Below, piece by piece: positions 1 to 64,000 of a stretch of 64,000 nucleotides of DNA. The notes beneath the pieces were generated by a model. The model ran no database searches and had not been told where the DNA came from. It saw nothing but the letters and a program-made list of their open reading frames with translations. A program made the position numbers and the translations under genes. Within the stretch, counting starts at the first letter, position 1. The number at the start of each line of letters is the position of its first letter. Source of the DNA: Nemertoderma westbladi (lineage: Eukaryota; Animalia; Xenacoelomorpha); NCBI GenBank assembly GCA_032718475.1, contig JAUCBJ010004074.1, positions 3,984 through 67,983 of the forward strand, in the 5' to 3' direction.

Positions 1-190
1 GTTAGACCTACAGTGTTAGACCTACAGGTATTAGGCTACCTGCCATACCTGCATACCGGTACTGAAGAAATATACTGCAGTACAGACTGTACTACACCAC
101 ACCAGCACACCACAACTACTGCACTACCGCAGTACCGTTCTGCCGTTACCGGTACCGAACAACCAGACTACATTCATTCACATTGCAGCA

Positions 191-1894
191 ATGGACCGGG
201 AGCAACTGGAACGAGAGTTCGAATGTTCCGTATGTCTACGACTTTTACATCAGCCTCGACTTTTGATCAACTGCTCCCACTGTTTCTGTTACAAATGTAT
301 CGTAAAATTTTCTAAACAACGCGGTGATGGATTTTCGTTGGAATGTCCTCGTTGTCGGAACCCCACCGAGGTAGAGAAACTGGATTCTTTGCCGACAGTA
401 GGTCATGTCGTCACCATGATTGATATGATTCGAAAAGAAAAAACATGCGACGAGTGCAGAAAAAACAAAGGAACGAATCCCTGCGAACGTTGCGACACCG
501 AATTGTGCAGAAAGTGCGAACTTTACCACGTCTGTGACGTCAATCCACCTAATTCGGGAGCAGCTGGAGAACCGACGCCGACGGGATGCTGGTATAATGA
601 CGTAGATCTCGATAAACAAGGAGCTGTTGGTGGATCTAAAGAACCGGATCCCGATCTGTGCCTAACCCACGGTCTAAACATACGCCATTATTGCGAGAAA
701 TGCGAATGTGTTGTTTGTCGCCAATGTCATTCCGTTGACGATGTTTCTAAAGATCACGAGGTCGGGTATACGAACGAAGTCTGTAATTCAATCAAACGAA
801 ACTTAGTAGAAGGTCCGGGACAGTTGAGAACACGATTGGAGACTAAACTATCAGTGTTGGAAGGAATTCTGGGGGATTTAGAGGACGTCACTAAAGTTTC
901 AACCGACGACATCCGCAAACACTTCCAATATTTATACAACGAATTAAAAGCAGCTGAAGATACAATGATGAAGCAGGTCCGGGATTTAAATACCAAAGCG
1001 GCGGGAAAAATATCAGCAGCGCAGGAAATTCTCTCTAATATCGAAATTCCTAAAGAAAACGAATATTATAAGAAGATAAAGAATTCCGAGTTGATCAAAG
1101 AAATAGCGGAAGCCAAGAAGATCCTAAAGAAATACAAAGAAATCGAGCAGCGGATTTCTGAGATCGAAGTTGTAGAGGTACCGGAAATTCGTTTCGTTCC
1201 GGTCGAGTTACAGAAGGACCTGGAAGGGATTACCGGCCGCGTCGATATTATAGATAGCGGCGATGGAGGAGAGAAGATGGCGGTTCCAGTAGAAGAACTG
1301 GAGGTTGAGAAACGTTTTGACCTCCGCCAATACGAAGATATTTTATTAAGAGATCCGCCGCTAAAGGAAACATGTCGGATCGACTGTCGGAGAATGGGAA
1401 TCGGTAAAGTCGGTACCATTGGTGGTCGTTATAGGAAACTGGGGATAACCGATTCCGTAACTAACAGGGTTTATATTTACGAATTCAACGACGACGAGTC
1501 TTTATCTTTACGTGGTGAACCTATTATTATAGAACGCGACTGCAACGCCGAAAAGAAACAGATTAAGTTTCTAGATAATTACTACGAGGAAACCTGGATC
1601 GCCGCAACGGAAGAATGTGTATTTGTAATAAACACAGACGAAGGTGATGTCAAACATTTGTGTCTTGGTAAAGAGAGATACCGGGGTCAACCAATAGGCC
1701 CAATGGTCGGTATCCATGGTGATTATCTGCTAACGTCAAACAACTGCGTGATTAAACTGGACCGGCGCGATTGTTCTAAGGAATGGATATCCCGTATCGA
1801 AGAACCCGGGAAACTCCTTCCCAGCTGTAGTTCACTGGGCTATTTATACGTCGGATTATTCCAACCTAACGAACATAAATTATCCCTATGTTGA
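191..1894 (+). CDS. Intronless TRIM-type (RBCC) protein, copy 1, C-terminally truncated
   Basis: C3HC4 RING (CSVC..CSHCFCYKC..CPRC), B-box1 (CDEC..CERCDTELCRKC..HVC), B-box2 (CLTH..YCEKCECVVCRQCH..H), coiled coil, then a beta-rich (NHL/propeller-like) region. It ends where copy 2 continues for ~105 more codons. Confidence 0.85.
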   Translation: MDREQLEREFECSVCLRLLHQPRLLINCSHCFCYKCIVKFSKQRGDGFSLECPRCRNPTEVEKLDSLPTVGHVVTMIDMIRKEKTCDECRKNKGTNPCERCDTELCRKCELYHVCDVNPPNSGAAGEPTPTGCWYNDVDLDKQGAVGGSKEPDPDLCLTHGLNIRHYCEKCECVVCRQCHSVDDVSKDHEVGYTNEVCNSIKRNLVEGPGQLRTRLETKLSVLEGILGDLEDVTKVSTDDIRKHFQYLYNELKAAEDTMMKQVRDLNTKAAGKISAAQEILSNIEIPKENEYYKKIKNSELIKEIAEAKKILKKYKEIEQRISEIEVVEVPEIRFVPVELQKDLEGITGRVDIIDSGDGGEKMAVPVEELEVEKRFDLRQYEDILLRDPPLKETCRIDCRRMGIGKVGTIGGRYRKLGITDSVTNRVYIYEFNDDESLSLRGEPIIIERDCNAEKKQIKFLDNYYEETWIAATEECVFVINTDEGDVKHLCLGKERYRGQPIGPMVGIHGDYLLTSNNCVIKLDRRDCSKEWISRIEEPGKLLPSCSSLGYLYVGLFQPNEHKLSLC

Positions 1895-2509
1895 TTATAA
1901 TCCCTAAGCTACATCCCTAAGCTGATTCTTGGCTTGACAAATATGTACTAGACTACAAGTTGCGACTTTATGAGGAGGTTGATCGGCCAGCAGTTCTTCA
2001 GTCAACTGTCACTGTCAACAATTCTGACGAGTTGCCAAGGCATATAGAAACTAAAACGTATTGCATATAGTGATTAATATAAAAGTAAATTGAGTTTATT
2101 GGAGTAAATATTCAAATATTATAATATATTTCGAACCGACTGGCGGCGCTTCATCAGATACAAGTTATAACGATTAAAAAGGAACACAAAACTGCAAAAT
2201 TGTGGTAAAATACAGAGATAGGATTACCGGTATTTCTGTACGAAACTCGTAGTAACAGTTTACTTTGTATTAACTTCTTATTAATTATTGTTATTAAATG
2301 TATTAATTTCATATTAACTTGTTATTTATTACCTTCATGTTAGATAATCAATTAATAATCGATAGTCAACTTATAAATTATTATTTTCGCGCAACATTAA
2401 AGAAATTGACCTTCTTTCTTTTTGTAATTTTAATCGCATTATGATAGAGTGATATTATTATTTCTGTGTTCTACTGTAAATTTATTTTAATTTATTTATT
2501 ATTTAAGCC

Positions 2510-2800
2510 AGGAGTTTTCCACACCCTTAATACGTAAGTCAGTCCGTTCAGAAATGTCAAGGGCTTTATTAACGTAGATAGCGGTGCCACCTCGATGGAG
2601 CCTACCAGTAGTTCTATTGTGGAAGAAAGGGTCACAGTATCCAAGGGAATCTAAGTTCAAAATGTCAGTTAAGTCGCCGTCACTAATAAATGTCTCGGTG
2701 AAAGTGAGGATGTCAAATTTAGCAGTGACATTGAGTAGGAAATCAGTTATAGCTGGTAGGTTAGCAGGAAGACTACGGCAATTTAAGTTAAACTTGGATT
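2510..2800 (-). mobile_element. LINE (CR1/L2-like) APE endonuclease fragment
   Basis: Minus strand translates FNLNCRSLPANL..FDILTFTETF..RGGTAIYVNK, the N-terminal motifs of a non-LTR APE domain. Confidence 0.7.
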
Positions 2801-3359
2801 TTTGCAGTCAGACTTGATCTGTTTGATATCGCCATGGAGGTCAGGAAGGCATTGTAGAAGTTTAGGGCCACATTCCTTCCACGAACCGCTGGTTGGTAAA
2901 TCGATCTCTGATTCGGACTCGCTCATATTCCTTAATTAACTGGCGAGAATTTAATATTGTAATGATTCTTCTGTCTAAGAGCTGAAGCGAGGATTTAATG
3001 CTAATCGAGACACCGTGAACGGTACCGGTAGTTAAACGCGTCCAGATAGCAGACTGTTTGGACTCTAGGACAAGGCCATCTAAATTATTGGTAAATTAAA
3101 TGTCAAATACAAAATGGATAATCTACCGAGGCGATGTAATAGATGCCGCCACTATATCGAATCGTGGTTCTCATCACGTACCTACCGCGGGCGATACTAG
3201 CGTACCTAATACACACTCAGCGCGAACGTTTTACAGATCGAATGGCCCCGCATCTAATCGACAGAATGACAATAGACGATCACCAATTGAGCGTGTCCTT
3301 CATTCCCCCTACTCAACTGGATGAGGGACAGTCAGATTGACTGTTGCAATACACAATAC

Positions 3360-4340
3360 CAGTAACGGTTGCTGCTTGGTCCCCTGCACCCATAACCATC
3401 GCTGCTGCGTCCCCCGCACCCACAGCCGTCGCTGCTGGGTCCCTCGAATCCACAGCCATCGCTGCTGGGTTCCCCCCGCACCCACATATGTTGCTGCTGG
3501 GTCCCTCGAATCCACAGCCATCGCTGCTGGGTCCCCCGCATCCACAGCCATCGCTGCTGGGTCCCCCTCATCCACAGCCATCGCTGCTGGGTCCCCCGCA
3601 CCCATAACCGTCGCTGCTGGGTCCCCCGCACCCACAACCGTCGCTGCTGCGTCCCCCACACCCACAACCGCCGCTGCTGGGTCCCTCGTATCCACAGTCA
3701 TCGCTGCTGGGTCCCCCGCACCCACAACCGTCGCTGCTGGGTCCCCCACACCCACAACAGTTGCTGCTGGGTCCCCCGCACCCACAACCGTCGCTGCTGC
3801 CTCCCCCACACCCACAACCGCCGCTGCTGGGTCCCTCGTATCCACAGTCATCGCTGCTGGGTCCCCCACACCCACAACAGTTGCTGCTGGGTCCCCCGCA
3901 CCCACTACCGTTGCTGCTGGGTCCCCTGCACCCACAACAGTTGCTGCTGGGTCCCCCACACCCACTACCGTTGCTGCTGGGTCCCCCGCACCCACTACCG
4001 TTGCTGCTGGGTCCCCTGCACCCACAACAGTTGCTGCTGGGTCCCCCACACCCACTACCGTTGCTGCTGGGTCCCCCGCACCCACTACCGTTGCTGCTGG
4101 GTCCCCTGCACCCACAACAGTTGCTGCTGGGTCCCCCACACCCACTACCGTTGCTGCTGGGTCCCCTGCACCCACTACCATCGATGCTGGGTCCCCCGCA
4201 CCCACAACCGTCGCTGCTGGGTCCCTCGCATCCACAACAGTCGCTGCTGGGTACCTCACATCCACAACCGTCGCTGCTGGGTCCCCCGCATCCACTACCA
4301 TCGCTGTTGGGTACCACTCACCCACACATGTTGCTGTTGG
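3360..4340 (+). repeat. 30-bp coding minisatellite (~33 units, TTVAAGSPAP)
   Basis: Tandem cccacaaccgtcgctgctgggtcccccgca-type units, in frame with the downstream APE domain. Confidence 0.95.
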
Positions 4341-5349
4341 GTCCACAACCGCATCTAATTCAACCACTGCCGTCCCAACTCTGTTGTTATACAACACTCG
4401 TAGCCTTCTAAATCTACACAGGCGATGCAAACTGGCAAATTCAATTCTGATCCGAGACTACAATATAATATGCATAACTGAAACTTGGCTTACTCCTAAG
4501 ATACTCGATAGCGAATTATTCCTCACTGGTTACAACTTAATACGTACGGAGCGTAGCTCAAAATTTGATTGTATCTCAACACATGGAGGTGTCCTTATTG
4601 CTCTACAAAATGGAATTAACTACACGCCAGAATATATTAATGGTGCTTCTGATAGAGTATCAAGTTCAGTTACTGCCTGTTTGTGCAATATTAGCAGTTT
4701 AACATATTTACTTGTATGTATATACAACCCACCTGACAAAAGCCCATACCGCTTAGAAGTTGCTGATTTTTACAAATTACTAGACTACATAATAACATTT
4801 AAGGATCACGTTGACGACGTGATCATATGTGGGGATATCTTATCTTAAATCTAAATTTAATTATTAAACATCTGGATTATTGGTAATGACGATCACACCT
4901 ACAAGGAGAGACTCATAATATTAAACATTCTACCGATCTCATTATACTTACAATTATCCGACACACTAACCTTGTCAAAGATAATAAATAATAAATACGA
5001 CATTGACTGGTCGCCACATCTAAAGATGAAGCAAACAAACCTCAGAAGAAACACTCGTAGCGCTAACCGAACCTCGTTTGATCTCACACACCCCCTAAAG
5101 TGCATATCAAAGCAAAATTTCTGCTTTCGCGCACCACAATTGGCAAATCAGCTTCCCCTTCAGACAGAGTATTTTAATCACGTTGGTTTAAAGGCGCGCC
5201 TATTGAATCTGTTCTGGGCCCACTTTCACCAACATTACGATGTTGACATCACTTGCAGTTGGAAAATTAACTGTGACTGTACACAGATGAACTGCAACCT
5301 CCGCATATTGAACCTTAACAACTTACTCACTTGATTTTATTACTTGCTA

Positions 5350-5700
5350 AAATATTTATATTTTCATCACTTGCTCTGTTGCTGTATTTATAATTTTATC
5401 ACCTGCTGTACCTTCTGTTGATGTATATACAGTATATTTTCATGACTTGCTCTGTTGCTGTATTTATAATTTTATCACTTGCTGTATATATACGTCTGCT
5501 GTTGCTGTATATATATATTTTTATCACCTGCTGTACCTTGTGTTGATGTATATATATTTTCATCACTTGCTCTGTTGCTGTATTTATAATTTTATCACTT
5601 GCTGTATATATACGTCTGCTGTTGCTGTATATATATTTTTATCACTTGCTGTATATATATTTTTATCACTTGCTGTATACATATATTTTTTATTTATCAC
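5350..5700 (+). repeat. AT-rich degenerate tandem repeat (atcacttgctgtatatatatttt-type)
   Basis: Recurrent ttttatcacttgctg(t/c) units in the LINE 3' region. Confidence 0.75.
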
Positions 5701-6238
5701 TTTCAGTACGTACATTGCACAACATATGAACAAACATGATTAAACATAAATATATTTTAATTTTCTCGGATAACGAATACTGGATTGATTTTATTTTAAT
5801 AGTGCTACTCAGTCTAAATTGTATATTTTTGTTAGTCTCCATGAATTACGTTTTTATTTCAGGGGGCGACCCCTACACTATGTGTAAATCCTTAATAATA
5901 ATAATAATAATAATAAAATAACAGGCCATGACAAGGACCTAGCCTGCAAAATTATCGTAGACTGACTGCTGAATTATCAAATATTATATTTTCCACGAAT
6001 GCAGGGTCCATATTTAAAAGAAGATAAGTAGATTTTCGTAAATAATTTAATTCAAACTGTATTTAATAATGAATGAATTAATTAATTATTGCTCGAGTTC
6101 ATGCAGCTTTTATTTGTTTGTGGCTGTCTCTGACTATGTTTGTGGCAGGGATGTTTTGAACGCTAATAAGTCGGTCAATCATGGATGAAATGGAACCAAA
6201 CTTGGTACACTTGTAGTCTACCAAAAGGGTATAAATTC

Positions 6239-7210
6239 GGAAGCAGGACAATTCGGTCCCGGACAATTCGGTCCGGACAATTCGGTCCCGGACTATTCGG
6301 TCCGGGACAATTCGGTCCCATTAATTTTGTGTTTTGGGACCGAATTGTCCGGGACCGAATTGTCCGGATACTGTCTAGGACAATACGGTCCCAAAACATG
6401 CATATTAATGGGACCGAATTGTCCGGGACCGAATTGTCCTGGACCAAATTTAATTGGTACTACTGTAGTATATAATGGTGAATGTTCTAGAACCTTAATA
6501 TATATTATTATATGGTAGCTAGTGTTTTCTTTACTAGCTAATATTTTTTTGAAAATAAAAAAAATTTCACTTTTTTTTGTTAACATTATTAGTTATGGTA
6601 GCTATGGTGTTTTTATGGAGCTTGTGAATTATCTACTAGCTAGTAATAGTATGTATTTAAAATGTTTAAAACTGATTTTTTTTATATATTGCGTATGTAT
6701 ACTGTACGTTGTTGGTTGGTTAACAAGCCTAAATTATTATCCTAGATAATAGCTGAATCTCATTCAGGGACTGTTATAATATCATCAATATTGTTGGTAA
6801 TTAATATAATCAGCAACAGTTAGGCCTAATTCTGAAATATCAATGTTTTCACAAGTGTTTTTTTTAATTTAAAGGAAATGCTAGCTAGTAAAAAAAACAC
6901 TAGCTACACCTTAATAAATAATATATAATAATGTTCTCGAACACTACCAATAACAAAAAAAAAATACCGTATTTTTTAAATTTCAAAAAATTATAGCAAG
7001 TAAATAACACTAGCTACCATAAAAAAATATCTCTACTAATGTTCTAGAACATTCACCAATATCAAAAAAGCACTAAAAAATTGCTATTCTGACAATCCGG
7101 ACAATTCTGTCCCGGTCAATTCGGTCCCGGACAATTCGGTCCCATTTATTTAGTGTTTTGGGACCGAATTGTCCGGACCGAATTGTCTGGGACCGAATTG
7201 TCCTACATCC
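6239..7210. mobile_element. Non-autonomous Mutator/Foldback-like element with 9-bp TSD
   Basis: TATAAATTC at 6230-6238 and 7211-7219. Termini GGAAGCAGGACAATTCGGTCCC and the reverse complement of GGATGTAGGACAATTCGGTCCC. Tandem ggacaattcggtccc subterminal arrays in both orientations. Confidence 0.85.
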
Positions 7211-8727
7211 TATAAATTCTACACAGAGAAAGACTTCTATAGTTCCTCTGTCTGCCGCTAGAGGGCGAATTTACAGAATTTAGTAGTAGTTACCTAAGAG
7301 CATTGCTTAATTAGAAATTCTGCAGAGACTTTTACAGTTCCTGTTTGCCGCTAGGGGGGGAATTGTTAGAGCTCCAGTCCAACGTGCTTAGCACGGTTTA
7401 ATAAACAATAAATTAATTATTTTATTCAATACAGTAATTATAACAGTATAATGCAATGTATTTTTTAGTGATAAATCAAGAGACATGAGGGGGGGGGGGG
7501 AGACTGGACGCAAATCCCATCTTGGCGAATTAATATCCCGCCTCAATGTTAATTTCTCAATTTAGGGAAAGGAGCAGGTGGCACGATATTTTAACCAAAA
7601 CAATAAACTAAACACAATAGAACAGGTTACAGTTTTATTTTTGAGAGTAATCAACTGTTATTTCTATTTGCGTCCAATTACTCTGGAGAGGGATACATTT
7701 TTATTTTATTTGTTTAAATAATCAAATGGCACTAGACTGAGCCCAGTCAGCCAGTTGTTAATAATATAAAAATATCGGCTGTAAAGTGTAAATACAGTTT
7801 TACACAAGATGACAGGGGCGTTACATCCTGTTGTATAAGAAATATAAAAATGTAACACAAAATACAAGACTATCGGCTAATCGGGAGGAATAACTAAACC
7901 TCCCCGACTGTAGTTCTCCAATAATTACCATGATTATTATTCACAAAATAAGTATCATCGTGGTCTCTTTGAATACTACCGGTACCTGGTATTTGCGCTT
8001 CACCACTTCATCAATGTCGACTTCTTCCAATTCCGAGTATAAATACACAACAATAACAAAAAAACATAATTATAAACAGATCAGAGCTATCGGTATCTCC
8101 GCCCAACACGTCAACCAAGTCTCTATCCGCCTCGAGCATCGAGAATACGAGAAACTCGATCGAAATACCTGCTTATCCCAGTATCCGTCCGTAGTCACCG
8201 GACCGCTGCGGTTTACTCCCGTATACCAGTAGAATTCCCGCAGCTTCCGACACAATTCAACAACGAATTCGCCTCACACTTTCGCGTCGCAGAGAACGTA
8301 ATCCAGTGCGATACACGTCTGCCCGACGTTCAACCATTTACCCCAGGCGATCCCAGGATCCGGGCCGCCACTAAACTCAGATCGCAATCCTCGTCGAGTC
8401 TCTGCCCTGTCTCTGAGTGTAGTAAATACCCAAATAAAATCGTACTGACAAACAAGCAATTCCGTAGTATTCCTCCGTTAATCACCTCTTGTAGCAACTC
8501 GGCTGCTCGGGTCCAGACCAGATACATCGGACTGTCGGAAGCGTTTCAGCAGTAATGGAGCTGCATTTGCAGATTTGCGAATATTTCCAATGCTGCAATG
8601 GTTTTATAATAAATAAGGGGATTCATATAATAAGGGGATAATGGCCTTGCTCTAGGTCTACTTTACGACATCACCGTACAGCAGTAAACTCTTACTCATG
8701 TCAATGAGTAAGCTCTTACTCTTATCA

Positions 8728-9230
8728 TGTGGGACGAGCCACGAAGTTGGCGGAGCCTTAGCGAATTGACACTGTTAGGGGGTGGGTCAATTTATGCAAA
8801 TAGTTGTCGTCGTCGTCGTCGTCGTCGTTGTCGTCGTCGTCGTTGTCGTCGTCGTTACGATTTTGACATGCTAATAACTTTGTCGGATTTAAAGCTGCCT
8901 AGTTGAAAATTTGTAGGTATCAATATGAGCAAAAGTTGAGATTTTTGAGAGACTTTCAGACACCATCAGTGCAATGGTCTCCCGCTAGAGGGCCACATGT
9001 CTAAACATTAAATGCCCTCCCATTTCTTTGCTTTTAATCCGTTTAAGCTGAAACTTGGCAGATATGTATTAGACCATTAGCTGTGACTTTCAAAGGAGGC
9101 GAATCCATCTGCAGTTCTCCAGTCTGCCGCTAGAGGGCCAACGTGACTATTTGCATAAATTGACCTACCCCCTAACAGTGTCAATTCGCTAATGCTCTGC
9201 CAACTTCGTGCTGCGCGAAGTCCCCACTTC
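8728..9230. mobile_element. Non-autonomous element with long inverted repeats and a (GTC)n microsatellite (HINE/DINE-1-like)
   Basis: ~75-bp inverted repeat 8728-8803 / 9148-9227, (GTC)n at 8805-8855. Related GTGGGGCGAGCCAC ends occur at ~12501 and 42880-43050. Confidence 0.6.
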
Positions 9231-9376
9231 GTGTATTGTAGGTGTAGAAGTGGAAGTGGCCTAGAAGGGGCTACAAATACTGTATGTGGATTATTTGTCC
9301 TATTGGAGACTTTGTCATAATGATTTGACATTCAATACCATCTAATCTGAGACTACCTGTGTATAGTGCCGCGAAC

Positions 9377-10960
9377 GCAACGGGTAACCCGTGGATTCCA
9401 TCCAACCCGTAGACCCAACCGGTAACCCATGGGTTCCATGCAACCCGTCAACACAATGGGTAACCCGAGGGTTCCATCCAACCCGTAGACCCAACCGGTA
9501 ACCCATGGGTTCCATGCAACTCGTCAACGCGAATGAGCAACCCGTGGATTCTATTCAACCCTTCAACCCTACGGGTAACCCGAGGATGCCATCCAACCCG
9601 TCAACACAACGGGTAACCCGTAGATTCCATCCAACCCATCAACCCAACGGGTAACATGTGGATTCCATCCAACCCCTCAACCCAACGGGTAACCCGAGCA
9701 TTCAATCCAACCTGTCATATCAAAGGGTAACCCGTGGATTCCATCCTACCCATCAACAGAATAGGTAACGCGTGGATTCTATCCAACCTGTCAACACAAC
9801 GGGTAACCCGTGAATTCCATCCAACCTGTCAACACAACGGGTAACCCGTGAATTCCATCCAACCTGTCAACACAACGGGTAACCCGTGAATTCCATCCAA
9901 CCCCTCAACCCAACGGGTAACCCGAGCATTCCATCCAACCTGTCAACACATCGGGTACCCCGTGGATTCTATCCAACCCGTCAACCCAACGGGTAACTCA
10001 AGGATTTCATCCAACCCGTCAACACAACGGGTAACCCGTAGATTCCATCCAACCCATCAACCCAACGGGTAACATGTGGATTCCATCCAACCCGTCAACC
10101 CAATGGGTAACCCGCAGGTTCCATCCAACCCGTCAACCCAGCTGGTAACCCATGGGTTCCATCCAACCCTTAGACCCAAAGGGTAACCTACGGGTTCCAT
10201 GCAACCCGCAGACCCCAAGGGTAACCCATAAGTTCCATGCAACTCATAGACCCAAAGGGTAACCCACGGGTTCCATCCAGCCCGTAGACCCAAAGGGTAA
10301 CCAAGGGGTTCCATCCAACCCGTAGACCCAAAGGGTAACCCATGGGTTCCATACAACCCATAGACACAAATGGTAACCCATGGGTTCCATTCAACCCGTA
10401 GACACAACGCCTAACCCATGGGTTCCACGCAACCCGTCAAACCAACGGGAAAACCATGGGTTCTATCCAACCCGTAGACCCAACGAGTAACCCATGGGTA
10501 CCATGTAACCCGTAGACCCAACTGGTAACCCATGGGTTCCATCCAAACCGTAGACCCAAAGGGTAACTCACGGGTTCCATCCAACCCATAGACCCAACGG
10601 GTAACCCATGGGTCCCATGTTACCCGTAGACCCAACGGATTAAACATGGGTTCTATCCAAACCGTAGACCCAAAGGGTATCCCATGGGTTCCATCCAACC
10701 CGTCAAACCAAACGGGGGTAACCCATGGATTCCATCCAACCCGCTGACCCAGAGGATAACCCATGGCTTCAATGCAACCCGTCAACCCAGCTGGTAACCC
10801 ATGGGTTCCATCCAACCCTTAGACCCAAAGGGTAACCCACGGGTTCAATGCAACCCGTAGACCCTACGGGTAACCCATGGGTTCTATGCAATTCGTCAAC
10901 CCAACGGGTAACCCATGGGTTCTATCCAACCCGTAGTCCCAGCAGTTTCGGGTTCCATCC
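9377..10960. repeat. 38-bp satellite with palindromic core (ACGGGTAACCCGT)
   Basis: ~40 tandem units of aacccaacgggtaacccgtggattccatccaacccgtc; period 38 (e.g. 9781 vs 9819). Confidence 0.95.
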
Positions 10961-13644
10961 ATCGATAGATAGATAGATAGTTTATTGACCGTATAACAGT
11001 ACATAATATACAAATAATACAGTCCAAAATAATACACAATTTCAATACAATAAAACAAATATTACACATTTCAATTTCAATACATGTTCAATACTAAATT
11101 AATTCGAACTAAATTCATACTCAAAACAATTCAATGAAACAAAATACAAATTTTGTTTTCGATACTAGTTCAATATACTAAGGCTCAAAACAATTCAATG
11201 AAACAAATAATACACATTTCAATTTCAATACATGTTCAATACTAAATTAATTCTAACTAAATTCTTACACAAAGTCAAAACATTACATTTCAGCAAGCTT
11301 AAGTTACCATATCCCTCTCATCAACATCTTGTCAACTTCATTTCAATTACCAATCATTATCCACCAAAACGAATACCTTAAAAATGTACTTCGCCACCAC
11401 GGACTGGTCATACATTTCAAAAAGGTCCTTGAGTGACGTTGGTATGTTTGTTTTGAAAAATTTTTCCCGTACATTCGCCAGCAGTGGACACTCTATGAAA
11501 ACATCGAAACGCCTTCCGTCTTTTAATTAAAGGAAAGGGACATATTGTGGAGTAGGCACCCTATTTAATTAAATTAAGAGTTTATTATTTCTTCAGTAAG
11601 GATAATATAATTCGGCTAATTAGGAGCCCGCTTGACAGCGGGATACTTACTGTAAGAATCTCAGGGATACTTTCTGTAAAAATCTCAGGATACATTACAC
11701 TGACTGAGTGACTGACATACTGACTGATAATTATCTAGGTTAAGGCACTTCCTGCCTGGCGATTTTGATAAAATTTTGCAAGTACATTGCTTTGGTGGTT
11801 CATAATTGGTGGTTCATGGTGGTTCTATGTGTGGTATTCGATATATTTAGTTTTTTGACATTGTTTTGTCGCGAAATTAAAAGCAATGGTAAAATAACAG
11901 CTGGTGTTCATGATGAAATATGGCTTAATATGTTATACACAGTCATAGAAAAACGTGTTGGTTGCCAAGTTTTACTAGTAGGCTATAAGGAAAGGCAATG
12001 TTTACTCACACATAAGCTGTTGGTTTCTAATGTATTACCCCATAAGCTGATTGCTCTCCCAGTGCTTCCTAAGGGTATATCTACAATAAGGTTACTCACT
12101 CTGCTATGTTAGGGGGTGGATCAGGAGAATGAATTTTAGTTACACAAAGCAGTGTGTTGTGCCCTATTGCAGTCGATACTCACTGTGGATTGCAAAATGT
12201 TTTATAGTTGACCTACACTATAATACAGTAGTTGCATGTATTTAAGGAGCCCGCTCTGGCCTACCGCCTAAGGAGTACCTATATTACATATTCACATAGA
12301 ATTCACTGGGAAGAGATATTCCGCTTGACGACGGGGTAATACCTTTAGAAGGAAACTAAATTTGTTATTTGGTGCATCATGGGCATTTTTTATAAATATT
12401 CGGTAATCGCATCTTATATCTTGTAAACGTTCTTGATAATGAAATTATTTGCTTCATATTATATTTTTGTTAGTGGTAGCTAAGTTGCATTTTTTATTAT
12501 GTGGGGCGAGCCACAAAGTCAGCTAGCCTCGCGCCTTGCAGTTTAGACAATTTTAGTTTACTTACTGCTGACTGACATAGTTCTTTGTAATAGTCTTGGC
12601 TAGTAGATTAATATTATGTTACAGTACTTACCGATATTACTGTAGTTATTATATTTAGTCTCTTTAACTTGAACTCAATAGGAATCAGATCTTGGATAAT
12701 CGTTTGAGCGGCTGCACGTTGGGTTCACATAGAACATCATCATTCTTAAATATATTCTGACATCAACAATATAATGACGTAGAGATTCAACTTTAACTGT
12801 AGGCCTTTCACTCTACTGTAGGTGATACTAGAATATTAAATAATATCTACCGAACTGCAGCAGTAATAATAGTTTGGTACACTGGTGTAAACACGAGATG
12901 GGAAACTGAAAGTAAAATAGTACCGGTATACTTATGGAAGGGGTTACCTAAACGAGTGATAATAGAATACAGTATACAGTAGAGAATGATAGGAGGATTA
13001 GGCCCTACATCATATGGTACACTGGCGGCAAATTGCCAATTGGGGTGTCGTTTCAGCCTTCTCATAGGGTTAATGTTAAATATTGAAAAATTAGTGCCCA
13101 TAAGTAAAAATTTAACTGTAAACTGTGTTCCTGAATTTAGTTTATTGTTTTGATTAGAGCCATTATAACATGTTACTTTCCTTTAAAGGGTACCTTAAAT
13201 GATAAATATCGCAATTAAATATTCACCCCAATTGGTAATATGCGCACTGGTGTGTTGGCCTAGGACCGGAGTGTAGAAACTGAAAGTAAATAGGACCGGT
13301 ATTAGTTATAATTACCTAAGACGTATTGTATATACAACTACATATATACATATATATATGTACATGTACATATATATATATATGTATTCCAAAACTGGAG
13401 GTAAAATTATTTATCCAATCAACGAGATAAAGGTTCATTCTGTTGAATTCGCATTAATTATTCTAGACCAGTAATAACGTTGATAATTATTAATTAATTT
13501 AGCATCAAAATGGGCATCCAAGAAAATACGCAACGCAAAGAAACTTTGGCGCAACTCAATGGTGCGAAAACGCAACGAGAATTACTCAATGTTTTTATTG
13601 TGAGCTGTTTAATTATACTGAAGGATAAATTCTGGTTACCGCAG

Positions 13645-14810
13645 TATTCGCGCTTTCAGACCTTTGGCAGTTTAACCCGCCAAATTATGATGTCTTCTAG
13701 ATAATAAATCACTTTTAGCCTATGACAAGTATTTAATTCACTACACTAGTCGAAACCAATCTGTGCGCGATCATTCACCCGCTGGATATACCCGGGAGAT
13801 TGGGTTCGACGGCTTAATCTTATTGCTATGTAAGCTTAATGTATTATTCGACTGACAGTATTATATAATCTCTGACAATATTATTCACCTTCGGGGAATA
13901 TTAACAGTTCCTTTAGGACGTGGCGCTCTATCTATATAAACAGAGTTATGACTTAAACTACTCACAACGATATGGCTTAGTTATAATTCACATATATGGC
14001 GCATTCTTTAGGAAATGCTTCGTTATCAGTCTCACTCATACACAATGCTGCACAATACTGCACACTGATCTGCCGATCTTCACTGATTTTAGTTATATAT
14101 AAAAGGAACACGGACCGACTCATGTAGGGTCTATCAAATAACATTAGATTCACTTCAAACCACTTTAACATAAGTCACAATCGTTATATGTAACCTTTCT
14201 CTCTTACCTTCGGTATATCAAGAATATTGGGTTTCGGGGTTATTTATCGTTATTCCAAATATAATAATTCATCAACCATATTATGAAGAACTGACAGTAA
14301 ATAGCAGTATAACAATAGAAAGACCAAACATCAGTTTGATAAATCAGTTTGGTTTGTTTTGATAACGGATATATGTCCTTATAATTAAGCCTACTAGTGT
14401 TAGACTAAAACAGAAAAGCACAAAATATTTCCAAGCCGTTCTCTCCTGGCTCAGGACAGAAAGACCAACAACACTAAAAACTGATAAGAATAACCTTATT
14501 TACAAAATCTTCCACCCACCACAGAGAATGAGCATACAGATAGGAAAATTCAGTTCAGTAGATCTGTGATAGGTCGAAATCAAAACCAACTCAAATCCTA
14601 TTGGCAGATACAGAAAGCAGGGCTGTGGGGCAACCTTCCCAAGCTGGTTGGACGATCAAACGTAGCCCAGATCCCTTCGCACAGCAAATCAGCCAATCAG
14701 CCGGTAGCTTGCACTATTCGAGTTATAGATCCCTTTTTAGAGTATTCCAGCGCCTGGGGGGAACTGGTTAGCAAGGCAAACGAATCAGTTATCCCACAAA
14801 AGCTTTTACA
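13645..14810 (-). repeat. 3' LTR of A1 (1166 bp)
   Basis: Direct repeat of 35446-36611 with ~3 differences seen. Starts TGTAAAAGC on the - strand and is preceded by a purine-rich GGGAGCGG (PPT, 14811-14818). Confidence 0.97.
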
Positions 14811-14888
14811 CCGCTCCCAGAAAATGGGATTTAAGTCTATAAAATATACAAAATCACAATTTCTAATATACATAAATACTCTAAACAG

Positions 14889-16219
14889 TTAGTCTTTCTT
14901 GCGCGGACGGCGTTTACGCAGTTTTTTAAAGCTAGCCAGAGTCTTTTTCTCTTTGGGGCGAGCCACTTTACGAGGAGGGCTGTAGCTCCTAGGCGAAGGG
15001 TGCAATATAATTGCATCAGAAGGTGCAGGGTTACGATCGGTGTCTCGTCCATTTCGATATGCTTCTCCTCGAGCTGATTTTCCTCCGCTTGTCATGGGAT
15101 ACGTTCGTCCAAAACTCTCGCAGAGAATAGGGTTTTCTAAGCTTGATATCTTCTTAGAGATTCGAGATTTCCCAATCGAACTGAGATAAGGCCAATTCGT
15201 TTATCGATTGGACTTACTGTTATAACTTACGTTTATCTGAACAAACGCAGGTTTCTTTTTTGATCTTTATAGAATAGCGTTTAACTCGTTTCGTACAACG
15301 CTCTCCTTCACCTTGATGAAGGGTTGTATCGCGTTAATCGGGGACGACCATACGGTTGGATAGTGATATTAGGTGTCCGCGTCACAATCCGGCTAGGTAA
15401 GATGGGCGGCTAGCTAGAAATCACTGTCGGAGTGTTACCGATTAATTGTTAGGGTAGCACTAGATCTTTGAACAGTGAATACAGTCCGCGAGGATCCGCG
15501 ACACCACCAGGATCGTAGGTCTGAGGTCCAACTAAGGAATGAGGAGGTTTGACCGAGTATTCCGGGACTCTGATCGTAGGTTTACTCCAGGATCGTTCGA
15601 GCCGAGTGAGCATAGGTGGTACGTCAAACAAGTTTCGCTCGAAACTCCAATAAATATAACGAGCACAACTGTGTTTAACACAACGTTTCCGTGGATGTTT
15701 ATGTCTTTCCGTTTATTGGCTGGGTCTAGGGCATTTATCGTAATAATACCAAAGACGCACGTCTTGTAGGGGAAACGCGGATGATATTTATTTGTTGTTA
15801 CAATGCTTCTATCAAGAATTCCAAATATATGTTGGAGTTACCGCGTTTATTTGTTTCTTTAATGTCTTTTCTTTCGAGTCGATTTCGAATAGGATTTTCG
15901 CATTAGAATTTTGGTTTATCGTTTCGACTCCTCTGGGTAGGATATGTTCGACATAGTCCGTATCGTGTAAATCGATAGAATGGTCAATGGTTAAGAAGTC
16001 CATATATATACCATTACAATGCGTGTAGCGAGCGGTGAATTTTCCATAGTCCAATTCACGCGTAAGTTACTTCCAGGAAATCGTAGGTTCGATATAACAA
16101 CCATCATCCTTCGTAGTAGTTGGATCAGCGTCGCCGCGTATCAAGCTATCGACAAACGCTTGTAAAGGTAGAGTATATCTCTCCCTGATACCAAGATCAT
16201 CTTCTATTAATTCAGTCAT
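14889..16219 (-). pseudogene. Decayed ORF3 of A1
   Basis: Homologous to the start (MTELIEDDLG) and end (KKLRKRRPRKKD) of 54332-58584. It has stops, frameshifts and deletions, including ~2.7 kb lost at ~15045. Confidence 0.9.
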
Positions 16220-17419
16220 ATCTGCTATACGAGTTCACCAATATTATAATGAGTTTATATATTTATTAGGCGAGCGGGCGTCGCTGCCTACTTCTCCCTT
16301 GCCCCCGGACAGTGTGAGATTCTCAGCGCCGATGTACCGCTGTCGCTATACTTTCGCCAACGACGTAGCCGTACAACGACAACGATAACCGGCACAAGTC
16401 ACTCAACTGTCCGTCCCAAAGGCTTAGATGTACTTCGGTTTTCCTTGGAGAGTTAGGTTACTTTCACGATTGCGACTAGCTACTGTAAACACACTTTAGC
16501 AGTAACATTCACCTATAAACTCACAAACACCACACAACTGGTCACAACTACGCACATTCGGGCCATTTGTCCGTTAGTCAATGCCTTCCAGAATGTCACT
16601 GTATTATTATGTATCCTTGGATACTAGCAGTGCGCTATTTATTCCCTATGCTATTCAATGGGACAAGCTTTCTATTGTTCTTTTAACTCAATTCTAATTC
16701 TAGCGTGGTTGTTGCTATGGTGACATTATGCAAAGCTAGCGGTAGAATTAGGGTAATTCCAATGCATACAGATCTGGGATGTTATTTAATAGTATTCTTT
16801 AATAGTCAATGTTCTGTTTTATACATGACTTTATGAATTTTATCGGCTATTGACTATGTTTGGGAGACTTTCGCACACTCATATGCATAATAAGATAAAT
16901 CTCCGCTCCCTTGATCTATTAATTAATGGAATTTTGGGAATGTTATAAATTGCGCAAAAATGGCAATTTATTAAATTCATTAAAAGGCATGAATTTAAAT
17001 TATTCCCTGAAATTTTATTATTTACTAATTAGATGGACATATTTTGATTCTAGAATATGTCTGGGGACACAAGATCCTTAATTCTATGACAATTGTCTTT
17101 TTAAGAATATCGGTAAATGCTACGATATCTTAATTGACTAGAATTGTTGAAGGATCTGAATTTTACAGATTTTGATTTATTGGATTTGCAAATATTAAAT
17201 AATTAATATTTGAGATGGGCACCGATTTATTCCAGAACTTGTCTGGGGACGTTAACCACTGATTCTAAAATTTGTCTTTCAAGTATATCGGTGGGTGCCG
17301 CGATATCTTAATCGACTAGAATTACAGATGGTCAAAGGGTTTAACAGATTTATTTTGCGTTATACGCTACTGTTAAAGGGACATCACGCTACTATATGTA
17401 TTATTTAATATACGGTATG

Positions 17420-17874
17420 TGTCATAAAATATATATATTCAAGTAGGGAAATAAAGTTAGTTTGTTTTCGTTAATGATTTAATGTTAATGTGCATAGTAC
17501 AGTAGTTGGCAACAGCAGGGGTTCATTGACATCAACTCATACATTATATCATTGATATACATACAGTATCGTCTATATTATTATCTATTGTTTGTACAAC
17601 GCTAGAATTACCTCATCGTTTGGACGACATGCCCCTGCTGTTCGTCCTAATTAAAAGGGTCAATTAGTATTGCTACAATAATAGGAGTATACATATAGTG
17701 TTGGTGCGGTGATGGTAAAACCAGTTGCTAATTGTCGTTGTAATATGTGTCATTTTTGTAAATAGTTAGTTAATTATTAAATTAGAGAAATATGTAATCA
17801 TAATATTGTGTTTTTTAAACTGTTCATGGGCGGTTCAACAATCAGAAGAATATACATTCATCCCGTTCATGACA
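17420..17874 (+). repeat. 5' LTR of element B (455 bp)
   Basis: Direct repeat of 24126-24576, with TG...CA ends. Confidence 0.97.
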
Positions 17875-17887
17875 TGGCGCCCGATGT
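17875..17887 (+). promoter_or_regulatory. Primer-binding site of element B (tRNA-Lys-like)
   Basis: TGGCGCCCGA directly after the 5' LTR, matching the classic tRNA-Lys-type retroelement PBS start. Confidence 0.8.
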
Positions 17888-18216
17888 TAAACGGCAGTAA
17901 TATTCAACTGGGTAAGTCAAACTTCATTAGGATTACAGAATCACAGTAATTATATTCAAGTTGCTCAATGGGTTGTTCAAAGATATTCAAGTTGCGTTGG
18001 TATCTTCTATCTAATTGCAACAACCAAGGACAATATGAAATTATCGAAATCTGTTAATGCAAATTAGCGTCAACTACAGTAACTTCATAAACGTCTGACT
18101 TACTCAATTGTACTGGTACGTTACAGTAAGCACCAGTGCGATGCAAAACAGGATTGCTTCTGTCGCTTACATATTAATTCACAGGTTCAACACAGGATTT
18201 CCCAACATCAGCAAAC

Positions 18217-21200
18217 ATGTCAGAAATGGACGGGGAATTAACACAACTCAAACGTTCTCGTGGAATACTACGGGGAAAAGTCACTAGAGCGCAGAAGAGA
18301 CTGAATACGCAACTTGACGAAGCTGAGAGGACAACATTGATGGAGACGTTTAAAGATTTGAATCAACGACTCTTAGAGGCCGATATGCAAATCGGTATAC
18401 AGCTCGAAGATGACGAAATGGAAAGCGATCTGGACTATTCAGATGAGTATCAAACAATAATAAACAATGCAATTGCTTTCTTACGCAAGTCTATGCCCAC
18501 CAATCAGCATCATGCTGGTTATCACTCAAATACCACACTCAATGAACCTAGTTTTCAAGGTGTACATAATTCAACAGAATACATGTCCCACTTATCTATA
18601 ATTCAAAATCAAACAGAAGGGAGAGTTTTAGCACGTTCAATGCTGTCCAAACTAAAACCCCCTACATTTGGTGGTAATTTGTTGGATTTCAAAGGCTGGC
18701 ATGAAGCATTTCTCACAGCTATTGATGAAGCACAGGTGCCTGATGTTATAAAATTTCAGTACCTACGTCAGAGTCTCAAGGGAGAAGCCCTTAAGACTGT
18801 TGGAGGGCTAGCAGTAAACGGAACTAATTATTCAATAGCCATGAAATTATTAACTGAAAGATTTGGCAATGAAAGACAAATTATCAGGGCACACATAGAG
18901 CAAATAAGAGCCATTAGAAAAACCAAAACAACGTTACGAGAAATTTATGATCATTGCCAATCGCATGCAAGGGCTTTAGAAGCACTAGGTGTTTCAACTG
19001 ACAAATATGAGCTGACAGTAGTTCCAGATGTGTTAGCTGCACTTCCAGAGAGAATTGCACTAAGATTTTGTCGTAAAAATAAAGAGAAAGTCGAAAACCT
19101 TGAATGGATAATGGAACAAATCAAGGGGGAGTTGGAAGTGTAAAAGCCTTTGCTGAATTGCCCCGTTATTTTTATTATCTTTTACATTAAAATACTCTGT
19201 AGTTGACATTCTAATTTGGCGGGTTAAACTGCCAAAGGTCTGAAAGCGCGAACAGGAAGCTCAGGAAATGCTATCCAATACAATAAACCCACCCCATTCA
19301 ATAGACACTTTGTTGAGCAGTGATGGCCAAAACAGCTATCAACAATCGGTAGAAACCCCCAATGCACCCTTTCGTGATAAACTTAAGGAAAAACACGTCA
19401 ACAGACACACATACGGCGCAACAGCTGCTAATTTTGTGGCTAGTGTAACAAATGATGGAAAGGCTCACTTAAATGCCCAGTCGAGCTCAGGTACAGCAAA
19501 ATTGGGATCAAAACAAACAATTGTACCACATTGTTTGTTCTGTAGACAAATTCATTACTCAGCTGATTGTTCGACAGTAACTGACCCTTTGGAAAGAAAG
19601 GAAATACTAAAAGAAAAAGGCCGTTGCTATATATGTTTAAGCAAAGAGCATATGGCAAATAAATGCCAATCGATAAAACAATGCAAATTTTGCAACAATC
19701 GTTTTCACCATCCTGCAATCTGCCTGAAACGAGGTGTAGGCCCACAACGTCAATCTACAGTACTTGTTACTTCAACAGAAACAACCAATACACAACTGGA
19801 AGTACCAAAACCTACAAATATTACGTTGTCATCCACAACAAATTCTAACACAACCTTACAAACGGCGACTATCAATGCATACGATGACCAAAATAACGTT
19901 TTTACTATCAATTCTTTGTTCGACCCCGGCGCTCAACGCACTTTTATTTTACGGGAAGTGCTCGAACGACATTCATTAACAGTGATAGGAAGTGAAGTAT
20001 TGGCACCGCAAGGTTTTGGATCAAGTGCAAAAGCTTCGGAATGTTTCACAATTGTTGAAATAAAATTACAGTTGAGGAATTTGGAATTTGGAACAATTAA
20101 AGCATTAGTTATAGAAAAGATTTGTGATCCAATCTACAACATGGTTCCACATAACGTTATAAAACAAAGTAAAACGCTAAGCTCTCTGCAATTAGCAGAC
20201 GCAACTGTAACCAATGCTGCATTGTTTAAAATCGAGCTTTTAATAGGTGTTGACGAGTATTGGAACATAGTTTCTGGTTCCATAATTCGGGGCGCCCAAA
20301 ACGAGCCGGTGGCCATAGACAGCGCCGTGGGCTGGTTATTATCCGGCCCCGCATATATCCCTGACTACGAGGAAACTCTTGTAATCAAATCGAACCAACA
20401 CCTTTCCCCATCAACCACCTTAACGCTTGAATCGCGGTTGATTGCAAACCAATGCGTTGACATCGGTGACTCAGTTAAAGATCCTGAGTCACAAATTCTA
20501 ACTATGTTAAAACTATTCTGGTCCCTAGAGTCAATCGGAATTACAACACTTGGCGAAGAACTCAAACCCATAATAACTGACATTAAATTCAAAGAGGGAA
20601 AGTACGTAGTTCGTTTACCATGGAAGTTGGATCCATTCCAATTACCAGAACACTACCATAGATGCGCTACTCAACTGAAATCACTCATAACGAAATTGTC
20701 AAAGACTGGGTTGTTGATTAGCTACAATGACGTCATTGAGGACCACTTCAGTAAAGGGTATGTTGAGCTAGTCGATATTACGCAGCCGACTACCAATCCA
20801 ATTCACTATGTACCTCATCATGGGGTAATAAAAGAAACACGCCAGACAACAAAACTCAGAGTGGTATTCAACGCGTCAGCTATAGACACAAAGTACGGCA
20901 TTAGTTTAAATTCATGTTTAAATTACGGTCCTAATTTCTTACCATTATTGTTTCAAGTATTAGTACGTCTTAGAACCAACCGCATTGCAATAGTCGCTGA
21001 CATTGAAGCAGCATTTATGCAATGCGTAATACATCCTGACGATAGAGATATGCTACGTTTTCTTTGGGTTAAAGACATAAATGACATCGATGTAAATAAC
21101 CCAAAATTGCAAGCATATCGCTATACGCGGGCGATGTTTGGACTCTCGCCATCACCAGATATTTTATTTTCTATTGTCAGGAAACATTTACAAAGTAAAT

Positions 21201-23926
21201 TAGATACTGCCAACGAAAACAAACGTATTGTAATTGAAAAACTATTGCGGGATATGTATGTAGATGACTTTGCGTCTGGTGCAGACACTGTGTCGTCTGG
21301 TCTTCTCTTGTATGAGAATGCAAAGCAATTGATGTTAGAGGGTGGATTTAATTTAAGAAAATGGCTTACAAATTCTGTCGAGCTACAACAAATTATAGAT
21401 CAATTTGAAAAACCCAAAATCGTAAGTTTAAAAACAAATTCTGTACCAATATTATCAGAGGAAGACCAGACGTACGCAAAGGAGTCATTGTGTTTATCAA
21501 CACCACCTAGCGGTGAAACAAGGATTTTGGGACAAGTGTGGGATATAAGTAAGGATTACTTTGGGTATAACCTTGACCACGTCATATCCTTTGTTAAGAA
21601 TCTAAAACCAACGAAAAGGGCTATATTGCAACTAACGGCTCGGATCTACGATCCATTAGGGCTTATATCTCCCTTTTTAACGCCCTTACGAATCGTATTT
21701 AGGGAATTAGCTAACAGTAAGGTAGACTGGGACGAACCACTACCTACTCATTTATTGAGCAAATGGGAATCATGGTTAAACAGTTTAGAAATTTTAAATA
21801 GCATTACAGTACCTCGATGTACAAACTTACTATGTAGTAAAGTTAAACTGGCACCTAAACAAAAACAATCAGTACCACGGTTAGAATTACTTGGCGCACT
21901 AATACTGGTAAGACTAGTACTGTTAGTGTATCAAGGTTTGGTACTACAAATAACACGTTCAGTATTTTGGACCGATGCATTAGACGTACTGTATTGGATA
22001 CGACCAACAAATAATACTCACAAACAATTTGTACACAATAGAGTACAGGAAATCCGTGACGTAACACAGAAATTGGGAGCAGAATGGAGGTGGTGTCCAG
22101 GGCCGTGTAATCCAGCGGACATTCCAACAAGGACAATGGCACCAGACAAATTATTAAATAACAAACTATGGTATGAGGGTCCAGACTTTATATCGGGGGA
22201 GGAATCTGGTTGGCCAGAGTCACCAGTGATTACTGAGGCTCAAGTATCCAAGTGTGCTCTGTTAGATATAAAGTCCACCCTCATAATGACAACGACAATT
22301 AAGACAATCAATACAGACGATACAGGATTATCTCAGATAATTAATGTAAATAATTTCAGTACAAAAAGGGACGTACAACACAGAATAGCTTGGATTCTAC
22401 GGTTTGTAGAAAATATTAAAGCAAAACGTTTACACAAAGACCCCGTGTTATTACCATACTTAACAGCCAAGGAACTACATTTAGCCGAAATTAAAATAAT
22501 TCTAGATTCACAACGTGTAAACTATTCTCGGGAATTGTCTTATCTTCGTGATAAATCAACTCAGTGTCCTAACGTTGTTAAACAATTAAATCTTGTGTTA
22601 GATGAATTAGGTATTATCAGATGTCAGGGTAGAATAATCAATGATACTATCCCATTCCATACCAGAAATCCTATTCTTCTTGCACCAGGTGACCATTTTA
22701 CAAAACTCGTCATATTAAACTCACACGAGCGCGTTTCACATTCCCGAGTGAGAGACACACTAGTAGAGGTTCGTGAGAGATTCTGGATACCATCCGCTAG
22801 ACGGAAAATTCAACAAATTTTGTCTTCGTGTGTCATTTGTAAAAGGTTTCAAGGAAAACCCTATACAATGCCAGCAATCAGCCCCTTGCCAGTTTCTAGA
22901 ACGATTGAAACGCGCGGCCCCTTTGATCATTGCGGAGTCGATCTTTGTGGACCACTTCATACAGTTGCCAAACCAACCGAGACCGAGACTGAGACAATAC
23001 AACCAACAGAAAAGGCGTGGATTGTTATGTTTACGTGTGCTGTAATAAGAGCCGTTCATTTGGAAGTAGTAACGTCTTTATCAGCGGTCGCTTTCATTAA
23101 CGCATTTCACAGATTCATAGCCAGAAGAGGAATACCGAGTATTATGTTTAGCGATAATGCTACAAACTTTAAGCGCAGTGCCAAGGAGCTAAGAGCGTAC
23201 CGAATATTCTTGACAGATCCTGAGGTAGTCAGGATTTTTGGAGATCATAATATTACCTGGGAAAACAATATTGCAAACAATCCAGCAGCGTATGGATTCA
23301 TAGAACGTTTAATTGGCACTTGCAAATCCGGAATTCGTAAGTTAATAGGACGAGCTGTCTTATCACTTGACGAGTTACATACTGTTGCGCTTTCGGTAGA
23401 AGCATCAGTAAATAGCAGACCAATCACATATGTTTACAGTAAGTTAGATGACGATGTACAGCCTCTCACCCCGAGTCACTTTCTTGTAGGAAAACGGCTC
23501 TGTGCAATACCAGATTTATCAGATAAAGGGATTCTACCAAACCCTGAATCTAAATCTAAATCGGCAAGAAGAATGATACTTGATAGGGTTAAATATCAAG
23601 AGGCAGCGAAAAATTCAGTGTGGAAGTTGTGGCGTACAGATTATTTGAGAGAGTTACGTTCTTCTCACATTAGTAACAACGTAGCCCCCAAATCAGACAT
23701 CATCCCGAAGGTAGGCGCTATGTGTCTATTACATAACGAGTCTATTCCCCGTTGCATGTGGAAGTTGTGTAGGATAGATGAATTAATTGTTTCAAGGGAC
23801 GGCCGTGTGCGGTCTGCGAGAATTTCAATAGCGCCCAGAAATAAGGAAGCGAGATCACTCGTTAAATCCATACTACAATTATATCCATTAGAGGTATCTA
23901 CTACAAATACACCACAAATAGATTAA
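18217..23926 (+). pseudogene. Gag-Pol of element B, interrupted by a 116-bp insertion and missing part of RNase H
   Basis: Pao Gag (KPPTFGG..KFQYLRQSLKGEA), three Cys/His knuckles, protease LFDPGAQRTF, RT YVDD, integrase H..H/CVIC, DLCGP, SDNATNF, ERLI. The frame is restored if 19139-19259 is removed. Confidence 0.93.
19139..19254 (+). mobile_element. 116-bp miniature solo-LTR of family A
   Basis: TGTAAAAGC...GGTTAAACTGCCAAAGGTCTGAAAGCGCGAACA are the family A LTR ends. TSD GGAAG at 19134-19138 and 19255-19259. Confidence 0.93.
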
Positions 23927-24125
23927 AATAGTCATAAAGAAATACAATACGAACATTCTTCATACTTTATCATATTTGAAAATTATAATGTGCAATTAAT
24001 TACACTAAACAATATAACATATTGTTTACTGTATATTAGTCATTTTTTGAAATTTTTTAAATGCAATAATGTATAACCCCACGTGGTGAAGGTTATGATT
24101 TGAAACTATTAGTTTCAAGGGGGAG

Positions 24126-24576
24126 TGTCATAAAATATATATATTCAAGTAGGGAAATAAAGTTTGTTTTCGTTAATGATTTAATGTTAATGTGCATAGT
24201 ACAGTAGTTGGCAACAGCAGGGGTTCATTGACATCAACTCATACATTATATCATTGATATACATACAGTATCGTCTATATTATTAACTATTGTTTGTACA
24301 ACGCTAGAATTACCTCATCGTTTGGAAGACATGCCCCTGCTGTTCGTCCTAATTAAAAGGGTCAATTAGTATTGCTACAATAATAGGAGTATACATATAG
24401 TGTTGGTGCGGTGATGGTAAAACCAGTTGCTAATTGTCGTTGTAATATGTGTCATTTTTGTAATTAGTTAGTTAATTATTAAATTAGAGAAATATGTAAT
24501 CATAATATTGTGTTTTTTAAACTGTTCATGGGCGGTTCAACAATCAGAAGAATATACATTCATCCCGTTCATGACA
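24126..24576 (+). repeat. 3' LTR of element B (451 bp)
   Basis: Preceded by the PPT AAGGGGGAG (24117-24125). Confidence 0.97.
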
Positions 24577-25028
24577 GTATGAGAGCAATATCGCACGAAG
24601 CAATGTCAGTGTGAAGAGGCAAGTCGTTTCCAAGGTCTACCCAGAGCTTGGTTTAGCCGAGACACGAGGATCTGAACTTTGCATTCCTAATACTCTGCCT
24701 ACCAATAATACTTGAATATAGTAGTGGCTTTATTGTACTTTAATAAGTACGGACATTTCATCTTACTGTAGTTACGTATTTATAATATGATACGGACAGT
24801 AAGGAAAAGAAAGAATTATTTCTCGCCGTCGCACTAAATATATAATATAAGTAATTACGTACGCAATAAACACGAATATATTGCACTATTCTACTAAATA
24901 ATAGCTAAATAATATTCTACTAAATTAAATAAAACGATTATAATAAAATTACATAGCAATACATACATAAATATAAAAATAATAAAATAATATAAAATAA
25001 TAGAGTCACACGCCCACTCCGAACGATA

Positions 25029-28000
25029 TTAAGTTGGGGAGTCCCTAGATGTCGGTTGGATTAGGGAAGTGGTCGTGGGAAGAGTTTCTTGCCTTCCATA
25101 GTTTCCGGAGAGCTCTCTGTCTCTTTCCAGTAAACATAAACGACCCACTGGGCGATTGAGCTGTTGAGTCTCAAAGACTATCCCTGGTTTCTTAAAGTTA
25201 CGTCGCATGACGACGAGTTCTACTGATCGCACCAAACCATCGCTCGAGATATGAGTCTCGATGATACGTCCTGTTTGCCATCGCTTACGTGGGAGATCGG
25301 GGTCCACAATAAGCACCATGTCTCCAGCGCTGACGTTTTCTTGCTGCGCAAACCACTTAGTTCGAAGTTGTAGAGTGGGCAGGTAATGTTTCTCGAAATG
25401 GTCAGCGAAACGACGGGATAGCAACTGCATAAGTTGCCAGGTTCGACGGCAGTACTCGTCTCCGTCTGAGATCTCCGATCGTGGGAGCATGGCTACGGGT
25501 TTCTTCAGTAGAAAGTGCGCGGGTGTTAGCGCTTCCAGGGAATCAGGACTTGAAGAGACTGGCATGAGCGGTCTTTCGTTGAGATAAGCGGCGATTTCCT
25601 CCATTAACGTCCGCAATAGTTCGTCGGTGAGATAAGCGCGACAAGGCACAATAAAGTGGAACGCAGTCTTCACGCTTCTAATCAATCTCTCCCAACTTCC
25701 TCCCCACCAAGGGGCGTCGGCGGCGTTGAAGGTCCAGCTAGACGCTGTTATCTTTAGTTGATCGTCCACCTGTCTTTTGTTCCAGTCCTTTACGTAAGCT
25801 TGAATTTCGTTGTTGGCGCCAATGAAGTTCGTTCCCTTATCTGATCTCATCGTGTTACTGGTTCCGAAACGAGCAATCTGTCGTCGTAAACTCAACACGA
25901 AGCTGTTGGTGGATAGATCGTTTACCATATCGAGATGGATAGCTCTACAAGTCATACAAACGAAGATGACACACCATCTCTTAACTATAGTCCGGGCACG
26001 ATATACTTCAATAGGGCCAAATAAATCCACACCGGTATTAGTAAAGGGTGGTTCATAAAAGCTTACTCTTTCCCTAGGTAATTCTGCCTCTCGCTGTGTC
26101 AAAGGCCTACTGAATGCCTTCCTACAGGGTATGCAGTTCCTAAGGACTTGGTTCAGAGCCCTACGGGGTTTATAAAAATAGTAGCGAGTTCGAATTTCGC
26201 TGAGAACTCGTTCTCTTCCAGCATGATACAGTTTGCTATGAACATCTACAATCATCTTGATTTGTATGTCAAGATTTCTAATGAGTATGGGAAACTTAGT
26301 GTCAAAGGATAATGGGGCGTTGGTAAGCCTGCCTCCAACACGTATTAACCCATCTATCATGGTACTAGAGAAGCGATCCCTTAAGCGCATCTGCGGATTT
26401 CTTAACAACAGGAAATACTTATCGGAATCCTCATAGCATTGTAGGAGTCTCAGCATCTGTTTGTTGGTTTCATCATGCTCCTGGTAACTGATCTTCTCCT
26501 TTAGAAACCTGTCGGATATCTTGTATTTAGGAAGATCTTTAACAACATGGACTCGTGCAGATGTTGATGGAGCATCATCACTATTGGTCTTTGTCCCGGA
26601 GTAACGATGATGAAAACATCGTTTTAAATAGGTGACGGCTTTACAGAGCCGATTCCAGGAACTGTAGTGACGTATCGCTCTCTGCAAGAGGGGTGAGAGT
26701 CCTTGCGCGATATCTGGTATTCCAGATTTCCAATCCTTGTCACGGATTTCCAAGACTTCTTTAGTCGTGGCGGTGGGTTTCTGATCCAAAGCATCCTCTC
26801 CGGAAGTAAATAATACAGATAGATCAACCGCAGGTTTAAACAACTTCGATTTACTCGCTCGAGTTTTGGGTTTAACTTTCTCCGCTCCCTTGGCCTGTCT
26901 GATCTCTGCTGTTGTGAGATGGGGAGGCCATTCTTCTTCTTCTTTGTAGAGAAAGTCGGGTCCACCTAACCATTCGGGAGTATTTACCAATTCCTTTGGA
27001 GTAGCTCCTCGGGAAGCGATGTCTGCTGGATTAATCGTTCCGGGGCAATGTCTCCATTGGTCCATCGTCGTGCGACTAAGTATGATGGCTACTCTGTTGG
27101 TAACGAAGACGCTGAACTGACAGACTTCATTGGTTATATACTCTAACACGAGTAAAGCGTCGGTCCAATAGACAGTTTTCTCTAATGGATAGTCAATCTG
27201 TTCGGTTACATTCCGGCCGATGGCTGTAGCGTATAGAGCCGCTTTTAACTCCGCTCGAGGAACTTTCAACTTGTTGTTGATTAATGCCTTAGAAGTAACC
27301 AGGGCGACTTTGATTCCATCCGGAGTTTCCACTCTTAGATAGGCTACTATACCTATTCCCATATCGCTGGCGTCTCCAAACACATGGAGTTGATAGGAAT
27401 ACGTAGGGAGAACATGACCAAAATATGAACGGGAAATTATAAAATCCTCGATAGCCGGCAGAGAATCTTCCCATTTCATCCACTTCTTCAATAATTCTCC
27501 CTTAAGTGGATCGTCCCATGAGTGGTTTTCAAGCCACATTTGTTGTACCAAACTACGAGCAATCAATATAACTGGGCTAATAAATCCCAATGGATCGAAA
27601 TAAGTGCTCAGTATACTTAAGCAAATCCGTTTGGTTCGAACTGGATTATCTCGCTGTTTTAGCTGGAAAAACAGGATATCTCGCTCTGTGTCCCATTTCA
27701 AGCCGAGTGTCTTGGTTTCTGGCAGATCATCTTTGATCAAATCTAGATCTTTCGCCCCTCGATCTTCCGCAGGGATCGACTCCAGAAACTCACGGGAGTT
27801 GCTGGTGAATTTCGTTAATCGAAACCCACCTCTTTTTAAGCACTCTACCGTTCCTTTAGCGACCTCAATGGCTTCCTCAACTGATGGAAGGGACTTCAGA
27901 TTGTCGTCCATGTATATGTCTCTCTTGATGTTGTCGATCACTTCCTTAGAGAAGGCCTCTCGGTTGTCCTCTGCAGTGGTACGCACTACCGAACAGGCGT

Positions 28001-31000
28001 TGGAAGGGCTTGAGATTATCCCAAAGGCCTGGATGGTCATCCAGTACTCCACCGGTTTCTGGTTGAGGTCTCCTTCGGGCCACCACAGAAATCGTAGACT
28101 ATCTCGATCCCTATCTAACACCTTGACTTGTAAGAACATGCCTTCTATATCGGAGGCGAAAGCAATCGAATATTGTCTCAATCTTAAAAGAATTCCCAAC
28201 AAAGATTGAAGCAAGTTGGGTCCGGGTAACAATTCAGAGTTAAGGGATTGACCCATGTAAAGAGCGGAGCCATCAAACACTACTCTCACTTCATGTGGTT
28301 TACCGGGTTTAGGAACGTAATGGTGAGTTAAGTAATACGTTCTTTCAGTCACAGGTGTTTCTTCCGGTACTCTCTCCGCGCATCCCTTACTAATAAATTT
28401 CTCCAGCTGTGTTTGATACATTGCTTTAGCTGAAGAATTAGCCGTAAGGCGTCGATGGAGTTGCGCGATTCTTTTTTCCGCCAAGGGTCTGTTATTGATG
28501 AATTTCGGTTCTCTCTTGCGGAAAGGTAGACCGACTTCATACCTACCTTGATCTTTGAGGAAACGTGTAGTTGTCTCTTGGATCTGCTTGGCCCTTTCCT
28601 CTTCCACTGACAAGGCTTTATCGTAGGAATTGGGCTCTACCGCCTCTTGCGTAAAGAATCGTACGGCATGTTCATCTCGAGTCTTGGCATTACAACGCTC
28701 AATGACGTCATTTAACTCTTCGTTATAAGCTTCTCGTTCAGTTGGATAAAGAAGTTGACATAAGTTCACTTGGTTTTGCCAAGCCTCGATTTCCTTAAGG
28801 AGGTCGATGGTATTCTCCTCATCAAAAAGCTGGTGCACGTCGTCGTTATCTGAGGAGTATGGGGTTCCCTCAGTTAAATCGTCTCCCTCACTAGTATCAT
28901 CTTCCCATTCACTCACCTGGTAGACGCGATCTTGCGGTAGTCTTTCTCTGAGTGTTCTACGGGAAGGGCCAGTAAAGTACCAACCTACTCTAGTTCTTAC
29001 CGCATAGGTCTGTAGTGGCTGCGGTTGAGCAGGCCGTTTCTCCAATGTCTCCAGCGCCTCATGCGCGTTTTGGCCGAGGAGTATTTGCACTCCAGGATAA
29101 TCAGTCTGGAATCGAGGTATCTTAAGATGTTGGATGCTCTCATCCTCGTCCCAATTATAAAGGTCTACTTGAGTAGTAGCGAAGTTCTTTATAGCCACCA
29201 ATTTCACTGACCTTATGCTATGTTCTCCTAGTTCGTCTTGTGGGGTGGACAACGCGCCTACATAATAATCAGCTGTTACTGTAGATTTCCAAACTTGCAT
29301 AATGCCTGACATATTTAGCTTGGTTCGGATCTTAGGTTGTCCAGCGAAGATGTCTTCGGCTAGTTCTTTATCAATGAATGTTCCTGTGCTGCCGGAGTCC
29401 AGGAGGGCGTTCACTATATAGCTTTTCTGAGGTCCATGGACCCGTAACTGGACTACAGGAAATTCTCGGATTCCTACATTGGAAGTTGGTGCTTTCCACG
29501 ATGGTTGTCGCTCAGAAGTAGTTAGAGTGAAGTCGCTGTCTGTATCTTTTTCATATGTGAGTGCTCGATACACTGCGGTATTTATCATGTAACAGGATTC
29601 GTTTTCGTCGGAGAACTCGTCCGTATAGAATCCTTCCATCTCAGATTGATCAGTGTCGTTCACATCACTGAATTGGACATGTAGTTCGGAATCACTTACC
29701 TGATTAGGACTATTTCGATCGAATTCAGCGTGCAACAAGATATGATGTTTCGCACCACACTTTGCACACCTTATGTCTGAGTAACAGGTTCGCCGTTGAT
29801 GTCCTTGTCTGAGGCAATTATAACACAACCGCTTGTCCCACATGACTTCACGTCTCTCAGTTAATGATTTCTTTAGAAATTCATCACACATATTCAAACG
29901 ATGGGTCCCATCACATAGCGCACATTTTGGTTTGATGTTACTCACCTTAATCTGAGTCACATTGTGCACACTTGCCTTTTCTTTGGGCTTTCTCACCTGA
30001 ATTCTCTTGGGAGACGTAGGAGGAGTTTTTCTTACCTGTTCTCTCCTGTCATTTGCTCGAGACTTGAATTTACTTACCTGATCTTTAGGCATTTTATTGA
30101 CATAATAAGATCTATCAGTGTCTTTCCCGCTATCTTCTCCTTGAGAAGTCTGGCTTTCGCCGTCGTCTGTATAACACACTGGTGTTACCTTTCTTCTGGA
30201 GACGGGTTTTTCACTTACCTTGTTTTCCGGTGTCTTCTCTCTGGACAGTTTCAGGAGCTGTAATTTCACTTCTCCATCTAGGAATGACATGAGATCAGCC
30301 ATGGTAGGGTCTCGTCGTTGTTGTTCCATCATATATAACACTTTCTTATCCCAGCGTGTACCTACTCCACCCTTCGGTAAAGTAGAAGCCACTGCTCTAA
30401 TAACCATAGTGTTCTGATACTCATGAGACTTACCTAGCCAATCTAATTGTCTGCAGATCTCCTGGATCTCATCGGAAAACTCGATAATCCCGCTGCTAAT
30501 AAACTTTCGGGGCGCTACTAACTTTGCATACAAATACCCAGCGATGTTATTCCTATTACCATACCTGATGTTTAATGTATCCCAAACTTGTCTTAATCCG
30601 TCTGGATGTCCAATAAACTTTAACGCCATTAACTTGGGAGATCCTTCCAAGCACTCGATGAGGTATCTAAGTTTCTCTCCATTAGATAGTACAGAGTTCT
30701 GTATGTTATCTTTGTAATATTCATTAAAAGGTAACCATTTCATCTCATCCCCATTGAACTTGATGATCTCTCCCACCTTCACCGCTTGCCGGGCTTCGGT
30801 TCTAGCCATTTGACACGTAAAACTTTCTTGGGCCATCGTGTTATTTAATATCGAGTTATCGGTATATAAATTTCTCGGATTATGATCAGGTCTATAGGGA
30901 ATGTCATTATCAACAGGTCTATAATTACCCTTAATAGGGTTCACTATAGGAGTTTCTACTTCGCTAGCAGTATATATGCGTGTAGGCTCCACACCTTGCG

Positions 31001-33182
31001 CATGAGATACTTCAGACCTAACAGGTTGACACATTGTTACCGAGGGTGGTGGTATACCCTTTTGAGTATTTACTAATTTATCGCATTCTAGCGCGATACT
31101 TTGCTGCACTTCTTGCAACTCTAGTCTACTTTCCCTTACTGTGCCCTTGAATTGCTGAACAGTCTCCTGCATCTGCCCGAGCAGGAGATCCATCCCCCGC
31201 TGTCTCTCGTCCACCCATTCGACCGCCGAAGCGGGAGTCGCCAACGTTGTAGCGGGCGGACGAGGGACCACGGGCGACAAATCAGGAATATTTCGCTCGG
31301 GATCCAGGACCTGAACTGTCTCCTGGGCAGTTCTACTGGGCACAGGTAGCTTAGTGCTATGTAGAGGGAATTTAGAGTTAGCTTAAGGGAGCACAGGTGT
31401 GTCTATCACCGAAGGGGTGATTTCAAAAACAGGCCTAATTATTTCAGGCTCATCTACTATAGTAGGGAGTCTTTCTATTTTAATTATTTGGTCTGTAGGT
31501 TCTGTACTACCTAAGTTGGTGTTATTTAGTTGCCTTCTAACAGCTGGAGGCAAATCAGGCAATTTCTGACGGTGGAATGTTCTTTTACGTCTACTTAGAC
31601 GAGATCTATTTCCCTTGCCTTCAGTATCGGTGGTATCGCCTTCCTCAGATGATGTATATCCCTGTCTTTTGGGAGTAGATCGATTCATCATCTGCATATT
31701 ACTAGCTGTTAACTGTTTATTTATGCAGTCTTGATTCTCCTGAATGTTTTCCAATTCTAATTGGGTGGTTTCTTCAGTCGCTCTCCGTTCGGCTTCTGCC
31801 ACTGCCTCTGCGGCCTTTCTTTCAGCCTCGGCCGCCTTTGCTTCTGCCGCTGCCGCTGCCGCTTTTGCCTCTGCCGCTGCCTCTGCCGCCTTTGCCTCTG
31901 CCGCTGCCGCTTTTGCCTCTGCCGCTGCCGCTGCCGCTTTTGCCTCTGCTGCTGCCTCTGCCGCTGCCGCTTTTCTTTCTGCTTCTGCAGCTACCACTGC
32001 TGCTTTCTTTCTGTCTTCTATACGTTTTTTCTTTACTTGTTCCTCCTGGACTCGTGTGATGCGGAGTTGTTCATCAAATTTAGCCTGGTTCGCAGCCCTC
32101 ATTTCCACATCGATGGCATCCAACACAAGCTTGGTTCCTTCACTATTAGGGCTAAGTCCCTCTAACCTTCTCCTCAACTCGTCATCACCTAAAAAACGTT
32201 GATAGTCTGACAGATAGATGTCAATGGCATCCCTCTTATGCGGCTTCTCTGCCGTCGCTTCACTTTCCACTTGGGAAAAAGTAGCGTCTGTTGATTCTCC
32301 ATGGGTTGAGCGCTCCTCTAGCTGAGCTTTCCACTGAGCTGTTCCTTGAACCTGGAGACTCACCCTTTGAAACCAAGTCTTTACGGCAACTTGCAACGAC
32401 GTGTCTTGTCTTCGTTTAGAAGCTTCTTCAAAGGCCGATAAAATTAGCCTGATTCGCAGAATTCTTTCTCTAACTTGATAAAGCAGTTGTCCCTGCTCTT
32501 GAGGTCCTTGTGGTTGTTGAAACAGTTGTCCTTTTACTCGCTCCATAGAGCTGAAGAATCCCTGTGCGTATCCGGCTGCGGACCTCTTCCACACAGCTGG
32601 ATCTATAGTTTCCTTGGCTACTCCCATCCGGTGTATGTCTTCCCAGGCAGCTTCTGATAAATCAAACGGGAGTCCGGGTCCGGGGAAGTTCCATTGCGAC
32701 TCGACAATAGACTTCAGTTCTTCACTCGTGTATCCCGCATAATTATCTTTAGTTGATCGTTGACTTCTCGCCCAATCGATCTGGTGTTCTTCCACTGCAA
32801 TCAATAACCTAGTGAGTACGGCTGCAGGAAGGATGAGAAGGGGATCCGAATAAACCGCTTCCGTCATCTTTGCTCCGCGCTCGGGTGTCAGCTCTACAGT
32901 ATCCTCACTACTGGAGCTGTTGGGCCGTTGAGAAATAAGTTCTTGGCTAGCGGGTTGTTGCTGTTCTGCTGCTTCTTGGTCCCGCTTGACCTGAGCTCGA
33001 GTGCCTATGATAGACCTACGATGTTGGACCAGCCTAGGTTCTGTTATTACTACTGGAGGGATGACCTTCCTCACAGTGGGAGGTGAACTGAACTTAGGTG
33101 TAGACGGTTCTACACCTTTATCTGAGTCGCAGATAGTTACATCCAATAAACTGTCTGACAGGTTCTGCTTAGTATCAGACAT
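25029..33182 (-). CDS. Gag-Pol polyprotein of A1 (~2,717 codons) with one in-frame TAA at 31383-31385
   Basis: ORFs 33182-31383 and 31343-25029 share a frame, and A2 has GAA at the stop. Motifs: Pao Gag (KFNGDEMKW..KLRYLIECLEG), knuckles CALC/CYNC/CAKC, PR LLDSGS, RT YMDD, RH HVFGDAS..RAEL..WTD, IN H..H/CIPC, DLFGP, SDKGTNF, WERLI. Confidence 0.93.
31785..32005 (-). repeat. Ala-rich (A)EAKAA coding repeat in the Gag N-terminal extension
   Basis: gccgctgccgcttttgcctct-type repeats; shorter version in A2 at 46200-46295. Confidence 0.9.
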
Positions 33183-34541
33183 GTTTGTTTACACAGTTGA
33201 ATGTCTACCGCTATATTACAGTCTAAGCAAGTCTAGTAATTCAGTGTTAACTGCTAGCCTAGTAATTAATTACCGATACTGCTACTCAGTGTAGCGTGAT
33301 ATATATATAATATATTAGAATACCGGTATGCTTATAGTATATATAACTATATAAGTACTATTACAGACTAGGTTTATCACAGAATACCGGTATAATTTTA
33401 GCACAAATATATATAAATATATAATAGGCCTATCGGGAATACCGGTATACAGCTTACAGTTTGTAGTATATATAATTCTGGACTAGAATTAATTACAAGT
33501 ACCGGTATAATTTCAGCCTAAGTTTATAGAAATAAAGATAATAGGCCTATTGTAAATACCGGTATATCAATTATTTTAAATAACTGAATTTCTGAATTTC
33601 AAGGGTTACTTGGTTACTTTAACTTACTTTATTACCGTTATTTAAGCAGTAGTCCAACTGATATTGAGACCTAATTGTTGTATGGCAGGCCTACTATTTA
33701 TAAATCGTTAGATTTGATTTATAATATATATATACCCGTTTTAATGGGTTTTGTCAATTGTTTGAAATAAATGTTATTATTTCTGGGGAGTAATCACTAC
33801 ACAAAGCGGTGCGCTTTCAGTGAAGTGTTACTTATAGGACACTAAAACAAATAATACTAATTTACCTAAGTTACTTAATACTACAAATTACGTACAATTC
33901 GGGTGAGATTACAATCTCTAAATAAACACAAAAATTTACAAAAAACACAAAATCCGAATTTACAGGGTAATTTTACAAGAAGTCTACAAACCAGCCTAAC
34001 AAAGGGTTAGAAATCTGGTTATTACAACGGACAGGGTACTGCGGTATTTGAAAATAATACGTAGTAGTAAATACACTGCGTTGTCCAGATAGGAAAATAC
34101 CACCGCCTGACGACCTATAGCCGTATCGCTATAGGTACTACGTTATGTATCACGGAGTGTTCCTACCTAGAAGTTAATAGAGCTAATCGAACGTGCCTAT
34201 CAACCACTTTACAACACAAATATAATGCCTACACTAATTACTTTCGGAAAGCACTGTACACTAAACCCTAAATTAGGTACGAGTACTTGTACAACAGATA
34301 ATCAGTAGTTAAATATACTTGAACAGCTAAAAGAACCACGGCATCTGCTGGAGTGACCGATGCACAAAATCACCAGTCTTTACCTACGCCAAGCAGCCCG
34401 TGTAGTACCGGGGTTAATTTAACTATAGCGGTATGTATAACAAACACAATTACTGTAGGAACAAACTTGGGGAATGAATGTTGCGAATAATCGCATAAAC
34501 TCTGAATAATAAATATTACGCTATGCGTAAAAACCACTCAA

Positions 34542-35080
34542 ACAAAATGCAGACCAAATACTGACAGACTACCATCAAGCCTAAACAAACTACGGTATAT
34601 GCAGACTCCGAAATGATTAGGTAGTATGCGTTCTAACCCAGTAGTACGACTTATTCTTTAGTTGGGGGTTTACCTTACAGCAATGGCTGCCCCTACTTCC
34701 TAACCGTTCTTTATCGGACAGATGCTTTACACACACCGAAATCCGTTCAGACCTAATAGCAGCCAGACAACTATCCAGCCTACAAATTATCTAAATAAAT
34801 ATTATACGCTACCCGTACAGACTACACAAACAAAGTACAGACTAAACGATGGCAGACCACTCTCAAGCCTAAATAAACTACAGGACATGCAGACTCCGAA
34901 ATGATTAGGTAGTATGCGTTCTAACCCAGTAGTACGACTTATTCTTTAGTTGGGGGTTTACCTTACAGCATTGGCTGCCCCTACTTCCTAACCGTTCTTT
35001 ATCGGACAGGTGATCTACACACACTGCAATCCGTTCAGACTTAACAGCAATCAGACAGCAGCCCAGCCTACAAATTGTCT
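34542..35080. repeat. ~288-bp tandem duplication in the A1 leader
   Basis: Near-identical core gcagactccgaaatgattagg...tttatcggacag at 34601 and 34889. Confidence 0.9.
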
Positions 35081-35433
35081 GTACAATATGATCAGGCTTA
35101 CACGCCTTCTGTTCAATACTGGCCTACAAATAAATAAAACTGACAGAAATAAGTAAGCTCCAAAAGAAACAAGGGGTGTAGAGTCCCTAATCTCTTAAAC
35201 AGCCTACCGGTATACAATAATCAAATCGAATAATACTAATGTACTTATACAGGAAGTACCGGTTAGGACAGTTAGGCCTACGGACCTACAGAAGTACCGG
35301 TTCTGGCAGTTGGACCTACGGACCTACGGCAGTACCGGTTCTGGCAGTTGGGCCTACTGACCTACAGATGTACCGTTCAGGTTTACCGGTTGACCGGTAC
35401 TTTCAACTGTATTGCTTACTGCAATAAAGAAGC

Positions 35434-35445
35434 TATATCCGTTAT
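35434..35445 (-). promoter_or_regulatory. Non-canonical PBS position of A1 (ATAACGGATATA), complementary to its own LTR
   Basis: Directly follows the 5' LTR terminal CA and has no TGG. It is the exact reverse complement of the element-strand 12-mer at 36174-36163. Confidence 0.6.
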
Positions 35446-36611
35446 TGTTTGCGCTTTCAGACCTTTGGCAGTTTAACCCGCCAAATTATGATGTCTTCTA
35501 GATAATAAATCACTTTTAGCCTATGACAAGTATTTAATTCACTACACTAGTCGAAACCAATCTGTGCGCGATCATTCACCCGCTGGATATACCCGGGAGA
35601 TTGGGTTCGACGGCTTAATCTTATTGCTATGTAAGCTTAATGTATTATTCGACTGACAGTATTATATAATCTATGACAATATTATTCACCTTCGGGGAAT
35701 ATTAACAGTTCCTTTAGGACGTGGCGCTCTATCTATATAAACAGAGTTATGACTTAAACTACTCACAACGATATGGCTTAGTTATAATTCACATATATGG
35801 CGCATTCTTTAGGAAATGCTTCGTTATCAGTCTCACTCATACACAATGCTGCACAATACTGCACACTGATCTGCCGATCTTCACTGATTTTAGTTATATA
35901 TAAAAGGAACACGGACCGACTCATGTAGGGTCTATCAAATAACATTAGATTCACTTCAAACCACTTTAACATAAGTCACAATCGTTATATGTAACCTTTC
36001 TCTCTTACCTTCGGTATATCAAGAATATTGGGTTTCGGGGTTATTTATCGTTATTCCAAATATAATAATTCATCAACCATATTATGAAGAACTGACAGTA
36101 AATAGCAGTATAACAATAGAAAGACCAAACATCAGTTTGATAAATCAGTTTGGTTTGTTTTGATAACGGATATATGTCCTTATAATTAAGCCTACTAGTG
36201 TTAGACTAAAACAGAAAAGCACAAAATATTTCCAAGCCGTTCTCTCCTGGCTCAGGACAGAAAGACCAACAACACTAAAAACTGATAAGAATAACCTTAT
36301 TTACAAAATCTTCCACCCACCACAGAGAATGAGCATACAGATAGGAAAATTCAGTTCAGTAGATCTGTGATAGGTCGAAATCAAAACCAACTCAAATCCT
36401 ATTGGCAGATACAGAAAGCAGGGCTGTGGGGCAACCTTCCCAAGCTGGTTGGACGATCAAACGTAGCCCAGATCCCTTCGCACAGCAAATCAGCCAATCA
36501 GCCGGTAGCTTGCACTATTCGAGTTATAGATCCCTTTTTAGAGTATTCCAGCGCCTGGGGGGAACTGGTTAGCAAGGCAAACGAATCAGTTATCCCACAA
36601 AAGCTTTTACA
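35446..36611 (-). repeat. 5' LTR of A1 (1166 bp)
   Basis: TGTAAAAGC...GCGCAAACA on the - strand; direct repeat of 13645-14810. Confidence 0.97.
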
Positions 36612-38302
36612 CGCAGGATAAATAATCTCAGATGTTTGGAAGTAAGACGCAAACTACGAAGATACGCAGTCTTTGAAGTCTTACATCAGTACGAACAACA
36701 CCAGACAGACCGGGTAACGATCAAACCATACTGGGATAAGGACATCCGACAAGTGGGAGCCTAGACATAGCCCGGTCTCAGTCTTATTACAAGGCGGGGA
36801 TGAATTCCCCAGGATGTAAAATTTAATGTAAAACTAACAAAGAAGAAATCCCGAACAAACGATTTTCTTTGCAATAAATGGCTCTCAGAACTCCAGACTT
36901 ACAGTATAACTGTATATAGGCTGTATATGCAGTACATGAAAGCTTGGTTAACATATCATTGCTTTCGCCGTGAGGACCAGCCTGCGCACAATCTTGAGGT
37001 TTAGCAGCCTCATAGAGAAAATAAGCATGGTGGACGGCCCACTTTCGGAAGACGTCTCCTAAATGACACTGGCCTTGAAGATTCGGATAATCTCGCGAAA
37101 TGTCATTGCAAGCCGGCATAGCATTCTTAAATAATGTACGTATTCTTAATATATTTTGCGATACGTTTTGTATTTTCATTTTCTATTTATGATAATTGGC
37201 AATTTTGTAAAAAATAATTCAAAATTAAAAAAAAATGAAAAACCCATGTTTCTTCAAATTTTTCATTAAAAAATGGGGAAATATTATGAAATCAAGAAAT
37301 CTAGTCAAAATTTATTGAAGCTTGTGAAATTACCTTTCATATAAATAAAAAATTGCAAAAAACGGTTAACGGGTTTTATCTCCCCTACGGTGTTATCTTA
37401 TTTTGTACATGTCTCCAATGTGGTTGAAAAATGCATAGAGAAACGATACCATAGGAAAGGGGATCATCAAAGTACATAAAAATTTGAAAAAATAATATTT
37501 TTTGGAGCCCCCTAGCGGCCTTTGTATGATTTAAAAAATTTCACTAAAAAGACTACTTCTCCGTTATTTTCCATTTTTATTTTTCGATACCACATTTTAG
37601 GAATTTTGGGGCGGGGGGCGCCGGCGGGGGGCGCCGGCGGGGGGCTTGGAGGCTACCCCTCTAGGTGCAATAAAAAACAAATTTCTGTAATTATTAACGA
37701 GGCGGGATATTTTCGCACTTGATCAGATCATTAATAAATATACATCTCTCTCCAGGGGAAACTCGACGCAACAGTTAATTGCTCTCAAAAATAAAACCTC
37801 TAACCTGTTCTAATGAGTTTCATTTATTGTTATAGTTAGAATATAGTGCCACTAATAACCTGCTCCTCTCCCTAAATAGAGAATTTAACTTAATTAATTT
37901 AAATATATTAATTCACCGATTGGATTTGTGTACAGTTGTTGTCCTCCATCTCTAATAATCGGTATTGATCGAGTGTCTGCCAATGTTTGTCTCAACTCAG
38001 TCTGTCAGTAGGACTCATCTCAAAACTATCCACAGTTGTTAGACCTACAGTGTTAGACCTACAGGTATTACTGTATTAGGCTACCTGCAAGGACTACTAT
38101 TATAGTAGTCCTTGGCTACCTGCCATACCTGCCTACCGCAGTACAGCAGTACCGGTACTGAAGAAATACTGAAATATACTGCAGTACAGACTGTACTACA
38201 CCACACCACAACTACTGAACTACCGCAGTACCGTTCTGCCGTTACCGGTACCAAACAACCAGACTTCATTCATTCACATTCTGACATTGCAGCATTGCAG
38301 CA

Positions 38303-40164
38303 ATGGACCCAGAGCAACTGGAACGAGAGTTCGAATGTTCCGTATGTCTACGACTTTTACATCAGCCACGACTTTTGATCAACTGCTCCCACTGTTTCTG
38401 TTACAAATGTATCGTAAAATTTTCTAAACAACGCGGTGATGGATTTTCGTTGGAATGTCCTCGTTGTCGGAATCCCACCGAGGTAGAGAAACTGGATTCT
38501 TTGCCGACAGTAAGTCATGTCGTCACCATGATTGATATGATTCGAAAAGAAAAAACATGCGACGAGTGCAGAAAAAACAAAGGAACGAATCCCTGCGAAC
38601 GTTGCGATACCGAATTGTGCAGAAAGTGCGAACCTTACCACGTCTGTGACGTCAATCCACCTAATTCGGGAGCAGCTGGAGATCCGACGGGATGCTGGTC
38701 TAATGACGTAGATCTCGATAAACAAGGAGCTGTTGGTGGATCTAAAGAACCGGATCCCGAACTGTGCCTAACCCACGGTCTAAACAAACGCCATTATTGC
38801 GAGAAATGCGAATGTACTGTTTGTCGCCAATGTCATTCCGTTGACGGTGTTTCTAAAGATCACGAGGTCGGGTATACGAACAAAGTCTGTAATTCAATCA
38901 GACGAAACTTAGTAGAAGGTCCGGGAAAGTTGAGATCACGATTGGAGACTAAACTATCGGTGTTGGAAGGAATTCTGGGGGATTTAGACGACGTCACTAA
39001 AGTTTCCACTGACGACATCCGCAAACACTTCCAATATTTATACAACGAATTAAAAGCAGCCGAAGATACAATGATGAAGCAGGTCCGGGATTTAAAAACC
39101 AAAACGGCGGGAAAAATATCAGCAGCGCAGGAAATTCTCGCTAATATCGAAATTCCTGAAGAAAACGAATATTATAAGAAGATAAAGAATTCCGAGTTGA
39201 TCAAAGAAATAGCGGAAGCCAAGAAGATCCTAAAGAAATACAAAGAAATCGAGCAGCGGATTTCTGAGATCGAAGTTGTAGAGGTACCGGAAATTCGTTT
39301 CGTTCCGGTTGAGTTACAGAAGGACCTGGAAGGGATTACTGGCCGCGTCGATATTATAGAAACGATTCCCTAACTAACAGGATTTATATTTACGAATTCA
39401 ACGACGACGATTCTTTATCTTTACGTGGTCAACCTATTATTCTCGAATCCGACTGCAACGCCGAAAAGAAACAGATTAAGTTTCTAGATAATTACTACAA
39501 GGACCCCTGGATCGCTAATAATCACTACGGGGCAACCTGGATCGCCGCAACGGAAGAATGTGTATTTGTAATAAACCCAGACGGAGGGGATGTCAAACAT
39601 TTGTGTCTTGGTAAAGAGAGATACCGCGGTCAACCAATAGGCCCAATGGTCGGTATCTATGGTGATTATCTGCTAACGTCAAACAACTGCGTGATTAAAC
39701 TGGACCGACGCGATTGTTCTAAGGAATGGATATCCCGTATCGAAGAACCTGGGAAACTCCTTCCCAGCGATAGCTGTAGTTTTCCACTGGGCCATTTAAC
39801 CGTCGGATTATTCCAACCTAACGAACATAAGTTATCCATATGTATCTATCCCGTTACCGGCACCGGACCCAACGTTACTCTCGTATTGGATAGAAGGATA
39901 TCCGTTCTTGATTGCGGTAAATCCATCCCTATTGGGGCGATGGAACTACTGGATTATCCATCATGGCATTACTTAGTTCCTCTAGAAGAAGAAGGGAATC
40001 ATTATCTGGGGATTTATAAATACGTTCCAAGCGGAACTAAAGTATCCCGATTGGGTGCCGTGCCAGTAAACGGGTTCGGTGGGATGGCTGTTGTGAATAA
40101 TAATAAAGGATTCATTCTGTACGAAACTCGTAGTAACAGTTTACTTTATATTAAATCTAACTAA
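38303..40164 (+). pseudogene. TRIM-type gene copy 2, frameshifted by a ~195-bp internal deletion; could still encode a 356-aa RBCC-only protein
   Basis: Near-identical to 191-1894. The junction at ~39360 lacks the equivalent of ~1254-1447. The C-terminal frame continues to 40164. Confidence 0.88.
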
Positions 40165-41272
40165 ATCAGCTACACCTATCGATAAATTGAGTTTTAACTC
40201 GCTAACTATATATAACTGTTTACTTAACTCTTTCTTTCATTTAATACAGGCTCCAGTCTATGGCCCCGTATTTTATATATAACTGAGCTACCCCACATAG
40301 ATATTTAGTAAAGATATGAGAAATTATAAAAAATGTTCACCAAACGGTTCCGCTGGTTTTTTAGAGGGTCTTAAACATAGCAACGGAGGAAATCCCCATA
40401 GCAACAGCTCTTATAGTAGATATGACGAGTTACAACTAAACATAATAACAAAATAAATAACAAAATTATTATTTTGGATACGAAGAATTTAATGACATAT
40501 TTCGTTTTTTGAAAATACCATAGCAACCAAGTGAAAACGACCTTCAATATTAGCTGTATTGATAATGTCCTTAGCAACGGGCTTTAAACGGGTGTAAAGC
40601 ATATGTAGTGGTCGTAGAGTTATGGAATCAGAGTCTACCACCAATATATCGAGTATAAGGAACAATATGCACTACTTTTCAGTTTCTAGTTGCCATGGCA
40701 ACGGGTAACTTTGACTAGAAACTGGCTATATATTAGCCGTAGCGTCATTAAATAAACCTCCACCCCCCACTATATCGAGTATAAGGAAAAATATGCAATA
40801 TGTTTCAGTTTCTAGATGCCATGGTAACTCGTCAGAATTGTTAACAAAGTGTTTTTTATATCACTTGGCTGGTTTCACTACTTATAAGAGCGCATTTTGA
40901 AAGATAACTGAGATTTACATGTTACGTATATTTAGAGATTTACATTTGTCATCACTTTATGCCCTATAACCATCTTACATAAATGAAATTACATTGTTTT
41001 AAGAATCGCAATTACGACAGTAACCAGTGCACATAAACACCGTTAGGTCTACAAGAACAGTGCGCACACCAGCCGCTAGGGGGCTACATATGTAAACATT
41101 AAATGTTCTTCCATTTCTTTGCTTTTATTCCGTTCAAGGTAAAACTTAGCATTTATGTACCATCAGCTGTATATTTCAAGGTAGGCTAATCCCTATGCAG
41201 TTCTCAAGTCTACCGCTAGAGGGCGAAATATCTAATAGTGAAATCATTCTCATATTGTTTTAGTTATATATA

Positions 41273-41870
41273 AAGGGTGAGTGAGGGAGACTTAAACAAG
41301 ATGCCACTTCGTCAGAAAGCGGCACATATCAATAGAATTTGAAGAAAACAATTAATATGTGCTTGGATTGAAAATTATACAAGATATTCATTAATAAAAT
41401 GTACCTTCACGCGTTAAATTTTAATGCGGTTCTAATGAACTATTATTTATTCAGTTCTTGTTGGTATTTTGTTGGTCTAAATTTGTATAAAGTTTTGGAT
41501 AATAATTTAACAATTTAACATTCGCATTTTTTGAAATTTTTCTGCTCTACTAGAAAATAGACATGTTGAACATGTAATTATTACACTTCTTCAGCATTTT
41601 TGAACGAATTTACAAGTATGTGAGGTGGGGTTCAAGTTTCCCACCCTAGGTGTCAAGTCTCCCCCCATTGAGGGAGACTTGACGCTTTTTCGAAAATACG
41701 AATAATTGGTTTAATTAAGAAAGTTTAAGAGTTGAAATTCTCAAACTCTGACATAATGATAGCAATCATAAATGTAATGTGAAAAAGTTAAAACGGCATT
41801 GAGAAATTAATTTATCTGTTCTTTAGAGCGATTATAACTTTTGGGGTTCAAGTCTCCCTCACTCACCCTA
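41273..41870. mobile_element. MITE (~600 bp)
   Basis: TIR AGGGTGAGTGAGGGAGACTT / AAGTCTCCCTCACTCACCCT; no coding capacity. Confidence 0.8.
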
Positions 41871-42877
41871 CTATGTGAGATATGTACTAAAACACAGTCT
41901 GTGTCTTTGTGGGGTCGGTAAACGATCTGCAGTTCTCCAGTCTGCCGCTAGAGGGCTAGATATCTGAAAATGATAAGCTTCCCCATTTCGTTGATGTTAA
42001 TCCGTTTAAGCTGATTCTTGGCTTGACAAATATGTACTAGACTACAAGTTGCGACTTTATGAGGAGGTTGATCGGCCAGCAGTTCTTCAGTCAACTGTCA
42101 CTGTCAACAATTCTGACGAGTTGCCAAGGCATATAGAAACTAAAACATATTGCATATAGCGATTAATATAAATGTAAATTGAGTTTATTGCGAGTAAATA
42201 TTCAAATATTATAATATATTTCGAACCGACTGGCGACGCTTCATCAGATACAAGTTATAACGAATAAAAAGGAATACAAAACTACAAAATTGTGGTAAAA
42301 TACAGAGATAGGATTACCGGTATTTCTGTACGAAACTCGTAGTAACAGTTTACTTTGTATTAACTTCTTATTAATTCTTCTTTTTAAATGTATTAATTTC
42401 TTATTAACTTGTTATTTATTACCTTCATGTTAGATAATTTATTAATAATCAATAGTCAACTTATAAATTATTATTTTCGCGCAACATTAAAGAAATTTAC
42501 CTTCTTACTTTTGTAATTTTAATCGCATTATGATAGAGTGATATTTTTATTTCCGTGTTCTACTGTATATTTATTTTTATCTTTTGTAATATACAGTATG
42601 TAAATATTTATACTGTATATTTTTATCTGCGCTATCGTTAGATTCAATCTGATATTTTTATTTCAGTGTTCTACTGTAAATTTATTGATCTGTTTTATAT
42701 ATGAATTTATCTGTTATAATTCTAGTTATTTTATTTTACTGTTCTACTGTATGTTTCTTTCATCAGCACTACTGTTCTTTACTTGATTATTTAAATTACT
42801 ATTTAATACGTTATTTTTATTTTTCTGGTTTCTGTAGGCCTATGTTTTTATCAGCCCTATCTGTACACTATTATATA

Positions 42878-43205
42878 CTGTGGGGCGAGCCACGAAGCGA
42901 TTGAGCCTTAGCGTAGTGGTACCATTAATCAACCTGTGGGGCGAGCCACGAAGTGAGTGAGCCTTAGCGTAGTGGTGCCATTAATCAACCTGTGGGGCGA
43001 GCCACGAAGTGAGTGAGCCTTAGCGTAGTGGTACCATTAATCAACCTGTCGTTCTGTCGCGTTTTTTTTCAGTATTTTATTTTAAACGTTAATAACTCGG
43101 CCAATCCTTGATGAAATCTATCCAAACTTGGTACACATGTTGTTTGGCAAAAGTTTGAAAATTTTCCAAGTATAATTTGCGTGGGGCCTTCGTGCAGCAT
43201 CAGTG
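42878..43205. mobile_element. HINE/DINE-1-like repeat with a triplicated 56-bp 5' end
   Basis: tgtggggcgagccacgaag..gagccttagcgtagtggtaccattaatcaacc x3; related to 8728-9230. Confidence 0.6.
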
Positions 43206-43457
43206 TAACTGTTATTGCAGTAATAATACATTTGTTTTTCCAAATTTAAAATGCGTTAAATTATTATTACTGTAGGATAAATCAGCTGGGTTTTCTGACA
43301 AATTTTGCAATTCTGCATGTAGGCCTACCATGTGTACCGGTACTGTCAGGCTGTACTCAATCCCTGAATCGAGAATCCTGCAAAGCTATATACTGTTAGT
43401 ATATTGCTGTATTGGGGTGGGGTTAGGAATAATCCATTTGTTTTAGCATTGAACTGT

Positions 43458-43973
43458 TGAATCCCCTTATTTATTATAAAACCATTGGAAATATTCGCAA
43501 ATGCCGCTCCATTACTGTCTGAAACGCTCCCGACAGTCCGATGTATCTGGACCCGAGCAGCCGAGTTGCTTCAAGAGGTGATTAACGGGGGAATACTACG
43601 GAATTGCTTGTTTGTCAGTACCTACGATTCTATTTGGGTATTTACTACACTCAGACACTGGGAATACGACGGTCAGTCAGATCGTAATGCGGGCCACTGC
43701 CAAGTTCCTCATGCCTCACTCCGGTCACCCACCGTGGAGTGCGGTGGGAAGAGTCCAACTTACGTCGACGACTGGACGAATCGACGAGGATTGCGATCTG
43801 GGTTTAGCGGCGGCCCGGATCCTGGGATCGCCTGGGGGAAATGGTTGAACGTTGGGCAGACGTTATCGCACTGGATTACGTTCTCTGTGACGCGAAAGTG
43901 TGAAGCGAATTCGTTGTCGAATTGGGTCGGAAGCTGCGGGAATTCTACTGTTCTACGGGAGTAAACCGCAGCC
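43458..43973 (+). repeat. Inverted paralogue of ~8205-8625
   Basis: Reverse-complement match, also seen in the shared peptide [24 protein letters not shown]. Confidence 0.85.
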
Positions 43974-45017
43974 CCAGTAAAAAATCCCCATGCGTAACGC
44001 ATTCGTAGTTAACATTCGTAATTAACTTCTAGGTAGGAACACTCCGTGAAACATAACGTAGTACTTATAGCGATACGGCTATAAGTCGTCAGACGGTGGT
44101 ATTTTTCCTATCTGGACAACGCAATATATTTACTACTGCGTATTATTTTCAAATACCGTAGTATCCTGTCCGTTGTAATAACTAGATATTCTAACCCTTT
44201 GTTAGGCTGGTTTGTAGACTTCTTGTAAAATTACCCTAAAAAATTCGTACTTGTAATTTTTGTGTTTATTTAGAGATTGTAATCTCACCCCGCAATTGTA
44301 CGTAATTTGTAGTAATAAGTAACTTAGGCAAGTAGAATTATTTGTTTTAGTGTCCAACAAGTAGCACTCCACTGAGAGCGTACAGCTTCTGTGTAGTGAC
44401 TCCTTCCCAGAAATAATAACATTTATTTCAAATATTGTGACAAAAACCCATTATACGGGTATATATATTATAAATCAACTCAAACCGATTTATAAAATAG
44501 TAGGCCTGTCATACAACAATTAGGTCTTAATATCAGTTGGACTACTGCTTAAATAACGGTAATAAAGTCAAGTAAAGTAACTAAGTAACCCTTAAAAATT
44601 CAGAAATTCAATTATTCTAAAATAATTGATATACCGGTATTTACAATAGGCTTATTATATTTATTTCTATAAATTTGAGCTGAAATTATATACCGGTATT
44701 CTGTAATTAATTCTAGTCTATACTTATACTTATATATACTATAAGTGTAAGCTGTATACCGGTATTCACGATAGGCTTATTATATATCTATATATTTGTG
44801 CTGAAATTATATACCGGTATTCTGTGACAAACCTAGTCTGTAATAATACTTATATATATACTATAAGTGTATTCCGGTATTCTAACATATTGTATATATA
44901 TCACGTTACACTGAGTAACGATATCGGTAATTAATTACTAGGCTAATAGTTGATACTGAATTATTAGACTTGCTTTAACTGTAATATAGCAGTGGGCATT
45001 CAACTGTACAAATAAAC

Positions 45018-48000
45018 ATGTCTGATACAAAGCAAAACCTGTCAGACAGTCTCTTAGATACAACCATCTGTGACCCAGACAGGAGTGTGGAAAGTGTGAG
45101 ACCGAAGTTCAACTCACCTCCTACTGTAAGAAAGATCATCCCTCCAGTAGTAGTATCAGACCCTAGGCTAGTCCAACACCGTAGGTCTATCATAGGCACT
45201 CGGGCTCAAGTCAAGCGGGACCAAGTAGCAGCTGTTAAACAGCAGCAACACTCGAGCCGAGAACTTATTTCTCAGCGGCCCGACAGCTCCAGTAGTTCGG
45301 ATACTGTAGAGCTTACACCCGAGTGCGGAGCAAAGATGGCAGATGCGGTTTATTCGGATCCCCTTCTCATCCTTCCTGCAGCCGTACTCACTAGGGTATT
45401 GATTGCGGTGGAGGAACACCAAATTGATTGGGCGAGAAGTAAGCGATCAACCAAGGACAGTTATGCGGGATACACCAAGGAGGAACAGAAGTCTATTGTC
45501 GAGTCGCAATGGAACTTCCCCGGACCCGGACTCCCGTTTGACTTATCGGAAGCTGCCTGGGAAGACATATACAGGATGGGAGTGACAAAAGACACTAGTG
45601 ATCCAGCTGTGTGGAAGATGTCAGCAGCAGGGTATGTACAGGGATTCTTCAGCTCTTTGGAGCGATTAGAAGAACAACTGTTTCGACAACCCCAAGGACC
45701 TCAAGAGCAGGGAGAGCTGCTTTATCAAGTTAGAGAAAGAATTCTAAGAATCAGATTAATCCTATCGGCCTTTGAGGAAGCTTCGAAAAGAAGACAAGAC
45801 ACGTCGTTGCAAGTTGCCGTCAAAACTTGGTTCCAGCGGGTGAGTCTCAGGGTTCAAGGAACGGCCCAGTGGAAATCTCAGCTGGCTGAGCGCCCAATCC
45901 ATGGAGAATCAACAGACGCTACCTTTTCTCAAGTGGAAAGTGAAGCGACAGCAGAGAAACCGCATGAGAGGGACGCTATTGACATCTATCTGTCAGACTA
46001 TCAACGATTTCTAGGTGATGAAGAGTTGAGGAGAAGGCTGGCTGGACTTCGCCCTAATAGTGAAGGAGCCAAGTTTGTGTTGGACGCAATATATGCGGAA
46101 ATGTTAGCTGTGAACCAAGCTAAATTTGATGAACGCCTCCGCATCGCTAGGGTCCAAGAATAACAAGTAAGGAAAAAACGTATAGAAGACAGAAAGACAG
46201 CAGCAGCGGCAGTGGCAGCGGCAGAAGCGGAAAGAAAGGCGGTAGAGGCAGCGGCGGAGGCGGAAAGAAAGATGGCAGTGGCAGAAGCAGAACGGAGAGC
46301 GTCTGAAGAGACCACCCAACTAGAGTTGGAAAATATTCAAGAGAATCAAGACTGCATAAATAAACAGTTAACAGCTAGTCAAATGCAGATGATGAGTCGA
46401 TCTACTCCCAAAAGACAGGGATTTACATCATCTGATGAAGGCGATACCACCGATCCTGAAGGCGGAGGAAATAGATCTCGTCTAAGTAGGCGTAGAAAAA
46501 TGTCCCACCGTCAGAAATTGCCTAATTTGCCCCCAGCTGTTAGAAGGCAACTAACTAGCACAGACTTAGGTAGTACAGAACCCACAGACCAAATTATTAA
46601 AATAGAAAGACTCCCTACTATAGTAGATGAGCCTGAAATAATTAGGCCTGTTCTCGAAGCCACCCCTTCGGTGATAGAGACACCTGTACTCCCGGAACCT
46701 ACCTCTAAATTCCCTTTGCACAGCACTAAACTACCTGTGCCCAACAGAAACGCCTCTGAGACAGTTCCTGTCCTGGACTCCGAGCGAAATATCAACGATT
46801 TGTCGCCCGTTGTCCCTCGTCTACCCGCTACTATGTTGGCGGCTCCCGCTTCGGCGGTCGAGTGGGTGGATGAGGGACGGCGGGAGATGGGTCTCCTGCT
46901 CGGGCAGCTGAGGGAACACCGTTTGTGTTCCTCTCAGCAGGTCTGGGAGATGGAAGGGACTGTTCAGCAGTTAAAGGGAACAGTCAGAGAGGGTAGGTTA
47001 GAGTTGCAAGAAGTGCAGCAGAATATTGCGTTAGAACGCGATAAATTGGTAAATATACAAAAGGGTATACCACCACCCCCTGTAACAATGTGTCAACCTG
47101 TTAGGTCTGAAGTATTTCATGCGCAAGGTGTGGAGCCTACACGCATCTATACTGCTAGTGAAGTAGAAACTCCTATAGTAAACCCTATTAAGGGTAATTA
47201 TAAACCTGTTGACAATGATATTCCATATAGACCTGATCATAATCCGAGAAATTTATATACCGATAACTCGATATTAAATAATACGATGGCCGAAGAAAGT
47301 TTTACGCGTCAAATGGCTAGAACCGAAGCCCGTCAAGCGGTAAAGGTGGGAGAGATCGTCAAGTTCAATGGAGATGAGATGAAATGGTTACCTTTTAATG
47401 AATATTACAAAGATAACATACAGAACTCTGTGCTATCTAACGGAGAAAAACTTAGATTCCTCAACGAGTGCTTGGAAGGATCTCCCAAGTTAATGGCGTT
47501 AAAGTTTATTGGACATCCAGATGGACTAAGACAAGTCTGGGATACATTAAACATCAGGTATGGTAATAGGAATAACATAGCTAGGTATTTGTATGCAAAA
47601 TTGGTAGCGCCCCGAAAGTTCATTAGCAGCGGGATTATAGAGTTTTCCGATGAGATTCAGGAGATCTGTAGACAATTAGATTGGCTAGGTAAGTCTCATG
47701 AATATCAGAGTTCTATGGTTATTGGAGCTGTGGCCTCTACTTTACCAAAGGGTGGAGTAGGTACACGCTGGGACAAGAAAGTGTTATATATGATGGAACA
47801 ACAACGACGAGACCCTACCATGGCTGATCTCATGTCATTCTTGGATGGCGAGGTAAAACTACAGCTCCTAAAGCAGTCCAGAGAGAAGACAACGGAAAAT
47901 AAGGTAAGTGAGAAACCCGTTTCTAGGAGAAAGGTAACACCAGTGTGTTATACCGACGACGGCGAAAGCCAGGCTTCTCAAGAAGAAGACAGCGGGAAAG

Positions 48001-51000
48001 ACACTGAAAGATCTTACTATGTCAACAAAACGCCTAAAGACGTAAGTAAATTCAAGTCTCGAACCAATGACAGGAGAGAACAGGTAAGAAAAACTCCTCC
48101 TACGTCTCCTAAGAGAATTCATGTACGAAAGCCTGAGGAAAGAACGAGTGTACACAACGTTACTCAGAATAAGGTAAGTAACATCAAACCGAAATGTGCG
48201 CTGTGTGACGGGCCCCACCGTTTGAATGTGTGTGATGAATTCCTAAAGAAATCATTAAAAGATAGACGTGAAGTCATGTGGGATAAGCGGTTGTGTTATA
48301 ATTGCCTCAGACAAGGACACCAACGGCGAACCTGTTACTCCGACGCAAGGTGTGCAAAGTGCAGCGCAAAACATCATATCTTGTTGCACACTGAATTCGA
48401 ACGAAACAGCCCGAGTCAGGTAAGTGAGTCCGAACTACATGTCCAATTCAGTGATGTGAACGACACTGACCAAAGTTCTGAGATGGAAGGATTCTATACG
48501 GACGAATTCTCCGACGAAGACGAATCCTGTTACCTAATAAATACCGCAGTGTATCGAGCACTTACGTATGAAAAGGACACCGACATTGAGCCCCCCCTAA
48601 CTACTCCCGCCCGACAACCATCTTGGAAAGCACCAACTTCCAATGTAGAGGAGTCCGAGAATTTCCCGTAGTGCAGGTGAGAGTCCATGGGCCACGAAAA
48701 AGTTATATAGTGAACGCCCTTCTTGACTCCGGTAGGTTGGTACTTTACTGGCCCTTCCCGTAGAACTCTCATGGAAAGGTTACCCAAAGAACGGGTCTAC
48801 CAAGTAAGTGAATGGGAAGTGGAGAGCAGTGAGGTGGACGACCCAACTGAGGGAACACCATACTCCTCAGATAATGACGATATCTACCAACTCTTTGACG
48901 AGGAGAATACCATCGACCTCCTTACGGAAAACGAAACTTGGCAAAACCAAGTGAACCTATGTCAACTCATTCGTCCATCAGGACAAGTCAACTATAACGA
49001 CGAACTGAATGACGTGATAGATCGCTACAACGCGAAGACTCGGGATGAACACGCCGTACGATTCTTTACTCAAGAGGCTGTAGAGCCCAATTCCTACAAT
49101 AAGGCCCTATCGGTAGAAGAAGAAAGAGCCAAGCAGATCCAGGAGACAACTACACGTTTCCTTAAAGATCAAGGTAGATATGAAATCGGTCTACCATTTC
49201 GAAAACGGGAACCTAAATTCATAAACAACCGACCCTTGGCGGAGAAAAGAATTGCGCAACTACATCGACGCCTTACGGCAAATGCTTCAGCTAAGGAAAT
49301 GTACAAGATTCAGTTGAAGAAATTTATTAACAAAGGATATGCGGAGCGAGTACCGGAAGAAACACCCATAACTGAGAGAACGTACTATCTAACACATCAT
49401 TACGTTCCCAAACCCGGTAAACCCCATGAAGTCCGTGTAGTATTTGACGGCTCCGCCCTCTACATGGGACAATCACTTAATTCCGAGTTATTGCCTGGAC
49501 CCAACTTACTCCAATCCTTGTTGGGAATACTCTTAAGATTACGACAATATTCGATTGCTTTTGCTTCGGATATAGAAGGCATGTTCTTACAAGTTAAGGC
49601 GCTGGAAAGGGATCGCGACAGCCTATGATTTCTGTGGTGGCCTGAAGGAGACCTCAATCAGAAACCGGTGGAGTACTGGATGACCATCCAGGCTTTTGGG
49701 ATCATCTCAAGCCCTTCAAACGCCTGCTCAGTGGTGCGAACCACTGCTGATGACAACCGGGACGCCTTATCTAAGGAGGTGATCGGCAACATCAAACGGG
49801 ATATATACATGGACGACAATTTAAAGTCCCTCCCATCAGTGGAAGAAGCCATTGACGTCGCCAAAGGGACGGTAGAGTGCTTGAAAAGAGGTGGATTTCG
49901 ATTGACTAAATTCACCAGCAACTCCCGTGAGTTTCTGGAATCGATTCCAGTAGAAGACCGAGGAGCGAAAGATCTAGACCTAATCAAGGACGATCTTCCA
50001 GAAACCAAGACTCTTGGTTTGAAATGGGACACAGAGAGAGATATCCTGTTTTTTCAGCTAAAACAGCGAGATAATCCAGTTCGGACTAAACGGATTTGTC
50101 TAAGTATCCTGAGCACTTATTTCGATCCATTGGGATTTATTAGCCTAGTTATATTGATTGCTCGGAGTTTAGTACAACAAATGTGGCTTGAAAACCACTC
50201 ATGGGACGATCCACTCAAAGGAGAACTCTTAAAGAAGTGGATGAAATGGGAAGATTCTCTACCATCCATCGAGAACTTTATAATTTCCCGTTCATATTTT
50301 GGTCATGTTCTCCCTACTTATTCCTATCAACTCCATGTGTTTGGAGACGCCAGCGATATGGGAATAGGTATAGTAGCCTACCTGAGAGTTGAAACTCCGG
50401 ATGGAATCAAAGTCGCCTTGGTTACCTCTAAGGCCTTGATTAACAACAAGTTGAAGGTTCCTCGAGCGGAGTTAAAAGCGGCTCTATACGCTACAGCCAT
50501 CGGCCGGAATGTAACAGAACAGATCGACTATCCACTGGAGAAAACTGTTTATTGGACCGATGCTTTACTCGTGTTGGAGTATATAACCAATGAAGTCTGT
50601 CAGTTCAGCGTCTTTGTTACTAACAGAGTAGCCATTATTCTTAGTCACACGAAGATAGATCAATGGAGACATTGCCCCGGAACGATTAATCCAGCAGACA
50701 TCGCCTCCAGGGGAGCAACTCCACAAGAACTGATAGATACTCCAGACTGGTTAGGTGGACCCGACTTCCTAAGCAAAGAAGAGGATGAATGGCCTCCTCA
50801 TCTTACTACGGCAGAGATTAGGCAGGCCAAGGGAGCGGAGAAAGTCAAACCTAAAACCCGGGCGAGTAAATCGAAGTTATTTAAACCTGTGATAGATCTG
50901 TCTGTACTACACACTTCCGGAGACGACGCTTTGGATCTGAAACCCCCAGCCACAAATAAGTCTGTTGTGGAAATTCGAGAGAGAGATTGGAAATCTGGAA

Positions 51001-52691
51001 TACCAGACGTCTCGCAAGGACTCTCATCTCTCCTGCGGGGAGCGATACATCACTATAGTTCCTGGAATCGGCTCTGTAAGGCCGTTACATATTTAAAGCG
51101 ATGTTTTCATCATCACTACTCCAGGACGAAGAACACTAATGATACCGCTCCACTGACATCTGCGCAGGTCCATGTTGTTAAAGATCTTCCCAAATACAAG
51201 ATATCCGACAGGTTTCTGAAGGAGAAGATCAGTTACCAGGAGCATGAAGAAAGCAATAAGCAGATACTGAGACTCCTGCAATGCTATGAGGATTCCGATA
51301 AGTATTTCCTGTTGTTGAGAAATCCACAGATGCGCTTAAGGGATCGTTTCTCTAGCACAATGATAGATGGGTTAATACGCGTTGGAGGAAGACTAACTAA
51401 TGCTCCATTATCCTTTGACACTAAGTTTCCCATACTCATTAGAAATCTTGAAATACAAATCAAGATGATTGTAGATGTTCACAGTAAGCTTTATCATGCT
51501 GGTAGAGAACGAGTTCTTAGCGAAATTCGAACCCGCTATTATTTTTATAAACCCCGTAGAGCTCTGAACCAAGTTCTTAGGAACTGCATACCCTGTAGGA
51601 AAGCATTCAGTAGGCCTTTAACACAGCGAGAGGCAGAATTACCTAGGGAACGAGTAAGCTTCTATGAACCACCCTTCACTAATACCGGTGTAGATTTATT
51701 TGGCCCTATTGAAGTATATCGTGCTAGGACTATAGTCAAGAGATGGTGTGTCATCTTTGTTTGTATGACTTGTAGAGCTATCCATCTCGATATGGTGAAC
51801 GATTTATCTACTAACAGCTTCCTATTGAGCTTACGCCGACAGATCGCTCGCTTTGGAACTAGTAACACGATGAGATCTGATAAGGGAACAAACTTCATTG
51901 GTGCCAACAATGAAATCAAGGCTTACGTCAAAGATTGGAACCAAAGACAGGTGGACGATCAGCTAAGAATAACAGCGTCTAGCTGGACCTTCAACGCCGC
52001 CGACGCCCCTTGGTGGGGAGGAAGTTGGGAGAGATTAATCAGGAGCGTGAAGACCGCATTTCACTTTATAGTGCCGTGCCGCGCGTATCTCACCGACGAA
52101 CTTTTGCGGACGTTAATGGAGGAAATCGCCGCCTATCTCAACGAGAGACCGCTTATGCCAGTCTCATCGAGTCCCGATTCCCTGGAAGCGCTAACACCCG
52201 CGCACTTCCTACTGAAAAAACCTGTAGCCATGCTCCCACGATCGGAAATCACAGACGGAGACGAATACTGCCGGCAAACTTGGCAACTTATGCAGTTGTT
52301 ATCCCGTCGTTTCGCTGACCATTTCGAAAAACATTATCTGCCCACGCTACAACTTCGAACTAAGTGGTTTGCGCAGCAAGAAAACGTCAGCGCTGGAGAC
52401 ATGGTCCTTATTGTGGATTCAGACCTTCCACGTAAGCGGTGGCAGACAGGTCGTATCATCGAGACTCATATCTCGGATGATGGTTTGGTGCGATCGGTAG
52501 AACTCGTCGTCATGCGACGTAACTTTAAGAAACCGGGAATTGTCTTCGAGACACAGCAACTCAATCGCCCAGTTGGTCGTTTATGTTTACTGGAAAGAGA
52601 CAGAGAACTCTCCGGAAACTATGGAAGGCAAGATACTCTTCCCACGACCACCTCCCTAATCCAACAAACATCTAGGGACTCCCCAACGTAA
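45018..52691 (+). pseudogene. Gag-Pol of A2, disrupted
   Basis: TAA at 46161, frameshift at ~48648, ~400-bp deletion right after the protease DSG (~48732), TGA at 49626. RT/RH/IN otherwise closely match A1. Confidence 0.93.
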
Positions 52692-53244
52692 CAGCGTCTG
52701 GAGTGGGTGTGTGACTATATTATTTTATATTTGTTCTTATTATTTTATATTTATGTATGTATTATTATGTAATTTTATTATAATCGTTTTCTTTAATTTT
52801 ATTTAGTAGAATGTTATTTTAGCGATTATTTAGTAGATTAGTGCAATATATATTCGTGTTTATTACTTAATTACTTATATATTATATATTTAGTGCGACG
52901 GCGAGAAATAATTCTTTTTCTCTTTCCTTACTGTCCGTATTACATTATAAATACGTGACTACAGTAAGATGAAATATCCGTACTTATTAAAGTACAATAA
53001 AGCTCCTACTATATTCAAGTATTATTGGTAAGTAGAGTATTAGGAATGCAAAATTCAGATCCTCGTGTCTCGGCTAAACCAAGCTCTGGGTAGACCTTGG
53101 AAACGACTTGCCTCTTCTCACTGACATTGCTTCGTGCGATATTGCTCTCATACCGTATATTAAATAATACATATAGTAGCGTGATGTCCCTTTAACAGTA
53201 GCGTATAACGCAAAATAAATCTGTTAAACCCTTTGACCATCTGT

Positions 53245-53531
53245 AATTCTAGTCGATTAAGATATCGCGGCACCCACCGATATACTTGAAAGACAAAATT
53301 CTAGAATCAGTGGTTAACGTCCCCAGACATGTTCTGGAATAAACCGGTGCCCATCCTAAATATTAACTATTAATATTTATAAAATCTGTCAAATTTCAGA
53401 TCCTTTAAAATTCTAGTCGATTAAGATATCGTAGCACTTACCGATACTCTTAAAAAGACAAAATTCCTAGAATCAAGGATCCCAGTCCCCAGACATGTTC
53501 TGGAATAAAATTGTGTCTATTTTAATATTAA
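53245..53531 (+). repeat. Two ~120-bp stem-loop-forming repeats (period 164) in the pol-ORF3 spacer
   Basis: aattctagtcgattaagatatcg...gtccccagacatgttctggaataaa at 53245 and 53409; also in A1 at ~17025-17325. Confidence 0.85.
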
Positions 53532-54331
53532 ATAATAAAATTTACGGGAATAAATTCTAATTCATCTCTTTTAATGAATTTGATAAATTGTCATTTTATA
53601 CAATTTATAACATTCCCAAAATTCCATTAATTAATAGATCATGGGAGCGGAGATTCACCCTATTAAGTGTATTAGTGTGCGAGAATCTCCAATAGATAGT
53701 CAATAGCCGATAAAATTTATAAAATCATGTATAAAGGGGATATTGACAATTAAAGAATTACTATTAAATAGCATCCCAGATCTGTATGCATGAGAATTAC
53801 CCTAATTCTACTGCTAGCTTTCCATAATGTCACCATAGCAACAACCACGCTAGAATTAGAAGTGAGTTAAAAGAACAATAGAAAGCTTGCCCCATTGAAT
53901 AGCATAGGGAATAAATAGCACACTGCTAGTATCCAAGGATACATAATAATAACGTGGCATTCTGGAAGGCACTGACTAACGGACAAATGGCCCGAATGTG
54001 TACAATTTGTGACAGTTGTGTGGAATTTGTGCGTTTATAGGTGAATGTTACTACTAAAGTGTGTTTACAGTAGCGAGTCGCAATTGTGAAAGTAGCCCTA
54101 ACTCTGCCAGTAAGAACCTGAAGTAAATCTAAGCCTTTGGGACGGACAGTGGAGTGACTTGTGCCGGTTATCGTTGTCGTTGTGTAGCTACTACGTTGGC
54201 GAAAAACACAGCGACGACGGTACATCGGCGCTGAGGATCTTGCACTGTCCGGGGGCAGAGAGGGGTAGGCAGCGACGCCCGCTAGCCTAAATATAAACTT
54301 ATTATAATATTAATAAACTCATATAGCAGAT

Positions 54332-57300
54332 ATGACTGAGTTGATAGAAGATGATCTTGGTATCAGGGAGCGATATACTCTACCTTTACAAGCGTTTGTT
54401 GATAGCTTGATACGCGGCGACGCTGGTCCAACTACTACGGAGGACGATGGTCGTTATATCGAACCGCCAATGTCCCAGGAGCAACTTACGCGTGAATTGG
54501 ACTATAGAAAATTCACCGCTCGCTATACGCATCGTAATGGTACGTATATGGACTTCTTAACTACTGGCCATCCTATCGATTTACACGATACGGACGATGT
54601 AGACACCGAAAGGGAAATGGTTTTATTTAAATATCATACCCAGCGGAGTCGGAACGATAAACCGAGAATAGAACACGAGAATTCTATTCGAAACCGACTC
54701 GAAAGAGAAGACGTTGAAGAGCCAGATAAACGCAGCGACTTCAACGATTATCTGGAATTCCTGAGAGAAACATATCTCAATATTGCCAGTCAACAAAATC
54801 TAGAAACTCGATATCCTCAAGGTATACATCATGACCCTATGATAGAACTCAAACGGCTCTATTTCACTATGATGTATCTTACCGCCGATCGACCGCTACC
54901 TGTCGTCCCAGATAGCTTCGAACAGATGGAGGAATATTGTAAAACTGGAGAACGATCACCCGCGTTTCCCCTGCAGGACATGCGTCTTTGGTATTACTGC
55001 GACGAATGCCCTAGACCCAATCAGCAAACGGAAAGACATAAACATCCGCGGAGACGTTGCGCTAAACACAGTTTTACACGATATACTTATGGGAGTTTCG
55101 AGCGAAACCTGTTCGATGTATCACCTACACTCGCTCGGCTCAAACGATCCTTAAATAAACCAATGATCAGAGTTCCGGAATACTCGGTCAGACCTCCTCA
55201 TTCCTTAGTGAGACCTCAAACGCTTGATCCTAATAGTATAACGGATCCCCCTGAACTGTACTCACTATTTAAAGATCTTGTGTTACCCGAACAATTAATC
55301 GGCGGCACTCCGGTAGTGGGCTCGCTAGATATTCGCCAACCCTACCTAGCCGGATTAGGACGCGGTCATCTAATATCGCCGTTTAACCCGTACAACCGTC
55401 CAGGCTTAACCCCGATACAACCCGTTACCGAAGTCGAAGAGAGCGTTGTACGATACGCGTTAGACGCTATTCGGCAGAAGATCGGAAAAGGAACTTACGA
55501 TTGTTTAGAGAAACGCAAATTGCAGCAACAAGTCCAAGCGGTGAAGGAATTAGCTTTACCCCAGTTCGATCGAGAAATCCAGAACCTCGAGGAAGACATC
55601 GAACGTGGACGAACCTATTCTCTACAAGAGTTCCTAGACGAGCGTTTACAACAACAAGCGGAGGAAAATCAGCTCGAGGAGAAACACATAGAAATGGATG
55701 AGAGAGAAGAAGCAGCTTTAGCCCAGCCAGAAGCTCAAATCCTTATGACGGATCTCTATTCTAAAACCATCATCCATCCTTCGATGGTTCCCCATTTCGG
55801 AGACAAACTCTTCGCCACGACACAGCCTCAACCGATTGATATCAACCTAAGATCTCGAAATCTTATCGCTGACGCTCCCATGTTGCAACGTCCGCCAATC
55901 GAGGCCGCTCGTGTCGATGGTATACTCGTTGAACCTCCGGACAATAGAGCGGATCTTGTCCGTCGTATGGTACACGAGGTTAACATACGCGCTAGACCTT
56001 TACCGAACTCGTTTTATGGGATTAAAGATCATCCTTATTATGTCAATCTAACGCAATATTACATGGTAAAACCTGAAGATCCTACACATAGTCTGAAGTT
56101 TCTACCACTAATAAATCCTCTCGATCTTGTCGAACTCGAACAACTACAGAAACATCTGGATCAGTTAGTGAAAGTAAACTCATTTCGAAAACCCTATAAT
56201 GTTTCCAGAATAGAGAAAGAGACAATACCTCCGTATAATCTTGATGGATTCATCAAAACTCGATTAGTCCACTGGAATCTCGACGTGTTATTCGAGGAGG
56301 AAAGAATACAACGATATGGAGATGTGGAAACATATACTACACAATATTTAAAGTATAGAGATCTACCTAATGCTAGCGAATGCGCTACCTTGTGGCATCC
56401 AGTGGGAATGACTCTAGAAAACGCCACTAAAGAGTGGAATGAGACTCTTAACGTTATCGAGATGTATGGAATTGTCACTTACGATAACGAAGGTAGCGTT
56501 CCGGTTGGAGAACTGGGAACTACGAGCATGATACATATACGAGGACTAGCTGGTTCTACCCACGTATTTACTCGAGCGTGTTCCGATGTGATTGATTATT
56601 CTTTTGAGACCCTTACCGAAATCCAAAGAAACTCTGACATGGACAATTCGAACTCGCGCAGCGTTACGTCACCGACACCGAGCGCAAACCGGCCACGGGT
56701 ATCGATGGATCGATGTTACCCCAGCCCGTGCTCGAGATGTTGTTTAACGAAAGAGTCCTTAAAATCGGCTCAGCTGTTTATGGAGATCTCCAAAATGACT
56801 TTCGGAACATGGAGAACATTCCATACCCTTTCGTCGATACTCAGCTGATTGCTCCCTGGGCAGAAGGCCGAGGTTTCTTCCGCACTATGTATGCAAATAC
56901 ACCCAGCGGCATCACTAAAGTACAACGAACCTCCATCGGACATCTTGCCTTTCAAGAATACGGATGGAATTTCAAGGTTGGAAATTCTATCAATTATCAA
57001 CAAGTATATGGAGATCATTATTCTCGATTATACTTTGACGGACCATTGACCGTACCTGGCGCTGTGTATAGCTTTATGAGCGTTCCACTTCGTCCCTCCT
57101 TAGCTATATACACAATCTTTGAAAACGCCGCACTTGCCGGTTGGCTAGCCGATGTGTGCAGTCGTACCATACGCGCCCATCCCTTAATACTTGGAACCAA
57201 ACTCGTCAAGCTAGATGAACACAATAAATTCATCCGCTTCGAATGTTTCAGGCGCTTTCTGACTCCGTTCCGTAACGTTGATAGTCAGTTCAAGGACCGC

Positions 57301-58584
57301 GCTCTGACTAAGCTCAGCCTAAGAGACTCAGCTGCGGAGAAGTTAGACAGCGCGGGATTCGCCCTTTTCAAGGACGTTTGTATACAGAACTTACATTCAT
57401 CTGTTATACAAAGACCTCGAATACCCACGGGTTATTCTGTCGTGGAAGTTCAGACAGTGGGTTCGCTTGCGGAGACATCCGCACCTACCTCAGCTATGCA
57501 ATTGGAAGACGAACCAATATGCTTAGAATCTGAGGAGATTCAGCCTACAGCGCCCCGGAGCAGCGATAACGACTACGTCTTGGAATGGTATCAAGGTCCA
57601 CAATGTATCACCGCATACGATTATCGGCACGCTAACTATGTTTCTCGAAAGCATTGCCGATTATGCGCATTGAGAGATCATTTCACCCCTATGGACTCAG
57701 ACGCACCCTGCTCCTATTTCCATGAACAACCGACGATGGAGATCTATTGTGCGTATTGCAGACTCAATAACTCGCACATTTTCGCAGTCTGCCCCCAATT
57801 TATGACTCAATGCCATCATTGTCAACTTAAAGGACATGCCAGTTTTGATTGCCCTTTTAACCGCGATCTGGAAAGCGTAGATGAGATGATTACCCTGCGC
57901 TACATCCGAGCTTGGGAAGCAAATGCGGATTTACATTGTGAGTCACGCCATCGCTATTACCCTGGACGCGCCTACGAAGGAGTTTACGCATTCCATCCTT
58001 ATCTATTCGCGTCTGTTGAACAAAAATCGCGCACACCGAGTTACGAACTAATGAAGCATATAGGTGAGTGTATTTCCACCAAATTTGTTCGTAAATATCT
58101 CAGGAACATCAATCCTAACGATATTAATTCATACAATTTGATTAATTTCGTCCGTCAAGACCCCGAGTATGGCGATTTGTTCATCAACTCGCACCCTGAG
58201 TTACAGGAAGTACATCGATGGCCCTACGAATATCGAGCCCGAGAAAGCGAGCTGGAAAGAACCATTAAACCGAGGAAGTTTCTCACCACTCGCGGTCCAC
58301 CTACCGCTATTGTCCAGACGACTCGTCAGGGACCAGTAGGAGCTGCGGTCCTAAGACGCACTCTAAAGGCTGTTAGACCTAGCTCCACTGAGGTTGATAT
58401 CGATCAACCCGGTACCTCGACCGGCGGATATACCGATCGTAATCCTAAACCTTCCGATGCAATTGTATTGCACCCTTCACCCAGGAGTTATAGCCCTCCT
58501 AGTAAAGTGGGTCGCCCGAAAGAGAAAAGGACTCGTGCTAGCCTCAAAAAACTGCGTAAACGCCGTCCGCGCAAGAAAGACTAA
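54332..58584 (+). CDS. ORF3 of family A (~1,417 aa when joined across a -1 shift at ~56640-56710): putative DEDDy 3'-5' exonuclease plus CCHC zinc knuckles
   Basis: ExoI-like IVTYDNEG (56471-56494), LPQPVLEMLFNERVLKIGSAVYGD (ExoII-like), FVDTQ, SIGHLA, PLRPSLAIYTIFE (ExoIII-like). Knuckles CAYCRLNNSHIFAVC and CHHCQLKGHASFDC. Basic tail. Lies between IN and the PPT. Confidence 0.75.
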
Positions 58585-58661
58585 CTGTTTAGAGTATTTT
58601 TATATTTTAGAAACTGTGATTTTTATATTTTATAGAATTAAATCCCATTTTCTGGGAGCGG

Positions 58662-59832
58662 TGTAAAGGCTTTTGCGGAATTAGCTAGTCATTTTCCCCG
58701 AAAAGTACTCTGTAGATGTTTTAACGGACATAAAAAGCCGTTTCCTTACTGTACCGGTGTTTTAGTGGACATAAAAAGCCATTTTTTTGTATGTGTACTT
58801 TAGCGGACATAACTAGCGATTTTATGTCGCAATACGCCAAAATACTCTTAATACAGTGTAGTTCAGATTACGACATCTATCAGCTGATTTAGTGTACTCG
58901 TGGAGCTTTCTTTGTTTGGCTCAGCCAATCAGAGCGATTTTCATTTTATTTGCACAGAAGCCTCCGGGAAATCGCGCAATGCATGATGGTTTATGTTTAC
59001 CTTTTTTCCTAATGCCAGAACATCGGCTGTGGAATTATCCTATGTTTCAGACTTTAGCCAAACATTAGAACGGCTTTGATTATAGAAACGTATAACTGTT
59101 ATCCTGTCATCCTGTCAAACTTCATAACATAACATATTGTCATATACAAACACCGCATTATTTTACTGCTATTTACTGTCGGTTATTAATTGTATCAGTT
59201 GATAGAATATTGTTATATTTGGATAATATCGATAAATAATCATAAAACCCCATCTTCTTGATATACTGAAGGTAAGAGACCGGTTACATATAGCAATTGC
59301 GACTTACATTATATTGGTTTTGGAGTGAATCTAATGCTATTTCATAGGCACTACATGTGTCAATTGCTGTTCTCTTTATATGTGACTAAAATTAGTGAAG
59401 GTCGGCAGATTGGTATGCAGCATTGTGCGGTAGTGTGCATGAGTGTGACTGATAACAAAGCATCTCCTAAAGAATGCGCCTTATACGTGAATCATAAGCC
59501 ATCCCGTTGTGTTTAGTATAAGTCATAACTCTGTTTACATATTTAGAGCGCCACGTCCTAAAGGAACTGTTAATATTTCCCGAAAGTGAATAATATTTGT
59601 CAGAGATTATATATTAACGATCAATCGAATAATACAGTAGGCCTACACCGCAATAAGGTCAGAGCTTCCGAATCCAGTCTCCCGGGTAAATCCAGCGGGT
59701 GAATGGTCGCGCATAGGCTGGCTTCGGCTAATGTAGTGTATCAAATACTCGTCATAGGCTAAAGTCGATTTATAACCTAGAAGACACCTAAATTTGGCAG
59801 GTTAAACTGCTAAAGGTCTGAAAGCGCGAACA
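58662..59832 (+). repeat. 3' LTR of A2 (1171 bp)
   Basis: TGTAAAGGC...GCGCGAACA. The 3' ~60% aligns with the A1 LTR; the 5' part is divergent. Confidence 0.93.
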
Positions 59833-60705
59833 CAACCCATCAACCCAACGGATAACCCAAGGATTCCATCCAACCCGTCAACACAACGGGTAACCCGTGA
59901 ATTCCATCCAACCCGTCAACATAATGGATAACGCGTGGATTCTATCCAACCCGTCAACCCAACGGGTAATATGTGGATTCCATCCAACCCGTCAACCCAA
60001 CGGGTAACCCGCAGGTTCCATCCAACCCGTTAACCCAGCTGGTAACCCATGGGTTCCATCCAACCCTTAGACCCAAAGGGTAACCCACGGGTTACATGCA
60101 ACCCGTAGACCCTACGGGTAACCCATGGGTTTTATGCAATTCGTCAACCCAACGGGTAACCCATGGGTTATATCCAACCCGTAGACCCAACGGGTAACCC
60201 ATGGGTTACATTAAACCAGTAGACCCAACGGGTAACCCATGGGTTCCATGCAATTCGTCAACCCAACGGGTAACCCATGGGTTCTATCCAACCCGTAGAC
60301 CCAACGGGTAACCCATGGGTCCCATTTAACCCGTAGACCCAACGGGTTAAACATGGGTTCTATCCAAACCGTAGACCCAACGGGTAGCTCATGAGTTCCA
60401 TCCAACCCGTCAAACCCAACGGGAGTAACCCATGGATTCCATCCAACCCGCAGACCCAACGGATAACCCATGGGTTCAATGCAACCCGTCAACCCAACGG
60501 GTAACCCGTGGATTCAATCCAACCCGTCAACCCAAAGGGTAACCCATGAGTTCCATTCAACCCGTAGACCCAACGGGTAACCCGTGGATTCAATCCAACC
60601 CGTCAACCCAATGGGTAACCTGTGGATTCAATCCATCCCGTTGACCCAACGGGTATCCCATGGATTCCATCAACCCGTCATCCCAGCGGTTTCGGGTTCC
60701 ATCCA
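59833..60705. repeat. 38-bp satellite, unit-2 copy
   Basis: Same unit and same right flank (gatagatag...) as 9377-10960. Confidence 0.95.
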
Positions 60706-61834
60706 TCGATAGATAGATAGATAGTTTATTGACCGTATAACAGTACATAATATACAAATAATACAGTCCAAAATAATACACAATTTCAATACAATAAAAC
60801 AAATATTACACATTTCAATTTCAATACATGTTCAATACTAAATTAATTCTAACTAAATTCATACTCAAAACAATTCAATGAAACAGATACTACAAATTTT
60901 GTTTTCGATACAAGTTCAATAGACATAATGTACTAACTAAATTCTTACACAAAGTCAAAACATTACATTTCAGCAAGCTTAAGTTACCATATCCCTCTCA
61001 TCAACATCTTGTCAACTTCATTTCAATTACCAATCATTAATCACCAAAACGAATACCTTAAAAATCTGGTCATACATTTCAAAAAGGTCCTTGAGTGACG
61101 TTGGTATGTTTGTTTTGAAAAATTTTTCCCGTACATTCGCCAGCAGTGGACACTCTATGAAAACATCGAAACGCCTTCCGTCTTTTAATTAAAGGAAAGG
61201 GACATATTGTGGAGTAGGCACCCTATTTAATTAAATTAAGAGTTTATTATTTCTTCAGTAAGGATAATATAATTCGGCTAATAGATTAATATTATGTTAC
61301 TTAGCGATATTACTGTAGTTATTATATTTAGTCTCTTTAACTTGAACTCAATAGGAATCAGATCTTGGATAATTGTTTGAGCGGCTGCACGTTGGGTTCA
61401 CATAGAACATCATCATTCTTAAATATATTCTGACATCAACAATATAATGATGTAGAGATTCAACTTTAACTGTAGGCCTTTCAATCTACTGTAGGTGATA
61501 CTAGAATATTAAATAATATCTACCGAACTGCAGCAGTAATAATAGTTTGGTACACTGGTGTAAACCCGAGGTGGGAAACTGAAAGTAAAATAATACCGAT
61601 ATACTTATGGAAGGGGTTACCTAAAGGAGTGATAATAGAATACAGTATACAGTTTAGAGAATGGTATGAGGATTAGGCCCTACATCATATGGTACACTGG
61701 CGGCAAATTGCCAATTGGGGTGTCGTTGCAGCCTTCTCATAGGGTTAATGTTGAATATTAATTTTGAAAAATTAGTGCCTATAAGTAAACTTTTACTGTA
61801 AACTGTGTTCCTTAATTTAGTTTATTGTTTTGAT

Positions 61835-62611
61835 CAGGGTGTCGAACGACCGGGAAAAGGCTGGGAAAAAAATTAAACCGGGAAAACCCTGGAAAATCCC
61901 TAGGAAAAATCTCATGTAACCGGGAATTTTTCATATTATAAACAACATGTTCGAAGTTGGTAAAGTTAGTAAAATAATTACCGATTTTTTATTTATTATT
62001 TTTATTTATTTACTATTTATTTATTAAAAATTAAAAGGTAGAAGGTAAATCCTTACTCCAACCGTAATATCAAAGAAGACAGTCGTTATAAAGAGTAATG
62101 TTATAAAATACTAAAGATAATACTGTTAAAAAAAGTATTAATCAGCCACTAAATAGGCGGCCCACTATTAAACTAAACAACACAATGTCAATAAAATGAA
62201 CTGAACAAATAAAAGGTATTGAGAAGGGTTGTGCTCATAGATTAAACAAACAAGCCTTTTTATTGATAAAAGGTTTTTTATTGATAAACTTGTTGTGAAT
62301 TGTTGCTAAAACTTTATGTGAAAACTTTATGCTAAAACAGTAGACAGGCTGATCGATGAGATAGCTGAGCTAAAACGACTCTGAGTTTAGTATTTAATTG
62401 TACATAAAAAAATTTTGACAACATATAATTTGATAGGAAAGGAAGTTCCGTTCAAGAAATTTGGCATAAAATTTAGGTCAAGTGGAAATCAAATTATAAT
62501 ATGTTTTAACGTATTATATTATGTCATCTAAACCGGGTCAATTCACAAATGAACCTTGGAAAAACAAGGAAAAGGCCGGGAAAAAACATGTCAAAATCGT
62601 TCGACACCCTG
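61835..62611. mobile_element. MITE with 15-bp TIR and 5-bp TSD (hAT5-like)
   Basis: CAGGGTGTCGAACGA...TCGTTCGACACCCTG, TSD TTGAT. Empty site at ~13150 in unit 1. Confidence 0.9.
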
Positions 62612-64000
62612 TTGATTAGAGCCATTATAACCTGTTACTTTCTTTTAAAGGGTACCTTAAATGATAAATATCAAAATTAAATATTCACCCCAATTGGTAA
62701 TATGCGCACTGCTGTGTTGGCCTAGGACCGGAGTGTAGAAACTGAAAGTAAATAGGACCGGTATAAGTTATAATTACCTAAAACATATGCGAGTCATAGG
62801 AGAATACAGAATAGAGATAATAGGATGATTGCATCATAATTATTTATATAATTCATAAAATAAAGACTTTAATATCCGCATTGCTGAATAATAAAGTAAT
62901 TCCGAACAATATTCCAAAACTGGAGGTAAAATTATTTATCCAATCAACGATCTAAAAGTTCATTCTGTTGAATTTGCATTAATTATTCTAGACCAGTAAT
63001 AACGTTAGTAATTATTAATTAATTTAGCATCAAAATGGGCATCCAGGAAAATACGCAACGCAAAGAAACTTTGGCGCAACTCAATGGTTCGATGGCGCAA
63101 CGAGAATTACTCAATGTTTTTATTTTGAGCCAATTAATTATACTGAAGGATAAATTCTGGTTACCGCAGGATAAATAATCTCAGATGTTTGGAAGTAAGT
63201 AGCGAACTACGAAGATACGCAGTCTTTGAAGTCTTACATCAGTACGAACAACACCAGACAGACCGGGTAACGATCAAACCATACTGGGATAAGGACATCC
63301 GACAAGTGGGAGCCTAGACATAGCCCGGTCTCAGTCTTATTACAAGGCGGGGATGAATTCCCCAGGATGTCAAATTTAATGTAAAACTAACAAAGAAGAA
63401 ATCCCGAACAAACGATTTTCTCTGCAATAAATGGCTCTCAGAACTCCAGACTTACAGTATAACTGTATATAGGCTGTATATGCAGTACATGAAAGCTTGG
63501 TTAACATATCATTGCTTTCGCCGTGAGGACCAGCCTGCGCACAATCTTGAGGTTTAGCAGCCTCATAGAGAAAATAAGCATGGTGGACGGCCCATTACTT
63601 TCGGAAGACGCCTCCTAAAGGACACTGGCCTTGAAGATGCGGATAATCTCGCGAATGTCATGCGGGAGAGGGAGTTGTGACGGTGCAACTTTGTTGACAA
63701 GCCGGCATAGCATTCTTAAATAATGTACGTATTCTTAATATATTTTGCGATACATTTTGTATTTTCATTTTCTATTTCTGATAATTGGCAATTTTGTAAA
63801 AAATAATTAAAAATTAAAAAAAAATGAAAAACCCATGTTTCTTCAAATTTTTCATTAAAAAATGGGGAAATATTATAAAATCAAGAAATCTAGTCGAAAT
63901 TTATTGAAGTTTATGAAATTACCTTTCATATAAATAAAAAATTGCAAAAAACGGTTAACGGGTTTTATCTCCCCTACGGTTTTATCATATTTCGTACATG

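Follow-up and report, generated by a model that had tools for sequence, protein, structure and literature searches.

A very long, abundant BEL/Pao retrotransposon family with a likely RNase D-like ORF3 and a candidate self-priming site

The 64-kb window analysed here, i.e., the whole stretch of 64,000 nt from Nemertoderma westbladi, holds two copies (A1 and A2) of an LTR retrotransposon family, called family A, and a further element B nested within A1. The locus raises the question of how large family A is, what its third open reading frame (ORF3) encodes and how its reverse transcription is primed. A preliminary description had pooled both copies into an unusually large unit of about 18-19 kb with an expanded architecture, some 2.5 times the length of the conventional element B, and had stated that this large unit moved recently by integrase. 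The parts of A1 are as follows.

13645-36611, minus strand: whole A1, BEL/Pao element with LTR pair and TSD
35446..36611, minus strand: 5' LTR, 1,166 bp, TG...CA
33183..35445, minus strand: leader, 2,263 bp, with tandem repeats (288-bp x2, 38-bp x3.3)
25029..33182, minus strand: Gag-Pol, 2,717 codons, 8,154 bp, one in-frame TAA (31383-31385)
24577..25028, minus strand: 5' part of the pol-ORF3 spacer, which is divided by B
16250..17414, minus strand: 3' part of the spacer, lower end approximate
14888..16250, minus strand: decayed ORF3 remnant, ends approximate
14811..14818, minus strand: short purine-rich tract ahead of the 3' LTR, identical in A2
13645..14810, minus strand: 3' LTR, 1,166 bp, with a TA end instead of CA
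13640-13644 (plus strand) and 36612-36616: TSD copies CGCAG flanking A1
63165..63169, plus strand: empty paralogous target site with the TSD 5-mer once only
17420..24576, plus strand: element B, conventional BEL/Pao, 7,157 bp, inside the A1 spacer in opposite orientation

A1 measures 22,967 bp including B and 15,805 bp without it, and its two LTRs differ at 3 of 1,166 sites. Its ORF3 has lost 2.7 kb covering the nuclease-like and knuckle regions, and the remnant carries 9 stops and 6 frame-breaking gaps across 372 aligned codons. The TSD and LTR identity of A1 date this ORF3-deleted form and not an 18.7-kb composite. Element B has LTRs of 455 and 451 bp, the TSD GTATG and a TGG-type primer site. 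Its LTRs show 3 differences in 451 sites plus one indel, compared to 3/1,166 in A1; the idea that B was carried within A1 as a 23-kb unit is unsupported by this divergence comparison (p 0.10-0.36). Neither Rfam nor tRNA matches were found within the 64-kb window.

The full-size form relies on the second copy.

44021..59833, plus strand: A2, 15,813 bp, 5'-truncated, with broken gag-pol, spacer, ORF3 and 3' LTR (58662-59833)

Roughly the first 2.4 kb of A2 have been lost, which leaves it with no LTR pair or TSD; its 3' LTR ends in CA. It is colinear from the leader to the 3' LTR, with ORF3 interrupted at one place only. A1 and A2 are about 88% alike (88.8% in RT-RH, 76% across the LTR), and we treat them, by this divergence, as separate subfamilies. 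Adding LTR (1,166), leader (2,263), Gag-Pol (8,154), spacer (1,640, conserved and non-coding), ORF3 (4,253), gap (77) and LTR (1,166) yields 18,719 bp, a sum of parts pooled from two damaged copies and shown by no single one. Such a form of about 18.7 kb very probably exists or existed. With regard to the preliminary description, each part length of the 18-19 kb estimate is correct, but the one whole copy has 15,805 bp without B. Likewise, recent movement by integrase applies to the 15.8-kb A1 (CGCAG TSD, empty site, 3/1,166 LTR differences) and not to an 18-19 kb unit. The length ratio to B is borne out (2.6), and the expanded architecture holds for the 15.8-kb A1 as well. A1 also exceeds the BEL/Pao range of 4.2-10 kb (PMC8742986), which makes its size unusual, albeit less strikingly so given that automatically called BEL/Pao elements, apparently uncurated for nesting, reach 21-22.8 kb in the part of the survey PMC3118150 considered here.

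The Gag-Pol of A1 places family A among the BEL/Pao elements, a membership that is practically certain. Its Pfam matches are Peptidase_A17, DUF1759, DUF5641 and Integrase_H2C2, and its catalytic motifs are all present, in the order of a Pao-type Pol (PR-RT-RH-IN), i.e., LLDSGS in PR, YMDD in RT and DAS in RH, followed by IN and DUF5641. A triple Cys-His box, a pattern taken from passages of PMC554778, is found at ORF residues 487, 520 and 539, and the 5-bp TSD flanking the LTR pair lies within the 4-6 bp of BEL/Pao elements. The N-terminal Gag part is about 670 aa longer than in relatives, such that the RT region begins 1,600 residues in, compared to a median of 933 and a maximum of 1,330 among 99 full-length matches. 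The best relatives share just 33-37% identity over pol. In a tree of 43 of the 120 matches listed plus A1 and B, from which the named reference elements Sinbad, Dan, Pao, Suzu, Flow, Tas and BEL are absent, A1 sits on a long branch beside 42 matches (support 0.80). Overall, family A is an LTR retrotransposon of the BEL/Pao type that is both very long and abundant.

Selection was assessed by dN/dS between A1 and A2, which gives 0.19 and 0.29 for the Gag extension, 0.10 for the Gag core, 0.04 for RT-RH and 0.03 for IN, as well as 0.46, 0.28 and 0.25 over ORF3. These ratios indicate that both the Gag extension and ORF3 were functional. Within the longest ORF3 block, the differences by codon position are 39/37/69, compared to 30/31/31 in the non-coding spacer. 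On the opposing side, among the 40 rows listed out of more than 3,300 population differences, 6/13 in ORF3 are synonymous (p 0.07) vs 10/19 in gag-pol.

The identity of ORF3 was studied in A2, where it is split into two frames.

54332..56848, plus strand: first frame, without any known domain or transmembrane stretch; D-x-E at 56483 as candidate first nuclease motif
56638..58584, plus strand: second frame, RNase D-like segment at 56722-56856, Y-x3-E at 57109, basic C-terminus
57748 and 57811, plus strand: CCHC-type knuckles in the second frame

Two public contigs across this region show one gap each, consistent with a copy-specific break. A programmed frameshift seems the less likely cause; the sole slippery-type word is weak and located late in the overlap. 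Since the 19-residue hydropathy peaks only at 1.07 and 1.19, ORF3 is without a membrane anchor, and the hydropathy scan found no signal peptide or transmembrane anchor.

Among 18,950 NCBIfam models, the top match of ORF3 is the RNase D model TIGR01388 (rnd; E 0.0017). One natural homologue, P0122, was found (E 3.9e-8, 30% identity), in which a nuclease-like segment is followed by knuckles as in ORF3; P0122 itself scores E 0.2 against PF01612 and has no NCBIfam match. An Atlas lead combines PF01612 with zf-CCHC (score 0.80). A two-row profile matched 43/301 proteobacterial genomes, 29 of the 30 top bacterial loci fetched are of RNase D type, and PF01612 is present in all 25 of these 30 that were scanned. 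The RNase D profile scores of 23 bits and 93% are inflated, because the scored proteins were chosen by the query, such that the profile search and the NCBIfam scan are the unbiased tests.

The supported RNase D match spans about 45 residues only. It covers the middle motif region of a DEDDy exonuclease (helix, strand, Asp), which is the sole motif with statistical support; its Asp as well as Y-x3-E are conserved in ORF3 and P0122. The last motif, Y-x3-E, has Glu for Asp in both proteins, and the profile match for P0122 is weak there. The D-x-E at 56483 aligns with a D-x-E of P0122 as the candidate first motif, displaced upstream by about 35 residues relative to P0122, with a non-significant score (equalled by 838/5,000 shuffles and 55/120 other windows; hhalign 0.1%). 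ORF3 itself has no Pfam match and no relevant PDB sequence match, and the two AlphaFold models (pLDDT 31.6 and 36.8) are unusable for the fold. The word-based search gave no ORF3 relative among 4,039 candidates and P0122 retrieved itself alone; metagenome scans gave nothing, tblastn against phages and plasmids only noise, and PHROGs no ORF3 match. P0121 was discarded as a homologue, being a spurious hit to a bacterial repeat protein. From these sequence features we consider ORF3 likely to be an RNase D-like DEDD 3'-5' exonuclease with CCHC knuckles and not an Env protein. Its derivation from a DEDD protein is highly probable; for its still being catalytic today the chances appear even.

With regard to its presence across copies, ORF3 is covered in 30/30 bins in all four runs. 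The depth of the ORF3 core lies below that of gag-pol and spacer, where depth is no copy number. Public contigs share a joint within 10 nt of the ORF3 deletion of A1 as well as three other deletions, and none of those listed spans a whole family A element. ORF3 is dispensable in cis: the A1 lineage went on transposing after ORF3 decay, so that the protein would be accessory or supplied in trans.

The start of reverse transcription is the second peculiarity. How BEL/Pao elements replicate is described as little understood; tRNA priming is assumed, with an 18-nt tRNA-Arg/Gly primer site as the norm (PMC8742986). A1 has no such 18-nt site, i.e., no tRNA-type TGG stands next to its 5' LTR and the first TGG occurs 284 nt into the leader. 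Since BEL/Pao elements are classified by Pol, the missing site makes family A a variant within the group. Instead, we find the following pair.

35434..35445, minus strand: 12 nt directly past the 5' LTR, candidate self-priming site without a tRNA-type TGG start
36163..36174, minus strand: LTR 12-mer (LTR positions 438-449), candidate self-primer, exact complement of the former, also in the 3' LTR

The complement is 12/12 and begins at the first base past the 5' LTR. A length of 12 was reached by 20 of 20,000 Markov LTRs and by 2 of 2,695 interior pseudo-sites, i.e., chance is about 1 in 1,000, and the same test on B with its TGG site gives 5 only. The predicted pair probabilities are 0.84-1.0, and no further 12-mer site with up to 2 mismatches occurs in A1 beyond the two LTRs. 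Conservation in A2 is 73% for LTR block 401-450, compared to 36-66% upstream and 44% just downstream; the 12-mer of A2 differs at 2 positions, and the 5' end of A2 is missing. Reading the 12-mer as a sharp U3/R border failed, since the A1-A2 similarity climbs gradually and is stable only past LTR position 500. A TATA-like TTATAA lies at LTR 427-432, about 10 nt upstream of the 12-mer. If this is the TATA box, the RNA would begin beyond the 12-mer and self-priming fails. The observation stems from one copy (A1), was noticed post hoc and has no covariation support. On the whole, we lean slightly towards family A being self-primed.

A large BEL/Pao element with conventional priming, by an unusual tRNA fragment or with a damaged primer site, would leave ORF3 an accessory nuclease-like protein and turn the complement into chance or a long-range 5'-3' pairing. 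We take this for a possible, though not the expected, explanation. The tRNA-Arg/Gly norm of the superfamily speaks for it, as do half-tRNA priming known in Copia (as far as covered by excerpts of PMC6317226), the closeness of the TATA-like box to the 12-mer and the single copy, and the presence of the 12-mer in the 3' LTR segment of the transcript as well would suit long-range pairing. Against it stand the low chance of a match that starts exactly at the LTR edge and the absence of any TGG inside 283 nt. A dead primer site is unlikely in particular, given the recent insertion of A1 and its almost intact gag-pol. The reading of the 18.7-kb form as a paper composite, or as extinct, with today's mobile family made up of ORF3-deleted elements of roughly 16 kb and elements with other internal deletions, is unlikely on balance. 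Here, the TSD and matched LTRs seen solely in the deleted form, the deletions shared by public contigs and the lower ORF3-core depth (which, again, is no copy number) have to be set against the colinearity of A2 with its once-broken ORF3, the ORF3 coverage throughout all four runs and the purifying selection on ORF3.

For ORF3, a non-working nuclease deserves some weight without being our expectation, i.e., an RNA-binding or structural accessory, either an inactive DEDD protein of the EXD1 or Maelstrom kind, or else another Gag-like nucleocapsid protein. The unsupported first motif, the Glu in the last one and the resemblance of the P0122 knuckles to retroviral nucleocapsid fit this, and inactive DEDD derivatives are discussed in sections of PMC5408684. 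On the other hand, at 30% identity, each of the three motif positions is acidic in both ORF3 and P0122, and passages of PMC5408684 report an Asp-to-Glu swap for rotifer ORF3 nucleases, too. An envelope gene like that of Tas, Cer7 or roo is largely refuted and highly improbable: ORF3 occupies the post-pol position where BEL/Pao env genes sit, but in place of signal-like or transmembrane stretches it offers a nuclease-like segment, knuckles and a basic tail.

A long BEL/Pao element with an RNase D-like ORF3 and priming by its own RNA is, by a modest preference, the best explanation. In this scheme, RNA synthesis would begin at LTR position 438 or slightly ahead of it, and the RNA 5' end would pair onto the 12 nt past the LTR, closing a loop of about 730 nt. 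Cleavage by RNase H would then release a short primer, the way it does in Tf1, whereupon reverse transcription and insertion by integrase with the 5-bp TSD would continue as usual. ORF3 would be expressed separately behind the conserved 1.6-kb spacer and, more speculatively, may act on RNA 3' ends in primer trimming or in interference with small-RNA silencing. Tentatively, and short of an even chance, family A might be the first self-priming BEL/Pao lineage, making this the third LTR superfamily to abandon tRNA priming independently, with an 18.7-kb element that also encodes a zinc-knuckle DEDD exonuclease, which may trim the self-primer or counter small-RNA silencing and could reach ORF3-deleted copies in trans. 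If true, escape from host tRNAs occurred repeatedly and independently in Gypsy, Copia and BEL/Pao. In mostly open literature, searched without Repbase and Dfam, we found no paper that links BEL/Pao to self-priming or to an ORF3 encoding an exonuclease.

The identity of ORF3 and the missing tRNA primer site, both absent from the preliminary description, are more unusual than the size. Since subfamilies with and without ORF3 occur naturally at high abundance, the role of these nucleases is testable by comparison. Filters for tRNA sites would overlook elements like family A, which also exceed the 15-kb bound of a major survey (given in a portion of PMC3118150).

Among known systems, the Belpaoviridae (BEL/Pao), with elements of aquatic deuterostomes and molluscs, are nearest to family A. 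Shared are the single Gag-Pol, the triple Cys-His box, the PR-RT-RH-IN order, TG...CA LTRs and the 5-bp TSD; the LLDSGS and DAS motifs of A1 recur in Sinbad (in the passages of PMC554778 concerned). Different are the length (15.8-18.7 kb vs 4.2-10 kb), the lack of a tRNA site, the non-Env ORF3 and the late RT start. Ogre (16-25 kb) and Burro (more than 30 kb) are giant Ty3/Gypsy elements. Like family A, they owe their length to long LTRs, long non-coding stretches that contain tandem repeats, and added coding capacity, according to parts of PMC6431247. Family A differs from them in superfamily and cargo, is shorter and stays below the 20-kb internal threshold stated there.

In Tf1/sushi (Ty3/Gypsy), Tj1 and the predicted Tcn1 and TAR lineages, a site adjoining the 5' LTR complements a stretch within the LTR, as in A1, and Tf1 self-priming involves 11 nt and cleavage by RNase H (each from extracts of PMC7175516, PMC4600332, PMC6317226). 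Unlike in Tf1, family A has 12 nt and a loop of about 730 nt, with start and cleavage predicted only. Self-priming of family A, if true, would be independent in origin because the Tf1 group belongs to another superfamily. Juno and Vesta of bdelloid rotifers are gypsy-like. They carry a DEDDy RNase D-like ORF3 after pol, with no transmembrane domain and with an Asp-to-Glu change, as described in sections of PMC5408684. In family A, by comparison, the domain lies in an ORF of about 1,400 residues, after about 700 residues without known domain and before CCHC knuckles, and Glu replaces Asp in the last motif. A DEDD-type ORF3 under selection would carry the rotifer observation into a second superfamily.

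Self-comparison of the window reveals two copies, A1 and A2, of one long BEL/Pao LTR retrotransposon (family A). Together with element B, a conventional BEL/Pao element nested inside A1 in opposite orientation, they are located as follows:

13645-36611, minus strand: A1, with an LTR pair of 1,166 bp each and a target-site duplication (TSD)
17420-24576: element B, 7,157 bp, TSD GTATG, inside the A1 spacer
44021-59833, plus strand: A2, 5' end missing (~2.4 kb)

The A1 LTRs differ at 3 sites over 1,166 bp, and the A1 TSD is CGCAG. Its unfilled site survives at 63165-63169 in a paralogous segment, supplied by a segmental duplication with 93-98% identity (9374-13647/59833-63172; 36607-37411/63161-64000; 54-2491/38150-42580). 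The empty site of B is visible in A2, and A1 minus B measures 15,805 bp. With 88.8% identity in RT-RH and 76% in the LTR, A1 and A2 represent two subfamilies. The preliminary description had assigned the family a size of ~18-19 kb. Its part lengths are correct and sum to 18,719 bp, but this sum blends the two subfamilies. TSD and LTR identity date the recent move of a 15.8-kb copy and not of the 18,719-bp unit.

In element B, gag and pol occupy different frames, and an in-frame deletion has removed the first RNase H motif; the element is thus probably non-autonomous. The window also contains 38-bp satellite arrays at 9374-10935 (41 copies) and 59833-60689 (22.5 copies), the second adjoining the A2 3' LTR, as well as two copies, 94% alike, of an intronless RING and B-box (TRIM-like) gene (35-1894; 38150-40164, the latter broken into two frames). 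An open frame at 3325-4848 leads from a 30-bp tandem array (Pro/Thr/Ala-rich) into motifs resembling those of a non-LTR APE endonuclease.

Pfam identifies the BEL/Pao domain set in family A. The A1 gag-pol frame (2,717 codons, one stop) holds a triple Cys-His box and the catalytic motifs. We obtained 378 protein matches (E up to 1e-50), of which 120 were listed; among these, identity is 33-37% wherever the whole query is covered, and named sources are echinoderms, a hemichordate, amphioxus, fish, a mollusc, a fluke and a moth. When 43 of the 120 are placed in a tree, from which named reference elements are absent, A1 forms a long branch. Its RT region starts at residue 1,600; in 99 full-length matches the median start is 933 and the latest 1,330. 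The ICTV profile gives BEL/Pao lengths of 4.2-10 kb (PMC8742986), and automatically called elements have a median of 7.4 kb and reach 22.8 kb (PMC3118150). The Gag extension includes a coiled-coil-like Ala/Glu/Lys-rich repeat (31779-32009) that is shorter in A2.

Following pol and a spacer, A2 carries a third gene, ORF3, whose frame changes in an overlap (56638-56848) between the candidate first motif and the middle motif. An Env identity was ruled out because ORF3 has no hydrophobic anchor. Pfam and PDB sequence searches returned no nuclease match for ORF3, and Atlas gave a weak lead (PF01612 with zf-CCHC). A HMMER scan of 1.84 billion proteins yielded two matches, one spurious and one a natural homologue, P0122 (E 3.9e-8; 30% identity over 171 residues), with identical knuckle order. 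P0122 is a single-member protein from a 9,449-bp ENA contig, with a nuclease-like plus CCHC architecture as in ORF3. Both share a candidate last motif, Y-x3-E, and a candidate first motif, the D-x-E at 56483 (first frame), lines up with that of P0122 at a non-significant score. We ran a two-row profile of ORF3 and P0122 blind against 301 proteobacterial genomes. Weak matches occurred in 43 of them (E 4.7e-4 to 0.048 per genome), almost always at the same positions; of 30 fetched loci, 28 carry the first motif of RNase D, and Pfam assigns another to PF01612. Independently, the top NCBIfam match for ORF3 is RNase D (E 0.0017), the RNase D support extending over ~45 residues around the middle motif.

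Comparing A1 with A2, dN/dS is 0.10 for the Gag core, 0.04 for RT-RH, 0.03 for IN, and 0.19 and 0.29 for the Gag extension. ORF3 blocks common to both copies yield 0.46, 0.28 and 0.25 despite the decay in A1, and the spacer control shows no codon-position bias. Judged by these substitution patterns, Gag extension and ORF3 were once functional protein. For the ORF3 part absent from A1, selection is judged only from listed population differences (13 classable across all ORF3, 6 synonymous, p 0.07). The A1 ORF3 lacks 2.7 kb, and over 372 codons its remnant is interrupted by 9 stops and 6 gaps that break the frame. Since gag-pol has a single stop, we infer that ORF3 decayed before A1's last jump. 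A basic, nuclear-signal-like tail (last 50 ORF3 codons; 58432-58584, 14888-15041) is stop-free in the deleted A1. Spacer 52692-54331 (91-95%) and leader end 44021-45017 (92%) are conserved above synonymous sites (dS 0.25-0.59); these non-coding stretches are likely cis-acting signals.

Five public runs match the 3' region in part; in three, more than half of its words are present. In four runs, 136,380, 40,512, 1,194 and 718 contigs map onto A2, each run covering 30/30 bins. In one of them, depth, which is not copy number, is ~100,000-280,000 for the ORF3 core versus 260,000-1,400,000 for gag-pol. None of the listed contigs spans the whole element; among them are a joint within 10 nt of the A1 deletion and other deletions in common. 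Internal deletions appear as joints at 48883-50656, 50843-52551, 54700-57504 and 55694-58422, three of which recur in at least two runs. Such forms are likely amplified non-autonomous subfamilies.

Element B has an ordinary TGG primer site, while TGG is absent from the A1 leader until nt 284. Here, the 12 nt right after the 5' LTR are the exact complement of LTR positions 438-449 (36174-36163), with no further site at up to 2 mismatches in the rest of A1. Allowing offsets up to 3, this match is equalled by 20 of 20,000 Markov-simulated LTRs and at 2 of 2,695 interior pseudo-sites. The predicted duplex has -14.8 kcal/mol and pair probabilities of 0.84-1.0 (835-nt fold). The surrounding LTR block is locally conserved in A2, with two sites of the 12-mer changed. 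Against self-priming, a TATA-like word ~10 nt upstream of the LTR 12-mer could place the transcript start beyond it. In family A, this candidate self-priming layout is seen in one copy, and it was spotted after looking. Most likely, the full-size RNA would start near LTR position 438 and then prime itself, followed by insertion through the usual integrase reaction. As an accessory factor for RNA 3' ends, ORF3 would have its own separate expression and possibly act in trans; involvement of the putative nuclease in primer trimming is speculation.

A literature search turned up no BEL/Pao element with a DEDDy ORF3 or self-priming, although the supplements of the papers below, Repbase and Dfam may list the family; likewise, neither feature was found in the available portions of PMC13524379, PMC12440569, PMC3601003, PMC554778, PMC6238403, PMC2774666 and PMC6338049. 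Each ingredient of family A already occurs elsewhere. Giant size is seen in Ogre and Burro (PMC6431247), and rotifer LTR elements possess DEDDy ORF3s (PMC5408684). Self-priming as proposed here is found in Tf1/sushi elements: in Tf1, the primer site is bound by the first 11 bases, which RNase H then releases (PMC7175516). The layout at the A1 LTR matches this, and it is also that of Tj1 (PMC4600332) and of predicted plant lineages (PMC6317226).

Follow-up and report, generated by a model that had tools for sequence, protein, structure and literature searches.

Elements of the Belpaoviridae are described in their ICTV profile as primed by host tRNA, with an 18-nt primer-binding site (PBS) and a length of 4.2-10 kb (PMC8742986). 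The locus described here raises the question of how reverse transcription is primed in a Bel/Pao element that has no tRNA-type site behind its 5′ LTR. The window, that is, the whole stretch of 64,000 nt analysed, contains the minus-strand LTR element A1 (36611-13645) with a second element, B, nested inside it, and a third element, A2. It is built as a tandem segmental duplication (1-37411 versus 38150-64000, ~94% identity), and the insertion sites of A1 and A2 differ between the two duplication units. Each unit opens with a RING-finger open reading frame (35-1894 and 38285-39373). Tandem arrays (30-bp multiples; 38-bp unit) are found at 3363-4344, 9369-10941 and 59833-60705, and the insertion of A2 lies within the 38-bp array.

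A1 is flanked on both sides by the target-site duplication CTGCG (36612-36616 and 13640-13644, minus strand), of which the duplicated segment has a single copy at the empty site (63165-63169, minus strand). The 5′ LTR (35446-36611, minus strand) is 1166 bp long with TG...CA ends and, read from 36611 to 35446, terminates ...GCGCAAACA. The 3′ LTR (13645-14810, minus strand), immediately preceded by a purine-rich tract, ends in GAATA and thus terminates ...GCGCGAATA instead of ...CA. With 3 differences per 1166 nt between its LTRs, a 5-bp target duplication and an empty site, A1 is a young, recently inserted Bel/Pao element. The LTR end was fixed without using the PBS match, based on the CTGCG duplication, the single CTGCG of the empty site, the end of the A2 LTR and a mini LTR flanked by GGAAG. 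The ending CAAACA given in an earlier note on this DNA applies to the 5′ LTR, but not to the 3′ LTR; moreover, nt 1162, an A in the 5′ LTR of A1, is G in 98% of the depth of run X1. Two of the three differences between the LTRs fall in the final 5 nt (35446-35450, 13645-13649; chance ~5.5e-5), adjoining the putative priming site; errors in copying the terminus, decay of CpG or a wrong assembly may account for them.

Once element B is subtracted, A1 is ~15.8 kb long. Its gag-pol frame (25029-33188, minus strand), interrupted by one in-frame stop (31383-31385), contains DUF1759, the Pao Peptidase_A17, an integrase zinc finger and DUF5641 according to Pfam, as well as YMDD and the acidic motifs FGDAS, RAEL, WTD and NPADI, which we take to be RNase H sites. 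This domain set is Pao-type, in a Ty3-like order, and places A1 in the Bel/Pao lineage; the same Pfam families were found in the best 120 of 160 relatives, with an identity of at most 44%. The LTRs agree with this assignment in their TG...CA ends, target duplication and purine tract, except that the 3′ LTR of A1 ends TA. In domain content and order, the 1.17 kb LTR, the purine tract and the 5-bp duplication A1 resembles the Belpaoviridae, but it lacks an 18-nt tRNA-type PBS and is longer than the 4.2-10 kb of the profile (PMC8742986). Searches of metagenome, viral and genome contigs with the exact LTR-end patterns of family A, to which A1 and A2 belong, gave 0 matches, and no relatives of the family were found in viral contigs.

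The position of the PBS (35434-35445, minus strand) is occupied by the 12 nt ATAACGGATATA (35445-35434), which start at offset 0 and thus abut the 5′ LTR. TGG is absent at offsets 0-5, and A1, though of the Bel/Pao lineage, therefore deviates from the ICTV profile. The earlier note had stated that a tRNA PBS is missing and that these 12 nt have an exact complement in the element's own LTR, 437 nt from its start. Both statements hold: the complement, the putative self-primer, is at LTR nt 438-449 (36174-36163, minus strand) and again in the 3′ LTR (14373-14362), and the match ends exactly at the LTR edge. This match exceeds chance. A 12-nt match at offsets 0-3 was obtained with 20 of 20,000 Markov-simulated LTRs, and within the interior of A1 a self-match of at least 12 nt occurs at 4 of 10,839 positions, the PBS itself being one of the four. 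The duplex has -13.3 kcal/mol, and in folds of 809-867 nt with four start points all 12 pairs had a pairing probability of 0.83-1.0. Lengthening the duplex by 5 bp on the upstream side of the 12-mer is not significant, since 600 of 2000 random upstream 17-mers equalled it. A U5 helix (nt 1043-1052 with nt 1150-1161) and a hairpin (nt 1127-1148) adjoining the PBS are predicted from folding at 35451-35569 (minus strand); of the changed pairs in this fold 7 of 10 are kept versus ~57% expected, which is not significant. ARAGORN found no tRNA gene in the window, and Rfam gave no match in 33000-37000. Element B (17420-24576, plus strand), a distant Bel/Pao element, serves as internal control and indeed has the tRNA-type PBS ascribed to it before, a TGG-type site at 17875.

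Self-priming is described for Tf1/Tf2, Tj1, Tosmo1-3 and the Tf1/sushi group of the Ty3/gypsy chromoviruses, and as in that group the PBS of A1 adjoins the 5′ LTR, complements the own LTR and is not accompanied by a tRNA site (PMC4600332; bioRxiv 10.1101/2022.12.06.519325). Yet A1 is not a member of Tf1/sushi: it has Bel/Pao domains, and a chromodomain gave no Pfam match. Its loop of 717 nt is another difference from Tf1. Of the two flanking duplexes in the three-duplex 'pretzel' of Tf1, the one on the U5 side is predicted for A1 and the downstream one is not, which counts against self-priming. In Tf1 the RNA's 5′ end serves as primer, a placement that for A1 is one of several candidates. A1 would work like Tf1 but belongs to the Bel/Pao lineage, not to Tf1/sushi. 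Likewise inferred by sequence alone, and outside fission yeast, is the self-priming predicted for the TAR lineage (Houba, Osr-1; plant Ty1/copia) and the gypsy element Tcn1, but these belong to other superfamilies and other hosts (PMC6317226). In the accessible portions of the literature, we found no publication that describes Bel/Pao elements as self-priming or as using a primer made by splicing. For the Cer7 element of C. elegans, a tRNA-like primer encoded by the element was reportedly proposed at one time; this would be a different kind of precedent. The words 'PBS' and 'tRNA' are absent from the available parts of PMC554778 and PMC3118150, and those of PMC3601003, PMC5445492, PMC6934838 and PMC11042837 add nothing on Bel/Pao priming.

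Judged by its sequence, A1 probably uses a segment of its own RNA, and not a host tRNA, to prime reverse transcription. By analogy to Tf1, the 12-mer would pair with the PBS in the element RNA, the RNase H of the element would cut after U449 (AU|C; after 36163, AT|C, in the DNA), and extension of the 3′ OH released in this way would yield ~717 nt of minus strong-stop DNA. As to where the 12-mer would be placed, we prefer the RNA 5′ end, as in the Tf1 geometry, and give this option about half of the weight. Alternatively, the 12-mer may be internal to the RNA and follow a TTTAG at nt 406 that resembles a splice acceptor, or it may be part of U3 and supplied by a 3′ LTR, if a TATA-like motif sets the start.

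A2 is a 5′-truncated relative in the duplicated segment, and its 5′ LTR and PBS are absent from the window. Its 3′ LTR (58662-59832, plus strand) carries TATAACTGTTAT at 59091-59102, the equivalent offset noticed before, and this indeed aligns to the A1 12-mer; the last 5 nt of the 12-mer and the following C are preserved, and pairing with the A1 PBS involves one mismatch and one wobble (-6.4 kcal/mol). That the A2 12-mer is a perfect partner of neither known PBS counts against self-priming. The 12-mer is part of a conserved island (LTR nt 401-450; 36162-36211, minus strand) that is common to subfamilies with unrelated flanks: A1 and A2 have an identity of 0.70 in nt 401-450 versus 0.30-0.48 in nt 51-400 and 451-500. 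In a survey of 36140-36236, contigs of four runs retain 36162-36201/36211 and then diverge into unrelated sequence on both sides, and no variant of at least 2% is listed within 36162-36201, where changes near contig ends go unlisted. The downstream edge is at 36162, one base past the 12-mer, in X1, X5 and X4 (among the 19 of 37 loose contig ends listed). The depth in X1 is 202,339 at 36164-67, 14,145 at 36156-59 and 136 at 36140-43. A fall of contig depth inside the island had been considered a sign of covariation and was dropped, because the depth profile has the shape of a symmetric tent, which overlapping short contigs are expected to give.

With the 12-mer at the start of the RNA, the island would combine a core promoter, beginning at ~-37, with the primer. 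The leading alternative, which we consider unlikely, is that the pairing is real but not that of a primer: the island would be a core promoter or the helix a long-range leader fold, and a host RNA, e.g. a tRNA fragment, would prime. It is favoured by the TATA-like TTATAAGG (36178-36185, minus strand; not the TATAWA consensus) 10 nt before the 12-mer, with which transcription could begin at ~nt 456-460 and thus past the 12-mer. However, a promoter alone does not suffice to explain an island whose boundary is one base after the PBS complement, nothing Inr-like is common behind it, and the missing TGG in A1 speaks against a tRNA site as well. The upstream edge of the island is marked by a pyrimidine tract ending TTTAG (36206-36222, minus strand), which resembles a 3′ splice site; upstream of this tract no strong splice donor was found. 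A strong 5′ splice-site motif, GAAG|GTAAGA, is present at 36003-36012 (minus strand) and kept in A2 (~59268-59277); it might be used to make a subgenomic RNA from which gag or ORF3 is expressed.

Other family-A copies were listed in seven runs, none of them on record as RNA and all consisting of contigs, so that depth is not copy number and transcription starts are not visible. For the PBS, the region surveyed was 35100-36700 in four runs, and 40 of 172 variants are listed, the others being below ~55%. Among those listed, PBS position 1 is changed in 46-62% and position 5 in 59-65% of the depth of X1-X3, and in X4 83% of the PBS depth is changed at these two positions. Altogether, ~60% of the family-A PBS depth differs at positions 1 and 5 and fits neither the A1 nor the A2 LTR; A1's letters are found in ~40% of the depth in three runs. 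One X4 contig has both changes and no other listed change within the 12 nt. The two-change PBS pairs with the A1 12-mer at -7.3 kcal/mol and with the A2 12-mer at -0.6 kcal/mol. This common variant, unexplained by either LTR, counts against self-priming, and its poor pairing is a further point in favour of the priming by a host RNA outlined above. A partner change at 36167 is not listed in the four runs, in which changes near contig ends go unlisted. The partner predicted for the change of position 1, a T at 36163, is present in one X5 contig (depth 125) with three further differences, so within family A the covariation of PBS and primer amounts to one contig and one position. In X4 the contig with the two-change PBS has a depth of 16.6, the A1-type PBS 3.5 and the A1-type island 8.5, and a contig of depth 15 has other sequence across the island. 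These values, which are depths and not letters read, fit a covariation in which copies with the variant PBS have a different island. The PBS predicted for the A2 type is absent among the 40 of 172 variants listed, variants below ~55% being outside this set.

Further evidence comes from related families. On independent DNA, 637 matching stretches led to 80 loci that were kept. In 12 families the LTR end was fixed by direct repeats, and nine of these pair with their own LTR, eight across a predicted splice junction and one contiguously. The junction matches comprise 11-15 nt under a strict splice rule, four of the eight families (F1, F2, F11, F12) being close kin; the contiguous match, in L076, has 10 nt. 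F8 and F10 reach 7 and 9 nt under the strict rule and 11 under looser ones, and L025 (F6), a close relative, has a TGG-type site. Two of the three families whose LTR ends were placed by eye, guided by the match (F7, F9, F15), pass the strict rule. When PBSs and LTRs were mismatched, 12 of 272 pairs reached 11 nt, all among F1, F2, F11 and F12. A blind scan of nine loci with known LTR start, two of them from families counted already, gave at least 10 nt in eight (one false) versus 15 of 72 cross pairs, and at least 11 nt in six (one false) versus 4 of 72; a 13-nt match in L053 was counted as false, as it was located beyond the LTR of that locus. Of 17 further loci, eight have a direct repeat. 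L087 and L088 have 11-nt junction matches each and differ in two junction letters and in the two matching PBS letters. These sister families (L087:1000-1790, L088:1000-1882) thus show a compensatory double change, that is, covariation. L083 and L085 have matches of 11-12 nt, but no independent evidence fixes their LTR ends, the more distant L092-L094 are TGG-type by eye, and L090 is not an LTR. The 17 Bel/Pao loci L081-L097 were found in prokaryote genome bins and are most likely animal host DNA that remained there.

The relatives L002, L008, L034, L063, L077, L087, L088 and others are like A1 in having a non-TGG PBS at offset 0-5, a self-complement of 11-15 nt and a primer ending in AC or AT; over all relatives the primers end there or one base beyond, mostly before C/G, like that of A1. 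A TATA position shared upstream of their donors was not found. Most relatives tested are self-complementary with letters of their own, which speaks against the non-primer explanation, whereas the TGG-type sites of L025 and L092-L094 speak for it. The splice-junction families have ~38-44% identity to A1 in the RT-RNase H region, and a complement arises in them only when the LTR is joined at a GT-AG junction, the LTR introns being predictions from sequence; the complement of A1 is contiguous, like that of L076. Family A further differs by a much longer LTR and leader and by ORF3. In trees, which were calculated without reference elements of the named clades (BEL, Pao, Tas, Suzu, Sinbad, Dan, Flow), family A is nearer to the related families than element B is. 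A sister relationship between family A and the spliced clade, which would make the contiguous form ancestral, is unproven (FastTree 0.947/0.999, but IQ-TREE 57/34 with 34 of 107 sequences). L025 (L025:1-80) falls among junction families such as L047, which has a 15-nt junction match; this may reflect a reversion, a recombination event or chimerism of the contig. L076 (L076:5870-6070) is nested among junction families with strong support and has a TTTAG acceptor-like site upstream.

With the junction signature being the rule among relatives, one may ask whether family A also uses a splice-junction primer, nt 438-444 joined to nt 854, and whether the PBS of A1 is the footprint of the unspliced primer. 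The variant PBS indeed matches this joint of the A1 LTR over 12 nt. We nevertheless regard this as improbable: the best match of A1 is contiguous and the variant fits a weak donor only, GTTATC, which is followed by unrelated sequence in different subfamilies. The acceptor word needed arose by chance in 13% of simulations, A2 is without such a match, and the joint is absent among the 15 of 17 joints listed, which are from contigs (X4 as RNA is a guess). Finally, we regard it as equally improbable that the match is a chance product or a private, functionless inverted copy from one lineage. For this reading speak the ~1/1000 random LTRs that match likewise, the many elements scanned and the mutation-prone LTR/PBS junction, where two of the three differences between the LTRs of A1 are found. 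Against it, A1's letters make up ~40% of the PBS depth in three runs, the 12-mer is common to subfamilies in four runs and the same logic recurs in the relatives.

The earlier proposal of a self-priming Bel/Pao lineage thus gains from the geometry of the match, from a conservation that ends one base past the 12-mer and from the self-complementary, non-TGG PBSs of the relatives. The link to an ORF3 exonuclease that was proposed along with it is unsupported. ORF3 of A2 (54317-58584, plus strand) consists of two overlapping frames with ~1,400 codons, most of which are missing from A1, including the exonuclease-like part. None of the 80 related loci matches ORF3 though many have the self-complement signature, and ORF3 is therefore not needed for it. 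The exonuclease-like identity, next to two CCHC parts, is a lead only: the exonuclease gave no Pfam or PDB match, the first frame no homologue, and the second frame one credible homologue whose first match in the Atlas was DNA_pol_A_exo1 plus CCHC (0.86); another candidate homologue was a repeat artefact. The 116-bp family-A mini LTR in element B (19139-19254, plus strand), whose duplication GGAAG fixes the LTR ends of the family, has family-A ends and a middle part of its own, sits in the reading frame of element B and may be a solo LTR left by a small non-autonomous partner. The final 7 nt of the 12-mer, CCGTTAT, occur in it, with no alignment linking them to the island.

Taken beyond family A, the data lead to the assumption, for which we see even chances, of a wide animal Bel/Pao branch without tRNA priming, most members of which would splice an intron from the LTR to build the primer, family A and L076 being intron-free. 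Under this reading family A would represent a simple, Tf1-like version of self-priming that evolved independently, and priming in its relatives would be tied to host splicing. The ICTV profile states host-tRNA priming for Bel/Pao elements (PMC8742986). A self-primed branch would add one more independent origin of Tf1-type priming, now in a third superfamily and in an animal where the copy number is high. Annotation tools that demand a tRNA PBS would overlook such elements, and the question of primer use is open to plain mapping of RNA and cDNA ends. Neither the supply of tRNA nor silencing via 3′ tRNA fragments would affect the elements themselves, and the contiguous primer in family A next to the splice-built ones in its relatives would be a natural series on the evolution of primer use.

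Follow-up and report, generated by a model that had tools for sequence, protein, structure and literature searches.

What does a retrotransposon gain from a third gene that sits in the env position and does not resemble env? The question is raised by ORF3 of element A2, which lies in a window of 64 kb (the whole stretch of DNA analysed) together with a sister copy, A1. The A2 locus is arranged as follows.

45018-52691, forward strand: gag-pol of A2, broken by stops and one frame change, with the pol stop at 52691.
52692-54331, forward strand: non-coding spacer of 1.6 kb; a direct repeat occupies 53245-53379 and 53409-53544, and a possible splice acceptor lies immediately 5' of the ATG.
54332-56620, forward strand: first piece of ORF3, with some 700 residues of unassigned kind and then the opening nuclease motif, D-x-E (56483-56491).
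56620-58584, forward strand: ORF3 second piece (stop-free frame 56638-58584), with the rest of the nuclease domain, an acidic linker, the knuckle module and a basic tail.
56400-57170, forward strand: 3'-5' exonuclease domain of DEDDy-like type with D, E, D and Y-x3-E; in A2 a break near 56,620 interrupts it.
57652-58000, forward strand: three CCHC-type zinc knuckles and a conserved family-specific segment; the Cys/His knuckles span 57652-57850, the third canonical and the first two with altered spacing.
58546-58581, forward strand: basic C-terminal tail, a possible nuclear localisation or RNA-binding signal, kept in A1; P0003, a homologue described below, likewise ends basic.
58654-58661, forward strand: polypurine tract, the same in A1.
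58662-59832, forward strand: 3' LTR of A2, TG...CA, 1,171 bp.

The domain search identified Peptidase_A17, H2C2 and DUF5641 in Pol and DUF1759 in gag; both A1 and A2 contain DUF1759, a weakly matching aspartic protease, Peptidase_A17 (E 1e-35), H2C2 and DUF5641 in that order, which is the Bel/Pao order PR-RT-RH-IN, and on this set of Gag and Pol domains they are therefore assigned to Bel/Pao. The LTRs (1,166 bp in A1, 1,171 bp for the 3' LTR of A2) fall within the 0.2-1.2 kb of Bel/Pao (Belpaoviridae). Gag and Pol domains and their order, TG...CA LTRs of 1.17 kb, a polypurine tract and a 5-bp target duplication are all as in that superfamily, whereas the third gene is not env-like, a tRNA-type primer site is missing, and the length is about 18 kb (PMC8742986, PMC3118150). 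A complete element with all parts summed would reach about 18-19 kb, against 4.2-10 kb for the Bel/Pao genomes in the ICTV profile (PMC8742986). The 5' LTR and primer site of A2 fall outside the window. The spacer is 83-100% identical to A1 over the compared part, 53149-54331.

ORF3, about 1,400 codons in sense orientation, had been described in an initial annotation as a single ORF of about 4.25 kb between integrase and the polypurine tract/3' LTR; orientation and place are as described, but in A2 it is spread over a pair of sense frames that overlap, 54317-56848 (its ATG at 54332) and 56638-58584. The frame break lies near 56,620 and not at about 56637, where the two had been joined; it belongs to the A2 copy only, and in runs X4 and X5 none of the contig depth over this place shows it. 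A reading as an assembly-only ORF was rejected. So was an env reading, in agreement with the annotation: hydropathy over 19 residues peaks at 1.07 and 1.19 in the two pieces, with no membrane segment or anchor and no match to an env family. The N-terminus is acidic, and the first piece matched nothing in Pfam, NCBIfam, PHROG or PDB.

The exonuclease motifs quoted in the initial annotation are all present and in the stated order: YDNEG (56480), LPQPV (56716), VLKIG (56755), YGD (56779), VDTQ (56833), SIGHLA (56932), PLRP (57085) and YTIFE (57109). Their order and spacing resemble those of the EXD2/WRN-exo/Mut-7-Nibbler/EXD1/Egalitarian group (PF01612), from which ORF3 differs in lying below the Pfam cut-off, in about 30 residues inserted ahead of the third motif, in its Y-x3-E and in being borne by a mobile element. 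Pfam, which had been suggested as a check, returned nothing at E<=0.1 on either piece, so the exonuclease call needs profile methods. When a profile built from 22 bacterial PF01612 domains was searched against 223 targets, an intact homologue ranked first and the ORF3 second piece second, which exceeds chance; hhalign against bacterial PF01612 domains gave 94.4%, with a score of 52.6 versus 16 for the best shuffled sequence. By group, the profile comparison gave 93% for EXD2-like bacterial proteins, 10% for RNase D and 5% for Pol I; an Rrp6/HRDC type was rejected on this RNase D value and the lack of an HRDC match. A language-model search placed 28 of 30 matches in PF01612 (score 0.92) and also listed a Rotifera cluster (0.85), which serves as a lead only; the ESM shared-feature count was 160, below the 170 typical of true family members, and the best NCBIfam match was RNase D (E 0.008). 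Profile comparison, language-model search and the NCBIfam match uphold the earlier recognition of a DnaQ/DEDDy domain of the WRN-exo/EXD group joined to knuckles. On these comparisons ORF3 is very probably exonuclease-fold cargo, and its domain appears nearest to the EXD2/WRN-like DEDDy group.

Structural modelling was carried out on the homologue P0003, which scored 11.9 bits against PF01612, below the Pfam cut-off of 23.6. Residues 31-159 were well modelled, with EXD2 as the best structural match (Z 12.1, 117 residues, rmsd 3.3), a match that is partly circular, as bacterial exonucleases seeded the folding alignment and the EXD2 ranking may reflect those rows. The inactive relatives Egalitarian and EXD1 ranked high in the fold search, in which the Trypanosoma brucei RNase D (TbRND) also appeared. 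With pLDDT <50 over residues 201-251 and a low-confidence third-motif helix, the model is too uncertain to show the four acids clustered; a single-sequence fold of the ORF3 second piece (pLDDT 31) was set aside.

The first motif, D-x-E after a hydrophobic strand, aligns to the bacterial motif in A2 ORF3 and P0003 (P0004, a second homologue, has D-x-K), and the second, K-x-G-x5-D, is present and aligned to the bacterial references. The third reads L-x3-Q/L-x2-Y-x3-E in ORF3 and its homologue, and of the nine bacterial references listed most have L-x3-Q-x2-Y-x3-D; MAFFT by itself set the bacterial motif on an earlier stretch without a conserved acid. The final E had led the initial annotation to doubt activity. 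The residue is indeed E, but it is shared with an independent intact homologue and is therefore conserved, not decayed. We lean slightly towards catalytic activity for the predicted ORF3 nuclease. A D-to-E change at the corresponding position of the Klenow exonuclease reportedly keeps much of the activity, a report that is given no weight here.

P0003 and P0004 are the two intact ORF3 homologues found among 1.84 billion protein representatives; no close cellular homologue was found there. They have the entire nuclease-knuckle-tail layout in common with ORF3, which at 30% identity to an intact homologue retains D-x-E, the second-motif D and Y-x3-E. P0003 keeps D-E-D-Y-E and the knuckles, while P0004, with its catalytic residues gone and its knuckle module doubled, shows that the predicted architecture can persist without catalysis. 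Eighteen columns are invariant among four aligned knuckle modules, and the knuckles of an ORF3 homologue match retroviral nucleocapsid knuckles (E 1e-4). The large protein collections were queried with the part of ORF3 that follows its N-terminal ~700 residues. Word-indexed protein searches, partly limited to proteins of 1,135-3,240 residues, returned only P0003 itself; viral contigs yielded no confirmed relative, the nuclease part had no significant match among plasmid, phage or PDB sequences, and P0003 did not find the exonucleases of five bacterial genomes. A metagenome scan gave one locus from 141 pattern matches, the contig of P0004; this contig is without a pol gene, so neither P0003 nor P0004 is shown inside a retroelement. 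In a language-model search the top match of an intact homologue was a Euglenozoa cluster with PF01612 and CCHC (0.86).

ORF3 is real family cargo under purifying selection. In the nuclease kilobase 24 of the 28 listed variants segregating among copies are synonymous, versus one of the eight private to A2 (Fisher p 3e-4); in the rest of ORF3 the listed figures are 13/14 and 3/9. Between A1 and A2, dN/dS is 0.24-0.46 (0.46 and 0.28 in the first piece) and off-frame controls are near 1. It is from this synonymous excess and these dN/dS values that the status of ORF3 follows; together with its retention in the A1 remnant they sustain the earlier view that it belongs to the family, and neutral evolution, which the initial annotation had set against its own reading, was not observed.

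How the nuclease is used is approached through A1 and the element nested in it.

13645-36611, reverse strand: sister copy A1, with LTRs at 36611-35446 and 14810-13645 (99.8% identical) and a 5-bp target duplication.
33188-25029, reverse strand: A1 gag-pol, with one stop.
About 16222-14885, reverse strand: A1 ORF3 remnant, without nuclease and knuckles.
17420-24576, forward strand: element B, a different Bel/Pao element nested antisense in A1, with no ORF3 and an ordinary TGG primer site; an internal control.

The remnant lies where the initial annotation had seen it, but it lacks the entire nuclease and knuckle region through a 2.7-kb deletion (A2 55704-58431), with six further gaps. A1 is about 16 kb without B. 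With LTRs 99.8% identical and the target duplication intact, it inserted recently, carrying this deletion, and copies without the nuclease therefore still transpose; in three runs contigs join across two different nuclease deletions. The nuclease thus likely acts in trans. Neither this continued transposition nor the A1 primer site described below had been noticed in the initial annotation.

We propose, with a probability of about 40%, that ORF3 is a predicted DEDDy 3'-5' exonuclease with three zinc knuckles that would serve as a trans-acting RNA-trimming accessory, most likely against host small silencing RNAs; anti-silencing as its main role is put forward tentatively, as the observations do not single out silencing. 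ORF3 would be expressed as a separate, probably spliced message, and its knuckles would hold single-stranded RNA so that the 3' end enters a two-metal site, in the manner of trypanosome RNase D. Small-RNA precursors would be over-trimmed or sequestered, silencing would be relaxed for every copy in the cell, and deletion derivatives without the nuclease could therefore free-ride on the trans-acting enzyme. TbRND likewise has several CCHC knuckles C-terminal to a 3'-5' exonuclease domain and trims guide RNAs (PMC7797062). It differs in being a cellular enzyme that works on guide RNAs in mitochondria, and it has four knuckles and a short linker, whereas the ORF3 domains are about 160-250 residues apart; the likeness is one of layout. 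For the rotifer elements considered below, a mut-7-like silencing role was judged self-limiting and 3'-end processing was favoured (PMC5408684).

ORF3 could instead be an RNA-binding adaptor with little or no activity, akin to Egalitarian or EXD1, which localises, exports or packages the long element RNA. The E at the fourth acidic position, the degenerate site of P0004, the high rank of Egalitarian and EXD1 in the fold matches, the nucleocapsid-like knuckles and some 700 extra N-terminal residues under selection all suit such a protein; we regard it as unlikely, as a dead enzyme would be unusual in keeping D-x-E, the second-motif D and Y-x3-E at 30% identity, and copies without the domain transpose.

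Primer maturation, another conceivable use for a 3'-5' exonuclease, would involve the following sites.

35434-35445, reverse strand: A1 primer-site position, without TGG; its 12 nt are the perfect complement of A1 LTR nt 36174-36163.
36163-36174, reverse strand: candidate self-primer site in the A1 LTR, present in both LTRs.
59091-59102, forward strand: A2 counterpart of the candidate self-primer site, 10/12 identical to A1.

The Bel/Pao primer site is complementary to the 3' end of a host tRNA according to the ICTV profile (PMC8742986). After the A1 5' LTR, the one such position of this family in the window, no TGG is found, which makes A1 an atypical Bel/Pao that by its Pol is still a member. 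The 12/12 complement starts at the first base after this LTR and was reached by three of 5000 Markov-model LTRs; the signature suggests that A1 likely primes its own copying without a tRNA. As in Tf1/Tj1, the primer-site position abuts the LTR end and is complementary to a short segment within the LTR of the same element, here in one element (PMC4600332). Tf1 and Tj1 are Ty3/gypsy chromoviruses without an exonuclease gene, and their self-primer site is the RNA 5' end; the candidate A1 site is defined by LTR sequence. The nuclease might trim element RNA from the 3' end to the 12-bp LTR/primer-site duplex, leaving a 3'-OH for tRNA-independent reverse transcription. The A1 site itself, the ordinary site of element B, which lies in the window too and has no ORF3, the local conservation between A1 and A2 of the LTR block ending in the candidate site and, weakly, a 13-nt inverted pair on the P0004 contig (downstream of its ORF, before another ORF start) are in favour. 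This use is nevertheless quite unlikely: the case rests on one element, A1 transposed with a dead ORF3, and the Tf1-type mechanism cuts near the RNA 5' end (PMC4600332). A broader version, in which a giant (~18 kb) Bel/Pao lineage self-primes instead of using tRNA and a knuckle-guided exonuclease, supplied in trans to nuclease-less copies, chews RNA to the 12-bp duplex, is likewise a long shot. RNase H makes the Tf1-type cut. Were the broader version true, ORF3 would encode an enzyme with which a retroelement makes its primers, and P0003 and P0004 would point to further cargo of this kind, a class so far overlooked.

A DNA-directed helper, proofreading or trimming cDNA ends for the reverse transcriptase in support of a genome of about 18 kb, is distinctly unlikely. 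Members of the nearest group, EXD2/WRN-like, can act on DNA, and nidoviruses use an exonuclease for long genomes; the summed parts of 18-19 kb compare with 4.2-10 kb in the ICTV profile (PMC8742986). The knuckles, however, suggest RNA, and a replication cofactor would be needed per particle, yet A1 lost the nuclease and is still long, at about 16 kb when B is not counted. Neutral drift of a chance ORF or of a host gene captured recently, its motif pattern coincidental, would suit the silence of Pfam and the weak single-sequence scores and is largely refuted by the strong synonymous excess, the lack of introns in ORF3, homologues with the same whole nuclease-knuckle-tail layout and the absence of a close cellular homologue among the 1.84 billion representatives.

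The DEDDy cargo described here has a published precedent, to which the initial annotation had pointed: in bdelloid rotifers the LTR retrotransposons Juno and Vesta, and also the Athena/Terminon retroelements, carry an ORF3 for a putative DEDDy-type exonuclease (PMC5408684). There, too, it takes the env position of an LTR element, without membrane or coiled-coil env features and with one acidic position changed to E (PMC5408684). In A2, unlike the rotifer elements, the host superfamily is Bel/Pao and not a rotifer retrovirus-like clade; the changed acid, compared by the description of the motif, is the fourth (DEDE) and not the third (DEED); the nuclease is joined in one protein to three knuckles, to a basic tail and to some 700 residues of unassigned kind; and purifying selection is seen. 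No DEDDy ORF3 in Bel/Pao elements was found in the literature consulted. A2 thus gives a second superfamily with DEDDy cargo beyond the rotifer elements, and adds a purifying-selection signal and natural nuclease-less sister lineages, both absent from the rotifer study. Counter-defence and accessory enzymes of retrotransposons are poorly known in animals, and the question of what use a retroelement has for a 3'-5' exonuclease becomes testable, as silencing, priming and proofreading predict differently.

The window holds animal DNA with three Bel/Pao copies, satellites and intronless RING/B-box genes. Copy A2 carries the third gene, ORF3; A1 is its sister copy, and B is a different Bel/Pao element, nested antisense in A1, that lacks a third gene.

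45018-52691, + strand: A2 gag-pol, decayed
1.6 kb, + strand: A2 spacer from pol to ORF3
54332-58584, + strand: A2 ORF3, in two frames, about 1,417 codons in total
58662-59832, + strand: A2 3' LTR
36611-13645, - strand: A1, complete sister copy with a 5-bp target duplication

The A2 polypurine tract sits between ORF3 and the 3' LTR, and the A2 5' LTR lies outside the window. Adding up what A1 and A2 preserve puts the full element at 18-19 kb, compared with 4.2-10 kb in the ICTV profile of Bel/Pao (PMC8742986). The family is large: across four runs from two organisms, contigs lying on the element number many thousands. The A1 LTR pair is 99.8% identical (2 differences in 1,165), whereas the LTRs of B (17420-24576 inside 13645-36611) differ by 3 mismatches and a 4-base gap in about 455; the greater divergence of the nested element hints that the 23-kb A1+B composite moved as a single unit or that the A1 LTRs were homogenised. 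Upstream of its DUF1759 domain, Gag (44985-46163; 33188-31383) is extended by a long N-terminal stretch containing alanine-rich repeats, and the pol-ORF3 spacer holds an antisense 127-codon frame (54309-53930, - strand). The RING/B-box (TRIM-like) intronless genes are duplicated (35-1894 and 38285-40164, 95-98% identical, the second frame-shifted), and 38-bp satellite arrays lie at 9365-10960 and 59833-60705, one adjoining the A2 3' LTR.

No TGG primer site was found after the A1 5' LTR; the primer site of B is ordinary. The 12 bases abutting the A1 5' LTR (35445-35434, - strand) complement every base of LTR positions 36174-36163, which is reached in 3 of 5,000 Markov-model LTRs; of the 2,188 twelve-mers in the 2.2 kb that follow, just 2, the primer-site one included, have such an LTR complement. 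The U3-side of the LTR has otherwise diverged between A1 and A2, but one block of it is conserved, and the LTR site (10/12 identical to A2) lies at its end. In its sequence A1 shows the signature of Tf1-type self-priming, as described in the accessible text of PMC4600332; that of PMC3601003 mentions hairpin priming for chromoviruses alone, and our literature searches returned no self-priming Bel/Pao element. The pairing is extendable by about 7 more pairs past a small loop. About 7 bases of the leader just past the primer site (about 35430-35420, - strand) are complementary to a poly(A)-signal-like sequence in the LTR (about 35630-35620); such pairing could mask that sequence in the 5' LTR. 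Within the 2.3-kb A1 leader (35445-33182, - strand) a stretch of 286 bp is duplicated (34508-35080), and there are short repeat units.

The motifs that the initial annotation quoted from ORF3 are all present and in that order, and the gene lacks a membrane segment; its description holds, except that in A2 ORF3 runs in two frames with a break near 56,620. This break is the sole indel among the listed variants of the nuclease kilobase. It is absent from all covering contig depth in two sequencing runs (452/452 in X4, 20.6/20.6 in X5) and is thus private to this copy or to its assembly.

Searched exhaustively with the piece of ORF3 downstream of the break, a set of 1.84 billion representatives yielded two proteins, both unnamed singletons lacking the long N-terminal region of ORF3. 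P0003 (E 1e-7, 648 aa) is intact, with D-x-E, K-x-G-x5-D, the DTQ motif and Y-x3-E; C-terminal to these it shares with ORF3 the three knuckles, the segment behind them and the basic tail. In P0004 (E 5e-4) the nuclease is degenerate and the knuckle module occurs twice; on its 3.7-kb contig, L001, an intronless ORF is followed by non-coding sequence and the start of a further ORF, and no pol gene was found. A 13-nt inverted pair (2931-2943/3191-3203) lies 3' of the P0004 ORF, about 190 bases before the next ORF start, and would fit an order ORF3-LTR-self-primer-gag.

The proposed DnaQ/DEDDy assignment stands on profile and language-model searches, but Pfam gave no match for either ORF3 piece in the window. 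Pfam PF01612 scored E 0.2 on P0003, and NCBIfam matched ORF3 to RNase D (E 0.008). Language-model neighbours of ORF3 were PF01612 in 28 of 30 cases (0.92; 0.86 for P0003). Scored with a profile built locally from 22 bacterial PF01612 domains, P0003 ranked first (E 3e-4) and the downstream piece second (E 0.01) among 223 targets. Profile-profile alignment to PF01612, spanning the first two motifs only, gave 94.4% (score 52.6 vs at most 16 in 40 column shuffles; split into subgroups, the EXD2-like set gave 93%, RNase D 10% and Pol I 5%); the third motif was placed by register, and MAFFT favoured a different stretch. A P0003 model, folded from bacterial rows ending before the third motif, is mostly confident over residues 31-159 and of low confidence over 201-251; its fold searches, partly circular because of these rows, match EXD2, Egalitarian, TbRND, EXD1, Rrp6, WRN and Nibbler (best Z 12.1, rmsd 3.3, 117 residues) and do not establish a clustering of the four acidic residues. 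The language-model, NCBIfam, local-profile and profile-profile results are independent lines that agree on a DEDDy domain in ORF3.

DEDDy ORF3s with a DEED motif and putative function occur in the bdelloid Juno and Vesta elements and Terminons (PMC5408684, accessible text), which reviews, in their accessible parts, name as the sole case (PMC6431247, PMC6338049, PMC5718144). Bel/Pao third genes are mentioned as env-like alone in PMC8742986 and in the accessible text of PMC3118150 and PMC13524379; from that of these last two the word 'exonuclease' is absent. We found no exonuclease ORF3 in Bel/Pao in the literature; Repbase, subscription journals and supplements (PMC3118150 element files, bioRxiv) could hold one. 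Exonuclease plus CCHC knuckles is termed very unusual in the accessible text of the TbRND paper (PMC7797062).

Selection was read from variants at 56300-57300 (the best-supported 40 of 252 rows, chosen by the tool for support; 4 beside the break dropped), called private where runs X1, X3 and X4 depart from the window in at least 98% of depth and segregating otherwise. In this sample synonymous changes make up 24 of the 28 segregating variants in the nuclease region, where a share of 0.23-0.30 would be expected (p about 1e-9), and 1 of the 8 private ones; for the rest of ORF3 the counts are 13/14 and 3/9 (23 of the best 40 of 1,526 rows). Catalytic codons are untouched by any of the listed variants, among which a replacement of the final E in this copy alone should appear by its near-total share. 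Between A1 and A2, dN/dS is 0.46 (0.25-0.84) and 0.28 (0.19-0.41) in the N-terminal blocks of ORF3, 0.24 in its tail and 0.05-0.08 in pol, against about 1 off-frame. These values speak for selection: ORF3 is functional cargo of the family, under weaker constraint than pol, and its A2 copy is decaying.

A1 ORF3 lacks the equivalent of A2 55704-58431. Six more gaps interrupt it, most of them frame-shifting, while A1 pol is open and constrained. The damage is far in excess of what 0.2% LTR divergence permits after insertion. A contig in run X3 spans that same deletion junction, and a different deletion, 54700-57504, is spanned likewise in X4 and X5. Lineages without the nuclease therefore move, either aided in trans or able to dispense with the enzyme.

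Our preferred reading, at a probability of about 0.4, is that the knuckles would guide the ORF3 nuclease onto RNA, which it would trim from the 3' end, acting in trans against small-RNA silencing. The initial interpretation is supported in part, as far as homology and selection go; all steps beyond them we infer. An inactive RNA adaptor is the next candidate, though a less likely one. Primer maturation is less likely still, and proofreading or cDNA trimming slightly less so again; a neutral passenger is highly improbable given the synonymous excess. The mobility of nuclease-less lineages is more in keeping with a product that serves all copies in common, for instance a suppressor of silencing, than with a factor at the core of replication.
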